A stretch of 61,975 nt of DNA from contig NC_069005.1 of NCBI RefSeq assembly GCF_001194135.2, positions 7,536,456 to 7,598,430 on the forward strand. Reading direction: 5' to 3'. This DNA comes from Octopus bimaculoides (Eukaryota). Positions 1 through 61,975 of this stretch are shown one piece after another. The translations under genes were made by a program, and so were the position numbers. Every line of letters starts with the position of its first letter. Within the stretch, counting starts at the first letter, position 1. The notes beneath the pieces are model-generated. The model was given only the letters and a program-made list of their open reading frames with translations. It had not been told where the DNA came from and searched no databases.

Positions 1-689
1 TTAAAGTTGTTTTTACAGGAAACATATTCCTTAACTTTAAACAAGCTTAAAGATTAAATCATTTTTTTTCTTTTAGACATACAATTTAGAGATTAATTTC
101 AAGAAAGTATATATATATATTAAAAAAAAAAAGATATAAATGAAAACAACCACAAAAACTAAGAACATAAATAGAAAAATAGAATCTCTGTCAAGTTTTG
201 CAAAGAACATTGCAAATTGTTGTTGTTGTTATTGTCTTAAACAAAATCACAGCCATTTTAGGAAAAAGAAAGAAAGAAAGAAAGAAAATCCCACATCCAA
301 CTCATTTCTGAAGCTGGGTACAAAAGTAGAAGTATAATAATTAGAGGCTTAATTAGGTTAAGGAAGAGCAAAATAATTAACGATTTACATTTGGCAATAT
401 TTAAAGTCTACTGAGATGAAAATATGTAACGTGCGGGATGGTAGGGTCAGGGAGGGGAGATAGAGGTGGAATGGTTGCAAGGTTGAGGATAGAAGAGGAC
501 ATGGTGGTTATCAAATTGGCCTTGTTGTTTATTTATATGTCCATATCTTCGCTGTTACCACATGAGGATAGATCATCATTGTCATCATCATCATCATCAT
601 CATCATCCACCTACAAATATAAAGCAATCTCATATATAATAGGCTGTTTTCACCCATTTCTACCCCAACTTTTCCTCCTCCCACCCTTC

Positions 690-1260
690 CCACACTAAAA
701 CGGGCCGAGCCCCTACTCCCAGTTCCTCTACCTCCAACGCCTCTGCAGTTGGGACCAGGACTTCGAATGTGTCATGGATACCCGTCCCCCCTTGTCCAAA
801 CTGCCCTTACTCATGCCTGCCAAATCAGTTGTACCACTGCCCTTTCTCCTTCCCCACACCAGTACCCCAGCTGCACCCCCTTTCCCCTCCTTCAAACGCC
901 TGCAACCTACAGGTCCATAGCTCCCTCCATTCCCACCCAACCCTGGTCCTTTCCTTGCTCCAAACCCTGATGCCACACCTGTCCATTACCAACACCACCT
1001 CCCTCACTGGATTCAACAAGCACACCCCTCTACATTCGAAACTCCTCCTGTATTTCTTCCAATCTTATTTACTATATCAGGTGTAATCTTTGCAACCATC
1101 TTTATGTTGGTCAGACGAGCTGTCAGCTAGCCAACCGGTTCACGCAAAACCTATGGGAAGTCTGTCTATGTGGAACCCCGCCTGTCACCCACCATTTTTG
1201 CTCCTGTATTTTCTTTTACCCAAAACCAGGAACTTTTCAGCACCCCCACCCTTGTATATG
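690..1260 (+). mobile_element. Degenerate Penelope-like element, GIY-YIG endonuclease region
   Basis: Translating across frameshifts and stops gives PWSFPCSKP*CHTCP, then FNLIYYIRCNLCNHLYVGQTSCQLANRFTQNL, then PVTHHF. This fits the CxxC ... IY-x-I-x-C-xx-C-xxx-YxGxT ... RF pattern of Penelope endonucleases. Boundaries are approximate. Confidence 0.8.
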
Positions 1261-2357
1261 CACAAATTTGTTAATAACCAGTTTCAAACAACACCATATT
1301 ATTAAAACAATAAATGTTTACATGAAGTTAACTGTGTTTCTCAAAGAGTAAAATGTGTCTTCCACACTGAAATTGTTTTAGTTTCAATGCAAGATCTGAG
1401 ATCAAAACACTNNNNNNNNNNNNNNNNNNNNNNNNNNNNNNNNNNNNNNNNNNNNNNNNNNNNNNNNNNNNNNNNNNNNNNNNNNNNNNNNNNNNNNNNN
1501 NNNNNNNNNNNNNNNNNNNNNNNNNNNNNNNNNNNNNNNNNNNNNNNNNNNNNNNNNNNNNNNNNNNNNNNNNNNNNNNNNNNNNNNNNNNNNNNNNNNN
1601 NNNNNNNNNNNNNNNNNNNNNNNNNNNNNNNNNNNNNNNNNNNNNNNNNNNNNNNNNNNNNNNNNNNNNNNNNNNNNNNNNNNNNNNNNNNNNNNNNNNN
1701 NNNNNNNNNNNNNNNNNNNNNNNNNNNNNATATATATATATAAATTTATGTATATATTAATATTATCTCGGTTGAAAAAACTTTGACAATTTAAATATGT
1801 TAATAGTTACCATGGGTAGCAAAAATCACACAAAAACTAGGATATCACACTCGTTTTATAGGTAGAAATACCAAGTTAAAGTGATGTATTTTGAGTAGAT
1901 AAGAATAATAATAATAAATGGAGCAAAACGCGTTTTGCTCCATTTATTATTATATATTTATATATATCATTTGTATTATATATATATGTATATGCTCACA
2001 TATCATTTGTATTATATATATAAAGAGTTATTAGTGAGGGATTATCAATTTAGACAAAATTCTATCTAAGCTCTCTGTTAGTAAACCAGGATAACAATAT
2101 TGTTTAGATTAGTAATGAACAGCATGCATTCTTGTGGCAGAGTCCAAGGTTATATTGTGTTCCAGTTAAACTGGTTTTCACACACAGTGATATACAAGAC
2201 AAGGTATAAATAATGGTCATTACATAACAACCTAGTTCTATAAAAAATAAAAGAACAACCTTCAAGGGATTGATCTCAAAACCCTAGATTTTTCTTTATA
2301 GGAAATTGTTAGGCAGAGGCTCAAAGCATTTTGTATTATGGTTCATTTTGGTTGTTA

Positions 2358-2447
2358 TACGAGGGGTGTATGAAAAGTTATGAGCCTTGAAGTCATGTAC
2401 CATGTTTTGTTTTTTGGAAACTCAAGACTTTTCATACACCCCTCGTA
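2358..2447. mobile_element. Minimal Tc1/mariner-type MITE (86 bp plus TA target duplication)
   Basis: TA-CGAGGGGTGTATGAAAAGT ... ACTTTTCATACACCCCTCG-TA: perfect 19-bp terminal inverted repeats flanked by TA. Confidence 0.85.
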
Positions 2448-2733
2448 CATATACCATGGACTCTTCCATCGTTAGACGACGTACGAGGGTTCTGCAGTTT
2501 CTTGTTGAACAACCACACATAACTTGTTTATATGATCAAATGTTTGAGTTCACATAAGCTCTCACCCTCCATCGAACTGATATTACCTGTACAGGTGCAC
2601 AATGTGTCATATGTCAGAAGATGAAATGATTGCAGAGCTACATGAAATGAAGTGTTTTGCTCAAGAACACAATGCAATGCTTGGTGTGGGAATTGAAACC
2701 ACAATCTTGTAATCACAAGTGCAAAGCACCTTC

Positions 2734-2778
<45 letters not shown>

Positions 2779-2783
2779 GTATG

Positions 2784-3185
2784 TTCTTTTATTCTTTTAC
2801 TTATTTCACTCATTTGACTGCGGCCATGCTGGAGCACTACTTTAAAGGGTTTTAGTCGAACAAATCAACCACAGGACTTATTCTTTGTAAGCCTAGTACT
2901 TATTCCGTTGGTCACTTTTGCTGAACTGCTAAGTTATGGGGACGTAAACACACCACCATCGGTTGTCAAGTGATGGTGGGAGGACAAAAACATGCACACA
3001 CACACATATATATATATGACGGGCTTCTTTTAGTTTCCGTCTACCAAATCCATTCACAAGGCTTTGGTCAACCTGAGGCTATGAGGCTATAGAAGACACT
3101 TGCCCAAGATGCCACACAGTTGGACTGAACCTGAAACGATGTGGTTGGGAAGCAAGCTTTTTACCACACAGCCACCCTGTGCCTC
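2784..3185 (-). mobile_element. tRNA-derived SINE, major family A; an extra head fragment lies at about 3270-3348
   Basis: Reverse complement of the family best seen at 47015-47408 (tRNA-like head, central CA/TA tract, AAAGAAT tail). Confidence 0.85.
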
Positions 3186-3396
3186 TATATATAAATTTAT
3201 ATATATATGCCTACATCACTATAGTGTCTGCCTACCTATCTATCATTTTGCAACGTTTGCTTCAAAACAAAAATGTCACCAAGGTAGAACTGAACCTGGG
3301 ACCATGTGGTTGGGAAGCAAACTCCTTACCACACAGCTACGCCCGTGCCTTTACAAATACCTAATAAATATATAACAGAAACAAAAGGTCTCTTAC

Positions 3397-3882
3397 CTGA
3401 TTCTTTTCAACCTCAGAATCCTTCAATTGGTCAAAGATAGCCGGGTCAATGTTCTTTGCTAGTGTGTGGAGTAATTCTAAACTATGATTGGTCACATTTG
3501 AATGTTCGGCACCCAATACACTGAAACCTGGCCCTAGTCTCTGATACGTTGGGTGTTCGCTCTTGCTGTAGCTGGTCTTGGGCAGCGCTGCTGGCTTCTT
3601 GTTGCTCTCTTTCCCCTCAGTTAAGTCCCCTTTCTTATCTGAAGTCATGGAGTCCTTGCAGTGAAACAACTTAGAAGAGTGGTCTGCTTCAGACGACGGG
3701 GCTGATTTCTTGCTACGTCGAAAGTTTGTGCTGGAGAGAGCAGGTTTTGGATATTCACAGTTGAGGTATAGGTGTGGCTTTGTGCTCCTCGCTTTCTCTT
3801 CTACATCTGGCTCGACAGAAAAATGCCCGTATGGTTTCAGGCATATATCCAGTCTGTCATCAGCAGAATTATAAACGAATAC
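3397..3882 (-). CDS. Unidentified gene B, internal exon 5 of 5 found (VFVYNSADDRLDICLKPYGHF...VEKNQ), phase 0 to 0
   Basis: Acceptor ttgcag at 3883 and donor GTAAGA at 3396. 486 nt, open, and in phase with the exon at 5297-5457. Confidence 0.85.
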
Positions 3883-3974
3883 CTGCAACAAAGACATTTA
3901 ATAGATTTCACAACCACATCACAACAGAAGTATTTGAATTCTGAACTAATTTGTGTATGGCATTGATAAATAAT

Positions 3975-4445
3975 TTCATAAACATGGGACGAGGTGGTGA
4001 GGCATGATCTTTGCATGTTGAGCCTCACAGAGGCAATGACAAGTGACAGACCTTTGGCGATATGCTGTGCTTGAGAAGACCTGTTAAGCCAAATGAAATG
4101 GTAGTCATGGCCAATGCCAGTGTTGTGTAACTGGCACTTGTGCTGGTGGCATATAAGAAGCACTCTTCAAACTTTGGGCCTCATGGAGGCAGTGACAAGT
4201 GACTGAGACCTTTGGCAATATAACATGCTTGAGAAAACCTGTCAAGCCAAGTGAGATCGTTAGTAATGGCTGGTAGCATGTAAAAGGCACTCACTACATT
4301 CTTGGAGTGGTTGGCATTAGAAAGGGCATCCAGCTGTAGAAACCATGCCAAATCAGACTGGAACCTGGTGCAGCTTACCAGTTTTCAGTCAAACCGTCCA
4401 ACCCATGCCAGCATGGAAAACAGACATTGATGATGATGATATTAT
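3975..4445 (+). mobile_element. RTE-LINE-tail repeat (family B) ending in a (GAT)n tail
   Basis: The conserved block cactacactc..gagtggttggc.ttaggaagggcatccagctgtagaaac...catgccagcatggaaa...gatgatgat recurs at about 4565-4775(-), 5735-6208(+), 8735-8835(-), 40165-40540(+), 44815-45000(-), 55040-55220(+), 58125-58230(+) and 60850-61195(+). Confidence 0.75.
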
Positions 4446-4859
4446 CATCATCATCATCATTGACATCCGTTTCTCATGGGTTGGACAGTTTGACAGAAGC
4501 TGCTGGCCAGCTGAAGAGGTGTCCACAATCCATGTCTGGTTTGGAAGGGTTTCTACAGCTGGATCATCATCATCATCATCATCATCATCGTTTAACGTCC
4601 GCTTTCCATGCTAGCATGGGTTGGACGATTTGACTGAGGACTGGTGAAACCGGATGGCAACACCAGGCTCCAGTCTGGTTTGGCAGGGTTTCTACAGCTG
4701 GATGCCATTCTTAATTGCTAACCCCTTTACAGAGTGTACTGGGTGCTTTTACATGGCACCAGCACCCACAAGGCCACGAGATTAGGAACACCCAGGTGGT
4801 GAGGGATGCAGGAGACATGTCTGTAATGCAAGGACAACCATGATTTTTACCCAGCTTCA

Positions 4860-4990
4860 CATTTCTTCTCAAGCACAGCAACATGTGAGGCCCAACATCT
4901 GAAGATCCTTTCTCACCACTTCATCCAATGTCTTCCTGGGTCTATCCCTTCCATATCATTATCAATTAACATCTGTCTTCCACGCTACCA
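4860..4990 (-). mobile_element. RTE LINE ORF 3-prime end fragment
   Basis: Minus-strand translation RPRKTLDEVVRKDLQMLGLT matches the GRPRKTW..VV..DL C-terminus of RTE ORFs. A similar fragment lies at about 52790-52920(+). Confidence 0.65.
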
Positions 4991-5296
4991 AAGGTTGGAC
5001 AGTTTGACAGGATTCAACTGGCTGGGAGACTGTTGAGCTCCAATGTCTGATAGTTGGGTGCCCTTTGAAAAATCAACTTCTCTCTCCCTCTATATATGTA
5101 TGTATGTGTGTGTGGTAGTATATTAAGGTTGCATAATAAAATACAGTGTCCCTACCAGCAGTTAATATATATGAAATTATGTATGTGGTGGGTAGAGCCA
5201 TTAGAGATACACAGACCCATTGATTAATTCTGTTGGTTAATATATCCAATGATACTGTTTTACAGAAAAAAATATAAAAATGAAATCCAAAAATAC

Positions 5297-5457
5297 CTTG
5301 CCAGGTAAAGCAGGAATACTGAAATGCGAGCCGTTTACAAAGTCTCTCTCTTGCTTCAGCTGACAATAAAACAGCCCACCATTGCTAAAGTGTTGTGGGT
5401 TTTCTTGGGAGTATTTCCAAAGGTCCTTGCACATTGATACATCCATCGGGTCTGCAG
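5297..5457 (-). CDS. Unidentified gene B, internal exon 4 (ADPMDVSMCKDLWKYSQENPQHFSNGGLFYCQLKQERDFVNGSHFSIPALPGK), phase 1 to 0
   Basis: Polypyrimidine acceptor ctctttttcacag and donor AAG|gtattt. 161 nt, with phases matching both neighbours. Confidence 0.85.
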
Positions 5458-5734
5458 CTGTGAAAAAGAGCATTCATATGAAGGTTTACTGGAATATATA
5501 TTATGGTTTGGTCAGTTTAGGTTTCACAGCAACGATAATAACAACACAGCAGATAGAGTTGGTGAATGGATCACAGACAATCAGTTTTATAACATAACAA
5601 CTACAGTTGGTGAACATCAACTGTAGTAGCCGAACAACTGCAGTTATACTATGTAAATAGTAAAGATCACATCAGATACACACATATTAGCTATAATGAA
5701 AATCAGTAGTCCTCAATCTTTTTACGCTTATCTG

Positions 5735-6208
5735 GGCGGGATCACTGCCAGAGCAGCGGTCTCGCTTCCATGCCGGTGCCACGTAAACAGCACTGTTTGA
5801 GTACGATTATTTCCAGCTTCACCTTACTGGTATTTGTGCCAGTGGCATGTGAACAAAACATTGGACTGGCTCCTGTGCAGGTGGCACGTAAAAAACACCA
5901 TTTGAGTGTGGCCGTTGCCAGTACCGCCAGACTGGCCCATGTGCCGGTGGCATATAAAAAGCACTCACTACACTCTCAGAGTGGTTGGCATTAGGAAGGG
6001 CATCCAGCTGTAGAAACTCTGCCAGATCAGATTGGAGTCTGGTGTAGCCATCTGGTTTGCCAGTCCCAGGTCAAATNNNNNNNNNNCCAGCTGTAGAAAC
6101 TCTGCCAGATCAGATTGGAGTCTGGTGTAGCCATCTGGTTTGCCAGTCCCAGGTCAAATCGTCCGACCCATGCTAGCATGGAAAGCAGACGTTAAATGAT
6201 GATGATGA
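5735..6208 (+). mobile_element. Family B repeat with about 50-bp internal tandem units (gtgccggtggcacgtaaaaagcac...) and an RTE-type tail
   Basis: Near-identical to 60850-61195. The duplicated 70 bp around the 10-N gap at 6077-6086 is probably an assembly overlap. Confidence 0.75.
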
Positions 6209-6551
6209 AACCCTTTTGATTCCCATTTTACTCTCCTGGACATCCACAGTCATTTGAAGTTTTAAAAACAAAAATATGCCATTTTAGGAATTGTATAAAA
6301 GTAATTATTTTGGCATGGTTTCTACGGCTGGATTCCCTCCCTAACGCCAACTTTACTTTACAGTGTGTGCTGGGTGCTCTTACGTGGCACTACACAGGTG
6401 GTTTTACCTGGTGCCACACAGGTACTTTAATATGCAGAGCGGTGCAAAAGCAGGTATACAGTTATGAAATAAGAAAACACATACAATACTCATTTATCTT
6501 TATCAAAAATATTAAAAGTATTATAGTTATGATAAATGTATTATTATGTGT

Positions 6552-6926
6552 AGGCGCAGGAGTGGCTGTGTGGTAAGTAACTTGCTTATCAACCACAAGG
6601 TCCTGGGTTCAGTCCCACTGCGTGGCACCTTGGGCAAGTATCTTCTACTATAGCCTTGGGCCGACCAAAGCCTTGTGAGTAGATTTGGTAGACGGAAACT
6701 GAAAGAAGCATATATATGTGTGTGTCTGTGTGTTTGTTCCCCCAACATTGCTTGACAACTGATGCTGATGTGTTTACATCCCTGTAACTTAGCAGTTTGG
6801 CAAAAGAGACAGATAGAATAAGTACTAGGCTTACAAAGAGTAAGGCCTGGGGGTCGATTTGCTCTACTAAAGGCGGTGCTCCAGCATGGCCACTGTCAAA
6901 TGACTGAAACAAGTAAAAGAATAAAA
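6552..6926 (+). mobile_element. tRNA-derived SINE family A
   Basis: Head ggcgcaggagtggctgtgtggtaag...gggttcagtccc (A/B-box-like), with family body and tail. Confidence 0.9.
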
Positions 6927-6989
6927 AAACATGTGTGTGTGTGATGACCGTGTTCTTGTTAGACTATTTCTCACAGGCTGACTTCTAAC

Positions 6990-7250
6990 TGATTGTCTCT
7001 ACGAACAATGAGATTGACAGCAACACATGAAGCCAGTGAGAGACTTACAGAGTTTGCTGCAAAGACTGCAAACTAAAACCATGTCTTCAGCCTGATGGCT
7101 AGGTGTCTAAGGTGGAGGATCATTGTGAGTTTTCAAATGTCTTTTGAGTCTGGAGCAGCTCTTGTAGATTTTGCCACATACATCAGAGGTAAGCGGGTCT
7201 GCAATTACGAACTGAGCATAATCCATTGGCAAGCTGTCTATAAACTCATA
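6990..7250 (-). pseudogene. Degenerate pair of C2H2-type zinc fingers, probably a LINE ORF C-terminus relic
   Basis: SDVCGKIYKSCSRLKRHLKTH, an in-frame stop, then VCSLCSKLCKSLTGFMCCCQSH. Both have CX2CX12HX3H spacing with one ligand mutated, and there is no TGEKP linker. Confidence 0.6.
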
Positions 7251-7252
7251 CA

Positions 7253-7582
7253 CAGGCATGGCTGTGTGGTAAGAAGCTTGCTTCCCAACCACATGGTTAT
7301 GATTTCAGTCCTACTGCATGGCACCTTGGGCAAATGTTTTCTACCATAGCCTCAGACTGACCAAAGCCTTGTGAGTGGAATTGGTAGACGGAAACTGAAA
7401 GAAGTCGCTTGTGTGTGTGTATTTGTCCTCCCATCACCGTTTGACAACTAGTGTTGGTGTGTTTACATCCATGTAACTTAGTGGTTAGGCAATAGAGAAG
7501 TATTAGGCTTAAAAAATGACTCCTTGGATTGACTTCAAGGTGGTGCTCCAGTATGACCACAGTCAAATGACTGAAATAAAAA
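7253..7582 (+). mobile_element. tRNA-derived SINE family A, diverged copy
   Basis: Colinear with 6552-6926, with more substitutions. Confidence 0.85.
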
Positions 7583-7658
7583 AATACACACACACAACAC
7601 ATGCATCACATGCGCACACACAGAGATAGTTACTATCAAAGTAAAAATGCTGACTTAC

Positions 7659-7746
7659 TCATATCTTGGTTGGGTAGCACCACTTCGGTACTCCGCTGTT
7701 TATCTTTATTCTTTTGCTGAACAGAACCACTTTGGAATTTTTGTTG
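7659..7746 (-). CDS. Unidentified gene B, internal exon 3 (QQKFQSGSVQQKNKDKQRSTEVVLPNQDM), phase 0 to 1
   Basis: Acceptor attatctcatag and donor GTAAGT. The 88 nt exactly supply the phase 0 to 1 bridge needed between the exons at 9675 and 5457. Confidence 0.8.
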
Positions 7747-7893
7747 CTATGAGATAATATATGAAAAAAGATGTTTAGGAATTTACTGGGAAAGTCAGCA
7801 TGAAGTAATAAATAAGTCAGTTGTTAAATGGGAATCAGTTCATAGATTGAAGCCACAGTGAAAACATGATGTGATAACCAGATTTGCCATAAT

Positions 7894-8071
7894 GGTAGGA
7901 GTGGCTGTGTGGTAAGTAGCTTGCTTATGAACCACATGGTTCTGGGTTCAGTCCCACTGCGTGGTACCTTGGGCAAGTGTCTTCTACTACAGCCTTGGGC
8001 CGACCAAAGCCTTGGGCCGACCAAAGCCTTGTGAGTGGATTTGGCAGACAGAAACTGAAAGAAGCCCGTCG

Positions 8072-8108
<37 letters not shown>

Positions 8109-8322
8109 GTGTGTCTGTTTGTTCCCCCAACATCGCTTGACAACCGATGGTGGTGTGTTTACGTCCCTGTAACTTAGCGGTTTGGCAAAAGAGCCCAATA
8201 GAATAAGTACTAGGCTTAAAAAATAAGTCCTGGGGTCAATTCGTTTGACTTAAAAGCCTTCAAAGCGGTGCTCCAGCATGGCTGCAGTCAAATGACTGAA
8301 ACAAGCAAAAGAATAAAAGAAT
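7894..8322 (+). mobile_element. tRNA-derived SINE family A with an internal 17-bp tandem duplication (ccttgggccgaccaaag x2)
   Basis: Family head, body and tail. A minus-strand head fragment follows at about 8375-8456. Confidence 0.9.
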
Positions 8323-8859
8323 ATATATATAAATATATGGTAAATAATTTTAAACGATATAAAACTTGACATAGCAGAAAGTGCCATGCAGTGGAACTGA
8401 ACCAGAAACCACATGGTCGGGAAGCGAACATCTTACCACGGAGCCATGCCTGCACCTACATTTGACAGTGAGTAAGCAACACAACAATCAACAAGTATTG
8501 ATAACAAAAGTGTTACAGAACTTCATTTTGACCTTCGACCCCTGCCGATAGCTGTTATCTCTGGTTATCACATGTCAGCCTCATATGAAAGAGCGACTGC
8601 TGTCGTTGCTGTTGCTGCACCGAGCAAAGACCAGTGCGGCTTAGATTTCAGTGGATCAACAGCAGAAGTAGTCAAGTAGATAAAAACATTGGATTACTAA
8701 TTATCATTATTATTTTTATTCTCCGCCGCCACCACCACCACCACCATCGTCGTTTAACGTCCGCTTTCCATGCTAGCATGGGTTGGACGATTTGACTGAG
8801 GCTTGGTGAACCAGATGGCTAGACCAGGCTCCAGTTCAACAATTCAAATCTGATATTTG

Positions 8860-9087
8860 TTAACCCTTTAGTGTTCAGATTAATCGGTTAAAATGGAGAG
8901 CTTTTTTCACTCAAATTGTTTTGAATTAATCACGCATTATCTTACAGCTTTGAAGTGTCGTTGGTGTGATAGTTTATTCTTAGAATGTCATTGTAGGTTA
9001 GGTGTGAGAGGCTGGATATGGCCAGTTTGAATATAAAACGTAGGATATTTGGGCAGGATAAGGCCAGCTTAAACACCAAAGAGTTAA
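8860..9087. mobile_element. TTAA-flanked piggyBac-type MITE, family 1 (about 220 bp)
   Basis: TTAA-CCCTTTAG ... CCAAAGAG-TTAA. Related copies lie at about 10008-10180, 36936-37045, 42417-42830, 54795-55530 and 57391-57820. Confidence 0.75.
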
Positions 9088-9119
9088 GGCAGTTTTAAAA
9101 TTTTCACTGGTTTTTATAA

Positions 9120-9440
9120 GACATGTGGCTTAGTGGTAAGTGTATTCAGCTCACAATCAAAAGGTCGGGAGTTCAAATTCCTGCTGGTGCACTGTGTCCT
9201 TGTGCAAGACACTCTGCTTAGTTTGTATTGCTCCAGTCCATTTAGCTGGCAAAAATGAGTAATACCTGTAATTCAAAAGGGTCAGCCTTGTCACACTCTG
9301 TGCTGTACTGAATCTCCCTGGGAACTATGTTAAAAGGTACATGTGTGTCTGTGGAGTACTCAGCCACTTTCACATTAATTTCACGAGCTGGCTGTTCGGA
9401 TCAACTGGAATGCTCATTGTCATAAACTGACAGAGAGCCA
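9120..9440 (+). mobile_element. tRNA-derived SINE family D, diverged copy
   Basis: Head gtggcttagtggt...gggagttcaaattcc. The body matches the reverse complement of 39455-39840. Relatives lie at about 2440-2730(-), 36190-36510(+) and 46240-46515(+). Confidence 0.75.
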
Positions 9441-9674
9441 GGCCACTGGTTTTAACCACTGGATGTTGACCACATGGAAAAATATCGCTTTCAAGGGCTT
9501 TAATTGATTATATTGACCCGAGTACTTAGTCTGGGACCTACTTTATCAATCTTTATTTAATGAATGGCTAAGTCCCACCCATTCACGACAAACATAAATG
9601 CAGTCAGTCAAACATCTGATAACGCCATCACTGAAACGAACTAACGAGGATTCATTTAATTACTAACCACTTAC

Positions 9675-9982
9675 ATTATGTACAGAACTGCTCTGACTTG
9701 TTCCATCACCTGTGCCAACACTGCCTTCACCAGTGGTTGCAGATCTCCGTTTTGGTGAGCCAGTACTTCCGACACCACTACCACTACCACCACTACTACT
9801 ACTGCAGCTGCTGGCTGTTGTGGGATTAGAAGCATTGAATGTACCGCTATCACCAGTGGCTGTAGACTTCCTCTTTGGCGAACCACTACTGTCATTCAGT
9901 GACTTCCTGTTATTGATGTCAGCAGTGATCTGTAGAAGCTGGTCAGCAACGTATTGCATCAGGAGCTTACTAAGGAACTCAC
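9675..9982 (-). CDS. Unidentified gene B, internal exon 2 (EFLSKLLMQYVADQLLQITADINNRK followed by an S/G/T-rich tract), phase 1 to 0
   Basis: Acceptor atttattttccag and donor GTAAGT. 308 nt, open. Confidence 0.85.
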
Positions 9983-10557
9983 CTGGAAAATAAATATTAC
10001 CACATTAACCCCTTTGGCTCTCAGCTTGCTCTGTTGAATGTAATGCTCACTTCTTCATGCCATTTTGAATTAATCATGCATTATCTTGTAGCTTTAAGAT
10101 TTCATATGATAGTTTATTTTCAGAATAACATAACAGGGTAGGTGCAATAGGTTAGATCTGGCTGGTTTGAACATAAAATACAGCAAACACAGTAAATATA
10201 CAAGTTTGTCAACACTGTCATCATCTCTCTATCTATCTATTTATCTATATAAATATACACAGACACATATATATACATACACACACACACATACTAGTTG
10301 ATCAACATCTATATCATATCTATATATTTGTGTACACACATCTCTCTCCCTCTTTGTGAGTGAGTGTGTGTGTGTGTATGTACATATATATATATATCTG
10401 TAATATAATATGTGACAATTATTCGGTTGCCATAATAAGACTCCGAGTTTTGGATGTTGGGGCGGAAAACTGCTCCGGCATCTCTAACCGATGAGGTGCC
10501 GGAGCAGTTTTTCATTTATGACTGAAGGGGTCCTTTATATAAATATATGTATATATA

Positions 10558-11392
10558 TACATGGTCTGATCAGTGAGTATCCGGACTGTTGCCATAGTAA
10601 TGAAGTTAAAGCACGTAAAGTGAAGTTGCTTGGCACAAATAGACCTTGAACTCTGCTGTGCATGCACACTAAGTTTTAACATTCTAGCTCAATTCTGCTT
10701 TTTATAGCAGTGCTTTGGAAGGAACGTGTGTAGCATGTGATCATCGCATTGACCATGACAGAGAAAGTTGAGCAGAGAATCTGCATCAAATTTTGCTAAA
10801 AGCTTGGTAATACCTGGTCAGAGGCCTACACAATGTTTTCAAAAAGTTTTCATCGTTCTTGACACAATCAAGGACATCTTGTGCAACTGAAACCAGAGTG
10901 TCTTTTTGGTCAGCTGAAAGCAGTTTTGGCACAAACTTGGCAGACACGCGTCTCATACTCAAATCTTCAGTGATAATGGACTGAGTTGAACTGTAACTAA
11001 TCTGCATATTCTCTGATAACTCACGGATGGTGATTCAACGATTTCCCCTCACAGCTGCATGCACATCTGTGATGTTTTTCTCAGTTCTGCTGGTTGCGGG
11101 TCTCTCAGAACGTTCGTCAATATCAACATGTTTACGGCCAACTTGTGTGCGGCTCATACACTCCCCTCCATACACTTTCTGTAACTTCACGTAGGCCTCT
11201 GAGCAGGTATCACCATGACATCTCTCTGTTATGGTCAATGTGACGATCACACGCTACACACCTTCCTTCTAAGCACTGCTGTAAACAGCAGAAGTGAGCT
11301 AGAATGTCAAAACTTAGTGTGCAAGCACAGGATAGTTCAAGGTCTATTTGTGCCAAGCAGCTTTACTGTGTGCTTTTTGATCAGCCCTCATA
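10558..11392. mobile_element. Non-autonomous mariner derivative made of two inward-pointing 5-prime ends
   Basis: TA-flanked ends. The left arm(+) reads MTEKVEQRICIKFC*KLGNTWSEAYT. The right arm(-) reads GDTCSEAYVKLQKVYG...ERSERPATS... and then LSMRRVSAKFVPKLLSADQK, the mariner WVPHEL-type linker. Confidence 0.85.
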
Positions 11393-11937
11393 CACACACA
11401 ACTCCAGCAGGACACCTAACTCATGAAAAGAAGGGAGGGAATAGAGACATAAAAACGATGAATTTAGATAATGAAAACTGAATGTTCCATGGGACTGCAA
11501 TACATTGGCAACTGCCTCCTCCTCCTCATCATCATCATCATTAAGAAATTACTTAAGGAAATCGTTAAGAGACAGAGTTAAATCTTCCTCGAAATAGTTG
11601 GATGCTTTTGATGCCAGAAATAGCAACCAAATCTCCTTCAAACCAAACCCTTCTAGCACAGAAATGACAGGACACAATAACAAATGTGGCCCTAAGTAAA
11701 GTTTGTTTGAATAAATGAAGGGATGGTCATAGTTGGAATGCTTTTGATTATTGGTTTGCTGTTGGGGGTTAAACATTAACCACCACTACTTTTACATGGT
11801 TGCTTACCCTGCTAGAAATAGCAGCTAAATCTTTCTCTCTAAATCACATGCTACAGCCTTAGAGAGGAACTCACATAGGACAACGGTTAAAAAGATGAGA
11901 TGGTCATGGCTGGAATACCTGAAGCAAAACGACATAC

Positions 11938-12071
11938 CAGGGAAATGTTTCTGTAAGATTTCTTCAGCAACTTGGAAAGCGTTACTGTTGTAAGAGCTGT
12001 CTGATTCTTGTTGAAACCATTCTACTGTGGCGTTTACTGTTCTTTGTTTGCATTTCAAAGGGATTGTGAAT
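11938..12071 (-). CDS. Unidentified gene B, most 5-prime exon found (FTIPLKCKQRTVNATVEWFQQESDSSYNSNAFQVAEEILQKHFPG), phase 2 to 1
   Basis: Acceptor ttgtccattgtag and donor G|gtatgt. 134 nt. It joins in frame to 9982 (KHFPG|EFLSKLL). Confidence 0.85.
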
Positions 12072-12280
12072 CTACAATGGACAATGAACAGAGACAAATA
12101 AACAACAGACAACATGGCTTATAAACTACATACATACATACATATATACACACACAGAGTATGAAATCTCTCTCTCTCTCNNNNNNNNNNNNNNNNNNNN
12201 NNNNNNNNNNNNNNNNNNNNNNNNNNNNNNNNNNNNNNNNNNNNNNNNNNNNNNNNNNNNNNNNNNNNNNNNNNNNNNNN

Positions 12281-15200
12281 CGAAAGAATGAACCAACAAA
12301 TGAACAAACGAACGTAAGTACGTACGTACGAATGTGCGTACGTACGAACGAACGATCTAATGAAAGAACGAAAGAACTAACGAAGGTACGTACATACGTT
12401 CGTTCGTTAGTTTGTACGTACGCATGTACGTACGTAATCACGTTGGTACGCAGATACGTACGTACGTACGTTCGTTCGATCGGTCGTTCGTACGTACGTA
12501 CGTATGTACGTAAATTCGTTAGTTCTTTCGTTCGATCGTTCGTTCGTTGTTTCGTTCCTTCGAACGAAAGTTCGCTCGTTCGTTGATACGTATTTACCTA
12601 AGTATGTACGTTCGTTTTTTCTATATTTCGTTCTTAAGTTCATTTATTCTTCCTTTCGTTCCTTCTTTCGTTCGTACGTACGAATGTGCGTACGTACGTT
12701 CGTTTGTTCATTTGTTGGTTCATTCTTTCGTTAGTTCGTTCGTTCGTATGTACGTAAGTATGTACGTTTGTTCGTTCATACGTTCTTATGTACGTACTTG
12801 TGTACGATCGTTCGTTCGTTCGTTCGTATGTATTTATCTGCGTACGTACGTTCGATCGTTAGTTCGTACGTACGCATGTACGTAAGTACACACGTTGGTA
12901 CGCAGGTACTTACGAACGTTGTACGTACGCACGTCGTACGTACGTTCGTTCGTTCCGTTGATCGTACGTACGTACTTATGTACGTACGTTCGTTAGTTTT
13001 TACGTTAGTTCGTTCGATCGTTCGTAGGTACGTACGTATGTACGTNNNNNNNNNNNNNNNNNNNNNNNNNNNNNNNNNNNNNNNNNNNNNNNNNNNNNNN
13101 NNNNNNNNNNNNNNNNNNNNNNNNNNNNNNNNNNNNNNNNNNNNNNNNNNNNNNNNNNNNNNNNNNNNNNNNNNNNNNNNNNNNNNNNNNNNNNNNNNNN
13201 NNNNNNNNNNNNNNNNNNNNNNNNNNNNNNNNNNNNNNNNNNNNNNNNNNNNNNNNNNNNNNNNNNNNNNNNNNNNNNNNNNNNNNNNNNNNNNNNNNNN
13301 NNNNNNNNNNNNNNNNNNNNNNNNNNNNNNNNNNNNNNNNNNNNNNNNNNNNNNNNNNNNNNNNNNNNNNNNNNNNNNNNNNNNNNNNNNNNNNNNNNNN
13401 NNNNNNNNNNNNNNNNNNNNNNNNNNNNNNNNNNNNNNNNNNNNNNNNNNNNNNNNNNNNNNNNNNNNNNNNNNNNNNNNNNNNNNNNNNNNNNNNNNNN
13501 NNNNNNNNNNNNNNNNNNNNNNNNNNNNNNNNNNNNNNNNNNNNNNNNNNNNNNNNNNNNNNNNNNNNNNNNNNNNNNNNNNNNNNNNNNNNNNNNNNNN
13601 NNNNNNNNNNNNNNNNNNNNNNNNNNNNNNNNNNNNNNNNNNNNNNNNNNNNNNNNNNNNNNNNNNNNNNNNNNNNNNNNNNNNNNNNNNNNNNNNNNNN
13701 NNNNNNNNNNNNNNNNNNNNNNNNNNNNNNNNNNNNNNNNNNNNNNNNNNNNNNNNNNNNNNNNGTAAGTACTACTTTCGTTCGTTCATTCGATGGGTCA
13801 TTATTTCATTAGTTCGTTCGATCGTTCGTAGGTACGTACGTATGTACGTTCGTTTGTTCATTCGTGCGTACGTACTTAGGTACCTACTTACGTACGATCG
13901 TTCGTTCGTTTGTACGTACGTTCATGCGTTTGTTCGTACGTACGTATCTCCGTACGTACACACGTACGTACGTACGTACGTTCGGTCGTTCGTACGTACG
14001 TACGTATGTACGTACCTTCGTTAGTTCTTTCGTTCATTTGTTAGTTCGTTCGTTCGTTTGTACATACGCTCGTTCGTACGCACGTTCGATCGTTCGTTTG
14101 TACGTCCGTACGTACATACTTACGTACGTTTGCTTGGGCGTACGTACGTACGTTCGTCCTTTCGTTCGGTCGTTCGTTCGTTCGTTTATTCGTACATACG
14201 AACGTACGTTCGTACGTTTGTTCCTTCGTACGTACGTTTGTTCGTTAATTCCTTTGTTCGATCGTTCGTTCGTTCTTTCATTCGTCTTTTCCTTCGAACG
14301 TAAGTTCGTTCGTAATATTTACGTACGTATGTACGTTCGTTTTTCTTTATTTCGTTCTTTAGTCCGTTTGTTCTTTCTTTCGTTCCAACGCACGTACGTT
14401 CGATCGTTCGTTCGTTCGTACATACGTAATTTCGTTCGTCCAATCTTTCGTCCGTTCAATCTTTCGTCCGTTCAATCATCCGTTCGTTCAATCTTTCGTT
14501 CGTTTGTACGTATGTATGTACGTACGTACTTTCATTCGTTCGTACGTACGCACATTCGTCCGTCCGTCCGTACGTTCGTTTGTTCATTCGTTGGTTCATT
14601 CTGTCGTTAGTTCGTTCGTTCGTTCGTTCGAAGTTACGTATGTATGTATGTTCGTCTGTCCATTCGTGCATACGTACTTAGGTAGGTACATACGTACGAT
14701 CGTTCGTTCGTTCGAACGTAGTTATCTACGTACGTACGTTTGACCGTTAGTTCCTAGGTACGCATGTACGTACGTACACACGTTGGTACGCAGGTACGTA
14801 CGTACGCACGTCAAACATACGCACGTCGTACCGTCGCACGTTCGTTCGGTCGTTCGTACGTACGTATGTATGGACGTAACTTCGTAAATTCTTTCGTTAT
14901 TTCGTTAGATCGTTCGTTCGTTCGTACGTACGTTTGTTCGTTCGAACGTTCGTTTGTACGTCGGTCCGTACATACGTACGTACGATTGTTCGTGCGTACG
15001 TACGTTCTTTCTTTCGTTGGTACGCACGTACACACGTTGGTACGCAGGTAAGTACGTGCGAACGTCGTACGTACGTACGTTCGTTCGTTTGGTCGTTCGT
15101 ACGTACGTACCTATGTACGTACCTTCGTTAATTCTTTCGTTCTTTCGTTAGATCCTTCGTTCGTTCGTACGTACGTTCGTTCGTTTGTTCGTACGTACGT

Positions 15201-18200
15201 ATCTACGTACGTACACACGTACGTTCGTTCGGTCGTTCGTACGTACGTACGTATGTACGTACCTTCGTTAGTTCTTTCGTTCTTTTGTTAGTTCGTTCAT
15301 TCGTTCGTACATACGTTCGTTCGTACGCACGTTCGATCGTTCGTTTGTACGTCCGTACGTACATGCTTACGTACTATTGTTCGGGCGTACGTACGTTCGT
15401 TCTTTCGTTCGGTCGTTCGTTTATTCGTACATACGAACGTATGTTCGTTCCTTCGTACGTACGTTTGTTCCTTAATTCTTTCGTTCGATCGTTCGTTCGT
15501 TCTTTCATTCGTCTTTTCCTTCGAACGTAAGTTCGTTCGCTCGTTCGTAATATTTACGTACGTATGTACGTTCGTTTTTCTTTATTTCGTTCTTTAGTCC
15601 GTTTGTTCTTTCTTTCGTTCCAACACACGTACTTTCGATCGTTCGTTCGTTCGTACATACGTAATTTCGTTCGTCCAATCTTTCGTTCGTTCAATCTTTC
15701 GTTCGTATGTACTTTCGTTCGTTCATTCGTTCGTACGTACGCACATTCGTCCGTCCGTCCATACGTTCGTTTGTTCATTCGTTGGTTCATTCTGTCGTTA
15801 GTTCGTTCGTTCGTTCGAAGTTACGTATGTACGTATGTTCGTCTGTCCATTCGTGCATACGTACTTAGGTAGGTACATACGTACGATCGTTCGTTCGTTC
15901 GAACGTAGTTATCTACGTACACACGTTGGTACGCAGGTACGTACGTACGCACGTCGTACCGTCGCACGTTCGTTCGGTCGTTCGTACGTACGTATGTATG
16001 TATGTAACTTCGTTAATTCTTTCGTTATTTCGTTAGATCGTTCGTTCGTACGTACGTACGTTCGTTCGTTCGAACGTTCGTTTGTACGTCGGTCCGTACA
16101 TACGTACGTACGATTGTTCGTGCGTACTACGTTCTTTCTTTCGTTGGTACGCACCGTACACACGTTGGTACGCAGGTAAGTACGTACGTACGTACGCCCG
16201 AACAATCGTACGTAAGTATGTACGTACGGACGTACAAAAGAACGATCGAACGTGCGTACGAACGAACGTATGTACGAACGAATGAACGAACTAATGAAAG
16301 AACTAACGAAGGTACGTACATACGTACGTACGAACGACCGAACGTACGTACGTNNNNNNNNNNATGAACGAACTAATGAAAGAACTAACGAAGGTACGTA
16401 CATACGTACGTACGAACGACCGAACGTACGTACGTGTGTACGTACGTAGATACGTACGTACGAACAAACGAACGAACGAACGAAAGATCTAACGAAAGAA
16501 CTAACGAAGGTACGTACATAGGTACGTACGTACGAACGACCAAACGAACGAACGTACGTACGTACGACGTTCGCACGTACTTACCTGCGTACCAACGTGT
16601 GTACGTGCGTACCAACGAANNNNNNNNNNGTACGTACGTACGACGTTCGCACGTACTTACCTGCGTACCAACGTGTGTACGTGCGTACCAACGAAAGAAA
16701 GAACGTACGTACGCACGAACAATCGTACGTACGTATGTACGGACCGACGTACAAACGAAGGTTCGAACGAACGAACGTACGTACGAACGAACGAACGATC
16801 TAACGAAATAACGAAAGAATTAACGAAGTTACGTACATACGAACGACCGAACGAACGTGCGACGGTACGACGTGCGTATGTTTGACGTGCGTACGTACGT
16901 ACCTGCGTACCAACGTGTGTACGTACGTACATGGGTACCTAGGAACTAACGGTCGAACGTACGTACGTAGATAATTACGTTCGAACGAACGAACGATCGT
17001 ACGTATGTACCTACCTAAGTACGTATGCACGAATGGACAGACGAACATACATACATACGTAACTTCGAACGAACTAACGACAGAATGAACCAACGAATGA
17101 ACAAACGAACGTACGGACGGACGGACGAATGTGCGTACGTATGAACGAATGAACGAACGAAAGTACGTACGTACATACGTACGTACAAACGAACGAAAGA
17201 TTGAACGAACGGGAGATTGAACGGACGAAAGATTGAACGGACGAAAGATTGGACGAACGAAATTACGTATGTACGAACGAACGAACGATCGAACGTACGT
17301 GCGTTGGAACGAAAGAAAGAACAAACGGACTAAAGAACGAAATAAAGAAAAACGAACGTACATACGTACGTAAATATNNNNNNNNNNNNNNNNNNNNNNN
17401 NNNNNNNNNNNNNNNNNNNNNNNNNNNNNNNNNNNNNNNNNNNNNNNNNNNNNNNNNNNNNNNNNNNNNNNNNNNNNNNNNNNNNNNNNNNNNNNNNNNN
17501 NNNNNNNNNNNNNNNNNNNNNNNNNNNNNNNNNNNNNNNNNNNNNNNNNNNNNNNNNNNNNNNNNNNNNNNNNNNNNNNNNNNNNNNNNNNNNNNNNNNN
17601 NNNNNNNNNNNNNNNNNNNNNNNNNNNNNNNNNNNNNNNNNNNNNNNNNNNNNNNNNNNNNNNNNNNNNNNNNNNNNNNNNNNNNNNNNNNNNNNNNNNN
17701 NNNNNNNNNNNNNNNNNNNNNNNNNNNNNNNNNNNNNNNNNNNNNNNNNNNNNNNNNNNNNNNNNNNNNNNNNNNNNNNNNNNNNNNNNNNNNNNNNNNN
17801 NNNNNNNNNNNNNNNNNNNNNNNNNNNNNNNNNNNNNNNNNNNNNNNNNNNNNNNNNNNNNNNNNNNNNNNNNNNNNNNNNNNNNNNNNNNNNNNNNNNN
17901 NNNNNNNNNNNNNNNNNNNNNNNNNNNNNNNNNNNNNNNNNNNNNNNNNNNNNNNNNNNNNNNNNNNNNNNNNNNNNNNNNNNNNNNNNNNNNNNNNNNN
18001 NNNNNNNNNNNNNNNNNNNNNNNNNNNNNNNNNNNNNNNNNNNNNNNNNNNNNNNNNNNNNNNNNNNNNNNNNNNNNNNGATTGAACGGACGAAAGATTG
18101 AACGGACGAAAGATTGGACGAACGAAATTACGTATGTACGAACGAACGAACGACGAAAAGAAATAAAGGAACGAGCAAACGAATGTACGAACGTATGAAC

Positions 18201-21200
18201 GAATGAAAGAACGTACGTACGTAAATACGTATGTACGAACGAACGCAGGAACGTTCGTACATACGTACTAACGAACGAACGTAAGTCCGTACGAATGAAC
18301 GTAAGAACGAACGAACTAACATACGTACGTATGAACGAAGGATCGGACGAAAGTAAGGATTATACGAACGAACATAAGAACAAACGTAAGTATGTAGGTA
18401 CGTACATACGTACGAATGAACGAACGAACTAACGTACGTACGTTAGAACGATCGAACGAACGTATATATATAAATAAAAGAAAGAAGGTACGGACGTACG
18501 TCCGCACGAACAATCGTACGGACGTATAAACGATCGATCGAACGAACATACGTACGATCGAACGAACGAACTAACGAAAGAACTAACGAACGTACGTACA
18601 TAAGTACGTACGTACGATCAACGGAACGAACGAACGTACGTGCGTACGTACAACGTTCGTAAGTACGTACGTACCTGCGTACCAACGTGTGTACTTACGT
18701 ACATGCGTACGTACGAACTAACGATCGAACGTACGTACGCAGATAAATAAATACGAACGAACGAACGATCGTACGCAAGTACGTACATAAGAACGTATGA
18801 ACGAACAAACGTACATACGAACGAACGAACTAACGAAAGAATGAACCAACAAATGAACAAACGAACGTACGTACGAATGTGCGTACGTACGAACGAAAGA
18901 AGGAACGAAAGGAAGAACAAATGAACTAAAAAACGAAATATAGAAAAAACGAACGTACATACTTACGTAAATACGTATGAACGAACGAGCGAACTTACGT
19001 TCGAAGGAACGAAACAACGAACGAACGATCGAACGAAAGAAATAACGAACAAACGTACGTACGAACGAACGATCTAACGAAAGAACGAAAGAACTAACGA
19101 ATTTACGTACATACGTACGAACAACCGACCGAACGAACGTACGTACGTACGTATCTGCGTACCAACGTGATTACGTACGTACATGCGTACGTACGTACNN
19201 NNNNNNNNNNNNNNNNNNNNNNNNNNNNNNNNNNNNNNNNNNNNNNNNNNNNNNNNNNNNNNNNNNNNNNNNNNNNNNNNNNNNNNNNNNNNNNNNNNNN
19301 NNNNNNNNNNNNNNNNNNNNNNNNNNNNNNNNNNNNNNNNNNNNNNNNNNNNNNNNNNNNNNNNNNNNNNNNNNNNNNNNNNNNNNNNNNNNNNNNNNNN
19401 NNNNNNNNNNNNNNNNNNNNNNNNNNNNNNNNNNNNNNNNNNNNNNNNNNNNNNNNNNNNNNNNNNNNNNNNNNNNNNNNNNNNNNNNNNNNNNNNNNNN
19501 NNNNNNNNNNNNNNNNNNNNNNNNNNNNNNNNNNNNNNNNNNNNNNNNNNNNNNNNNNNNNNNNNNNNNNNNNNNNNNNNNNNNNNNNNNNNNNNNNNNN
19601 NNNNNNNNNNNNNNNNNNNNNNNNNNNNNNNNNNNNNNNNNNNNNNNNNNNNNNNNNNNNNNNNNNNNNNNNNNNNNNNNNNNNNNNNNNTCGTTCGTTC
19701 GATCGTGCGTACGTTCGTTTGTTCGACCGTTCGTTTGTACGTTCGTGCGTGTTTACGTACGTATGTACGTTCGTTTTTTCTTTATTTCGTTCTTTAGTTC
19801 GGTTTTCTTTCTTTCGTTCATACGCACGTACGTTCGTTCGTTCGTACGTACATACGTTCTTTCGTTCGTTCAACCTTTCGTTTGTTCGTACGTACGTACT
19901 TACTTTCTTTCGATCGTTCGGTCGTTTGTTCGTTCGTTCGTCCTTTTGTTCGTACTTAAGTTTGTTCCTTAATTCTTTCTTTCGACCGTTCGTTCGTTCT
20001 TTCGTTCGTCTTTTCGTTCGAACGTAAGCTCGTTCGTTCGTTCGTACGTATTTACGTACGTTCGTTTTTTCTTTATATCGTTCTTTATTTCGTTTGTTCT
20101 TTCTTTCGTTCGTACGCACGTACGTTCGTTCGTTCTTTCGTACGTATATACGTACTTTCGTTCGTTCAATCTTTCATGCGTACGTAACTACGGACGAACG
20201 AAGGGAGTAACGAAAGAATAAACCAACCAATGAATAAACGAACGTACGTACGAACGAACGNNNNNNNNNNACTACGGACGAACGAAGGGAGTAACGAAAG
20301 AATAAACCAACCAATGAATAAACGAACGTACGTACGAACGAACGAATGTGCGTACGTACGTACGAATGTGCGTACGTCCGAACAAATGAACGAACGAAAG
20401 GACGTACGTACGTACGAACGAACGAAAGTTTGAAGGAACGAAAGTACGTATGTATGTACGAAAGAAAGAAAAACGAACTAAAGATGGAAATAAAGAAAAA
20501 ACGAACGTACATACGTACATAAATACGTACGAACAAACGAACTAAATTACGTTCGAACGATCAGACGAACGAAAGAACGAACGAACGATCGAACGAAAGA
20601 ATTAACGAACAAATGTACGAAGGAACGAACGATCAAAGGAAAGAACGAAAGAACGAACGAAAATACGTACGAACGAACGAACGAACGATCGAACGAAGGA
20701 ATTAACGAACAAACGTACGAAGGAACGAACGAGCGAAGGAACGAACGAAAGAACGAATGTACTTACGTACGCACGAACAGTTGTACGTGCGTATGTAAGT
20801 ACGGACGTACAAACGAACGATCGAACGAAAGAACATACGTACGAACGAACGATCTAACGAAAGAACGAAAGAACTAAGGTACGTACATACGTAAGTACGT
20901 ACGAAAACCCGAACGAACGTACGTACGTACGCCCGTACCAACGTCTGTACGTACGTACATGCGTACGTACGAACTAAGGAACGAACGTACGTACGTAGAT
21001 AAGTAGGTACGAACGAACGAACGATCGTACGAAAGAATTAACGAACAAACATACGTACAAACGAACGGACGAATGAATGAACGTGCGTACGAACGTACGT
21101 ATGTACAAATGAACGAACGACCGAACGATCGAAGGAACGAACGAAACAACGAAAGGACTAACGAAGATACGTACGTACGAACGCCCGAACGAACGAAAGT

Positions 21201-24200
21201 ACGTATGTACGTAAGGACGTACAAACGAACGAACGACAGGTAGAACGAACGAAAATACGTATATACGTACGAACGAACGAACGATCGATCGAAAGAATTA
21301 ACGATCAAACGTACGTACGAGCACACGGAGGAACGAACGAACGAACGAACGTACGTACGTATGTACGAGTGAACAAACAAACGAACTAACGAAGGAACGA
21401 ACGACAGAACGAACGAAAGAACGAACGTACGTACGCACGAACAATCGTACCTACGTATGTACGTACGGACGTACAAACGAACGTTCGAACGAACAAACGT
21501 ACGTACGAACGAACGTAAGTACGAACGAATGAACGTACGTACGAACGAACGAAAGATCGTACGTAAGTACGTACCTCAGTACGTACGCAAGAATGAACAA
21601 ACGAACGTACATACGTACGTAACTACGAACGAACGAACTAACGAAACAATGAACCAACGAATGAACAAACGAACGTACGTACATACGAACGAATGTGCGT
21701 ACGTACGATGGAATGAATGAACGAAAGTATGTACGTACGTACGGACGGACGAGCGAAAGATTGAACGAATGAAAGTACGTATGTATGTACGAACGAACGT
21801 ACGTGCGCACTAACGAAAGAAAGAACAAACGAACTAAAGAACGAAATAAAGAAAAAACGAACGTACGTACGGACGTAAATACGTACGCACGAACAATCGT
21901 ACGGACGTACAAACGAACGATCGAACGAACGAACGTAGTACGAACGAACGAACTAATGAAAGAACGAAAGAACTAACGAAGTTACGTACATACGTACTTA
22001 GGTACGAAGGAACGAACATACGTACCTACGACGTGCGTACTTACGTACGTACCTGCGGACCAACGTGTGTACGTACGTACATGCGTACCTACGAACTAAC
22101 GAACGAAGGTACGTAGATAAGTACGTACGAACGAACGTACATACGTACGTACCTACGAACGAACGAACGAAAGAAAGAACTAACAATGAACAAACGAACG
22201 TACTTACGTACGTACGAACGTGCATACGTACGAACGAACGAACGAAAGTACGTACGTATGTACGCACGAACAAACGAAAGATTGAACGAACGAAAGAACG
22301 TACGTCCGTACGAACGAAAGAAAGAAAAAACGAACTAAAGAACGAAATCAAGAAAAAACGAACGTACATATGTACGTAAATACGTACGAACGAACGAACA
22401 ATCGTACGTAAGTACGAACCTAAGTACGTACGAACCACTGAACAAACGAACGTACATACGTACGTAACTACGAACGAACGAAGGAATTAACGAAAGAATG
22501 AACAGACGAATGAACAAACGAACGTACGTACGAACGTACGTACGCACGAACGAAAGAACGAACGTCCGAAAGATCGAAGTAAAGAACGAAAGAACGAACG
22601 TACGGACGTACAAACGAACCTACATAGTACTTAAATACGAACGAAAGAAAGAAACACGAACGAACGTAAACACGAACGAACGAACGATCGAACGAAAGAA
22701 TTAAGGAACAAACGTACGTACGTACGAACGTACGTACGTACGAATGAACGAACGAACGAACGATCGATCGAAGGAACGAACGAAAGAACGAACGTACGTA
22801 CGTACGCACCAACAATCGTACGTACGTTTCTACGTTCGGACGTACAAACGAATGATCGAACGAACGAACGTACTACGAACGAACGTACGATCTAACGAAA
22901 GAACGAACGAACAAACGAAAGAACGAACGAATGAACGACCTACGTAAGTACGTAACTAAGTACGTACGCACGAATGAACAAACGAATATACATACGTACG
23001 TACCTACGAATGAACGAACGATCTAACGAAAGAAGGAACCAACGAAAGTACAAACGAACGCACGTACGTACGTACGAATGTGCGTACGTACAAACGAATG
23101 AACGAACGAAAGAACGTACGAACGTTCGTACGAATGTTTGTACGAACGAACGAAAGAATGAACGAACGAAAGTACGTATATACGTACGAAAGAAAGAACG
23201 AACTTACGTGCGTACGAACGAAAGAAAGAACAAACGAACTAAAAGAACGAAATAAAGAAAAAACGAACGTACATTCGTACGTAAATACGTACAAACGAAC
23301 GAGCGAACTTATGTTCGAAAGAGCAGACGAACGAAAGAACAAACGAAAGAATTAACGAACAAACGTACGTGCGAATGAACGGACGAACGAACGAACGACC
23401 GAATGATCGACTGAACAAACGAAAGAACGAACGTACGTACGAACAGACGAACGATCTAACGAAAGACGAAAGAACTAACGAAAGTACGTACACACGTACG
23501 TACGAACGACCGTTCGAACGTACGTACGACGTGCGGACTTACGACGTGAGTACGTACGTACCTGCGTACCAACGTGTGTACGTACATGCGTACGTACGAA
23601 CTAACGAGCGAACTTACGTACGTAGATAAGTACGTACGCATGAATGAACAAACAAACGTACGTGCGTACGTAACTACGAACGAACGAACTAACGAAAGAA
23701 TGAACCAACGAATGACTAAAAACGAACGTACGTACGTACGAACGAATGTGCGTACATACGAGAGAATGAACGAACGAAAGTACGTACGTACGAACGAACA
23801 AAAGATTGAACGAACGAAGGATTGAACGAACGAAATATTGAACGAATGAAAGATTGAACTAACGAAAGATTGAACGAAAGAAAGTACGTATGTACGTACG
23901 AACGCACAAACGAACGAACGTACGTGCGTATGAAAAAACGAAAGAAGAAACGAACTAAAGAACGAAATAAAGAAAAAACGAACGTACATACGTACGTAAA
24001 TACAAACGAACGTACATACGTACGTAAATACTTACGAAAATACGTACGAACGAACGAACGAACTTACGTTCGATAGAACATGCGATCCAAAGAACGAACG
24101 AACGATCGAACGAAAGAATTAACGAACAAACGTACGTACGAACGAACGGACGAACGAACGATCGAAAGAACGAAAGAACTAACGAAGATACGTACATACG

Positions 24201-25461
24201 TACGTACGTACCAACGACCGACGAACGAAAGTACGTATGTACGTACGGACGTACAAACGAATGAACGAAAGATTGAACGAACGAAAGTACGTATATACGA
24301 ACGAACGAACGAATGATTGTGCGTACGAACAAAAGAATGAACAAACGAACTAAAGAACGAAATAAAGAAAAAACGATCGTACAATCGTACGTAAATACGT
24401 ACGAACGAACGAGCGAACTTACGTTCGAACGAACAGACGAACGAAAAAACGAACGAATGATCTAACGAAATAATTAACGAGCAAACGTACGTACGAACGA
24501 ACGAACGTACGTACGTACTTACGTATGTACGAATGAAAGAACGACCGAACGATCGAAGGAACGAGCGAAAGATCGAACGTACGTACGTACGCACAAACAA
24601 TCGTACGTACGTATGTACGTACAGATGTACAAACGAACGAATGAACAAATGAACGAAAGGACGAACGTACGTTCCTACGAACGAACGAACGTTCGTCNNN
24701 NNNNNNNTAAGTAGGTACCTAAGTACGTACGCACGAATGAACAAACGAACGTACATATGTACGTACCTACGAACCAACGAATGAACAAACGAACGTACGT
24801 ACGTACGCACGAATATGCGTACATACGAACGAATGAACGAGCGAAAGTACGTACTTACGTACGAATGAACGAAAGGACGAACGTACGTTCCTACGAACGA
24901 ACGAACGTTCGTCCGTACGAATGAAAGTAAGAACAAACGAACTGAACTAAGTACGTATGAACGAAGGGTCGAACGAAATTAAGGATTGTACGAACGGACG
25001 ATGAAACAAACGTACGTATGTAGGTAAGTACATACGTTCGAATGAACGAACGATCGAACGAACGTATATGTATATATATATATATATATATATANNNNNN
25101 NNNNNNNNNNNNNNNNNNNNNNNNNNNNNNNNNNNNNNNNNNNNNNNNNNNNNNNNNNNNNNNNNNNNNNNNNNNNNNNNNNNNNNNNNNNNNNNNNNNN
25201 NNNNNNNNNNNNNNNNNNNNNNNNNNNNNNNNNNNNNNNNNNNNNNNNNNNNNNNNNNNNNNNNNNNNNNNNNNNNNNNNNNNNNNNNNNNNNNNNNNNN
25301 NNNNNNNNNNNNNNNNNNNNNNNNNNNNNNNNNNNNNNNNNNNNNNNNNNNNNNNNNNNNNNNNNNNNNNNNNNNNNNNNNNNNNNNNNNNNNNNNNNNN
25401 NNNNNNNNNNNNNNNNNNNNNNNNNNNNNNNNNNNNNNNNNNNNNNNNNNNNNNNNNNNNN

Positions 25462-25493
<32 letters not shown>

Positions 25494-28400
25494 TTATATA
25501 TATATATTTGTTTATATATTTGTATATATATTTATTTATTTATATATATATATTTGTTTATTTATATATATATTTATTTATTTATATATATATATTTATT
25601 CTTTCGTTCGTACGTCCAATCTATCGTTCGTTTGTTCGTTCGTACGTACTTACGTACTTTCGTTCGTTCTTTTGTTCCTTCGAACAAATTACGTAATTAC
25701 GTACGTACGTACGAACGAACGAACGTAATTACGTACGTACGTACGAACGAACGCACGAGCTAACTTACCAAAGAACGAAGGGACCTAACGAAGGTACTAC
25801 ATACGTAGGTACGTACGAACGACCGAACTAACGAACGTACGTACCTGCGTAACAACGTGTGTACGTACGTACATGCGTACGTACGAACGAACGAACGTAC
25901 GTACGTAGATAAGCACGTACGAACGAACGAAAGAATGAACGAACGTGCGTACGAAAGAAAGAAAGAACAAAGGAACTACAGAACGAAATAAAGGAAAAAC
26001 GAACGTACATATGTACGTAAATACGTACGAACGAACGAGCGAACTTGCGTTCGAACGAACAGACGATCGAACGAAAGAATTAACGAACAAACGTACGTAC
26101 GAACGAACGGACGAGCGAAAAAACGTACGTACGTATGTACGAATGAACGACCGAACGATCGAAGGAACGATCGAAAGAACGAACGTAAGACGTACGCACG
26201 AACAATCGTATGTACGTATGTAAGTACGGACAAACAAACGAACGAACGAACGTACGTACGAACGAACGAACGATCTAACGAAAGAACGAAAGAACTAACT
26301 AAGGAACGTACATAGGTACGTACGTACGAACGACCAAACGAAAGAACGTACGTACGTACAACGTGCGTACGTAGGTACCTGTGTACCAACGAGTGTACGT
26401 ACGAACTAACGAACGAACGAATGATTGACCTAACCCTAACCCGAACTAACGAAAGAATGAACTAACGAATGAACAAACGATTGTACGTACGAACGAACGA
26501 TCGTACGTAAGTACGTACCTAAGTATGTACACACGAATGAACAAACGAACGCACATCCGTACGTAACTACGAACGAACGAACTAACGAACGTACGCTCGT
26601 ACGAACGAATGTGCAAACGCACGAGAGAATGAACGAACGAAAGTACGTACGCGCGTACGTACGAAAGAACGAAAGATTGAACGAAAGTACGTACGAACGA
26701 ACGAACGAACGTACGTGCGTACGAACGAAAGAAAGAACAAACGAACTAAAGAAGGAAATATAGAAAAAACGAACGGACATTCGTACGTAAATAGGTACAA
26801 ACGAACGAGTGAACTTACGTTTGAACCAACAGACGAACGAAAGAAAGAACGAACGAACGATCGAACGAAAGAACTAACGAACAAACGTACGTACGAACGA
26901 AAGGACGAACGAACGAACGTACGTACGTATGTACGAGTGAACGAACAAACGAAAGACCGAATGATCGAAGGAACGAACGAAAGTACGTACGAACGCACGA
27001 ATAATCGTACGTACGTATGTACGTACTGACGTACAAACGAACGTTCAAACGAACGTACACACGTACATACGTACGTGTGTACAAATGAACGAACGAACGG
27101 AACAACGAAAGGACTAACGAAGATAGGTACATACGTATGTACGTACGAACGGACATGCAAACGAACGAACAAACGAACGTACGTGCGTACGAACGAAAGA
27201 ACAAGCGAAATAAAGATAAAACGAACGTTCGTTCGTACGTAAATACGTACGAACGAACGAGCGAAATTACGTTCGTTCGTTCTCTCGTTCCTCTGTTCGT
27301 TCGAACGTAAGTTCGTTCGTTCATACGTACGTACGAACGAACGGACGAAGGAACGAGCGTACGTACGTACGTACGAATGAACGAAAAAACGAACGACCGA
27401 ACGATCGAAGAAACGAACGAAAGAACGAACGTACGTACGTACGTACGCACGAACAATCGTACGTACGTATGTACGTACGGATGCACAAACGAACGTTCGA
27501 ACGAACGAACGAACGTACGTACGAACGAACGAACGATCGTATTTAAGTACGTACCTAAGTACGTACGCACGAATGATCAAACGAACGTACATACGTACGT
27601 AACTACGAACGAACGAACTAACGAAAGAATGAACCAACGAATGAACAAACGAACGTACGTACATACGAAAGAATGTGCGTACGTACGAGAGAATGAACGA
27701 ACGAAAATATGTACGTACGTAAGTACTAACGAACGGAAGATTGAACGAACGAAACATTGAATGAACGAAAGATTGAACGAACGAAAGTACGTAAGTACGT
27801 ACGAAAGAACGAACGAACGTACGTGCGTACGAACGAAAGAAAGAACAAACGAACTAAAGAACGAAATAAAGAAAAAACGAACGTGCATACGTACGTAAAT
27901 ACGTACAAACGAGCGAACGAAATTACGTTCGAAAGAACGGACAAACAAATGAACAAACGACCGATCGAAAGAAAGAATTAAGGAACAAACGTACGTACGA
28001 ACGAGCGGACAAAGGAACGAACGTACGTACGTACGTATGTACGAATGAACGAACGAACGAACGACCGAACAATCGAAGGAACGAACGTACGTACGTATGT
28101 ACGTACGGACGTACAAACGAACGAACGAACGAACGAACACACCTACACACAACGTGCGTGCGTACGTACGAACCTGCGTACCAACGTGTGTACGTACGTA
28201 CGCACGAATGAACAAACGAACGTACATACGTACGTACCTACGAACGAAAGAACGAATGAATGAAACAACGAATGAACAACCGAACGTACGTACGTACGAA
28301 CGAACGTGCGTACGTATGAACGAATGAAGGACCGAAAGTACGTTCGCACGTACGTACGAACGAACGAAAGATAGAACGAACGAAAGTAATATGTACGTAC

Positions 28401-31400
28401 GAACGAACCAACGAACTATAGAAAGAACATACGAACTAAAGAACGAAATCAAGAAAAAACGAACGTAAATACGTACGAACGAAAGAACGAGCGTACGTAA
28501 GTACGTACCTAAGTACGTACGCACGAATGAACAAACGAACGTACATACGTACGTAACTACGAACGAACGAACGAACGTACGTACGTACGCACGCACGTAC
28601 GTACATATGTACGAATGAACGACCAAACGACCAAACGACCAAACGATCGACGGAACGAACGAAAGAACGAACGTACGTACGTACGCACGAACAATCGTAC
28701 GTACGTATGTACATATGGACGTACAAACGAACGTTCGATCGAACGAACGTACGTACGAACGAACAAACGATGTAACGAAAGAACGAAAGAACATTCAAAG
28801 GTACATATATACATACGTACGAACGACCGCACGAACGAACTTACGTACGTACGACGTGCGTACGTACCACGTGCGTACGTACGTACGAATGAACGAATGA
28901 AAGTACGTACCTATGTACGTACGAACGAACGAAAGTACGTATGTACGTACGAACGAACGTACGTGCGTACGAACGAAAGAGAGAACAAACGAATTAGAGA
29001 ACGAAATAAAGAATAAACGAACGTACATATGTACGTAAATAGGTACGAACGAACGAACAATCGAACGAAAGAATTAAAGAACAAACGTACGTAAGAACGA
29101 ACGGACGTACGTACGTATGTACGAATGAACGAACAAACGACCGAACGATCGAAGGAACGAAAGAACGAACGTACTTACGTACGTACGTACGTACGCACGA
29201 ACAATCATACGTACGTACAAACGTACGATCGAATGAACGTACGTACGAACGAGCGTACGTATGAACGAACGAACGATCTAACGAAAGAACGAAAGATCTA
29301 ACGAAGGTAAGTACATACGTACGAACGTACAAAAGACCGAACCAACGAACGTATGTACATACGACATGCGTACATACGACGTGCGTACGTACGAGGTAAA
29401 AAAGAACGAATGAACGAACGAAAATACGTATGTACGTACGAAAGAATGAAAATTGAACGAAAGAAAGTACGTATGTACGTACGAAGGAACGAACGAACGT
29501 ACTTGCGTACGAACGAAAGAAAGAGCAAACGAAATAAAGAACGAAATAAAGAATAAACGAAAATACTTACGTACGTAAATACTTACGAACAAACGAACGA
29601 ACTTACGTTCGAACGAACAAACGAACGAAAGAACGAACGATCGAACGAAAGAATTAACGAACAAACGTACGTACGAACGAACGGCCGAAAGAACGAACGA
29701 ACGAACGTACGTACGTACGTATGTACGAATGAACGAACGAACGAACAACTGAACGATCGAAGAAACGAACGAAAGTACGAACGTACGAATAAACAAACGA
29801 ACGTACGAATAAACAAACGAACGTATGTAGGTACGTAACTAGGAACGAAGGAACTAACGAAAGAATGAACCAACGAATGAACAAACGAACGTACGTACGA
29901 ATGTGCGTACGTACGAACGAATGAACGAACGAAAGTACGTACGTACGTATGTACGAACGAACGAACGAACGAACGTAGGTGCGTACGAACGAAAGAAAGA
30001 ACAAACGAACTAAAGAACGAAATAAAGAAAACACGAACGTACATACGTACGTAAATACGTACGAACGAACGAAAGAACTTACGTTCGAACGAACAGACGA
30101 ACGAGAGAACGAACGAACGATCGAACGAAAGAATTAACGAACGGATGAACGAAAGAATTAACGAACGGATGAACGACCGAACGAACGTACTTGCGTACGT
30201 ACGTATGTACGAATGAACGAACGAACGAACGAAAGAATGAACCTACGTACGTACGTAGGTACGCACGAACAATCGTACGTACTTAGGTACGCACGAACAA
30301 TCGTACGTACGTATATACGTACGGACGTACAAACCAACGATAGAAATAGCGAACGTACGTACAAACGAACGAACGAAAGAACGAAAGAAGTAACTAAGAT
30401 ACGTACATACGTACGTACGTACGTACGATCGACCGAACGAACGTACCTACGTACGACGTGTTGTACGTACGACGTGCGTATGTACGTACGTACATGCGTA
30501 CGTACGAACGAACGAACGATTGTACGTAACTACCTACCTAAGTACGTAAGCACGAATGAACACACGAACATACATACGTACGTAACTTCGAACGAATGAA
30601 CGAACGAACTAACGAGAGAATGAACCAACGAATGAACAAACGAACGTATATTCGTACGCACGAATGTGCGTACGTACGAGAGAATGAACGAACGAAAGTA
30701 CGTAGTACGTACGAACGAACGAACGACAGATTGAACGAACGAAAGATTGAACGAACGAAAGTTTGAACGAATGAAAGTACTATGTACGTGCGAACGAACG
30801 AACGTACGTATGTACGAATGAACGACGAACGAACGAACGAACGACCGAAAGATCGAAGGAACGAACGAAAGAACGAACGTACGTACGTAGGTATGCACGA
30901 ACAATCGTACGTATGTACGTACGGACGTACAAACGAACGAACGAACGTACGAAAGAACGAAAGAACTAACGAAGGTACGTACGTACGTACGAACGACCGA
31001 ACGAAAGAACGTACGTAAGTACGACGTTCGTACGTACGTGTGTACGTACGTATATGCGTACGTACGAACTAACGAGCGAACGTACGTACGTAGATAAGTA
31101 CGTACGAACGAACGAACGATCGTACGTAAGTAGGTACCTAAGTACGTCCGCACGAATGAATAAACGAACTTACATACGTACGTACCTACGAACGAACGAA
31201 CTAACAAAAGAATGAACCAACGAATGAACGAACTAACGTACGTACGGACGGACGAATGTGCGTACGTACGAACGAATGCACGAACGAAAGTACTTAATTA
31301 CGTACGAATGAACGAACGACCGAGCGAACATTCATTCGTACATAAGTACGTACTTTCGTTCGTTCACTCGTTCGTACGTACGCACATTCATTCGTATGTA

Positions 31401-32069
31401 CGTACGTTCCTTTGTTCATTCGTTGGTTCATTCTTTCGTTAGTTCGTTCGTTCGTAGGTACATACGAATGTCCGTTCGTTTGTTCATTCGTGCGTAGGAA
31501 CTTAGGTACCTACTTACGTACGATCGTTCGTTAGTTCGTACGTACGCATGTACGTAACTACACACGTACGTACGCAGATACGTACGTACGTACTTACGTC
31601 GTACGTGCGTACGTACTTACGTCGTACGTGCGTACGTTCGGTCGTTCGTACGTACGTATGTATGTACCTTCGTTAGTTCTTTCGATCTCTCGTGAGTTCG
31701 TTCGTTCGATCGTTCATTTGTAGGTCCGTACGTACATACGGACGTCCTATTGTTCGTGCGTACCTACGTACGTACGTACATACGTACGTACGTACATACG
31801 TACGTTCGTTATTTCGTTTGTTCCTTCGATCGTTCGGTCGTTTGTTTGTTCGTTCGTTCGTTCGTTCGTTCATTCGTACATATGTACGTTCGTACGTACA
31901 TTCGTTCGTTCGTCCGTTCGTTCGTACGTACGTTTGTTCGTTAATTCATTCGTTCGATCGTTCGTTCGTTCGTTCGTCTGTTCGTTCGTTCGTTCGTATA
32001 TATTTACGTACGTATGTAATTTCGTTTTTTATTTATTTCGTTCTTTATTTCGTTTATTCTTTCTTTCTT
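12281..32069. repeat. About 20-kb CpG-rich satellite built from ACGA/ACGT tetramers, with higher-order units and inversions
   Basis: Continuous tetramer-based sequence apart from internal N gaps. A recurring landmark (aagaacgaaataaagaaaaaacgaacgtac) is present and the orientation switches several times. Confidence 0.95.
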
Positions 32070-32169
32070 NNNNNNNNNNNNNNNNNNNNNNNNNNNNNNN
32101 NNNNNNNNNNNNNNNNNNNNNNNNNNNNNNNNNNNNNNNNNNNNNNNNNNNNNNNNNNNNNNNNNNNNN

Positions 32170-32320
32170 TGGTACAGAACTGATGAGCTCTTCCCTTCTT
32201 TAAGTTCCCTCCAATGTTCGTTTGCCCGCTCCTTTATGCTCCTTGCTGTTTCGCCTACATACGTCGTTGTCTTGTTACTGCATCATCCCTCTATACGTCT
32301 TATACTATAGACCACAGTCT
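32170..32320 (-). mobile_element. Penelope-like GIY-YIG endonuclease fragment
   Basis: Minus-strand translation VVYSIRRIEG*CSNKTTTYVGETARSIKERANEHWRELKEG fits the VVY...YVGET.RS..ER..EH signature, with one stop. Confidence 0.8.
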
Positions 32321-32342
32321 AAAACAAAAACAATAGTACAAT

Positions 32343-32583
32343 ACATTAAGTTATTTCTTTACTACCCACAAGGGGCTACACACAGAGGGGACAAACAAGG
32401 ACAGACAAAGGGATTAAGTCGATTACATCGACCCCAGTGCGTAACTGGTACTTATTTAATCGACCCTGAAAGGATGAAAGGCAAAGTCGACCTAGGCGGT
32501 ATTTGAACTCAGAACGTAGTGGCAGACGAAATACCGCTAAGCATTTCGCCCGACGTGCTAACGTTTCTGCCAGCTCGCCGCCT
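32343..32583 (-). mobile_element. SINE family C (central gtcgactttgcctttcatcctttcggggtcgat domain, resembling Meta/MESC-type SINE cores as I recall them)
   Basis: Near-identical to 61655-61886(-). An internally deleted copy lies at 33556-33763(+), with partial copies at about 48350-48450 and 55870-56130. Confidence 0.8.
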
Positions 32584-32859
32584 GTACAATACATTAGTAC
32601 AATACATTAAGTGCTATATCAATGACCTTGTCATTGTCACTCAACACTAAATACACTCCAGTTTTTTTCTGATGAGGTGGACATGACAGAAGGAAAGACT
32701 GATTATGTACCAACTACATCTACTGGCAGTGACAATGAAATTTCCACAATTGTTTGAAAACCCATAAGACAACAAAATACATAATTTTTTTTTTTTTTTA
32801 AATTGTATTTTCATCTCAAATATTTCATTCTGGAGATGGTGTGAAGTCCACATGAGCAA

Positions 32860-33330
32860 ATACAGATGCATAGGCATATGTATTGTAAGTTTACTTCCCA
32901 ACCACATGGTTCTGGGTTCATTCCCACTCCATGGCACCTTGAGCAAATGTCCTGCCCCAGGATGATCCAAAGTCTTGTGAGTGGATTTGGCAGATGGAAA
33001 CTGACAGAAGCCCATCATATATTCTTTTATTTGTTTGTCATTTGGTCGAACAAATCGACCCCAGGACTTACTCTTTGTAAGCCTAGTGCTTATTCTATCG
33101 GTCTCTTTTGCCAAACAGCTAAGNNNNNNNNNNNNNNNNATATATATATATATATATATATATATACGACAGGCTTCTTTCAGTTTCCGTCTAACAAATC
33201 CACTCACAAGGCTTTGGTTGACCCGAGGCTATAGTAGAAGACACTTGCCCAAGGTGCCACGCAGTGGGACTGAACCCGGAACCATGTGGTTGGTAAGCAA
33301 GCTACTTACCACACAGCCACTCCTGTGCCT
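32860..33330 (-). mobile_element. Two SINE family A pieces
   Basis: Family A body and head in reverse orientation, split by a short gap and a TA tract. Confidence 0.8.
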
Positions 33331-33959
33331 ATATATGTATATATAATATATAGTCATGGCCAAAAGTTTGGAACATAGGTTTGAATTGTACTTGGGCTTC
33401 AAAAAAATGAAAAACTTTGCCTTTTTGTCATTTCTGCGTCAATAAAAAAGCGACCAGTTTTGGAGCATTGGGATCAGTGAAATCAATCTAACCCCTCCCC
33501 ACAAAGTGCTGGCCTTGTGCGAAAATTTGAATCCATTATCATTATTATTATTATAAAGGCGGTAAGCTGGCAGAAACATTAGCACGTCGGGCGAAATACT
33601 TAGCGGTATTTCGTCTGCCGCTACGCTCTGAGTTCAAATTCCTCCAAGGTCAATTAAATAAGTACTAGTTACACACTGGGGATCGATATAATCGACTTAA
33701 TCCGTTTGTCTGTCCGTGTTTGTCCCCTCTGTGTGTAGCCCCTTGTGGGTAGTAAAGAAATAAGAATCATTAGCATGCCAGAGAAAATGCTTTACATTCT
33801 GAGTTCAAATTCTGCTGAGGTCAACATCACCATTCATCCTTTCATGGTCAATAAAATAAATACCTGTTGAACACTGGGATTGTGGTAATCAACCAGCCCT
33901 CTTTCCTGAAATTTCATGTCATGTGCCTCTGGTTGGTAAGATATATCTATGTCTAAGCT

Positions 33960-34090
33960 AGTACAGTGTCTAGATAAGGACTAGCAATATATGTATGTGT
34001 GAGTTAGTACAGTGTCTAGCAATATATGTATGTGTGAGTTAGTACAGTGTCTAGCAATATATGTATGTGTGAATTAGTACAGTGTCTTTA
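33960..34090. repeat. Tandem repeat, about 35-bp unit x3
   Basis: The unit tagtacagtgtctagcaatatatgtatgtgtgagt is repeated. Confidence 0.9.
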
Positions 34091-34119
34091 GAGAAATGTC
34101 TTTGCTCAGTTTATTATAT

Positions 34120-34272
34120 TTAGCTTCTCTGAACAAAATGCTTGCCACCAGCCTGAATCAGTGCGTCTTTAGATCGAAGGAAATGGTCAACCAGTGGACA
34201 ACAGCTTGTTGTGTTAAAGATGGATCTCACAATGTTTCCTGTTTTCTCTGGAGTCTTTTGTTGAGGAAGCCA
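34120..34272 (-). CDS. FAM227A: FAM227-family gene, terminal coding exon (WLPQQKTPEKTGNIVRSIFNTTSCCPLVDHFLRSKDALIQAGGKHFVQRS*)
   Basis: Acceptor ctcactaatttcag, phase 0. FN....PLV.HFL matches the recalled FAM227 FN..G.SPL..YFL motif. The TAA stop at 34120-34122 is followed 4 nt later by AATAAA. A versus B paralogue assignment is not certain. Confidence 0.75.
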   Translation of the reverse strand, partial: WLPQQKTPEKTGNIVRSIFNTTSCCPLVDHFLRSKDALIQAGGKHFVQRS

Positions 34273-35620
34273 CTGAAATTAGTGAGATTGAACAACATTT
34301 CAGAATTGCTAAATTCACTTAGAACAAACAAATATTGGATAACAGTGTTTTGGAAGCAGGCTTTTTTCTCTGCTTCTTGATGTATAAAAAAAGGTATTGG
34401 CAGTCTTTTTTGGGGGAGTGTGCTAAGAGTCATGGTTCATCATCAGGTGGGCCGCAGTATTAAAAGAAATTCAAGGTAACTTTTACATTGGCATGCCATT
34501 CAGAAAGTCTTGTGAGCCACAGATTATCCACAACTAGCAGAGAGTGCGTTATTGGGGAGAGGGTAGGAGAGGCCAGTAATTACTTGGATGATAAATTTAG
34601 GTTGAAGTGAAATTTATTATCGACATATTTTTCAGGAAAAGGAAAAAAGAACATTAAAAGTATAAAAGATAAAATTATCAAGAAAAAAAAACCCCCATTA
34701 CTACAACAAATAATGGGTGTGGGGTAGGCAGCAGCAGATGGGGAGGGGTGGAGTAACGGGTTGTACACTCCAGGCCAAATGGCATGTTCAGTCGCGCCTC
34801 GTGGGCATGACTACAAAGATGTTGCCGCAGAGAATGGCCAGTGACACCCTGCAAAAGCTATTTCATGTTGCGTGATTCATTTCTCAAAAATTGATTTTGT
34901 AACTGATTGTACTTCTTTTTGCAGACAGGTTTTGTGTCTGTGAGGGAGATTATGGCAAGCAGAGTTATGTATCATTCTTATTTAGGGTTACAAAATAATT
35001 AAACTAGCGTCAACATAGCTTTAATGTACGAAGTAACAAAAATGCAACGACTAGTATTTTTTCGGGCTGTCACCATATCAAGGGAGACAACTCTACATGT
35101 ACTGGCCAAAGAGAGAGTTTATTGCTCGATCAAGAGTTATGTACCTTGGCAACTGACGCTATTTGAGCTGCTTACTTCATTTGTTTAGTGACTGTCTAAT
35201 CGCATAATCTCTTCATCGGAGCAGTGAACAAAATAATTTTGACTCTTTGCGTTCGGAATTCAAATCCTGCCATGATCAACTTTGTTTGGATTCTCCTGGG
35301 ATCGATAAATAAACTTCCAGGTCTAAAAGAAGTGGCCTGTTAGAGCTTTCAACAGGATGCCTTTTCATATTTGTTCTTTAGTGGGGTCCAGGCTTTTCGG
35401 CCAGGTCTTTGGTTTGAAGAGACTTGTCCCAAGTCTCAACAGCCCTAAAAAGAGTCAGAGACACTGGTCTTCTCTCCCTCCCCAAACAAGCAGTTAAACA
35501 GAATAGAAGTTTACCAACTGCAACAACAGCTTCAAATTGGCCCTTTCTTCCAATTTCCTTACCCCTTGTTGCAGTACATTGTCATCAACTACATGCAACA
35601 AAATCTATGTTATGAATCCT

Positions 35621-36012
35621 CAGCAGGAGTGGATGTGTGGTGAGTAGCTTGCTTACGAACCACAAGGTTCCGGGTTCAGTCCCACTGTGTGGCACCTTGG
35701 GCAAGTGTCTTCTACTATAGCCTCGGGCCGACCAAAGCCTTGTGAGTGGATTTGGTAGACGGAAACTGAAAGAAGCCTGTTGTATATATGTATATATATA
35801 TATATATGTATGTGTGTGTATATGTTTGTGTGTCTGTGTTTGTCCCCCCAACATCGCTTGACAACCGATGGTGGTGTGTTTACATCCCCATAACTTAACA
35901 GTTAGGCAACAGTGACTGATAGAATAAGTACTAGGCTTACAAAGAATAAGCCTTGGGGTTGATTTGCTCGACTAAAGACGGTGCTCCAGCATGACTGAAA
36001 CGAATAAAAGAA
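35621..36012 (+). mobile_element. tRNA-derived SINE family A
   Basis: Full head, body and tail. Confidence 0.9.
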
Positions 36013-36621
36013 TATAATTCCTAATGATATTATAAAACAAAAGATTTCAAATTTTGGCACAAGGCCAGCAAGTTTGAGGGAGGAGAAAAGTCAATTACAT
36101 CAACCCCAGTATTCAACTGGTACTTATTTTATCGACCACTCATCTTGGTTCTACAAACTCAATTTTTTTACATGAGATATTTTATGGCATGTGCAAGGCT
36201 CAGTGGTTAGAGTGTCGGGCTCACAATCACGAGGTAGTGAGTTCAATTTCCAAGGCTGTGTTGTATTGTTGAACAAGACACTTCATTTCACATTGCTCTA
36301 GTTCACGCAGCTGTAGAAATGAGTTGTGACATCACTGGTGCCAAGCTGTGTCGGCCTTTACCTTTCTCTTGGATAACATCAGTGCCATGGAGAGGACAGA
36401 CTGGTATGCATGGGCAACTGCTGGTCTTTCTTAAACAACACCGCTTGGACTGGTGCCTCAGAGGGGAACTTTCTAGATGCAATCCCGTTGTCATTCATAA
36501 TTGAAGGGAGTCTTTACTTTTACCATTTTATAACAGGCCAACCCATTTTATTTTCAAATAACCATAACATGGCTGTTTGCCAGCTATGTAGGAGTAAATT
36601 ATGCTGAGAATTCATACTTAC

Positions 36622-36764
36622 TTTGATAGGAAAGTTTCTTGAAGTTTTCCTTTGGCAAAAACTCATTGAGATCAATTGTTTGGTGTAAAAATGTTCCCCT
36701 TTGGTGGCCACATAGGAAGCAAGTATCAAATGGTGGTCCAGCTTTGCTCTGTTTAGTTCAGTAA
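36622..36764 (-). CDS. FAM227A: FAM227-family gene, candidate exon 8 (reading frame ambiguous)
   Basis: Strong acceptor (catttctttataacag) and donor GTAAGT. The 143 nt are open in phase 1 to 0, which bridges exon 7 to the terminal exon, but there is little recognisable homology in that frame. Confidence 0.45.
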
Positions 36765-37046
36765 CTGTTATAAAGAAATGGCAGCAGAGATCAACAAAAT
36801 TCTATTCCAGTAATTTCAACAAGACATCTTATCTTCACTTACAACATATGAACCACAATGATACAACTTTTGTATGGCCAGTCAATCTGTTAGAAATAAC
36901 AGCCAAGTCTCCCTCAAATTACATAGAACTGGTTTAACCCTTTAACATTCAGTTTACATTGTCAAATGTAATGCTTGTTTATTTTTAGAATGACATTGTA
37001 AGGTAAAAGTGAGCAGCCAGTCTTAGCTGGCTTGAACATTAAACAG

Positions 37047-37693
37047 GTATGAGGGTCAGCTGAAAAGTTCATAGGCCGACCAAGATACTCTCATGAAATG
37101 TGATCAAATGAGGTTTATTTTTCAATGTAGTCCTTCTTGCAGTCCACACACTTCTTCCATCAGTGTTGCAGTACTTGGATCCCATTGGTGAAGAAGCTTT
37201 GATCTTGTTGGTCAAAATGGTCATTAGCAAGACCTTGATGTCATCATCCTTGCAAAACTGTCCCCCAGCCAAGTGGTTTTCATGTTGGGGAACTGATGGT
37301 AGTCAGACGGGGCCAAATCGGGAGAAGAGGGACAGTGATCAACCAATTCAAAACCACAGCAGCCATTGAAATGACAGACTTGTGCTGGAGCGTTGACCTG
37401 ATAAAGCAAGACCCCTGTTGTCAGTTTTCCTGGGTGTTTGGTCTTAACAGCCTTTCGTAACTGCCTCAGCAAGTTGGCATAGCACTCTTCATTGATGGTG
37501 TGGCCCTTTTCAAGATAGTCAATAAACACAATGCCTTTTTCGTTACAAAAAACAGAGGCCATCACTTTCCCCACAGATGAAATGACTTTGGCCTTCTTTG
37601 GAGTAGGTGAAGAGAAATGCTTCCACTGCATCGATTGTCTCAAAGAGATGAACCCAACACTCATCCTGGATTAGGAAACATTCAAGGAAAGTA
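37047..37693 (-). mobile_element. Mariner (DD34D) transposase relic, catalytic half plus 3-prime TIR
   Basis: FLECFLIQDECWVH, KVMASVFCNEKGIVFIDYLEKGHTIN and SPDLAPSDYHQF. The terminus TA-TGAGGGTCAGCTGAAAAGT lies at about 37049. The 5-prime part is lost in a GT tract and gap. Confidence 0.9.
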
Positions 37694-37740
37694 GTGTGTG
37701 TGTATGTATATATATATGTATATACCTGTGTATACGTGTT

Positions 37741-37777
<37 letters not shown>

Positions 37778-39120
37778 NNNNNNNNNNNNNNNNNNNNNNN
37801 NNNNNNNNNNNNNNNNNNNNNNNNNNNNNNNNNNNNNNNNNNNNNNNNNNNNNNNNNNNNNNNNNNNNNNNNNNNNNNNNNNNNNNNNNNNNNNNNNNNN
37901 NNNNNNNNNNNNNNNNNNNNNNNNNNNNNNNNNNNNNNNNNNNNNNNNNNNNNNNNNNNNNNNNNNNNNNNNNNNNNNNNNNNNNNNNNNNNNNNNNNNN
38001 NNNNNNNNNNNNNNNNNNNNNNNNNNNNNNNNNNNNNNNNNNNNNNNNNNNNNNNNNNNNNNNNNNNNNNNNNNNNNNNNNNNNNNNNNNNNNNNNNNNN
38101 NNNNNNNNNNNNNNNNNNNNNNNNNNNNNNNNNNNNNNNNNNNNNNNNNNNNNNNNNNNNNNNNNNNNNNNNNNNNNNNNNNNNNNNNNNNNNNNNNNNN
38201 NNNNNNNNNNNNNNNNNNNNNNNNNNNNNNNNNNNNNNNNNNNNNNNNNNNNNNNNNNNNNNNNNNNNNNNNNNNNNNNNNNNNNNNNNNNNNNNNNNNN
38301 NNNNNNNNNNNNNNNNNNNNNNNNNNNNNNNNNNNNNNNNNNNNNNNNNNNNNNNNNNNNNNNNNNNNNNNNNNNNNNNNNNNNNNNNNNNNNNNNNNNN
38401 NNNNNNNNNNNNNNNNNNNNNNNNNNNNNNNNNNNNNNNNNNNNNNNNNNNNNNNNNNNNNNNNNNNNNNNNNNNNNNNNNNNNNNNNNNNNNNNNNNNN
38501 NNNNNNNNNNNNNNNNNNNNNNNNNNNNNNNNNNNNNNNNNNNNNNNNNNNNNNNNNNNNNNNNNNNNNNNNNNNNNNNNNNNNNNNNNNNNNNNNNNNN
38601 NNNNNNNNNNNNNNNNNNNNNNNNNNNNNNNNNNNNNNNNNNNNNNNNNNNNNNNNNNNNNNNNNNNNNNNNNNNNNNNNNNNNNNNNNNNNNNNNNNNN
38701 NNNNNNNNNNNNNNNNNNNNNNNNNNNNNNNNNNNNNNNNNNNNNNNNNNNNTATATATGTATGTGTGTTTGTCCCCCCACCATCGCTTGACAACCGATG
38801 CTGGTATGTTTAGGTCCCCGTAACTTAGCGGTTCGGCAAAAAGAGACCGATAGAATAAGTACTAAGCTTACAAAGAATAAATCCTGGGGGTCACTTTGCT
38901 TGATTAAAGGTGGTGCTCCAGCATGGCCGCAGTCAAATGACTAACACAAGTAAAAGAGAGCAAAGAGAGTTACCCCACGCAAGTATGGAAAAACAGGCAT
39001 TAAAATGATGACAATAATCATTATTTATATCTTGTATTCTACAGCAAATTTCAAAGACGGTGTGACCAGATATGTCCAAGCTATCCACTCTTAAAGCTAC
39101 GCTGTGCATATTATTCTTAC

Positions 39121-39247
39121 CTGTCATCCACAACCATATTAGTTCAATAACTGATTGCTTAAAGACATTGTCAAACTGGCAGTGTGAGTCTGGGAAACTG
39201 TGATGGAATGTTCCATAAACTGCCAGTGACATCAGCTTTGGTAATTC
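39121..39247 (-). CDS. FAM227A: FAM227-family gene, exon 7 (ELPKLMSLAVYGTFHHSFPDSHCQFDNVFKQSVIELIWLWMT), phase 0 to 1
   Basis: AG/GTAAGA sites. It matches the recalled FAM227 segment LP.LL..AVY..F...FP.S...F...FK......LW. Confidence 0.9.
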
Positions 39248-39454
39248 CTGGTCAAAGTGAAAGCAAACTTCTAAGTCAATCGGCCATGCTGTGCCTACAC
39301 ACACACATGCGCAAAAAGACAAACATGATATATATTATATATATAAAAATAAAAAAGTATTATTACTGTTATTTATAGTAATAAGGTGGCTAGCAAGTTC
39401 ACACCATTACAGGCACAATATAAGGTAAACTAAGATTCAATAGGGTATATAATA

Positions 39455-39840
39455 TTGTTGATGGCACTCCGTCGCTTACGACGTCGAGGGTTCCAGTTGA
39501 TCCGATCAACGGAACAGCCTGCTCGTGAAATTAACGTGCAAGTGGCTGAGCACTCCACAGACACGTGTACCCTTAACGTAGTTCTCGGAGATATTCAGCG
39601 TGACACAGTGTGACAAGGCTGACCCTTTGAATTACAGGCACAACAGAAACAGGAAGTAAGAGTGAGAGAAAGTTGTGGTGAAAGAGTACAGCAAGGTTCG
39701 CCACCATCCCCTGCCGGAGCCTCGTGGAGCTTTTAGGTGTTTTCGCTCAATAAACACTTACAACGCCCGGTCTGGGAATCGAAACCGCGATCCTATGACC
39801 GTGAGTCCGCTGCCCTAACCACTGGGCCATTGCACCTCCA
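39455..39840 (-). mobile_element. Young, CpG-intact tRNA-derived SINE family D
   Basis: Minus-strand head TGGCCCAGTGGTTAGG (A box) and GGTTTCGATTCC (B box), followed by a non-tRNA body. Confidence 0.85.
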
Positions 39841-40534
39841 GGGTGCAATTTTAGCACTACTTGCTAAAATCAGAACCAAGGCTCAAAGAACTACCATAAA
39901 CTCATGGTAAAGATACACAGAAGCAATGCAATGAACATATGAGAAACAGGCTTCCCTTTGCATTGAACACATCAGTAAGTAATGAATATTTCAATACCAA
40001 TTGATTTCACATTTTTCATGACAAACATACTCTGCGATCTTCAGTTGGAAATAACATTTTAACATCTATTTAGCAAGTGGTATTATATACCCTATTGAAT
40101 CTTAATTTCCTTTACATATATAAAAGTGAGTTCACAGCTGTAACCTACACCAGTTTCGCATAACCAGCCCACTCATAAGTACCTTGGATCGTAAGGCGAC
40201 ATGCTGTGCTTGAGGAGACCTATTGAGTCAAGTACATCAAAATCAAATCAAATCACAATCAGAATCAAATGGAAATAGCAGTTATGATCCCCGTGCCGGT
40301 GGCACGTAAAAAGCACCAGCCGATCATGGTCGATGCCAGCCCCCTCTGGCCCCTATGCTGGTGGCATGTAAAAAAGCACCCACTACACTCTCAAAGTGGT
40401 TGGTGTTAGGAAGGGCATCCAGCTGTAGAAACTCTGCCAGATCAGACTGGAGCCTGGTGCAGCCTCCTGGCTTCCCAGACCCCAGTCGAACCATCTAACC
40501 CATGCCAGCATGGAAAACAGATGTTAAACGATGA

Positions 40535-40577
<43 letters not shown>

Positions 40578-41152
40578 TACATACACATATATATATAGTG
40601 GTGCTCCAGTATGGCCACAGTCAAATGACTGAAACAAGTAAAAGAATGCACAAACATACACATATAGTTCAAATGTACAGAAAAGAAAAGCCAAAGACAG
40701 GTGAGGTGAACCACAGGTACTTGGGAAGAATGGAAAAGTCTTTGATGTTTCAAGTGTCTATGCTCTTTGACAGAAAGGCATGAGAAGAAAAAAAGAATGG
40801 AGAGAGACAAAAATGTTTTGGGATTAATGGTCTAACATGAAAAAATCCTTATACACACATGCACAGACACACACATACATATATACATACACACACATAC
40901 ATATATACATACGCACACACATATACGTATATATCAGAAAGCAATCTTTATATCCAACTTAACATGGATGTTTGTTAGAGTACCAGGTACTATGTTAGTT
41001 ACCTTGAGAGGACCTTTTCTATTGATACATGATGCAATACATCCACATTAAGTTGGTCCAATTTGAACAAATCTATCTAAATGGCTCAAAACCAACCCTG
41101 CTGGAGTGCAAACTGAAAGGTTGAAAGATCAAATGGAAAGTTCTGGAATTAC

Positions 41153-41296
41153 CTTAAATAAAGTGTCTGCAAAATACTTTTCCCTCCTTGCTAGGTGAAT
41201 GAGGTTCACATAATTGACAGCAACTCGATGGAACAACTTCTGCTGTACAGATAAATCAGGCTGGAAATTGGTGAGAAATAAATACCAGAAGATGTC
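41153..41296 (-). CDS. FAM227A: FAM227-family gene, exon 6, FWWh-domain core (DIFWYLFLTNFQPDLSVQQKLFHRVAVNYVNL...TLFK), phase 0 to 0
   Basis: AG/GT sites, 144 nt. It matches the DSFWW.F...[FY].P....Q..LFDRI...Y signature of FAM227A/B. Confidence 0.92.
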
Positions 41297-41550
41297 CTGT
41301 TGATAGAAACATTGTTTTAATTAAGTCAGGAAAAGAAGATTGCCATATTTTCTGACATACAAGTCAATGTGGTATTTCTATATCCTTAAATGCATATATA
41401 TGATTTTAACAAAACGGAGGTAAAGCAATATATTCACAGACAAAACTTCCAACTACCAACACTTGAGACTCCAACGCCTTCTACTTTTCAACGAAACATG
41501 TTACTCTTTATAAGAGTTCAACGAGTCTACTAATTAATCACACAGGAGTA

Positions 41551-42014
41551 TTAACCCTTTCGTTACCAACCAGGCTGAAACCGGCTCTGGCTCTGAGTAC
41601 AAATATCTTGTTTTCATAAGTTTTGAATTAAAATCTTCCATCAAACCTTTTAGTCACAATTTATGTTCTTAACACTAGCTTAATGATAACTAAGTTATTT
41701 TACTAAATCTTTTGTTATATTTAAAGTAATTGAAAGAAACACAGAGCATCTCAACAGAAATATGGTAACAAAAGGGTTAACAAATGATTAATTTAACCCT
41801 TTTGTTACCAACCCGGCTGAAACTGGCTCTGAATACAAATGTCTTGTTTCCATAAGTTTTGAATTAAAATCTTCTACCAAACCTTAGTCACAATTTATGT
41901 TCCTAACACTAGCTGAATGATAACTAAGTTATTTTACTAAATTCTTTGTTATATTTAAAGTAATTGAAAGAAACACAGAGCATCTCAACAGAAATATGGT
42001 AACAAAAGGGTTAA
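41551..42014. mobile_element. Two adjacent TTAA-flanked piggyBac-type MITEs, family 2 (41555-41776 and 41797-42010)
   Basis: Each reads TTAA-CCCTTT(C/T)GTTACCA ... TGGTAACAAAAGGG-TTAA. The two bodies are highly similar. Confidence 0.85.
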
Positions 42015-42902
42015 TGTCTGTCACCACAACAAGTAAATAGTGAAAACATGAAGTGTAAACATTCAAACATCATCGCTATCTTTCCAAATCCTGCTGCATT
42101 CCACAAGAATACGTTGGTCCTCCAAAGTCGTCATAGTGCATAAGTTGACCTCCCATTTTTGACCATAAATTTGGGTCCGGAAAATTGGACTGAAGCAACA
42201 TGAAACAAAGTGTCTTGCTCAAGAACACAACACATAGCCTGGTCTAGGAATCGAAATCATAATCTTGCAATCATGTGTGCAACTCCGTAGCCCCTGGGTT
42301 ACATGGCTTCAATTCAGCAAGTATGGGAAAACAATTATGAACTGAAGAAGGAGTTACAAAAAATTATGTAGTAACAACTGTGTATTTCTAGCAAGTATGA
42401 AATAACAACCATGGTTAACCCTTTAGCATTTAAACTAGCCATATTTGGCCCAAATATTCTACCTGCTTTTGCCTCTCATACCTATGCTACAATGTCAATG
42501 TCATTCTAAGAATAAGCAATCACATCATCAAAATCTTGAAGCTACAAGATAATGCATGATTAATTCAAAACAATGTGAATAAATATTACTTTTGACAGAG
42601 TAATCGGAATGCAAGAGGGTTGAACCAGCCATATCCAGCCAAGATATTCTACCTGGTTTATTTTCAAATCAGCCAGATCTAACTTCTCACACCTACCCTA
42701 CAATGTCATTCTAAAAATAAACAATCACATCATCGAAATCTCGAAGCTGAGATAATACATAATTAATTCAAAACAATGTGAATAGATAAACATTACATTT
42801 GACAAAGTCATTTGAATACTAAAAGGTTAACTCATATTTCCAGGAGAAGGGAAATGAAAACTTGACATTAATAAAAATTTAAAAAACTGAACAGAACTGC
42901 AC

Positions 42903-42962
42903 CTGTAATATGTCTTGGCATCTTTTGGAATATAGAATTTTCTCAAACGTTGGGCGCTGGAG
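42903..42962 (-). CDS. FAM227A: FAM227-family gene, exon 5 (LQRPTFEKILYSKRCQDILQ), phase 0 to 0
   Basis: Long polypyrimidine acceptor and CAG|gtgcag donor. It aligns with the LEKFL.S.....IWL segment preceding DSFWW. Confidence 0.85.
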
Positions 42963-43315
42963 CTGTAAATAGCAAAAAAAAATTAAGGTTAAAAGACAGA
43001 GACAAACAAATAAACAAAAGAAAAATGCAAAAAGTAGAGAAAAGAAAATGGAAGTTGAAAGACAACCAGATACCAAAGTTAATTGACCAACTTTGAACAC
43101 CCAACCAGAACAACTGACCTCCATAGAAAAAACAAAAAACCCTGGAACCATGAAATAACCTTTTAGCAGCTTATCATACATCAATATTGGGAAAATTCAC
43201 AACCTTCTGTATCATTAAACCACTATTGTTCCTGAAAGTTGTTTTCTATTTCTTCTACAGACTGTTTGAAGCTCACTATGTTCCTACACCTTGATCCTTA
43301 GATCTTACCTTTATA

Positions 43316-43442
43316 TACAGGGTGTCCACAAAGTCTGGGTACATGAGGATTAACACATACTTTAAGAAGTTATTGTTTCTTATATTTAATTGTTTATGTT
43401 ATGATTTTATTTACTCCATGTACCCAGACTTTGTGGACACCC

Positions 43443-43446
<4 letters not shown>
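43316..43446. mobile_element. Tc1/mariner-type MITE (127 bp) with 28-bp perfect TIRs
   Basis: TA-CAGGGTGTCCACAAAGTCTGGGTACATG ... CATGTACCCAGACTTTGTGGACACCCTG-CA. The right TA is mutated. Confidence 0.85.
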
Positions 43447-43488
<42 letters not shown>

Positions 43489-44645
43489 CTCAATCAATAA
43501 CCTTACAAAGTAGATGCAATGGAACAACCATATCATTGACCTGGTCACAGTTGTGTCACACCAACTTTAGTGTGAAAAAACTGACTGCAATTAATGGCTT
43601 CAAACTTTGGCATAAAGCATGAATAATAAAGAGAGGTGGATGGCAAAGATGGTTGGTGATTTAGGAGGAACACAGCAGTATAAAAAGGAGACAGCATTAG
43701 GCAATAAGTGGCTAAATAATTAGAGCATCTTACAAAATGCTTTGTGGTCTCTACTTGTAGCACCTTCACATTCTGTGTTCAAATCCTGCTGAGGTTGATT
43801 TCTGTTTTACTTTCTTCTGGGGTCAATAATATCATTTAAATACTGGGTTCACATCATTGACTATCCTCCTCCCACAAGACTGGGCCTTTGTGCCAATATT
43901 TAGGGTGGTGACTTGATTGAAATGGTAAACTGACAAGATGTGTTGATGTTCTTTGGTCCTAGGTCATCCCTGGTCAAGAAAATATATGACCAAAGACATT
44001 TCAGCCATGACCATCCTGTTTCTTTTTTTTTTCCAGGTACAGGTATGGATGTGGAGTAAAAAATTCACTTTCCAACCACATGGCTTTGGATTCAGTCCCA
44101 GTGCATGGCACCTTGGACAAGTTTCTTTCACTCTGTCCCTGGACCAATGGAAGCTTTGTGAGTAGATTTAGTAGATGGAAACCGAAAGAAGCCTAATGTT
44201 TGTGTTTATGTTCCCGTAACTTAGTGGTTCAGCAAATGAAACCAATAGAATAAATGCTAGGCTTAAAACAAAAGTACTAGGGTCAATTTGTTCAAATAAA
44301 ACTCTTCAAGGCAGTGCTCCAGCATGGCCATAGTCCAATGACTGAAACAAGTAAAAGATTGGAATCACATTATCTAATGGGTTTTCCTTTTTAAGATTGA
44401 TAGGGGTGAGTCAGAGGAATTTTGGCTGTTTGACCTGCTACAAATAGCAGCCAAATCCTTCCTCAAATCACAACCTACTGACTTACAAAAACACAGAAGG
44501 TCACAGTGCATATTGTAGTCCTTACTATACAAAAAGACATTATGGTCACTGCTGGAATGACAATTGATCAATAGGTCTGCTGGATCAAGGCTGACCCAGG
44601 GCTAAGCAATAACAACAACATTTAAGGCACAAAGAATTTACTGAC

Positions 44646-44759
44646 AGAACCAATTTTGGAATAATGAGCGTGAAGAGCCTTCTTCAACATTTCTTTTGGT
44701 TGGATGTTGTAGGGTAAAGATGTCATTTGGTGCTTCTGAAAACCAGGGAAGACATATGT
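44646..44759 (-). CDS. FAM227A: FAM227-family gene, exon 4 (TYVFPGFQKHQMTSLPYNIQPKEMLKKALHAHYSKIGS), phase 0 to 0
   Basis: Acceptor ctcttttccag and donor gtcagt. It matches the recalled FPGF....T.LP motif. Confidence 0.85.
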
Positions 44760-46519
44760 CTGGAAAAGAGAATGAGAAATATACACATAAACAGCAGATG
44801 CATGCATAAATACATCATCATCGAACATCCATTTCTATGCTGACATGGGCTGGATGGCTTGACAGGTACTGGCAAGGCCAGGGGCCACACCAAGTTCCAT
44901 AGTCTGTTTTGGCATGGTTTCTATGGCTAGATATCCTTCTTAATGCCAATTATTTTACAGAGTGAACTGGCTGCTTTTTACATGGCACCTTGCTTTTAGG
45001 AAATATATAATACAAAACCACAATAAGACAGAANNNNNNNNNNNNNNNNNNNNNNNNNNNNNNNNNNNNNNNNNNNNNNNNNNNNNNNNNNNNNNNNNNN
45101 NNNNNNNNNNNNNNNNNNNNNNNNNNNNNNNNNNNNNNNNNNNNNNNNNNNNNNNNNNNNNNNNNNNNNNNNNNNNNNNNNNNNNNNNNNNNNNNNNNNN
45201 NNNNNNNNNNNNNNNNNNNNNNNNNNNNNNNNNNNNNNNNNNNNNNNNNNNNNNNNNNNNNNNNNNNNNNNNNNNNNNNNNNNNNNNNNNNNNNNNNNNN
45301 NNNNNNNNNNNNNNNNNNNNNNNNNNNNNNNNNNNNNNNNNNNNNNNNNNNNNNNNNNNNNNNNNNNNNNNNNNNNNNNNNNNNNNNNNNNNNNNNNNNN
45401 NNNNNNNNNNNNNNNNNNNNNNNNNNNNNNNNNNNNNNNNNNNNNNNNNNNNNNNNNNNNNNNNNNNNNNNNNNNNNNNNNNNNNNNNNNNNNNNNNNNN
45501 NNNNNNNNNNNNNNNNNNNNNNNNNNNNNNNNNNNNNNNNNNNNNNNNNNNNNNNNNNNNNNNNNNNNNNNNNNNNNNNNNNNNNNNNNNNNNNNNNNNN
45601 NNNNNNNNNNNNNNNNNNNNNNNNNNNNNNNNNNNNNNNNNNNNNNNNNNNNNNNNNNNNNNNNNNNNNNNNNNNNNNNNNNNNNNNNNNNNNNNNNNNN
45701 NNNNNNNNNNNNNNNNNNNNNNNNNNNNNNNNNNNNNNNNNNNNNNNNNNNNNNNNNNNNNNNNNNNNNNNNNNNNNNNNNNNNNNNNNNNNNNNNNNNN
45801 NNNNNNNNNNNNNNNNNNNNNNNNNNNNNNNNNNNNNNNNNNNNNNNNNNNNNNNNNNNNNNNNNNNNNNNNNNNNNNNNNNNNNNNNNNNNNNNNNNNN
45901 NNNNNNNNNNNNNNNNGTTCCATTTTTACAGGGGTTGCTGTTCTGGTAAAGGAAATATGACAATTGGATTAGCTGGTTGATTAGACTGGTAACAGGTAAT
46001 AAACTCGTTTATGTTATTTTAACTGTAATTATTTCACTGATTTCTCACCTTGGGCAGCAGCCATGTTAGGGACTGCCTTGGAGGGTTTTCAGTCAATGAA
46101 ATCAACCCCACTACTTATTCTATCACTACCCCTACATAGACAAACTAATGAAAACCAGCTGCCAAGTAGTGTCACATGAAGGCAAGCTACAAAGAGAGAG
46201 AGAGAGAGAAACGTGCACACGAACACACGCANNNNNNNNNNCCAGACCAGGCTGTGCATTGTGTTCTTGAGCAAGACACTTTATTTCACGTTGCTCCAGT
46301 TCACTCATCTGTCGAAATGATTAGTAACATCACTGGTGTTAAGCTGTATTGGCCCCTTTGCCTTTCCCTTGGATAACATCAGTTGCGTGCAGAGAGGAGG
46401 CTGGTATGCATGGGCAACTGTTGGTCTTCCACAGACAACCTTGCCTGAACTTGTGCCCTGGAGAGGAAACTTCCTAGGTGCAATTCCATGGTCATTCATG
46501 ACCGAAGGGGGTCTTTTAT

Positions 46520-46550
<31 letters not shown>

Positions 46551-47014
46551 ATGCAAGTGTATGTCTGTGTGTGATGGGCTTCCACAATTACCATCTATCA
46601 ATTTCACACACATGGAATTGGTCAATCTGAAGCTATGGTAAAAGTAATTTGGTCAAAGTGCCAATTGTCCAACATAAATCATAGCAGAGTACGACTGAAC
46701 TCAAAACCATATGGTTTTGAAGTGTATTTCTTAACTACAGGGCCATAACTGCAACTATGTTATGGGCGAATCCTGTACACCCCTACGTGACTGAAAGTGG
46801 ACTAAACAGATTTGAATAAATAAAGAACTGTGTGAACTGTCAATGGCAGTTGACAGCATTGGTCGTCTGTGTTGGTTATTGTGTTAGTTTAATATCATAA
46901 CTACGTTGGAGTAGTACAGAGTGTGTTCTGTGTGAACATAATTATTCTGCGATAGGTTATTCTAGATAACCATATCCAAATATTTATTTGGGCAATACTA
47001 TTCTTACACCTGAT

Positions 47015-47406
47015 GTGTACAGAGTGGCTGTGTGGTAAGTAGCTTGCTTACCAACCACGTGGTTCCGGGTTCAGTCCCACTGCGTGGCATCTTGGGCAAG
47101 TGTCTTCTACTATGTCCTCGGGCCGACCAAAGCCTTGTGAGTGGATTTGGTAGACGGAAACTGAAAGAAGCCCATCGTATATATGTATATATATGTGTGT
47201 GTGTCTGTGTTTGTCCCCCTAGCATTGCTTGACAACTGATGCTGGTGTGTTTATGTCCCCGTCACTTAGCGGTTCGGCAAAAGAGACCGATAGAATAAGT
47301 ACTAGGCTTACAAAGAATAAGTCCCGGGGTCGATTTGCTCGACTAAAGGTGGTGCTCCAGCATGGCCGCAGTCAAATGACTGAAACAAGTAAAAGAGTAA
47401 AGAGAG

Positions 47407-47408
<2 letters not shown>
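47015..47408 (+). mobile_element. tRNA-derived SINE family A, near-consensus copy
   Basis: Complete head, body and tail. Further copies lie at about 38753-38970, 44036-44360 and 48518-48905(+), and at 56220-56520 and 56638-57030(-). Confidence 0.9.
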
Positions 47409-47473
<65 letters not shown>

Positions 47474-47880
47474 GTAAAGGCTGTTTACCAATATAATGTG
47501 GCTGTCCTGGAAAGGACAATATCACTGTTGCTTTAGCCCCAAGAAACATCATTTCTAGCTGTCTATATGATACAATATCTGTGTCCTTATATTTTCAAAC
47601 AGGGAGTTCAGCACTCCCACCTGGCACAAAACAACATCTGTGGACTAGTTTCTGGGTTATTGCCTTTATCAATAACACAGAATGGCGTAGCATTACACTG
47701 AGTATATAAAAAGGATAAAATATATTACTGATTTTTAGGGAATGAAAAGAAGTGAAAGGTCACACCATATTTGGGATCAAAATAGATTTAATTGAAAGGT
47801 GGGGGGTCGCTTCATATTGGAAATCACAAATCTTTTAGAACTATTGAGTTACATTAACAGAACATAGGAACTCTACTCAC

Positions 47881-47936
47881 ATTATTGAAACCAGTGTTCT
47901 GGTCTTCAGTTCCCAGGAAACTGCAGTTTGGTAAAT
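47881..47936 (-). CDS. FAM227A: FAM227-family gene, exon 3 (LPNCSFLGTEDQNTGFNN), phase 1 to 0
   Basis: Acceptor gttttaccccag and donor GTGAGT. The 56 nt give the required phase change. Confidence 0.75.
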
Positions 47937-48628
47937 CTGGGGTAAAACATGAAGGCAAGAGGAAGTGAGTGAGGGATAGGAAATGAGAGAGAGGGGGAGT
48001 AAGAGAAAGATGGAGATAGGAAGTGAGAGAGACAGAAAGAGACGGAGAGAGAGAGAGTCAAGAAGGTAAAACATGAGAAACAAAGAGTTTTTAGTTAAAC
48101 AACGCTGTCAGATACAAATATGAAGAATACCTCACAAATGTTCTAAACTTTGTATACATACACACACAAACTCGGGCACATACTCATGCCAGACACAAGA
48201 GAAATTTAATACATTCCAGGATTATCAAAGATATGCTTCAATTTTTCTAAAATTGAATGAAATAAATAAAAATGTTGAATACACACAAACTTGTACATAA
48301 TTAACAAAATAAATAATAATAATCCTTTCTACTAAAGGCACAAGGCCTGAAATTTGGTGGGAGGCAGTAAGTCAATTACATCAACCCCAGTGCATAACTG
48401 GTACTTAATTTATCAACCCCGAAAGGATGACAGGCAAAGTCGACCTCAGCGGCATAATAATAATAGTAGCAATATAATTATAATCACACATTTGGTGTGT
48501 GAATTTTGGCCCATCCTGGATTCAGTCCCACTGCGTGGCACCTTGGGCAAGTGTCTTCTATTATAGCTTCGGGCTGACCAAAAACTTGTGAGTGGATTTG
48601 GTAGACGGAAACTGAAAGAAGCCCGTCG

Positions 48629-48665
<37 letters not shown>

Positions 48666-49192
48666 GTATATGTATATGTGTGTGGGTGTTTGTGTGTCTG
48701 TGTTTGTCTCCCCATCATCGCTTGACATCTGATGCTGGTGTGTTTACGTCCCCATAACTTAGCGGTTCGGCAAAAGAGACCGATAGAATAAGTACTAGGC
48801 TTCCAAAGAATATGTCCTGGGGTTGATTTGCTCGACTAAAGGCGGTGCTCCAGCATGGCCGCAGTCAAAAGACTGAAACAATTAAAAGAGTAAAGAGAGT
48901 AAAGAATATATAATATAGGTTTGTTTCATTTGAGGTATCATTAAATTTAGGGTGGCAAGAATGGTTCATAAAATATATGTAGGGTTTCCATAATTTTTTG
49001 AAAAATTCTAAGAGCTGCTCATTATTGAAATGGCAGGGATTCCAAAACTTTTGCAAAGTCTGGGACTAAGTCAATAATTTATTCCCCAACCTCATTTCTA
49101 TATCTTGCCTCTTGCAACAATTTCAATACAATACCACCCAACCATTTTTGCTCGGAATAAAAGGAAAACAAACATGTTTCTCAAAGACTTAC

Positions 49193-49333
49193 TCAATCTT
49201 GTATTTTTACTGCTTGAACCTTGAGCTCCAGCAGTTGCTTTCTTTTCAAAGACCAAAGGCAGATGGTATCGTAGTTCTTCGTTGTAATGCTTGAGATCTT
49301 GGTTCAAACCATCAACAGAGCCAACACTATATG
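49193..49333 (-). CDS. FAM227A: FAM227-family gene, exon 2 (YSVGSVDGLNQDLKHYNEEL...NTRL), phase 1 to 1
   Basis: Acceptor ctttttcctaaatgacactccag and donor GTAAGT. GSVDGLNQ resembles the FAM227A GSMHQVNQ motif. Confidence 0.8.
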
Positions 49334-49659
49334 CTGGAGTGTCATTTAGGAAAAAAGACGATTCCAAAATCATGGTGGAGTGGACTGAGAAAGATGGATG
49401 ACCTGATGGTTGTATCGACATCAAAGTCATAATTACATGGTGAAACGTTTTGGCAACTCACTGTCTACAACAGAAATGCCCAACCACTATGGGCTGGGCA
49501 TTGTTGGGGACCAAGCCGCACAAAAAAAAAAAAATTACTTCTACTTTATTGACTATTGCAGTCTGCTCTGCGTTTTACATTACATATGTAAGGTAATCTT
49601 CAAGTTTAGGGTGGTAAAAAAAAGTAAATAAAAATATACAAGGGAAATAACTTAACGTC

Positions 49660-50062
49660 TTACTCGTATCATCCGTGCTACTCTGAAATGTGTGTTGTTG
49701 TTTTTTTTTTAGCTGTTTATAAATAAATCACACACGTGACTAGATATCATAGTACCGGCTGAGAGATCGAAAATCCCTCATGGAAGACCGGCTGCACAAC
49801 AACTTATTGTTCCTCAAAATGAAATCCTCACTCGTCATTTAATATTAGAAGAATATTGGAATATTAGTGAATTATGCAGCAGTTCAAGACACAAAATGTT
49901 GGAACGATGTGCGGGCCGTCGGCTTATTAGGAATAAGTTTATCTGCGAGGATTGTTTAGTACCATGCGGACTTGTTAAAAAAAGCAAAAAAACACGTGTA
50001 TGATTTATGTATAAACAGCTAAAAAAAACACCACATTTCAGAGTAGTACAGATTATAAGAAT
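49660..50062. mobile_element. About 400-bp MITE with about 75-bp imperfect TIRs
   Basis: ctactctgaaatgtg...tagctgtttata.ataaatca.acacgtg at the left end is mirrored at the right end. Confidence 0.7.
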
Positions 50063-50919
50063 TGGATGAGATATGACGGCTCGGCCGTCTCTCCCCAGTT
50101 CTTATATTAATCATTAAAATCCTGAAATACAACAACACAAGGGATAACGGTAACGACAGATCAATAGTTTATTCTAGGTTAGTGTAGAGCCGTTTCGTTC
50201 CTGGGTGAATAGGCATGCCGCTAGAATACCAAAGAAGCTTCGACCACATGTCGGGGTCGAGTTGGGACATACGTGTTGTCGCCACGGCTGCTGGATGGAA
50301 AAGAGGGCGAACGCTATTGCTTTCTCTCCACTACAAGATAATACTAGTAAGACGTTAAGTTATTTCCCTTGTATATATATTTATTTACTTTTTTTACCAC
50401 CCTAAACTTGAAGATTACCGTCTGCAGTATTATTATGAAATAGAAGTGGATTTGGCTTTCAAATAGTTGCCGTGACACTTCTATTTCAACACAATCTCAA
50501 GTGAAGACAGTAACCAAACAAGTGCGACTCTGATATGATAGGAAATTTATTAAATTAAACTAAGGTTAGAGGGAGGACAAGATGCATTTCAAAAGTTGGG
50601 ATGCATGCCCATCCAGAATGTCATGGTCTACAAATTAGTATATGAAAAAAAAAGTTTAAGGTGCTTTTTGTAACTTCTTCGTAATTAAAACGACTTTTAT
50701 GTCTAAAAATTCTTTGAAATAATTAATTACGTGTTTAAAATAAAAACTATGAAAATCGTGAAATCTTCAAACATAAATATTTTCTTTGGATAACAGAAAA
50801 AAAGGTAAATATATAAATAAAAAAAACCTTGCGTTGCAACTTTGGCCAGCTCCAAGATGATTCTGTCCTTGAAGAAATTCTCGTAAATAAACTAAATTTA
50901 AGACTTCAAGAAAGGATAC

Positions 50920-51043
50920 GTGGTTTAGTATTAATGATATCTTCTTGGAGTTTCTGTCTTGCTTTCTTTTCTGCTTCCGTTTCGACGTATTTCTGATCAA
51001 TAATGTGCAGAACCATCGAAGTTCCTCTTAGAGCCGTGGTCAT
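50920..51043 (-). CDS. FAM227A: FAM227-family gene, first coding exon (MTTALRGTSMVLHIIDQKYVETEAEKKARQKLQEDIINTKP), ends in phase 1
   Basis: ATG at 51043, with an alternative at 51016. The only usable donor before the in-frame stop is C|gtatcc, which is phase 1 and matches exon 2. Confidence 0.65.
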
Positions 51044-51484
51044 ATTTAATATGTTTGATTTGCTACAAACAGTAGCCAAATATCCCTCTCAAATTCCCGT
51101 CTTTAGAGGAAAATACTACTACTAATAATAATAAAACTACAGAAAGAAAAGTACATTGTCAACGGTTATAGTCCATGACATAGAAAAAGACAAGACCTGC
51201 TCAGCCAACAATGAGAAAATCTGTTCGATGTGACCAAGGAGACTAAACAATTTACTCAAATTAATTTACATACAAACTAGCAAATTAAAAAAAAAACTTA
51301 AATCTGCTTCCACGAAAAAAGAAAGTCCTTTTAAAGTTTAGCTTTAATCAATAGTCTAAAGTAAATATATTCGTTTTATTTTATGTGTGTGTGTGTAAGT
51401 AAAAAAAAAAAAAATCTCCCGGAATACGAAAATAAATGTGTAGATTCTTGACCCTCTTGTGTTGCTGACTCTGCAGTTTTTCAC

Positions 51485-51493
51485 AAAATGGCG
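51485..51493 (+). promoter_or_regulatory. YY1-type motif (AAAATGGCG) at the probable CBY1 5-prime non-coding exon (about 51450-51600, donor CTG|gtatgt at 51601)
   Basis: Motif match in a locally CpG-retaining segment between the divergent genes. The exon limits are inferred. Confidence 0.45.
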
Positions 51494-51679
51494 TTACGAA
51501 GTTGTTTGTCTCTGTTCGATATTTAGGGAATAAATCAATTGACTCTTTGTGAATTAAGGAAAGGAATAAACATCTTCGTTTCTACTGGTGAAAATATCTG
51601 GTATGTTTTATCGATTCTTTTGTTGTTTTTGTTATAGAGAGGGAAATCTCTCTCACTCTGTCTGCCGTCAAGGTATATA

Positions 51680-51693
51680 GTTGCCTTGACAAC
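51680..51693. promoter_or_regulatory. RFX X-box (GTTGCCTTGACAAC)
   Basis: It has 12 of 14 matches to the GTTGCCATGGCAAC consensus and lies between two divergent genes, one of which is a known ciliary gene. Confidence 0.65.
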
Positions 51694-53108
51694 CGCTTAA
51701 CAGGTCTGAAGCTTAAGTTTCTATCATTCAACGAACTCGCCTAGTTTGTTCGATTTGCATTCATTCCAACCGTGACTGTCATGTCCGCACGCACACACGA
51801 GTGCCGTAATCGTTAGTCCTATGGCTTGTCGGGAATTAAAACAAAAGTGGCCAGACATACCTCCTTTTTGAACTTGTCACCGTCTTGAATGCTGTATGGA
51901 TGAGTGTGTATACACCGTTTCTAAAGAATAGTCAGGTATTATCAAGAGCGGCAAAACCTGTAATTTCTTCGGGTGCACATGTTTTGAGCATCGTAGATAA
52001 CTTGGCGATAAAATAAAATGTGAACGAAGAAGGGGAGACAGGCCTCTACTTTTTATTTTTAAGCTTTTGAAAACTTTTTCAGACTTATGTTATAAACCTC
52101 TGAGATTATTTGATACCAAATAATAAATGACTAAATAAAGTTAATATTTTTGTGTTTTTTGAATTTGTAAACCTTTCGCGCTGTAATATTTATAGTTTCA
52201 ACATACGATAGAAAGGCGGAGGCAAAGAATACGCACACCACCCGTTTTCGGCGTAACACTAACCCTAAACACCGGATGTGCAGATTCTTTACTTTCGCCC
52301 GATGGAAGTACAATTTCAAGTTGTCTGAAAGGGTGATTCTCTAAAAATATGTGAAACATGAATATGAAAATAAATAAATAATAAATAACTTTCGATAAAA
52401 TGTTATTTTCAAGACTGAAGAATTGCGAAAAAGTGTGGCTCGAAAGATTTTTTTTTTTTTTTTTCTCCAGAATTGTTGTAGGATCATCTACGGTGTTTAG
52501 AGCAGACACATCCGCAGAAATAATGTCGGTTATGTCTTTTAGCGCTCTAGATAATTTCCGATACTATTCTGTAGGTGCACACACACACACATACATATAT
52601 ATAGTCAGTAGTTCATATCTCTGAAAAAGAATCATACACTAAGCCATTAGAGCGATAATACATCTTTTTAGGAAGTTAAAGCCAGTCAGAGAGTGACCAT
52701 TGGTTATGCACCTATAAAGCATTTAGCAGCATAGGTGACTGGTCAGACTCAAATGGCTGAAAGCACATAACCAAGCTCTAATTGTAGAAAATACCTGTGG
52801 AAGGGGTAGATTCAAGATGAGACGAAGTGGTGAGAAAGGATCTTCAGACGTTGGGCCTCACAGAGGGGATGACTAGGGACCAGGAGATGCGATGATTTGC
52901 TAAGACTCATCTTGAGAAGACACATCAGGTTAAGTAAAATTGCTGTCTCCCAAACATACAGGCTTGTCCTTTCAGGTACCGATGCCACTTAAAAAGCACC
53001 CATGCCGGTGCTGCATTGACACACCTGTGCTGGTAGCTCGTTTATAATCCTGGTAACCCACACCAAATTTATGTATTTCTTTTTTTTTTTTTCTTTTATA
53101 GAACCAAG

Positions 53109-53289
53109 ATGCCATTATTTGGAAATAAATTTTCTCCCAAGAAGATTCCTAATCGAAGAAGCCAGTCTTTAAGCAATCTAAGCTTGGATTCATCTCAAGC
53201 AAAAGAGGAATTTGGGATTGAATGTGGACCGGCCAGAATAAACTTGGGGGGAAGCGAAATGACTTTTGAAGACGGTCATTGGATTCCTG
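53109..53289 (+). CDS. CBY1: Chibby homolog, coding exon 1 (MPLFGNKFSPKKIPNRRSQSLSNLSLD...FEDGHWIP), ends in phase 1
   Basis: Clear similarity to human MPFFGNTFSPKKTPPRKSASLSNL...FENGQWI. An acceptor (ttttatag) 8 nt upstream of the ATG implies an upstream non-coding exon. Confidence 0.95.
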
Positions 53290-54520
53290 GTAATTAGNNN
53301 NNNNNNNNNNNNNNNNNNNNNNNNNNNNNNNNNNNNNNNNNNNNNNNNNNNNNNNNNNNNNNNNNNNNNNNNNNNNNNNNNNNNNNNNNNNNNNNNNNNN
53401 NNNNNNNNNNNNNNNNNNNNNNNNNNNNNNNNNNNNNNNNNNNNNNNNNNNNNNNNNNNNNNNNNNNNNNNNNNNNNNNNNNNNNNNNNNNNNNNNNNNN
53501 NNNNNNNNNNNNNNNNNNNNNNNNNNNNNNNNNNNNNNNNNNNNNNNNNNNNNNNNNNNNNNNNNNNNNNNNNNNNNNNNNNNNNNNNNNNNNNNNNNNN
53601 NNNNNNNNNNNNNNNNNNNNNNNNNNNNNNNNNNNNNNNNNNNNNNNNNNNNNNNNNNNNNNNNNNNNNNNNNNNNNNNNNNNNNNNNNNNNNNNNNNNN
53701 NNNNNNNNNNNNNNNNNNNNNNNNNNNNNNNNNNNTATATATATATATATATATATATATGCAATTGTGTATGTATATAATATATATGTTTATGTATGTA
53801 TATATATATCTATACATATAAATTTGACATGGGCAATTCTTTCTTATCTTGGAATTCACGGTCAAACAGCTGGGTGGAATTGTGTGAAAAATTACACAGA
53901 TGTGTAGAATGATCCGGTGGTGTTGCTGGGCATTGTATTCTTCATAGCTCCCATGGTTACCAAGATAATCTACTATAATAATACTCTTGTGTTTATGAAT
54001 GAGAAAGGAAGGGGTGATGTCATACTTGGTAGTGGGATGATGAAAATTGTACGTTGAAAAAAATAAATCAAACAGCGTTTCAACTCTGTATGAATATATG
54101 TGTGCGTGTGTGTATATAAAAGAGAGGTATGTGAATGTGTTTGTGTTTATTTTTTGATTTGGTTGTTTTTTTTTTTTTTTGTTGGTCAGTTATTTTTGTT
54201 AACGAAGACTTGATAAATGAAATAGCCAAATCACTCACCTTTACCTCACTGTTTTCCCCATACTGATATTGTCCTTGTCTCTGTCAGTGAGAGAGCCACA
54301 AAAAGTGTGTTTACAGCATGGCCTTTTACCAATCCTTCCACCCCTCCTCTACTCAACGGCTAGAATTTGCTCAATGATTCAGTTTAATCAAAAAGACAAA
54401 ATGCTGTTGTTGATGCTCCTGTTATATAAATCAGATATTTGCAATGATTTGATTAGTACCATAATTAGTACCATAATTAGTACCATTGATTAGTACCATA
54501 ATTTCTTCCAATGCATGCAG

Positions 54521-54636
54521 CCAGTGGCTTTGGTGCTGCCAGCCATCAAGAACTGATGATTCTACGTAAGAAAAATGAGCAACTACTCAATGAAAACAAT
54601 TTTCTGAAGATAAAATGTGAAACTTTGTTAGACATG
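54521..54636 (+). CDS. CBY1: Chibby homolog, coding exon 2 (SGFGAASHQELMILRKKNEQLLNENNFLKIKCETLLDM), phase 1 to 0
   Basis: AG/GTAAGT sites. The coiled coil matches LRRRNQQLEEENNLLRLKVDILLDM. Confidence 0.95.
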
Positions 54637-55620
54637 GTAAGTTCGAATTCCTTGACCCTTTAATTATGAAATGAAATTCTAGGGTTACTCCAATAAATGA
54701 CATTAGATATCTACCAAAATATAGAACTGGTATTTTCTGCAAATCACATTGTCTCAATAAACTTGACAGGTCTTGGTGGTGGTGGTGATCGTCTTAACCC
54801 TTTAGCATTCAGATTATTCGGTTGAATGTAATCCTTATTGATTCACATTGTTTTGAATTACCTTGTAGCTTCAAGATTCCAATGATGCGATCGTTTATTT
54901 TTAGAATGACATTGTAGGGTTGGTGTGAGAGTCTGGATCTGACAGTTTGATATGAAACAAGTAGAATATTTGGTTGAAAACTGATGGTATTCAGATTACT
55001 CTGTCAAATGTAATTCTTATTCATTCACATTGTTTCGAAGTCATTATGCCACGTAAAAGACACCCAGCACACTGCTAAGTGGTTGGTATTAGAAAGGGGC
55101 ATCCAGTCATAGAAACCAAATCAGAATTGAACCTGATGCAGCTCTCTGGCTTGCCAGCTCTGGGCAAACTGTCCAACCCATGCCAGCATGGAAAACAAAT
55201 GTCAAAGGATGATGATGATTATCTTACAGCTTCAATATTTTCATAATGTGATTGTTAATTTATAGAACAACATTGTAGGGTACATGTGAGGGGCTGAATC
55301 TCACCAGTTTGAATATAAAAGAAGTAGAATACATGAACCTTATACGGCTGGTTTAACTCGTGTTATAAACTCTTCATGCATTATCTCATAGCTTTAAGAT
55401 TTCAACATGATTGTGTATTTTTAGAATGACATTGTAGGGTAGGTGTGATGGGCCAGATTCAGCCAGTTTGAACATAAAACAGATGGAATATTTGGGCTGG
55501 ATATGAACAGTTAAAATGCCAAAAGGTTAAACCAGGTGTCAGGATGACCCTTAGGAAATGGGTGGAACCTTGATTAAATCAACTGTAATATTGAAATTAT
55601 GCAATTTTTTTTTCTTGCAG

Positions 55621-55704
55621 CTGACTGAAACAACTGTGAACTCTCACCTTCAAATTCAAGAAATTACCCAACTAAAGAACATGGTACGAAGTAAAAACAG
55701 ATGA
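55621..55704 (+). CDS. CBY1: Chibby homolog, coding exon 3 (LTETTVNSHLQIQEITQLKNMVRSKNR*)
   Basis: T-rich acceptor, with the TGA stop at 55702-55704. The total product is 126 aa. Confidence 0.95.
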   Translation: MTETTVNSHLQIQEITQLKNMVRSKNR

Positions 55705-55734
55705 CATGGCTGGACCACATTGTTGTGTGTGGGT

Positions 55735-55866
55735 GTCCTCACTTGCTGAATTTCCTATTTCTAAACCAGGTGTGTTTGTGTGTGTGTCCCTCACTGAATT
55801 TCCTATTTCTAAACCAGGTGTGTGTGTGTCTGTGTCCCCTCACTGAATTTCCTATTTCTAAACCAG
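55735..55866 (+). repeat. About 40-bp tandem repeat x3 just after the CBY1 stop
   Basis: The unit cctcactgaatttcctatttctaaaccagg(tg)n is repeated. Confidence 0.85.
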
Positions 55867-56844
55867 TAATTCTGGGATTTCATCGACCCCAGTGCTCAGT
55901 TTGTACTTATTTTATCAACCCCGAAAGAATGAAAGACAAAGTTTATTTTGGGGGGGAAGTGGTAAGTCAATTTCATGAACCCCAATGCACAGCTGGTACT
56001 TTTATCAACCCCAAAAGAATGAAAGGCAAATTCAACCTCAGAAGAATTTGAACTCAGAATGTAAAGACATGTGGATTGCTTCTAAGCATTTTGCCCACCA
56101 TGCTAACATTTATGCCAGCTCACCACCTTTGTGTGTGTGTAATTAAATGATATTTCTCAACACATCATATGTCAGCAATACAGGGATGTTGGGGAGGAAC
56201 AACAGCAGTCAATAAGTGACTGAAGCCATACTGGAGCACTGCCTTGAAGAAGTTTAGTTCAACAAATCGATCCCCAGTACCTATTTTTTAAAATCTGGTA
56301 CTTATTCTAACAGTCACCTTCTGCCAAACCACTAAGTTACAGGGACATAAATAAACCACACACACTCATATATACGACGGGCTTCTTTCTGTTTCCATCT
56401 ACCAAATCCACTCACAAGGCTTTGGTTGGTCGGGGGCTTATAGTAGAAGTCACTTGCCCAAAGTGCCACACAGTGGAACTGAACCTGGAAGCAAATTCTT
56501 ACCATACCAACCATGCCTATATTAGCAATCACTAAACCATCAGCATAAGAAAACTGGGACCACACGACCATATTAATATTAACAGCCATAGCAGCAGATT
56601 AGCAACAAACTATTAGACACACTGTTTTTTCACTTATCTTTTACTTGTTTCAATCATTAGACTGTGGCCACGCTGGGGCATCACTTGGAATAATCTTTAA
56701 TCAAATGAATCAACCCCAGTACTTTTTTTTTTAATAATCTGATACTTATTCTATCAGTCTCTTTTGCTGAACCGCTAAGTTATGGGGACATAAACACACC
56801 AACACCAGTTGTCAAGCAGTAGTGGTTCACAAATACAGACACAA

Positions 56845-56875
<31 letters not shown>

Positions 56876-57325
56876 CGACGGGTTTCTTTCAGTTTCTGTC
56901 TACCAAATCCACTCACAAGGCTTTAGTCAGCCTGAGGCTATAGTAGAAGACACTTGCCCAAGGTGCAACGCAGTGGGACTGAACCTGGAACCATGTGTTT
57001 AGGATACAAGCTTCTTACCACACAGCAACCACACCAAGAAAGAGACTGTTAGAATAAGTAGAAGGCTTAAAGGAACAGATGCAGGGGTCAGTTCATTCAA
57101 CCGTTGTATGGTGTAATCAATTAGTCTGCTTGATATTTCAAATGAACAATCAACACATTAAATAATGAAGCTGTTGAGTTTGGAAAAAATCATGAGAAGA
57201 AACCTGAGGTTTCGGGATTGTCCTTAGTCTGAGAGAAATAAAAAAAAAAAAAAGGTCTTTTTTGTTATTTTCTTTTCTCTTTTCTGGTTCTAGTCATTGG
57301 CCAGCAACAATGTTGGGCTGTTACT

Positions 57326-57992
57326 TTAACCCTTTCAATACCAATCTGTCTGCGATGGGCCCTGATTCTGATGGAAACTTTTAGCTTTAACCCTTCAGCA
57401 TAAAGATTACTCTGTCAAATGTAATTATTATTTATTCACATCGTTTTGAATTAATCATGCATTATCTCATAGCTTTGATATTTCAAAGCTGTGATTGTTT
57501 ATTTTTAGAATTGCATTGTAGGGTAGGTATGAGAGGCCAGGTGTAGCCAGTTTGAGCATAAAACAGGGAGAATATTTGGACCAGATATGGCTGGTTTAAC
57601 CCCTTAGCATTCAGGTTACTATGTCAAATGTAAAGCTTATTTATTCCTCATTGTTTTGAATTAATCCTGTATTATCTCATTGCTTCAAAATTTCAACGAT
57701 GTGATTGTTTATTTTTAGAATGACATTGTAGGATAGGTATGAGAGGCTGGATCTGGCCAGTTTGAACACAAAACAGGTAGAATATCTGGGCCAGATAGGG
57801 CCAGTTTAAATACTAAAGGGTTAAAGTCCTCTAAATTAAAAGTTTCCATTAAAATTTCGTGTTAGCTTATGTTCCAAAACATCAGCTTAATAGTGACAAA
57901 GCTATTGTACTAGATTTTTTTCATTCCTTTCAAAATTAATTGAAACAAAGAGAAGGTATATCTACATAAATGTGGTCAAGAAAAAGGGTTAA
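57326..57992. mobile_element. Nested TTAA MITEs: a family-2 element split by two family-1 copies
   Basis: TTAA occurs at 57326, 57387, 57596, 57821 and 57989. The outer pieces align with the 41555-41776 element and the inner pieces with 8864-9083. Confidence 0.75.
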
Positions 57993-58229
57993 AAGGTTTA
58001 GACAGCCATTTCAACCCTGAACTTATTTTAGAGTCTGGTAATTTGTTGATCACTAATTGTTGAACTGTTAGGTTACAAACAAACTCAGACACAAACACGT
58101 ATATTATAAATAAATTGGATGTGGAGCCATGCCAAATCAGACTGGAGTCTGGTGCAGCCTTCCGGCTTACCAGCCCTGATCAAAGCATCCCCGGACGTTA
58201 GATGATGATGATGATGATGACGATGATAA

Positions 58230-59870
58230 CCAAGCAGCAGCACACGAGTGGTTTAGAGATATATTAATTGATGCATAGGACAAGTTAGAGGAAGAGGTAG
58301 AAAATAATAACAGAGAAGATGATTGAGGATTTCAACATGATAACCTATCGAGGGTGACAGATTGAACAAGTGACTGGGGTTAAGACCTAGCCAAAAAGGT
58401 GACATCGTGATGGAATAGCTCTGCAGATAAAACCGTAAAGACTAAGAGAGAGGTTTGGTAAGACTGGCTAAAAAAAGGGCAGCAGAGAGTAGTACCAACT
58501 TCTAAGAAGTGAATCAAGATATCAGGTATATTGAGCAAAAGGAATATATTAATCAGAGCAATTAAGATTATGATGGCCAGGAAGGCATCTGGTCCATCAG
58601 GAATGACTGTTAAAATGCTTAAAATGTCTGGCAGAGTGAGATATTAAACTGGTTGCCTGCATAGTAAGTCAGGTAGTACAGGAAAGTGTGATACCCAATG
58701 GCTAACATAACAGTAACATCAACTACTCCAAAGGTGATGCATTAGAGAGAGGAAACTACAGAGATATTAAACAGTTGGACCAATTTATAGATGTAACAGA
58801 GTGCCATTGATTACCTAGAGCATTAGTATAGAAACAATGCAGTTTGGTTTTGTGCCAGGTGGAAGCAATACTGATGCTATCTTCCTAGTGAGATAACTGC
58901 AGGAGGAATATCTAGGTAGGCACAGGCCCTATATATGGCTTTTGTTGCCGGGGTTTCCAGCTCTGATCTAGTGAACATTGGAGAAGATAAATGGCTTGTG
59001 AGAGTTGATAATAAATACCTAAGGAATTCAGTGTGAAGGAGGGGATACACCAGAGCTAAGTCCTCTGCCCACTTTTGTTCATTATAGACTTCCAAATCAT
59101 AACAGAAGGGGTTTAGGAGTAGCTGTCCGTGGCAACAACTTTGTGTTGGTGACTTAGTTCTTAGAGCAGAATCTGAAATAGAAATGAAATTCCAAATGTA
59201 ACAACAAAACCTGGAATCTAGAGGCTTCGAAATAAATTTAGTAAGTAGGAAAGAACACAGGACTCTGCTTCCATCAAAAAAATGGCCATGACCAGTGTGT
59301 AGAAAAGGGGTAAGTAGGAATACTATTTGGTGTATTCAATGTAAACTGTGGGATCACAGGTTAGCTAAGAGAGAAGGTAAACTTCATATTTAGTTGGTGC
59401 ACAGAATAGATTCCATCCAATGTGTGGGAGGTTCACAAGAAGTAGCAGATAGCTTCTGTTACCTAAGAGACCTAATTAGTAGTGGAGGGTTGGTATGTGA
59501 GGGGTGGCATGGTAACCAGAGTAAGAAATGGTTGAATAAAGTTCCAGGAGCTGTTACTTCTGTTAGCAACAAATGGCTTCTCCCTAAGAGGGTGCGAAAT
59601 GTGATGCTATTTTATAGCTAAAAGTGGATCTCAAATGCAGAAAACCTCCAAAGGCTAAAAAAGAAATGAAGCAAACATGCTCCACAGGATGTGTAATACA
59701 AGAGCGCATGAAGATCAGAGTAGAAATGAGCTGAGAGAAGGGAAGATCTGGTACAAAGAGACGAAGATGAATCTGGAGTTGTTACATCTTACAAAGGAGA
59801 TGACAAAGAACCACATCAATTGGTGGTATGATAAGTGGAAGAAAACCAACTCGTCCACCACGGGATGATA
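58230..59870 (+). mobile_element. Degenerate RTE-clade LINE reverse transcriptase region
   Basis: Fragments: KASGPSGMTVKMLK, KGDALERGNYRDIK, QFGFVPGGSNTDAIFLVR*LQEEY, GIHQS*VLCPLLFII, PWQQLCVGDLVL (degenerate YADD) and DSFCYLRDLIS. Many stops and frameshifts. Confidence 0.85.
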
Positions 59871-60129
59871 AAACAGATGTTGAAATTGTTATAAATGTAT
59901 AGACACACATACTCACCAGGAATAGGGATTCAAAGGATCAAACAGAACTCAAGTAGACTCTCTGCTGAGCATCTGGCTAACAATACAATTATATAGTATA
60001 TACATATACATGTGTAGAACCCTTCAGCATTATTGATGTAACTGGATATAGATTACGAAACAGCTGCCAACAAATCAAATACTTCATTTCTCACTTCAAC
60101 TTTTAAATAATTCTATATATATAAAAAAA

Positions 60130-60760
60130 ATACAAAATGGGACAAGAACGCAAAACATCCAGACAGTTAGGTGATACAAAAAAGGGACAACAAAACATCC
60201 AGATAGACGATACAAAGAAAACAAGGATGGGTCATTCGGAGTTTTCTTCCCTCAATCGAGTTCCAGATTATCTTTGCAATTTCGGCTGGTTATACTCGAG
60301 ATTGCTCCAATCTGTCCAGCCCCAAGGAAAAACTAAGCTAAGAGCATTAGATTCCTTGGAAGAAAGCAGCGAATGTATACAAAAACAAGGACGGAAAAAA
60401 ATGGACAATGTTACACGAATACAATAAAAATAATAACAGGACATAACAACAGGTGTCTTTCAACTAAGGATGAATTAAATTAAGCTGGTGTGTGTGGAAA
60501 TGAAGCCTTACGGCAGAGATACAAGATTTCATAGGCAGAGGGAAGAATATCGATGTTGCACGGACAACAGCCAGCTAAGAAAGAAAGATCAGGCTTGGCC
60601 GAACGCCAGTCATGTAAGAAGAGAAGAGAGACAGGTAGAGGAAGAAGGACAAAACAATTAAGGAAGGGCGAGAAAAAATGACAGGGACACAGTGAAGTGA
60701 AAAGCGGAGGGAAAGTGAGCAAGAAGAGAAAGCAAGGAAATGTGAGAGAGGGGGAAGGTT
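60130..60760. repeat. Probable interspersed repeat of unknown class
   Basis: A compositionally distinct, purine-rich segment with no splice-consistent ORF. Repeat status is inferred, not shown within the window. Confidence 0.35.
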
Positions 60761-61654
60761 CCTTTGTTTTAAATATTTTATTTTAAATATCTATTATGGA
60801 AATGTATGTATAAGAGTTATCTAAATAAATCCTTATATATATATATATATCCAGTGTCGTCTTACAGGCACATGTGCTGGTGACACGTGAAAAAGAACAT
60901 TCGAGCGTGGTCGTTGCCAGTGATGCCGGACTGGCTCTCGTGCAGGTAGCACGTAAAAACACCTTTTGAGCATGTGCGTAGTTGTTGCCAGAACTGCCTG
61001 ACTGGCCCTCGTGCCAGTGGCATGTAAAAAGCACCCACTACACTCTCAGAGTGGTTGGCGTTAGGAAGGACATCCAGCTGTAGAAACTTTGCCAGACCAG
61101 ATTGAGCCTGGTGCAGCCTCTAGCTCACCAGTCCTCAGTCAAACCGTCCAACCCATGCCAGCATGGAAAGCAAACATTAAACGATGATGATGATATATTT
61201 AAAAGGATCTATTTAGATAACTCTTGCACACACATATATTTAAAGGGATTTATTTAGATAAATCTGATACATTTCCATAACAGTTATTCAAAATGAAGGT
61301 GAAGAATATAATGTAAAAAAAACAAAAAACAAAAGACAGAACAAAAACTATGATAATAGCAAAACAAAATATGAAAGATAGATGAAGAATGCATAATTAA
61401 TGTACACATACTTACATATATACAAGTTTATAGAAATACGTATACATACATATACATATGTGTGTGTGTGTGTAGTCAAGCATGTGTTGCTAGGCATTGT
61501 GTACATAAGTAACTGTATACACACTTCTATACATGCATGTCAGCATCAGTGATATTTTTCAGAGCCTCTTTACACATTAAACATCCATAATGTCCCTTGT
61601 CCCTTGCATCATACATCCGTCCACCGACCACGCAACTCTCATCCATGTTTCTTG

Positions 61655-61886
61655 TTTCTTTATTGCCCACAAGGGGGCTAAACATAAAGGGGACAAACAA
61701 GGACAGACAAAGGGTTTCAGTCGATTACATCGACCCCAGTGCGTAACTGGTACTTAATTTATCGACCCCGAAAGGATGAAAGGCAAAGTCGACCTCGGCG
61801 GAATTTGAACTCAGAACGTAACAGCAGGCAAAACACTGCTAAGCATTTCGCCCGGCGTGCTAACGTTTCTGCCAGCTCGCCGCCTG
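61655..61886 (-). mobile_element. SINE family C, near-consensus copy
   Basis: Near-identical to 32343-32583. Confidence 0.85.
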
Positions 61887-61975
61887 TTTTTATCTCTCTC
61901 TCTCTCTCTCTTTCTCTTCTTTCCTGCATGCTTCCACCACACATTTCTCACTCTTTCCCTCCCCACTTATCAACT

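Follow-up and report, generated by a model that had tools for sequence, protein, structure and literature searches.

A head-to-head FAM227–CBY1 gene pair in Octopus bimaculoides and its conservation among bilaterian animals

The window analyzed here, a 61,975 bp stretch of the Octopus bimaculoides genome, contains a FAM227 gene on the minus strand with its ATG at 51043 and a divergently transcribed CBY1 gene on the plus strand with its ATG at 53109. This arrangement was proposed in an earlier note and agrees with both the exon models and the Pfam matches; the outer limits given for the pair, 34120 and 55704, are also correct, as the FAM227 stop codon lies at 34122–34120 and that of CBY1 at 55702–55704.

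Seven FAM227 exons, all with canonical GT-AG splice sites, reproduce exactly residues 1–255 of the NCBI O. bimaculoides protein XP_014787777.1. Coding exon 1 (50920–51043) encodes residues 1–41 and ends with a GT donor; its N-terminus resembles that of the Sepia homolog, and it probably bears the 5′ UTR because there is no acceptor upstream. Exons 2 (49193–49333) and 3 (47881–47936) have AG and GT splice sites and correspond exactly to the NCBI protein model P0042, exon 4 (44646–44759) contains the conserved FPGF...LP motif and shares 51% identity with the Sepia protein, and exon 5 (42903–42962) is part of the exact seven-exon match. Exon 6 (41153–41296), whose splice sites were read, carries the core of the FWWh domain (DIFWYLF...) and exon 7 (39121–39247) the C-terminal part of that domain (...IWLWMTG), with a junction that matches models P0041 and P0042 at 100%. 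The product matches the Pfam FWWh profile PF14922 with an E value of 7.1e-22 (78.4 bits, cutoff 25), has 171 relatives by phmmer, and contains the family invariants (D-x-F-W, F-P-x-S and W...G) at D166, F168, W169, S234, W253 and G256. A conserved C-terminal exon on the same strand (34120–34260, the 5′ limit being approximate) ends in ...SIFNTTSCCPLVDHFLRSKDALIQAGGKHFVQRS followed by the stop codon, and is recovered by tblastn with the Sepia, Lingula, Haliotis and Owenia proteins at E values of 3e-8 to 1e-5; the family motif SPLVxHFL appears in this exon, at 34.2 kb, as CPLVDHFL. The conserved exon PSP..W..WN..LEP was expected, but was not found in the sequenced DNA of the window. An assembly gap at 37778–38752 probably conceals at least one FAM227 exon, and we consider the coding sequence incomplete in the window because this gap sits at the position of the missing exon and the NCBI models P0042 and P0041 break there, either ending or entering an intron. 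Two other gaps, 45034–45916 and 46232–46241, are both inside FAM227 intron 3. NCBI labels the octopus gene FAM227B.

The CBY1 ATG exon (53102–53289) follows an acceptor, ttttatag, ending at 53101, and conservation with Argonauta extends from 53100 onward; coding exons 2 and 3 occupy 54521–54636 and 55621–55704. The three coding parts (53109–53289, 54521–54636 and 55621–55704) join in frame to encode 126 amino acids, matching positions 1–113 of the 114 in the Pfam Chibby profile PF14645 (E = 4.6e-37, 127 bits, cutoff 24.8). All three align with the Argonauta locus at 77–84% DNA identity, and the Argonauta hians chibby homolog 1 is likewise 126 residues long and 91% identical. A Chibby domain is present in each of 40 relatives of the protein, which range from 100 to 159 amino acids, and those among them that are named by their source are without exception chibby or chibby homolog 1, which identifies the gene as CBY1 as opposed to CBY2 or CBY3. 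A gap at 53298–53735 lies within CBY1 intron 1, beginning 8 nt past the exon 1 donor; it conceals no coding exon, because the protein has the length of its Argonauta counterpart and the Pfam profile is matched end to end.

The 2065 bp interval between the two ATGs (51044–53108) contains no N and no further gene signal, and appears to comprise a putative shared promoter, a non-coding CBY1 exon 1 and the first CBY1 intron, with a dispersed repeat inserted at 52798–52880. There are several features suggestive of a common promoter region. First, a block that is not depleted of CpG spans 49800–52600, with observed/expected ratios of 0.7–1.4 versus 0.2–0.5 in the flanks, and the ratio is about 1 only across these 49.8–52.6 kb; this is consistent with a single germline-unmethylated promoter region covering both 5′ ends. 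Second, the best plus strand donor in the interval outside of the repeat, CTG|GTATGT at 51601, defines a candidate non-coding CBY1 exon 1 at 51480–51600 (the 5′ limit being approximate), within which there is a YY1-like sequence, AAAATGGCG, at 51485. Third, the CBY1 ATG is located within a few nucleotides of a 3′ splice acceptor in octopus, amphioxus, Lingula and Owenia, and, of the intergenic donors on the CBY1 strand that lie outside repeats, the best is 558 bp from the FAM227 ATG in octopus, 382 bp in amphioxus and 273 bp in Lingula. We infer from these sequence features that the 5′ ends of FAM227 and CBY1 are probably a few hundred base pairs apart, and that the two genes may share a promoter.

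The interval also contains an RFX X-box-like palindrome, GTTGCCTTGACAAC, at 51680–51693, which is the sole match in the window to GTTRCCNNGGYAAC when permitting a single mismatch (X-box consensus, GTNRCC-N0-3-RGYAAC). A 28 bp block around this site is also conserved in the DNA upstream of CBY1 in Argonauta; its score of 17, compared to a null of 11.9±1.2, was not reached in any of 300 simulations. The strict pattern is absent from the inter-ATG intervals of amphioxus, Lingula and Owenia, and the loose pattern is not enriched across the window (three matches with 10 expected).

The head-to-head arrangement recurs well beyond octopus. The order in Branchiostoma lanceolatum is FWWh(−), Chibby(+) and Tom22 with 742 bp separating the first two ATGs, and the corresponding distances are 1185 bp in Lingula anatina and 6898 bp in Owenia fusiformis, the last of which, at 6.9 kb, exceeds the length of a classical bidirectional promoter; there is no called gene between the pair in any of the three. 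FWWh is on the minus strand and Chibby on the plus strand at every positive locus (octopus, Branchiostoma, Lingula and Owenia), such that the 5′-to-5′ orientation is conserved. Amphioxus keeps Tom22 on the far side of CBY1, where human TOMM22 presumably also lies at 22q13.1, and TOMM22 was not found within 6 kb downstream of octopus CBY1. The earlier note described human FAM227A and CBY1 as divergent neighbors at 22q13.1, and published data bear this out, as one CpG, cg00500457 (chr22:39055589, hg19; EPIC-array annotation), is assigned to both CBY1(+) and FAM227A(−) (PMC11505613), and both genes are placed at 22q13.1 (PMC11943489).

Adjacency is thus present in protostomes (Octopus, Lingula and Owenia) and in deuterostomes (Branchiostoma, and human from the literature), in keeping with the ancient bilaterian microsynteny that had been suggested for the octopus pair. 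Because octopus, lancelet, lamp shell, annelid and human all have the pair, its origin lies before the divergence of protostomes and deuterostomes, and comparison of these loci supports the view that the octopus copy descends from an arrangement already present in the last common ancestor of the two groups, if not earlier. Doubt as to whether the octopus gene represents FAM227A or FAM227B is moot, because invertebrates have a single FAM227 that is the pre-duplication ortholog of both vertebrate genes; A-like and B-like names are used interchangeably among isoforms of one FAM227 gene or among proteins of one 90% cluster.

The pair has also been lost repeatedly, on at least five or six independent occasions among the 11 lineages examined. 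It is absent from medaka, the nemertean Tubulanus, Pecten, Haliotis and Gigantopelta, the two genes are on separate scaffolds in Lottia, and the pair is apparently broken in Argonauta, the closest relative compared, where the 10 kb upstream of CBY1 contain no FAM227 exon. In Pecten, Haliotis and Gigantopelta the divergent partner of FAM227 is instead an MsrB gene (SelR/MsrB Pfam match, E = 9e-18). These gastropod and bivalve loci, in which dNK lies tail-to-tail downstream of FAM227, resemble that of octopus in that the 5′ end of the same FAM227 gene faces a divergent neighbor, here at about 300 bp, but they differ in the identity of that neighbor, a derived state absent from octopus. Thus the FAM227 promoter can do without CBY1. 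Gene order is retained in amphioxus, the annelid Owenia and human but not in the scallop Pecten, and the constraint that was postulated on the pair must be understood – given its repeated breakage in medaka, several molluscs and Tubulanus – as a bias toward retention rather than a necessity.

How has the pair persisted in so many lineages? The best explanation, and one we regard as probable, is that this is an ancestral head-to-head pair in which both genes run from one compact promoter region, with retention biased accordingly. FAM227 and CBY1 would be transcribed from a single unmethylated region, FAM227 starting just upstream of its own ATG and CBY1, some hundreds of base pairs away, at a short non-coding exon that is spliced to the ATG exon. 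Ciliogenic factors, perhaps acting through the RFX-type X-box, would turn on both genes in ciliated cells. A breakpoint within so short an interval would be expected to harm one or both promoters, and retention would therefore be favored, although the pair could still be broken.

Alternatively, an ancestral pair could have persisted neutrally, simply as a tiny target for breakpoints, with neither co-regulation nor any functional relation between FAM227 and CBY1. The number of independent losses and the ease with which FAM227 pairs with MsrB in molluscs both fit this reading, as does the observation that about one quarter of neighboring amphioxus genes share bidirectional promoters and that many ancestral pairs decay slowly (PMC6292497). 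Nonetheless, we think it rather unlikely, in view of five positive lineages (octopus, Lingula, Owenia, Branchiostoma and human) across more than 500 million years, including a heavily rearranged coleoid genome, together with the enrichment of human FAM227A, like CBY1, in ciliated cells and the X-box-like block conserved in two octopods. Regulatory entanglement, in which enhancers of one gene reside in introns of the other as a bystander and the promoter itself is not shared, is improbable: the mechanism is put forward for many ancient microsyntenic pairs (PMC3514665) and could accommodate the persistence of the Owenia pair across 6.9 kb, but comparison of Octopus with Argonauta reveals no conserved non-coding block in the FAM227 or CBY1 introns, the usual members of such pairs are developmental regulators, unlike a small ciliary gene, and compact pairs of 0.7–2 kb better fit a link at the promoter level. 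Finally, mis-scaffolding across N gaps (17 in the window, four of them within the FAM227–CBY1 region) or separate origins in different lineages are effectively refuted and have next to no probability, because a continuous stretch of contig without a single N (46242–53297) carries both FAM227 exons 1–3 and CBY1 exon 1, the pair has identical orientation in the independent assemblies of Branchiostoma, Lingula, Owenia and human, and the repeated chance divergent adjacency of two given genes among about 20,000 is negligible.

What might the pairing imply for FAM227? Chibby, the product of CBY1, is a basal-body and transition-zone protein with an established role in basal-body docking and ciliogenesis. 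FAM227A and FAM227B count among the human genes without an assigned function; we found no papers characterizing either in the literature searched and no solved FAM227 structure, and no PDB entry matches the fold of the FWWh domain, which is confidently predicted to be helical. FAM227 family members are present in a chytrid and an ichthyosporean (flagellated opisthokonts) as well as in a sponge, a coral, a sea urchin and a priapulid, and human FAM227A is listed under ‘ciliated cells – cilium assembly’ (PMC12991005). Conservation of the pair suggests that FAM227 has a function related to cilia, and we infer a functional tie to Chibby biology. More than 500 million years beside CBY1, the presence in flagellated opisthokonts and the expression in human ciliated cells together provide a concrete and cheaply testable hypothesis, namely that ciliogenesis or the function of basal bodies involves FAM227. 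A stronger version, which we consider doubtful, is that FAM227 is an unrecognized component or cofactor of the basal-body/transition-zone Chibby module (CBY1–CIBAR/FAM92–DZIP1L), the pair having stayed under a single RFX-driven bidirectional promoter from before protostomes and deuterostomes diverged, since the building of cilia would require both products at once and in matched amounts. The pair further constitutes a clean natural experiment on bidirectional promoters: it is intact in octopus, brachiopod, annelid, amphioxus and human, gives way to FAM227–MsrB in gastropods and bivalves, and has come apart in teleosts.

Ancestral bidirectional gene pairs are a known class (Marlétaz et al. 2018, PMC6292497; Irimia et al. 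2012, PMC3514665), of which FAM227–CBY1 is a new example: no earlier description of it was found in the literature searched, as the earlier note had supposed, and neither the main texts of these two studies nor such of their supplements as were searched mention it by name. It shares with other members of the class the 5′-to-5′ orientation of unrelated protein-coding genes and conservation across phyla, and its loss in teleosts fits the ‘disentanglement’ reported after whole-genome duplications; the class is reported to be enriched in housekeeping genes, whereas FAM227–CBY1 is cilia-associated. The human FAM227A–CBY1(–TOMM22) locus at 22q13.1 likewise has orthologous genes on opposite strands with abutting or overlapping 5′ ends (PMC11505613), the octopus locus differing in its single pre-duplication FAM227, in ATGs 2 kb apart and in the repeat inserted between them. 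PACRG–PRKN and EVC–EVC2 are similarly head-to-head with a shared promoter and at least one ciliary partner; however, EVC and EVC2 are paralogs and PRKN is non-ciliary, whereas FAM227 and CBY1 are both plausibly ciliary and unrelated in sequence.

FAM227 and CBY1 stand head-to-head in the octopus window, with the FAM227 start codon at 51043 on the minus strand, the CBY1 start codon at 53109 on the plus strand, and 2065 bp between the two ATGs. Because 46242–53297 is free of N, this adjacency lies on one contig, and the observation made in the earlier note is confirmed.

The FAM227 gene was located by Pfam scans of stop-masked minus-strand frames, which give an FWWh (PF14922) match around 41.3 kb (minus strand, E=7.1e-22). 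The scan of the 46–51 kb minus frames returns neither FWWh nor any other domain, because the domain sits further 3′. Searching a word index with a single 63-aa exon found no match, and when raw pieces of amphioxus ORFs were run against the window by tblastn, low-complexity noise was the only result. Two exons set by their splice sites, joined and used as a phmmer query against 1.8 billion representative proteins, recovered, besides 169 other relatives, two octopus models with 100% identity. Both models, XP_014787777.1 and XP_014787777.2 ('protein FAM227B(-like) [Octopus bimaculoides]'), are 100% identical to the spliced window exons. Residues 1–255 of the annotated protein are reproduced exactly by seven GT-AG exons (51043-50920, 49333-49193, 47936-47881, 44759-44646, 42962-42903, 41296-41153 and 39247-39121, minus strand), so the ATG that had been picked out at 51043 is the right one. 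A conserved C-terminal exon lies at about 34260-34123 (minus strand; stop 34122-34120) and matches Sepia, Lingula, Haliotis and Owenia proteins. Between exon 7 and this exon falls an N gap (37778-38752) at which both NCBI models break, and the FAM227 CDS cannot be completed from the window; the conserved 'PSP..W..WN..LEP' exon was sought in the window's sequenced DNA and not found. Two further gaps (45034-45916 and 46232-46241) are within intron 3. A mariner-type transposase remnant (37227-37670, minus strand; Pfam Transposase_1, E=6e-20) lies within a FAM227 intron, adjoining the large N gap.

CBY1 has three coding exons with canonical splice sites (53109-53289, 54521-54636 and 55621-55704, plus strand) that join in frame to encode a 126-aa protein matching Pfam Chibby end to end (E=4.6e-37). 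The Chibby domain is present in 40 of 40 database relatives, and every one named by its source is chibby or chibby homolog 1. The closest is an Argonauta hians protein of equal length and 91% identity, and in the DNA-level alignment of the region to the Argonauta locus only the three CBY1 exons align (77–84%). An N gap (53298-53735) starts 8 nt past the exon-1 donor and is thus intronic, with no CBY1 coding exon missing. The ATG exon opens at a 3′ acceptor (ttttatag/AACCAAGATG, the slash marking the splice point), and conservation with Argonauta starts at exactly that point; from these signals, CBY1 is predicted to have a non-coding exon upstream of the ATG exon.

Is this arrangement old? Gene order was read from loci around the orthologues using called genes and Pfam, with CBY1 exon positions confirmed by tblastn in Branchiostoma, Lingula and Owenia. 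The order FWWh (minus), Chibby (plus), with no called gene between, is found in three phyla: in Branchiostoma lanceolatum (ATG-ATG 742 bp, followed by Tom22 and DNA-PKcs), Lingula anatina (1185 bp) and Owenia fusiformis (6.9 kb). The human order, which we take to be divergent FAM227A–CBY1–TOMM22, agrees with published annotations. An EPIC-array table assigns CpG cg00500457 (chr22:39055589, hg19) to 'CBY1(+)/FAM227A(−)' (PMC11505613), and CBY1, FAM227A, JOSD1 and SUN2 are listed together at 22q13.1 (PMC11943489), in keeping with the earlier note's claim that the human genes are divergent neighbors. Independent divergent nearest-neighbor pairing in five phyla is not credible, and the arrangement is therefore inherited. 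The core interpretation, an ancient bilaterian microsynteny at least as old as the protostome–deuterostome ancestor, is supported. TOMM22, dNK and DNA-PKcs were all sought within the octopus window and none was found.

The pair is not kept everywhere. First, the divergent neighbor of CBY1 in medaka is a phospholipase-B gene, in line with a report that ancestral bidirectional promoters were lost following genome duplication in teleosts (PMC6292497). Second, in Pecten (locus L007, 5446-9632), Haliotis (L010, 1587-9708) and Gigantopelta (L009, 1-9743) FAM227 is head-to-head, at about 300 bp, with a SelR/MsrB gene (protein of about 110 aa, Pfam E=9e-18), and in the two of these loci searched, Pecten and Gigantopelta, no CBY1 was found within 10 kb. 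The FAM227–MsrB pairing is a derived state that gastropods and bivalves share. Octopus does not have it and thus retains the ancestral state that they lost. Third, the divergent neighbor in Tubulanus is a SAP/RRM gene, and in Lottia FAM227 and CBY1 are on separate scaffolds. Finally, in Argonauta (L001, 1-10000), the closest relative available, blastn and tblastn over the 10 kb preceding CBY1 reveal no FAM227 exon; the gene may have been lost there or relocated. The earlier note reasoned that such retention would imply a constrained shared promoter; the pair's ancient retention stands and an absolute constraint does not, given the breaks in medaka, Pecten, Haliotis, Gigantopelta, Tubulanus, Lottia and apparently Argonauta. 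Selective constraint, if any, is a bias and falls short of an absolute requirement. A further conserved lophotrochozoan linkage joins FAM227 to a deoxynucleoside kinase (dNK) gene, tail-to-tail and directly downstream, in a brachiopod (Lingula, L003 1-1917), a bivalve (Pecten, L007 26805-31868), a nemertean (Tubulanus, L008 15241-17674) and two gastropods (Gigantopelta, L009 40534-43938; Haliotis, L010 34978-42686); it is not seen in the octopus window.

The NCBI label 'FAM227B' on the octopus gene carries no orthology information. Invertebrates have a single FAM227 gene: in Priapulus, Lytechinus and Corticium the isoforms of one gene go under both names, 'A-like' and 'B-like', and so do scallop proteins within one 90% cluster. 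Our reading rests on this inconsistent naming and not on the neighbor-joining tree, which sets the vertebrate A and B clades apart with invertebrates between; its branches are long and its root unreliable, so the vertebrate duplication is not reliably placed. The concern in the earlier note that the octopus gene might group with FAM227B is moot.

Several features of the interval bear on a putative shared promoter. CpG observed/expected is about 0.7–1.4 over 49.8–52.6 kb and 0.2–0.5 on both flanks, as expected of one germline-unmethylated promoter region that would cover both 5′ ends. No acceptor precedes FAM227 exon 1, and its transcription start should therefore lie shortly above 51043. CBY1 would start from a non-coding exon ending near the best plus-strand donor outside the dispersed repeat (CTG/GTATGT at 51601, which is 558 bp away from the FAM227 start codon). 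The same layout is seen in amphioxus and Lingula, where a strong donor lies 382 bp and 273 bp, respectively, from the FAM227 start codon and the CBY1 ATG comes just past an acceptor. These predicted exon ends support, and do not prove, the proposal that the 5′ ends are a few hundred bp apart. A copy of the dispersed repeat (52798-52880; others at 3981-4047 and 4884-4953) occupies the CpG-poor part of the interval directly upstream of the CBY1 ATG exon and suggests that the interval was lengthened by insertion.

With at most one mismatch allowed, the RFX X-box pattern GTTRCCNNGGYAAC occurs once in the window, as GTTGCCTTGACAAC (51680-51693), within the interval; the chance of a single such site landing in these 2.07 kb is ~0.04. 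When the octopus interval is compared with the upstream region in Argonauta, the top match, low-complexity matches aside, is a 28-bp block around this site (score 17; the null is 11.9±1.2, and 0 of 300 simulations reached this score), and both CBY1 and this X-box-containing block (L001 5895-5923) are conserved between Argonauta and octopus. Two results count against a deep X-box: the corresponding intervals of amphioxus, Lingula and Owenia have no strict site, and across the window as a whole the loose pattern shows no enrichment. No common promoter motif is common to all four intervals. On these sequence features a shared-promoter mechanism is plausible but unproven.

Other motifs occur nearby. 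In Owenia, the first coding intron of CBY1 spans 24 kb and contains a nested galactosyltransferase gene as well as two perfect palindromic X-boxes 745 bp apart (GTTGCCATGGTAAC and GTTACCATGGTAAC; L004 19538-19551 and 20283-20296). A YY1-type motif embeds the FAM227 start codon in amphioxus (L002 9246-9262, CCAAGATGGCGGC) and Lingula (L003 8803-8819, AACATGGCGGAC), suggesting a very short FAM227 5′ UTR in both; the octopus FAM227 ATG is without it, and AAAATGGCG occurs at 51485 on the strand of CBY1.

Overall, the window is 40% G+C, strongly CpG-depleted, and has 17 N gaps. A block of about 20 kb (12181-32070) is made up of tetranucleotide repeats containing CpG, namely (ACGA/TTCG)n, (AACG)n and (ACGT)n, which are degenerate (unit identity of about 67%); it is broken by several N gaps, and its CpG observed/expected is 3.0–4.1 versus 0.2–0.7 elsewhere. 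A 178-aa open reading frame (3364-3897, minus strand) has no Pfam match; it may be a chance ORF or belong to an unannotated gene as one of its exons.

The FAM227 family is uncharacterised, and among papers mentioning FAM227 with cilia-related words we found no functional study. A paper that cites the Human Protein Atlas assigns human FAM227A to 'ciliated cells – cilium assembly' (PMC12991005), and relatives in a chytrid (Spizellomyces), an ichthyosporean (Chromosphaera), sponge, coral, sea urchin, priapulid, rotifer and flatworm form a distribution compatible with a role in the flagellum or cilium. An AlphaFold2 model of the N-terminal 257 aa of octopus FAM227 is a confident helical bundle for FWWh (pLDDT mostly >90 over residues 120-255); a PDB fold search with it gave nothing significant (best E=0.28, TM <0.25), and a PDB sequence search found no match. 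The main value of the pair is a testable functional lead for this orphan gene family. As the earlier note supposed, the pair is not named as a conserved unit in the main texts searched or in the microsynteny-paper supplements examined, though supplementary lists may include it without naming it. The class to which it belongs, that of divergent gene pairs kept through evolution and of ancestral bidirectional promoters, is well described (PMC3514665; PMC6292497), with 372 such promoters inferred in chordates (PMC6292497).

Follow-up and report, generated by a model that had tools for sequence, protein, structure and literature searches.

In Caenorhabditis elegans, ciliary genes have compact promoters with the DAF-19 X-box some 100 bp ahead of the ATG, and X-boxes in which a half-site reads GTTGTC also work there. 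RFX control of Chibby is itself already known, since Drosophila Cby and human CBY1 have both been reported as RFX targets, the control being shown in the former and inferred in the latter. In the case of Drosophila Cby (CG13415), the X-box is conserved and expression falls when dRfx is mutated (Laurencon et al. 2007, PMC2375033), while human CBY1 belongs to a cilium-assembly module with the RFX2 motif (PMC5514134). Across metazoans, no motif ranks above Rfx in the ±100 bp around the transcription start site (TSS) of multiciliated-cell genes (Quigley & Kintner 2017, PMC5245798). In the human genome a CpG has been annotated to both CBY1, on the plus strand, and FAM227A, on the minus strand (PMC11505613), and FAM227A has been reported as enriched in human ciliated cells (PMC12991005). 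No publication was found in the literature that presents human FAM227A/CBY1 as an RFX-controlled bidirectional promoter. We know of no described function for the FAM227 proteins.

The window, which is the whole stretch of DNA analysed here, is 61,975 nt from Octopus bimaculoides (NC_069005.1 of GCF_001194135.2, positions 7,536,456-7,598,430 of the forward strand). Two divergent genes are present, in keeping with the bidirectional arrangement of the initial annotation. They are a FAM227B-like gene on the minus strand with its ATG at 51043 and CBY1 on the plus strand with its ATG at 53109, and Pfam together with tblastn of annotated proteins places them head-to-head. The reading that we favour, with somewhat better than even confidence, is that the interval is a shared 5' regulatory region of this divergent pair, within which an RFX-type X-box has been retained in evolution. 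Both 5' ends are covered by a domain in which CpG is not depleted, from 49400 to 52600, the observed/expected ratio being 0.7-1.4 across these 49.4-52.6 kb but only 0.07-0.5 in the gene bodies on either side, at 48.0-49.4 kb and at 52.6-56.2 kb. This is presumed to be a germline-unmethylated promoter domain.

The minus-strand gene is identified as a member of the FAM227 / FWWh family (PF14922). The proteins compared with it (P0008, which is the O. bimaculoides FAM227B-like protein XP_014787777.1, P0009 from O. vulgaris, and P0010) all have PF14922 FWWh in precomputed annotation and are named FAM227B or FAM227B-like, and their exons can be placed on the window with identities as high as 100%. 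By tblastn of P0008 and P0009, the exons other than the first are spread over 34123-49335 on the minus strand, approximately at 49335-49194, 47931-47875, 44750-44640, 42955-42885, 41295-41140 (with the FWWh motif DIFWYLFL), 39245-39120, 36768-36622, and 34275-34123. The FWWh exons of amphioxus match the window at 44777-44637 and 41296-41264. A Pfam scan of three-frame translations of the minus strand at 47.5-51.1 kb found no domain, the FWWh exons lying farther off.

Exon 1 of this gene (50922-51043, minus strand) has 41 codons and ends in the donor CCAC/GTATCC. When the 45-aa ORF of exon 1 was used as query in a word-indexed search of proteins, 0 candidates came back; the exon was confirmed afterwards by a composite query, and it is 100% identical to residues 1-41 of P0008 and to residues 1-41 of the O. 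vulgaris protein P0009. All of its nucleotide differences from O. vulgaris (6/6) are synonymous and at third positions, which shows that the exon is genuinely coding. The ATG at 51043 is identified as the true start of the annotated FAM227B-like protein.

The plus-strand gene is identified as a member of the Chibby family, CBY1. Its first coding exon (53101-53289), with the acceptor TTTTATAG/AACCAAG, the ATG at 53109, and the donor CCTG/GTAATT, matches Pfam Chibby PF14645 with E = 5e-17 and has 77% nucleotide identity to Argonauta. Coding exon 2 (54521-54636), for which the splice sites were read, matches Chibby with E = 3e-10 and is 95% identical to Argonauta by tblastx, and the last coding exon, with the stop codon, is at 55621-55704 by sequence reading and tblastx. 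The PF14645 scores are 62.4 and 40.5 bits against a gathering cutoff of 24.8, and the octopus and Argonauta CBY1 are 88% identical.

The FAM227/CBY1 pair is also found head-to-head in O. vulgaris, in the annelid Owenia, and in the amphioxus Branchiostoma. In amphioxus the order is FAM227-CBY1-TOMM22, as we take it to be at human 22q13.1 as well. That the pair is head-to-head from amphioxus and annelid to octopus and human would suggest regulatory constraint. In the case of Argonauta hians, no FAM227 exon was found by tblastn and tblastx within 5.7 kb of the promoter block, and by the same searches this locus and that of Octopus have in common only the CBY1 exons and a SINE-like repeat.

The near-consensus palindromic X-box of the initial annotation, GTTGCCTTGACAAC, is indeed present at 51680-51693. 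It is an RFX-type inverted repeat, GTTGCC TT GACAAC, and is 637 nt away from the ATG of the FAM227B-like gene; the ATG of CBY1 is 1,416 nt downstream of it. There is one mismatch (GAC for GGC) to the classical GTNRCC-NN-RGYAAC, and an exact fit on both strands to the restricted consensus GYTRYY N1-3 RRHRAC, which is a Drosophila consensus (PMC2375033) scored here on octopus DNA. Such sequences are not in excess over chance in the window, either as X-boxes with at most one mismatch (5 seen, 5.12 expected) or as restricted-consensus X-boxes (7 seen, 6.6 expected). The X-box appears credible by its context and not by motif count, the conserved collinear non-coding block in which it lies raising it above chance.

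This non-coding block of ~240-330 bp is collinear with the region upstream of CBY1 in Argonauta hians, as found by local alignment with shuffle controls; global MAFFT alignment misplaced the X-box. Order and strand of its component blocks agree between Octopus and Argonauta, and so do the offsets, to within ~25 nt. Block 1 (51460-51506, plus strand) aligns to positions 5695-5741 of the Argonauta sequence L001 with a score of 21, where the shuffle mean is 12.4 and the maximum 16, and it is identical in O. vulgaris save for flanking changes. Block 2 (51592-51649, plus strand) aligns to L001 5838-5896, collinear with blocks 1 and 3, with a score of 19 that is reached by 7/200 shuffles. Block 3 (51674-51700), which holds the X-box, scores 16 where the best shuffle gives 15, and a weak block 4 (51759-51785, plus strand; ATTCATTCCAACCGTGACTGTCATGTC) has a collinear alignment to L001 5927-5952 with a score of 13, reached by 10/100 shuffles. 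The conservation with Argonauta ends at 51460, short of the FAM227B-like side.

The X-box itself is conserved in the other octopods compared, being identical in O. vulgaris (L006 9328-9341) and kept in Argonauta with two changes, as GTTACCTTGACTAC at L001 5902-5915. Both changes fall where the consensus is degenerate (R and N), the spacer is the same, and the flank CC(A)GCTTAA is common to both species. When two positions of the X-box are mutated at random, about 20% of the mutants still score as an X-box, so that its survival in Argonauta, over and above the conservation of the block, counts only weakly for the motif as such.

In other phyla the picture is less clear. There are no restricted-consensus X-boxes in the 743 bp between FAM227 and CBY1 in amphioxus, which is thus without a clear site; the candidates there, which are either half-sites or fit only the most degenerate consensus, were rejected as evidence. 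Haliotis is ambiguous, as its perfect match (L002 13542) runs across an edge of CBY1 coding exon 2 and was rejected, and there is otherwise only a one-mismatch X-box 1.3 kb into intron 1. The perfect X-boxes of Owenia (L004 19538 and 20283) were also rejected, being arms of a transposon-like inverted repeat in a CBY1 intron, which demonstrates that a perfect match to the X-box can be irrelevant.

The acceptor directly before the CBY1 ATG implies a non-coding exon 1 upstream. The donor proposed for such an exon in the initial annotation, CTG/GTATGT in block 2, is present (GT at 51601-51602) and kept in O. vulgaris, but is not conserved in Argonauta (TTG/GGGAAT), where the sole good donor is GAA/GTAAGT, 13 nt before the X-box. 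There is also an alternative plus-strand exon-1 donor in Octopus that had gone unmentioned, AAG/GTATAT (GT at 51673-51674), 7 nt before the X-box and kept in O. vulgaris. On the best exon-1 model the X-box is probably just 3' of the CBY1 exon-1 donor, 8-80 nt into intron 1. This placement, past the donor, would not be between the two TSSs. Were CBY1 exon 1 to end at 51600 or at 51672, both TSSs would be within 51044 to ~51600 and no more than ~560 bp apart. A transcript from another cephalopod (Logan contig L003) has a retained intron and carries neither exon 1 nor the X-box.

The YY1-type AAAATGGCG was correctly placed at 51485-51493, within block 1. YY1-type ATGGCG motifs are usually just downstream of TSSs. 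Block 1 is a candidate for the CBY1 core promoter or for the start of the non-coding exon 1. There is one copy of AANATGGCG in the window (at 51485), with 0.92 expected; the YY1-type site is identical in O. vulgaris, the aligned Argonauta site is AATATGGTG, with TG for CG, and Argonauta has a second AATATGGCGTCAC 255 nt farther upstream. An upstream ORF from the ATG of AAAATGGCG was rejected, having 12 codons in Octopus, 6 in Argonauta, and a peptide that is not conserved, and so were the forkhead motifs at 51503 and 51566, which are not conserved in Argonauta. Motif scanning and the Argonauta alignment found no conserved Foxj1-type motif beside the X-box, and Rfam and repeat scans of the region were empty.

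By the mechanism that we propose, a dimer of the RFX1/2/3 type would bind the inverted repeat GTTGCC-TT-GACAAC, in which one half-site is perfect and the other weaker (GTTGTC-type). RFX bound within ~200 bp of the CBY1 start would then increase the transcription of CBY1 in cells undergoing ciliogenesis. Since the X-box is symmetrical and within one CpG-undepleted domain, it may also act on the FAM227B-like gene, with its ATG 637 bp away.

It is possible, although rather unlikely, that the X-box is functional for CBY1 alone and that FAM227B-like has its own core promoter near 51043-51300, the head-to-head order being kept otherwise, for example through shared open chromatin or a lack of rearrangement. 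The documented RFX target is Cby/CBY1 and not FAM227, and the X-box, which adjoins the CBY1 exon-1 donors, is at most ~200 bp from the CBY1-side blocks but ~640 bp from the FAM227B-like ATG. The end of the Argonauta conservation at 51460 before the FAM227B-like side is reached, and the failure to find a FAM227 exon near the Argonauta block, would also agree with an action on CBY1 only. Against such an action are the regulatory constraint suggested by the head-to-head pair in amphioxus, annelid, octopus, and human, the expression of FAM227A in ciliated cells, and the one CpG-undepleted domain that covers both starts.

A CBY1 TSS just downstream of the X-box, at ~51700-51710, is likewise possible but rather unlikely. 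The X-box would in that case be core-proximal and the conserved 240 bp a proximal promoter (~-245 to -5), with the donors at 51601 and 51673 unused and the real donor farther on, such as CAG/GTATTA near 51937. Conservation upstream of the TSS is usual for proximal promoters, and here it mostly ends past the X-box; Rfx motifs are most frequent in the ±100 bp around the TSS, and the donors before the X-box do not correspond in position between Octopus and Argonauta. The sequence TATATAG directly 5' of the X-box would fit as well, but this TATA-like element is not kept in Argonauta (TATTTGG), which is also without a good donor between the X-box and the SINE-like insertion, and the usual position of YY1-type ATGGCG just downstream of TSSs is likewise against so late a start.

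There remains the explanation that the likeness to an X-box is incidental, and that the block is kept as a CBY1 5' UTR exon, donor, or core promoter, or as the site of another factor, one candidate being an NR5A/ERR-type monomer site on the reverse strand (TCAAGGCAA in Octopus and TCAAGGTAA in Argonauta, with an 8/9 match to the NR5A/ERR-type nuclear-receptor consensus TCAAGGTCA). The motif is indeed at chance frequency and its score survives in 20% of double mutants, the flanks TAT..G and CC(A)GCTTAA are conserved as well as the X-box, and the GAC deviation, common to both octopods, also fits a different recognition sequence. This explanation is nonetheless unlikely, as the X-box consensus is degenerate at both of the substituted positions, the symmetry of the half-sites and the 2-nt spacer are kept, CBY1 has an orthologue for which RFX control is proven, and the nuclear-receptor reading requires a core-position mismatch in both species.

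The favoured reading of a shared regulatory region with a retained X-box, if true, would mean that RFX/X-box control of the basal-body gene Chibby reaches a lophotrochozoan, which would support an ancestral bilaterian wiring. A stronger proposal, that FAM227 and CBY1 are an ancient bilaterian head-to-head pair held together by one RFX-controlled ciliary promoter domain from which both are read, is speculative and improbable; if true, the shared RFX promoter would mark the uncharacterised FWWh/FAM227 proteins as working together with Chibby, either at the basal body or at the transition zone. The deeply conserved head-to-head order of FAM227 and CBY1 is the more useful by-product, and shared regulation with Chibby would provide the testable hypothesis that FAM227 proteins act in ciliogenesis. 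For the octopus annotation, the disputed first exon of the FAM227B-like gene is confirmed and there is a pointer to where the unannotated non-coding exon 1 of CBY1 should be sought.

Comparison with the C. elegans DAF-19 sites is by mechanism only, with no orthology of the sites implied; the likeness is that of imperfect inverted repeats of 14 bp whose half-sites are 2 nt apart. As in the Rfx-motif promoters of multiciliated-cell genes in vertebrates and other metazoans, the putative RFX motif would be near the 5' end of a cilium/basal-body gene, a logic that is conserved across animals; those promoters were defined by ChIP-seq, H3K4me3, and mapped TSSs, whereas the octopus case is based on sequence, and the octopus X-box is without a conserved Foxj1-type motif alongside. 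Human FAM227A/CBY1 at 22q13.1 has the same two families on opposite strands with adjacent 5' ends, although NCBI gives the octopus paralogue the name FAM227B-like. With Drosophila chibby the gene is orthologous, and in octopus too the X-box fits GYTRYY N1-3 RRHRAC and is upstream of the ATG. RFX dependence has been measured in the fly, whereas in octopus it is predicted, and the octopus X-box is 1.4 kb upstream of the ATG, probably in intron 1, a distance that is due to the intervening non-coding exon and intron. The retention of an X-box between divergent species of one clade, by which RFX targets were predicted in Drosophila (PMC2375033), is also found in the octopods.

The region between the FAM227B-like and CBY1 genes is very probably the 5' regulatory domain common to this conserved pair of divergent genes, with a conserved and plausible RFX site. 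The ORF from 51043 on the minus strand, searched alone, gave no relatives and no Pfam match. Amphioxus FWWh exons match the minus strand of the window at 44.7 and 41.3 kb, and a composite query recovered three proteins: XP_014787777.1 ("FAM227B-like", Octopus bimaculoides), FAM227B of O. vulgaris, and a second, shorter model from O. bimaculoides. The N-terminus MTTALRGTSM... is common to the first two, and exons of these FAM227B proteins map from 51043 down to approximately 34.1 kb. In exon 1, 6 of 122 positions differ between O. bimaculoides and O. vulgaris, all of them third codon positions and all synonymous; this exon is under purifying selection, and the start at 51043 is therefore real. 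The newer RefSeq model of O. bimaculoides FAM227B (P0010, 199 aa) lacks exon 1, as it begins only with the exon at about 44.7 kb; at its end it runs through an intron.

Past the 3' end of the FAM227B-like gene is a degenerate array of approximately 20 kb with a 4-nt period, (TTCG/TACG)n, at 12000-32000. It is broken by N gaps, flips in orientation (AT skew approximately -0.4 at 13-16 kb and +0.5 at 17-31 kb), and yields long spurious ORFs (TYVRSFVR...). Two minus-strand ORFs, 10786-11250 and 37224-37664, look like mariner/Tc1-type transposase fragments (putatively; e.g. ...DLAPSDYHQFPNMK...). A SINE-like repeat, translating as ...GFGRPEAIVEDTCPRCHAVGLNP..., has at least 6 copies in the window (6600-6700, 33195-33310, 35655-35760, 47035-47155, 48515-48610, 56895-56995) and is also present in Argonauta hians (L001, the CBY1 locus, 14338-14457).

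On the plus strand, CBY1 has coding exons at 53101-53289, 54521-54636, and 55621-55704, with a Pfam Chibby match and a product of 126 aa that is 88% identical to CBY1 of Argonauta hians. Directly 5' of its ATG (53109) is the acceptor TTTTATAG/AACCAAG, which therefore implies a non-coding exon upstream, as the initial annotation had supposed. An assembly gap (53298-53735), one of 17 N runs totalling 5,170 nt in the window, starts 9 nt past the donor of the first coding exon. The window is part of a gapped scaffold, although an assembly at chromosome level is available (the contig of P0010).

The head-to-head arrangement extends well outside the octopuses. In O. vulgaris the FAM227 and CBY1 ATGs are 5.75 kb apart, and an FWWh-domain (FAM227) gene is head to head with CBY1 in both Owenia and Branchiostoma. 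In Branchiostoma lanceolatum (L005 1-14988) the order is FWWh(-), Chibby(+), Tom22(-), with 743 bp between the first two ATGs. This equals the human order FAM227A-CBY1-TOMM22, and the microsynteny therefore reaches past the pair itself. The two genes are head to head in human as well, where a CpG is annotated CBY1(+)/FAM227A(-) (PMC11505613). In Haliotis, CBY1 is preceded within 10 kb by a TOP3-like gene of the same orientation. A search over 10 kb in Argonauta detected no FAM227 exon, a weak negative since FAM227 evolves fast. The age of the pair was the less expected result and gives a lead to the function of the FWWh proteins, which are uncharacterised.

CpG observed/expected is 0.7-1.4 over approximately 49.4-52.6 kb, versus 0.07-0.5 in the flanking gene bodies, as is typical of a promoter domain that is unmethylated in the germline, here one covering both 5' ends. 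No ncRNA families or repeats were found when the interval was scanned. Three motifs reported earlier are present on direct reading: the X-box GTTGCCTTGACAAC (51680-51693), the YY1-type motif AAAATGGCG (51485-51493), and a plus-strand donor CTG/GTATGT (GT at 51601-51602). A further donor not previously reported, AAG/GTATAT (GT at 51673), is 7 nt 5' of the X-box. Compared with GTNRCC-NN-RGYAAC, the X-box differs at a single position, and it matches the restricted Drosophila consensus GYTRYY N1-3 RRHRAC (PMC2375033) on both strands. By themselves, the motif counts are not above chance: in the 62-kb window there are 5 X-box matches with at most one mismatch (5.12 expected), 7 restricted-consensus matches (6.6 expected), and one AANATGGCG (0.92 expected).

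O. vulgaris aligns over the whole region at approximately 87-92%, with the X-box, AAAATGGCG, and both donors identical, and is too close for a strong test of conservation. Argonauta is informative because by blastn its coding exons alone align with the window. Local alignment with shuffle controls gave collinear, same-strand non-coding blocks in L001: 51460-51506 with 5695-5741 (score 21, shuffle maximum 16), holding AAAATGGCG; 51592-51649 with 5838-5896 (score 19, reached by 7 of 200 shuffles), at the 51601 donor; 51674-51700 with 5896-5923 (score 16, shuffle maximum 15), holding the X-box; and, weakly, 51759-51785 with 5927-5952 (score 13, reached by 10 of 100 shuffles). There is no alignment with Argonauta upstream of 51460. 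The Argonauta X-box, GTTACCTTGACTAC, shares the TT spacer, the GAC deviation from consensus, and the flank CC(A)GCTTAA; its two substitutions are at R and N positions, the look that would be expected of a constrained X-box. Approximately 20% of random double mutants keep an X-box score, so the motif-specific evidence is modest, while the positional evidence is strong because the best match in a 20 kb search space falls directly after the preceding block. Upstream of its X-box, Argonauta has AATATGGYGTCAC twice in the same orientation, 255 nt apart (L001 5466-5478 and 5720-5732), with an (ACT)n microsatellite between the copies; a short (ACT)n is also present in the corresponding interval of the window, at 51114-51130.

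The initial annotation had proposed an RFX-driven bidirectional ciliary promoter. The conserved divergent pair, the CpG domain over both 5' ends, and the octopod-conserved plausible X-box support this in part, but the X-box would not be placed between the two TSSs by either of the models considered. CBY1 exon 1 may run from near the first aligned block to 51600 or 51672, which would put the X-box at the start of intron 1, approximately +200 from the TSS, and the TSSs at most approximately 560 bp apart. ATGGCG elements of the YY1 type are usually found a short distance 3' of a TSS, and the sole good Argonauta donor, GAA/GTAAGT, is 13 nt 5' of its X-box. The candidate exon-1 donors are at non-homologous positions in Octopus and Argonauta; that at 51601, unchanged in O. 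vulgaris, is not kept in Argonauta. Alternatively, the conserved 240 bp would be a proximal promoter with transcription starting just 3' of the X-box, which TATATAG adjoins in Octopus but not in Argonauta, where it is not kept. The X-box is tied more closely to CBY1 than to the FAM227B-like gene.

In the amphioxus FAM227/CBY1 intergenic region there are only half-sites and no restricted-consensus X-box, and Haliotis has a one-mismatch site 1.3 kb inside intron 1. A perfect Haliotis match was set aside as it overlaps a coding-exon boundary, as were two in Owenia (L004 19538-19551 and 20283-20296), which are in the arms of a transposon-like inverted repeat of approximately 750 bp within the 24-kb CBY1 intron. 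The Owenia case shows that mobile elements can carry perfect X-box matches. Conservation in other phyla, proposed as a check by the initial annotation, was thus not found with these three loci, and the RFX link is supplied instead by published work. No paper linking FAM227 to RFX was found in a literature search; enrichment of FAM227A in ciliated cells has been reported (PMC12991005). Across metazoans, the promoters of multiciliated-cell genes are dominated by the Rfx motif (PMC5245798), and human CBY1 is in an RFX2-motif cilium-assembly module (PMC5514134). The X-box of Drosophila Cby is conserved, and expression of the gene is lowered in dRfx mutants (PMC2375033). The octopus X-box lies at the orthologue of an already known RFX target, Chibby.
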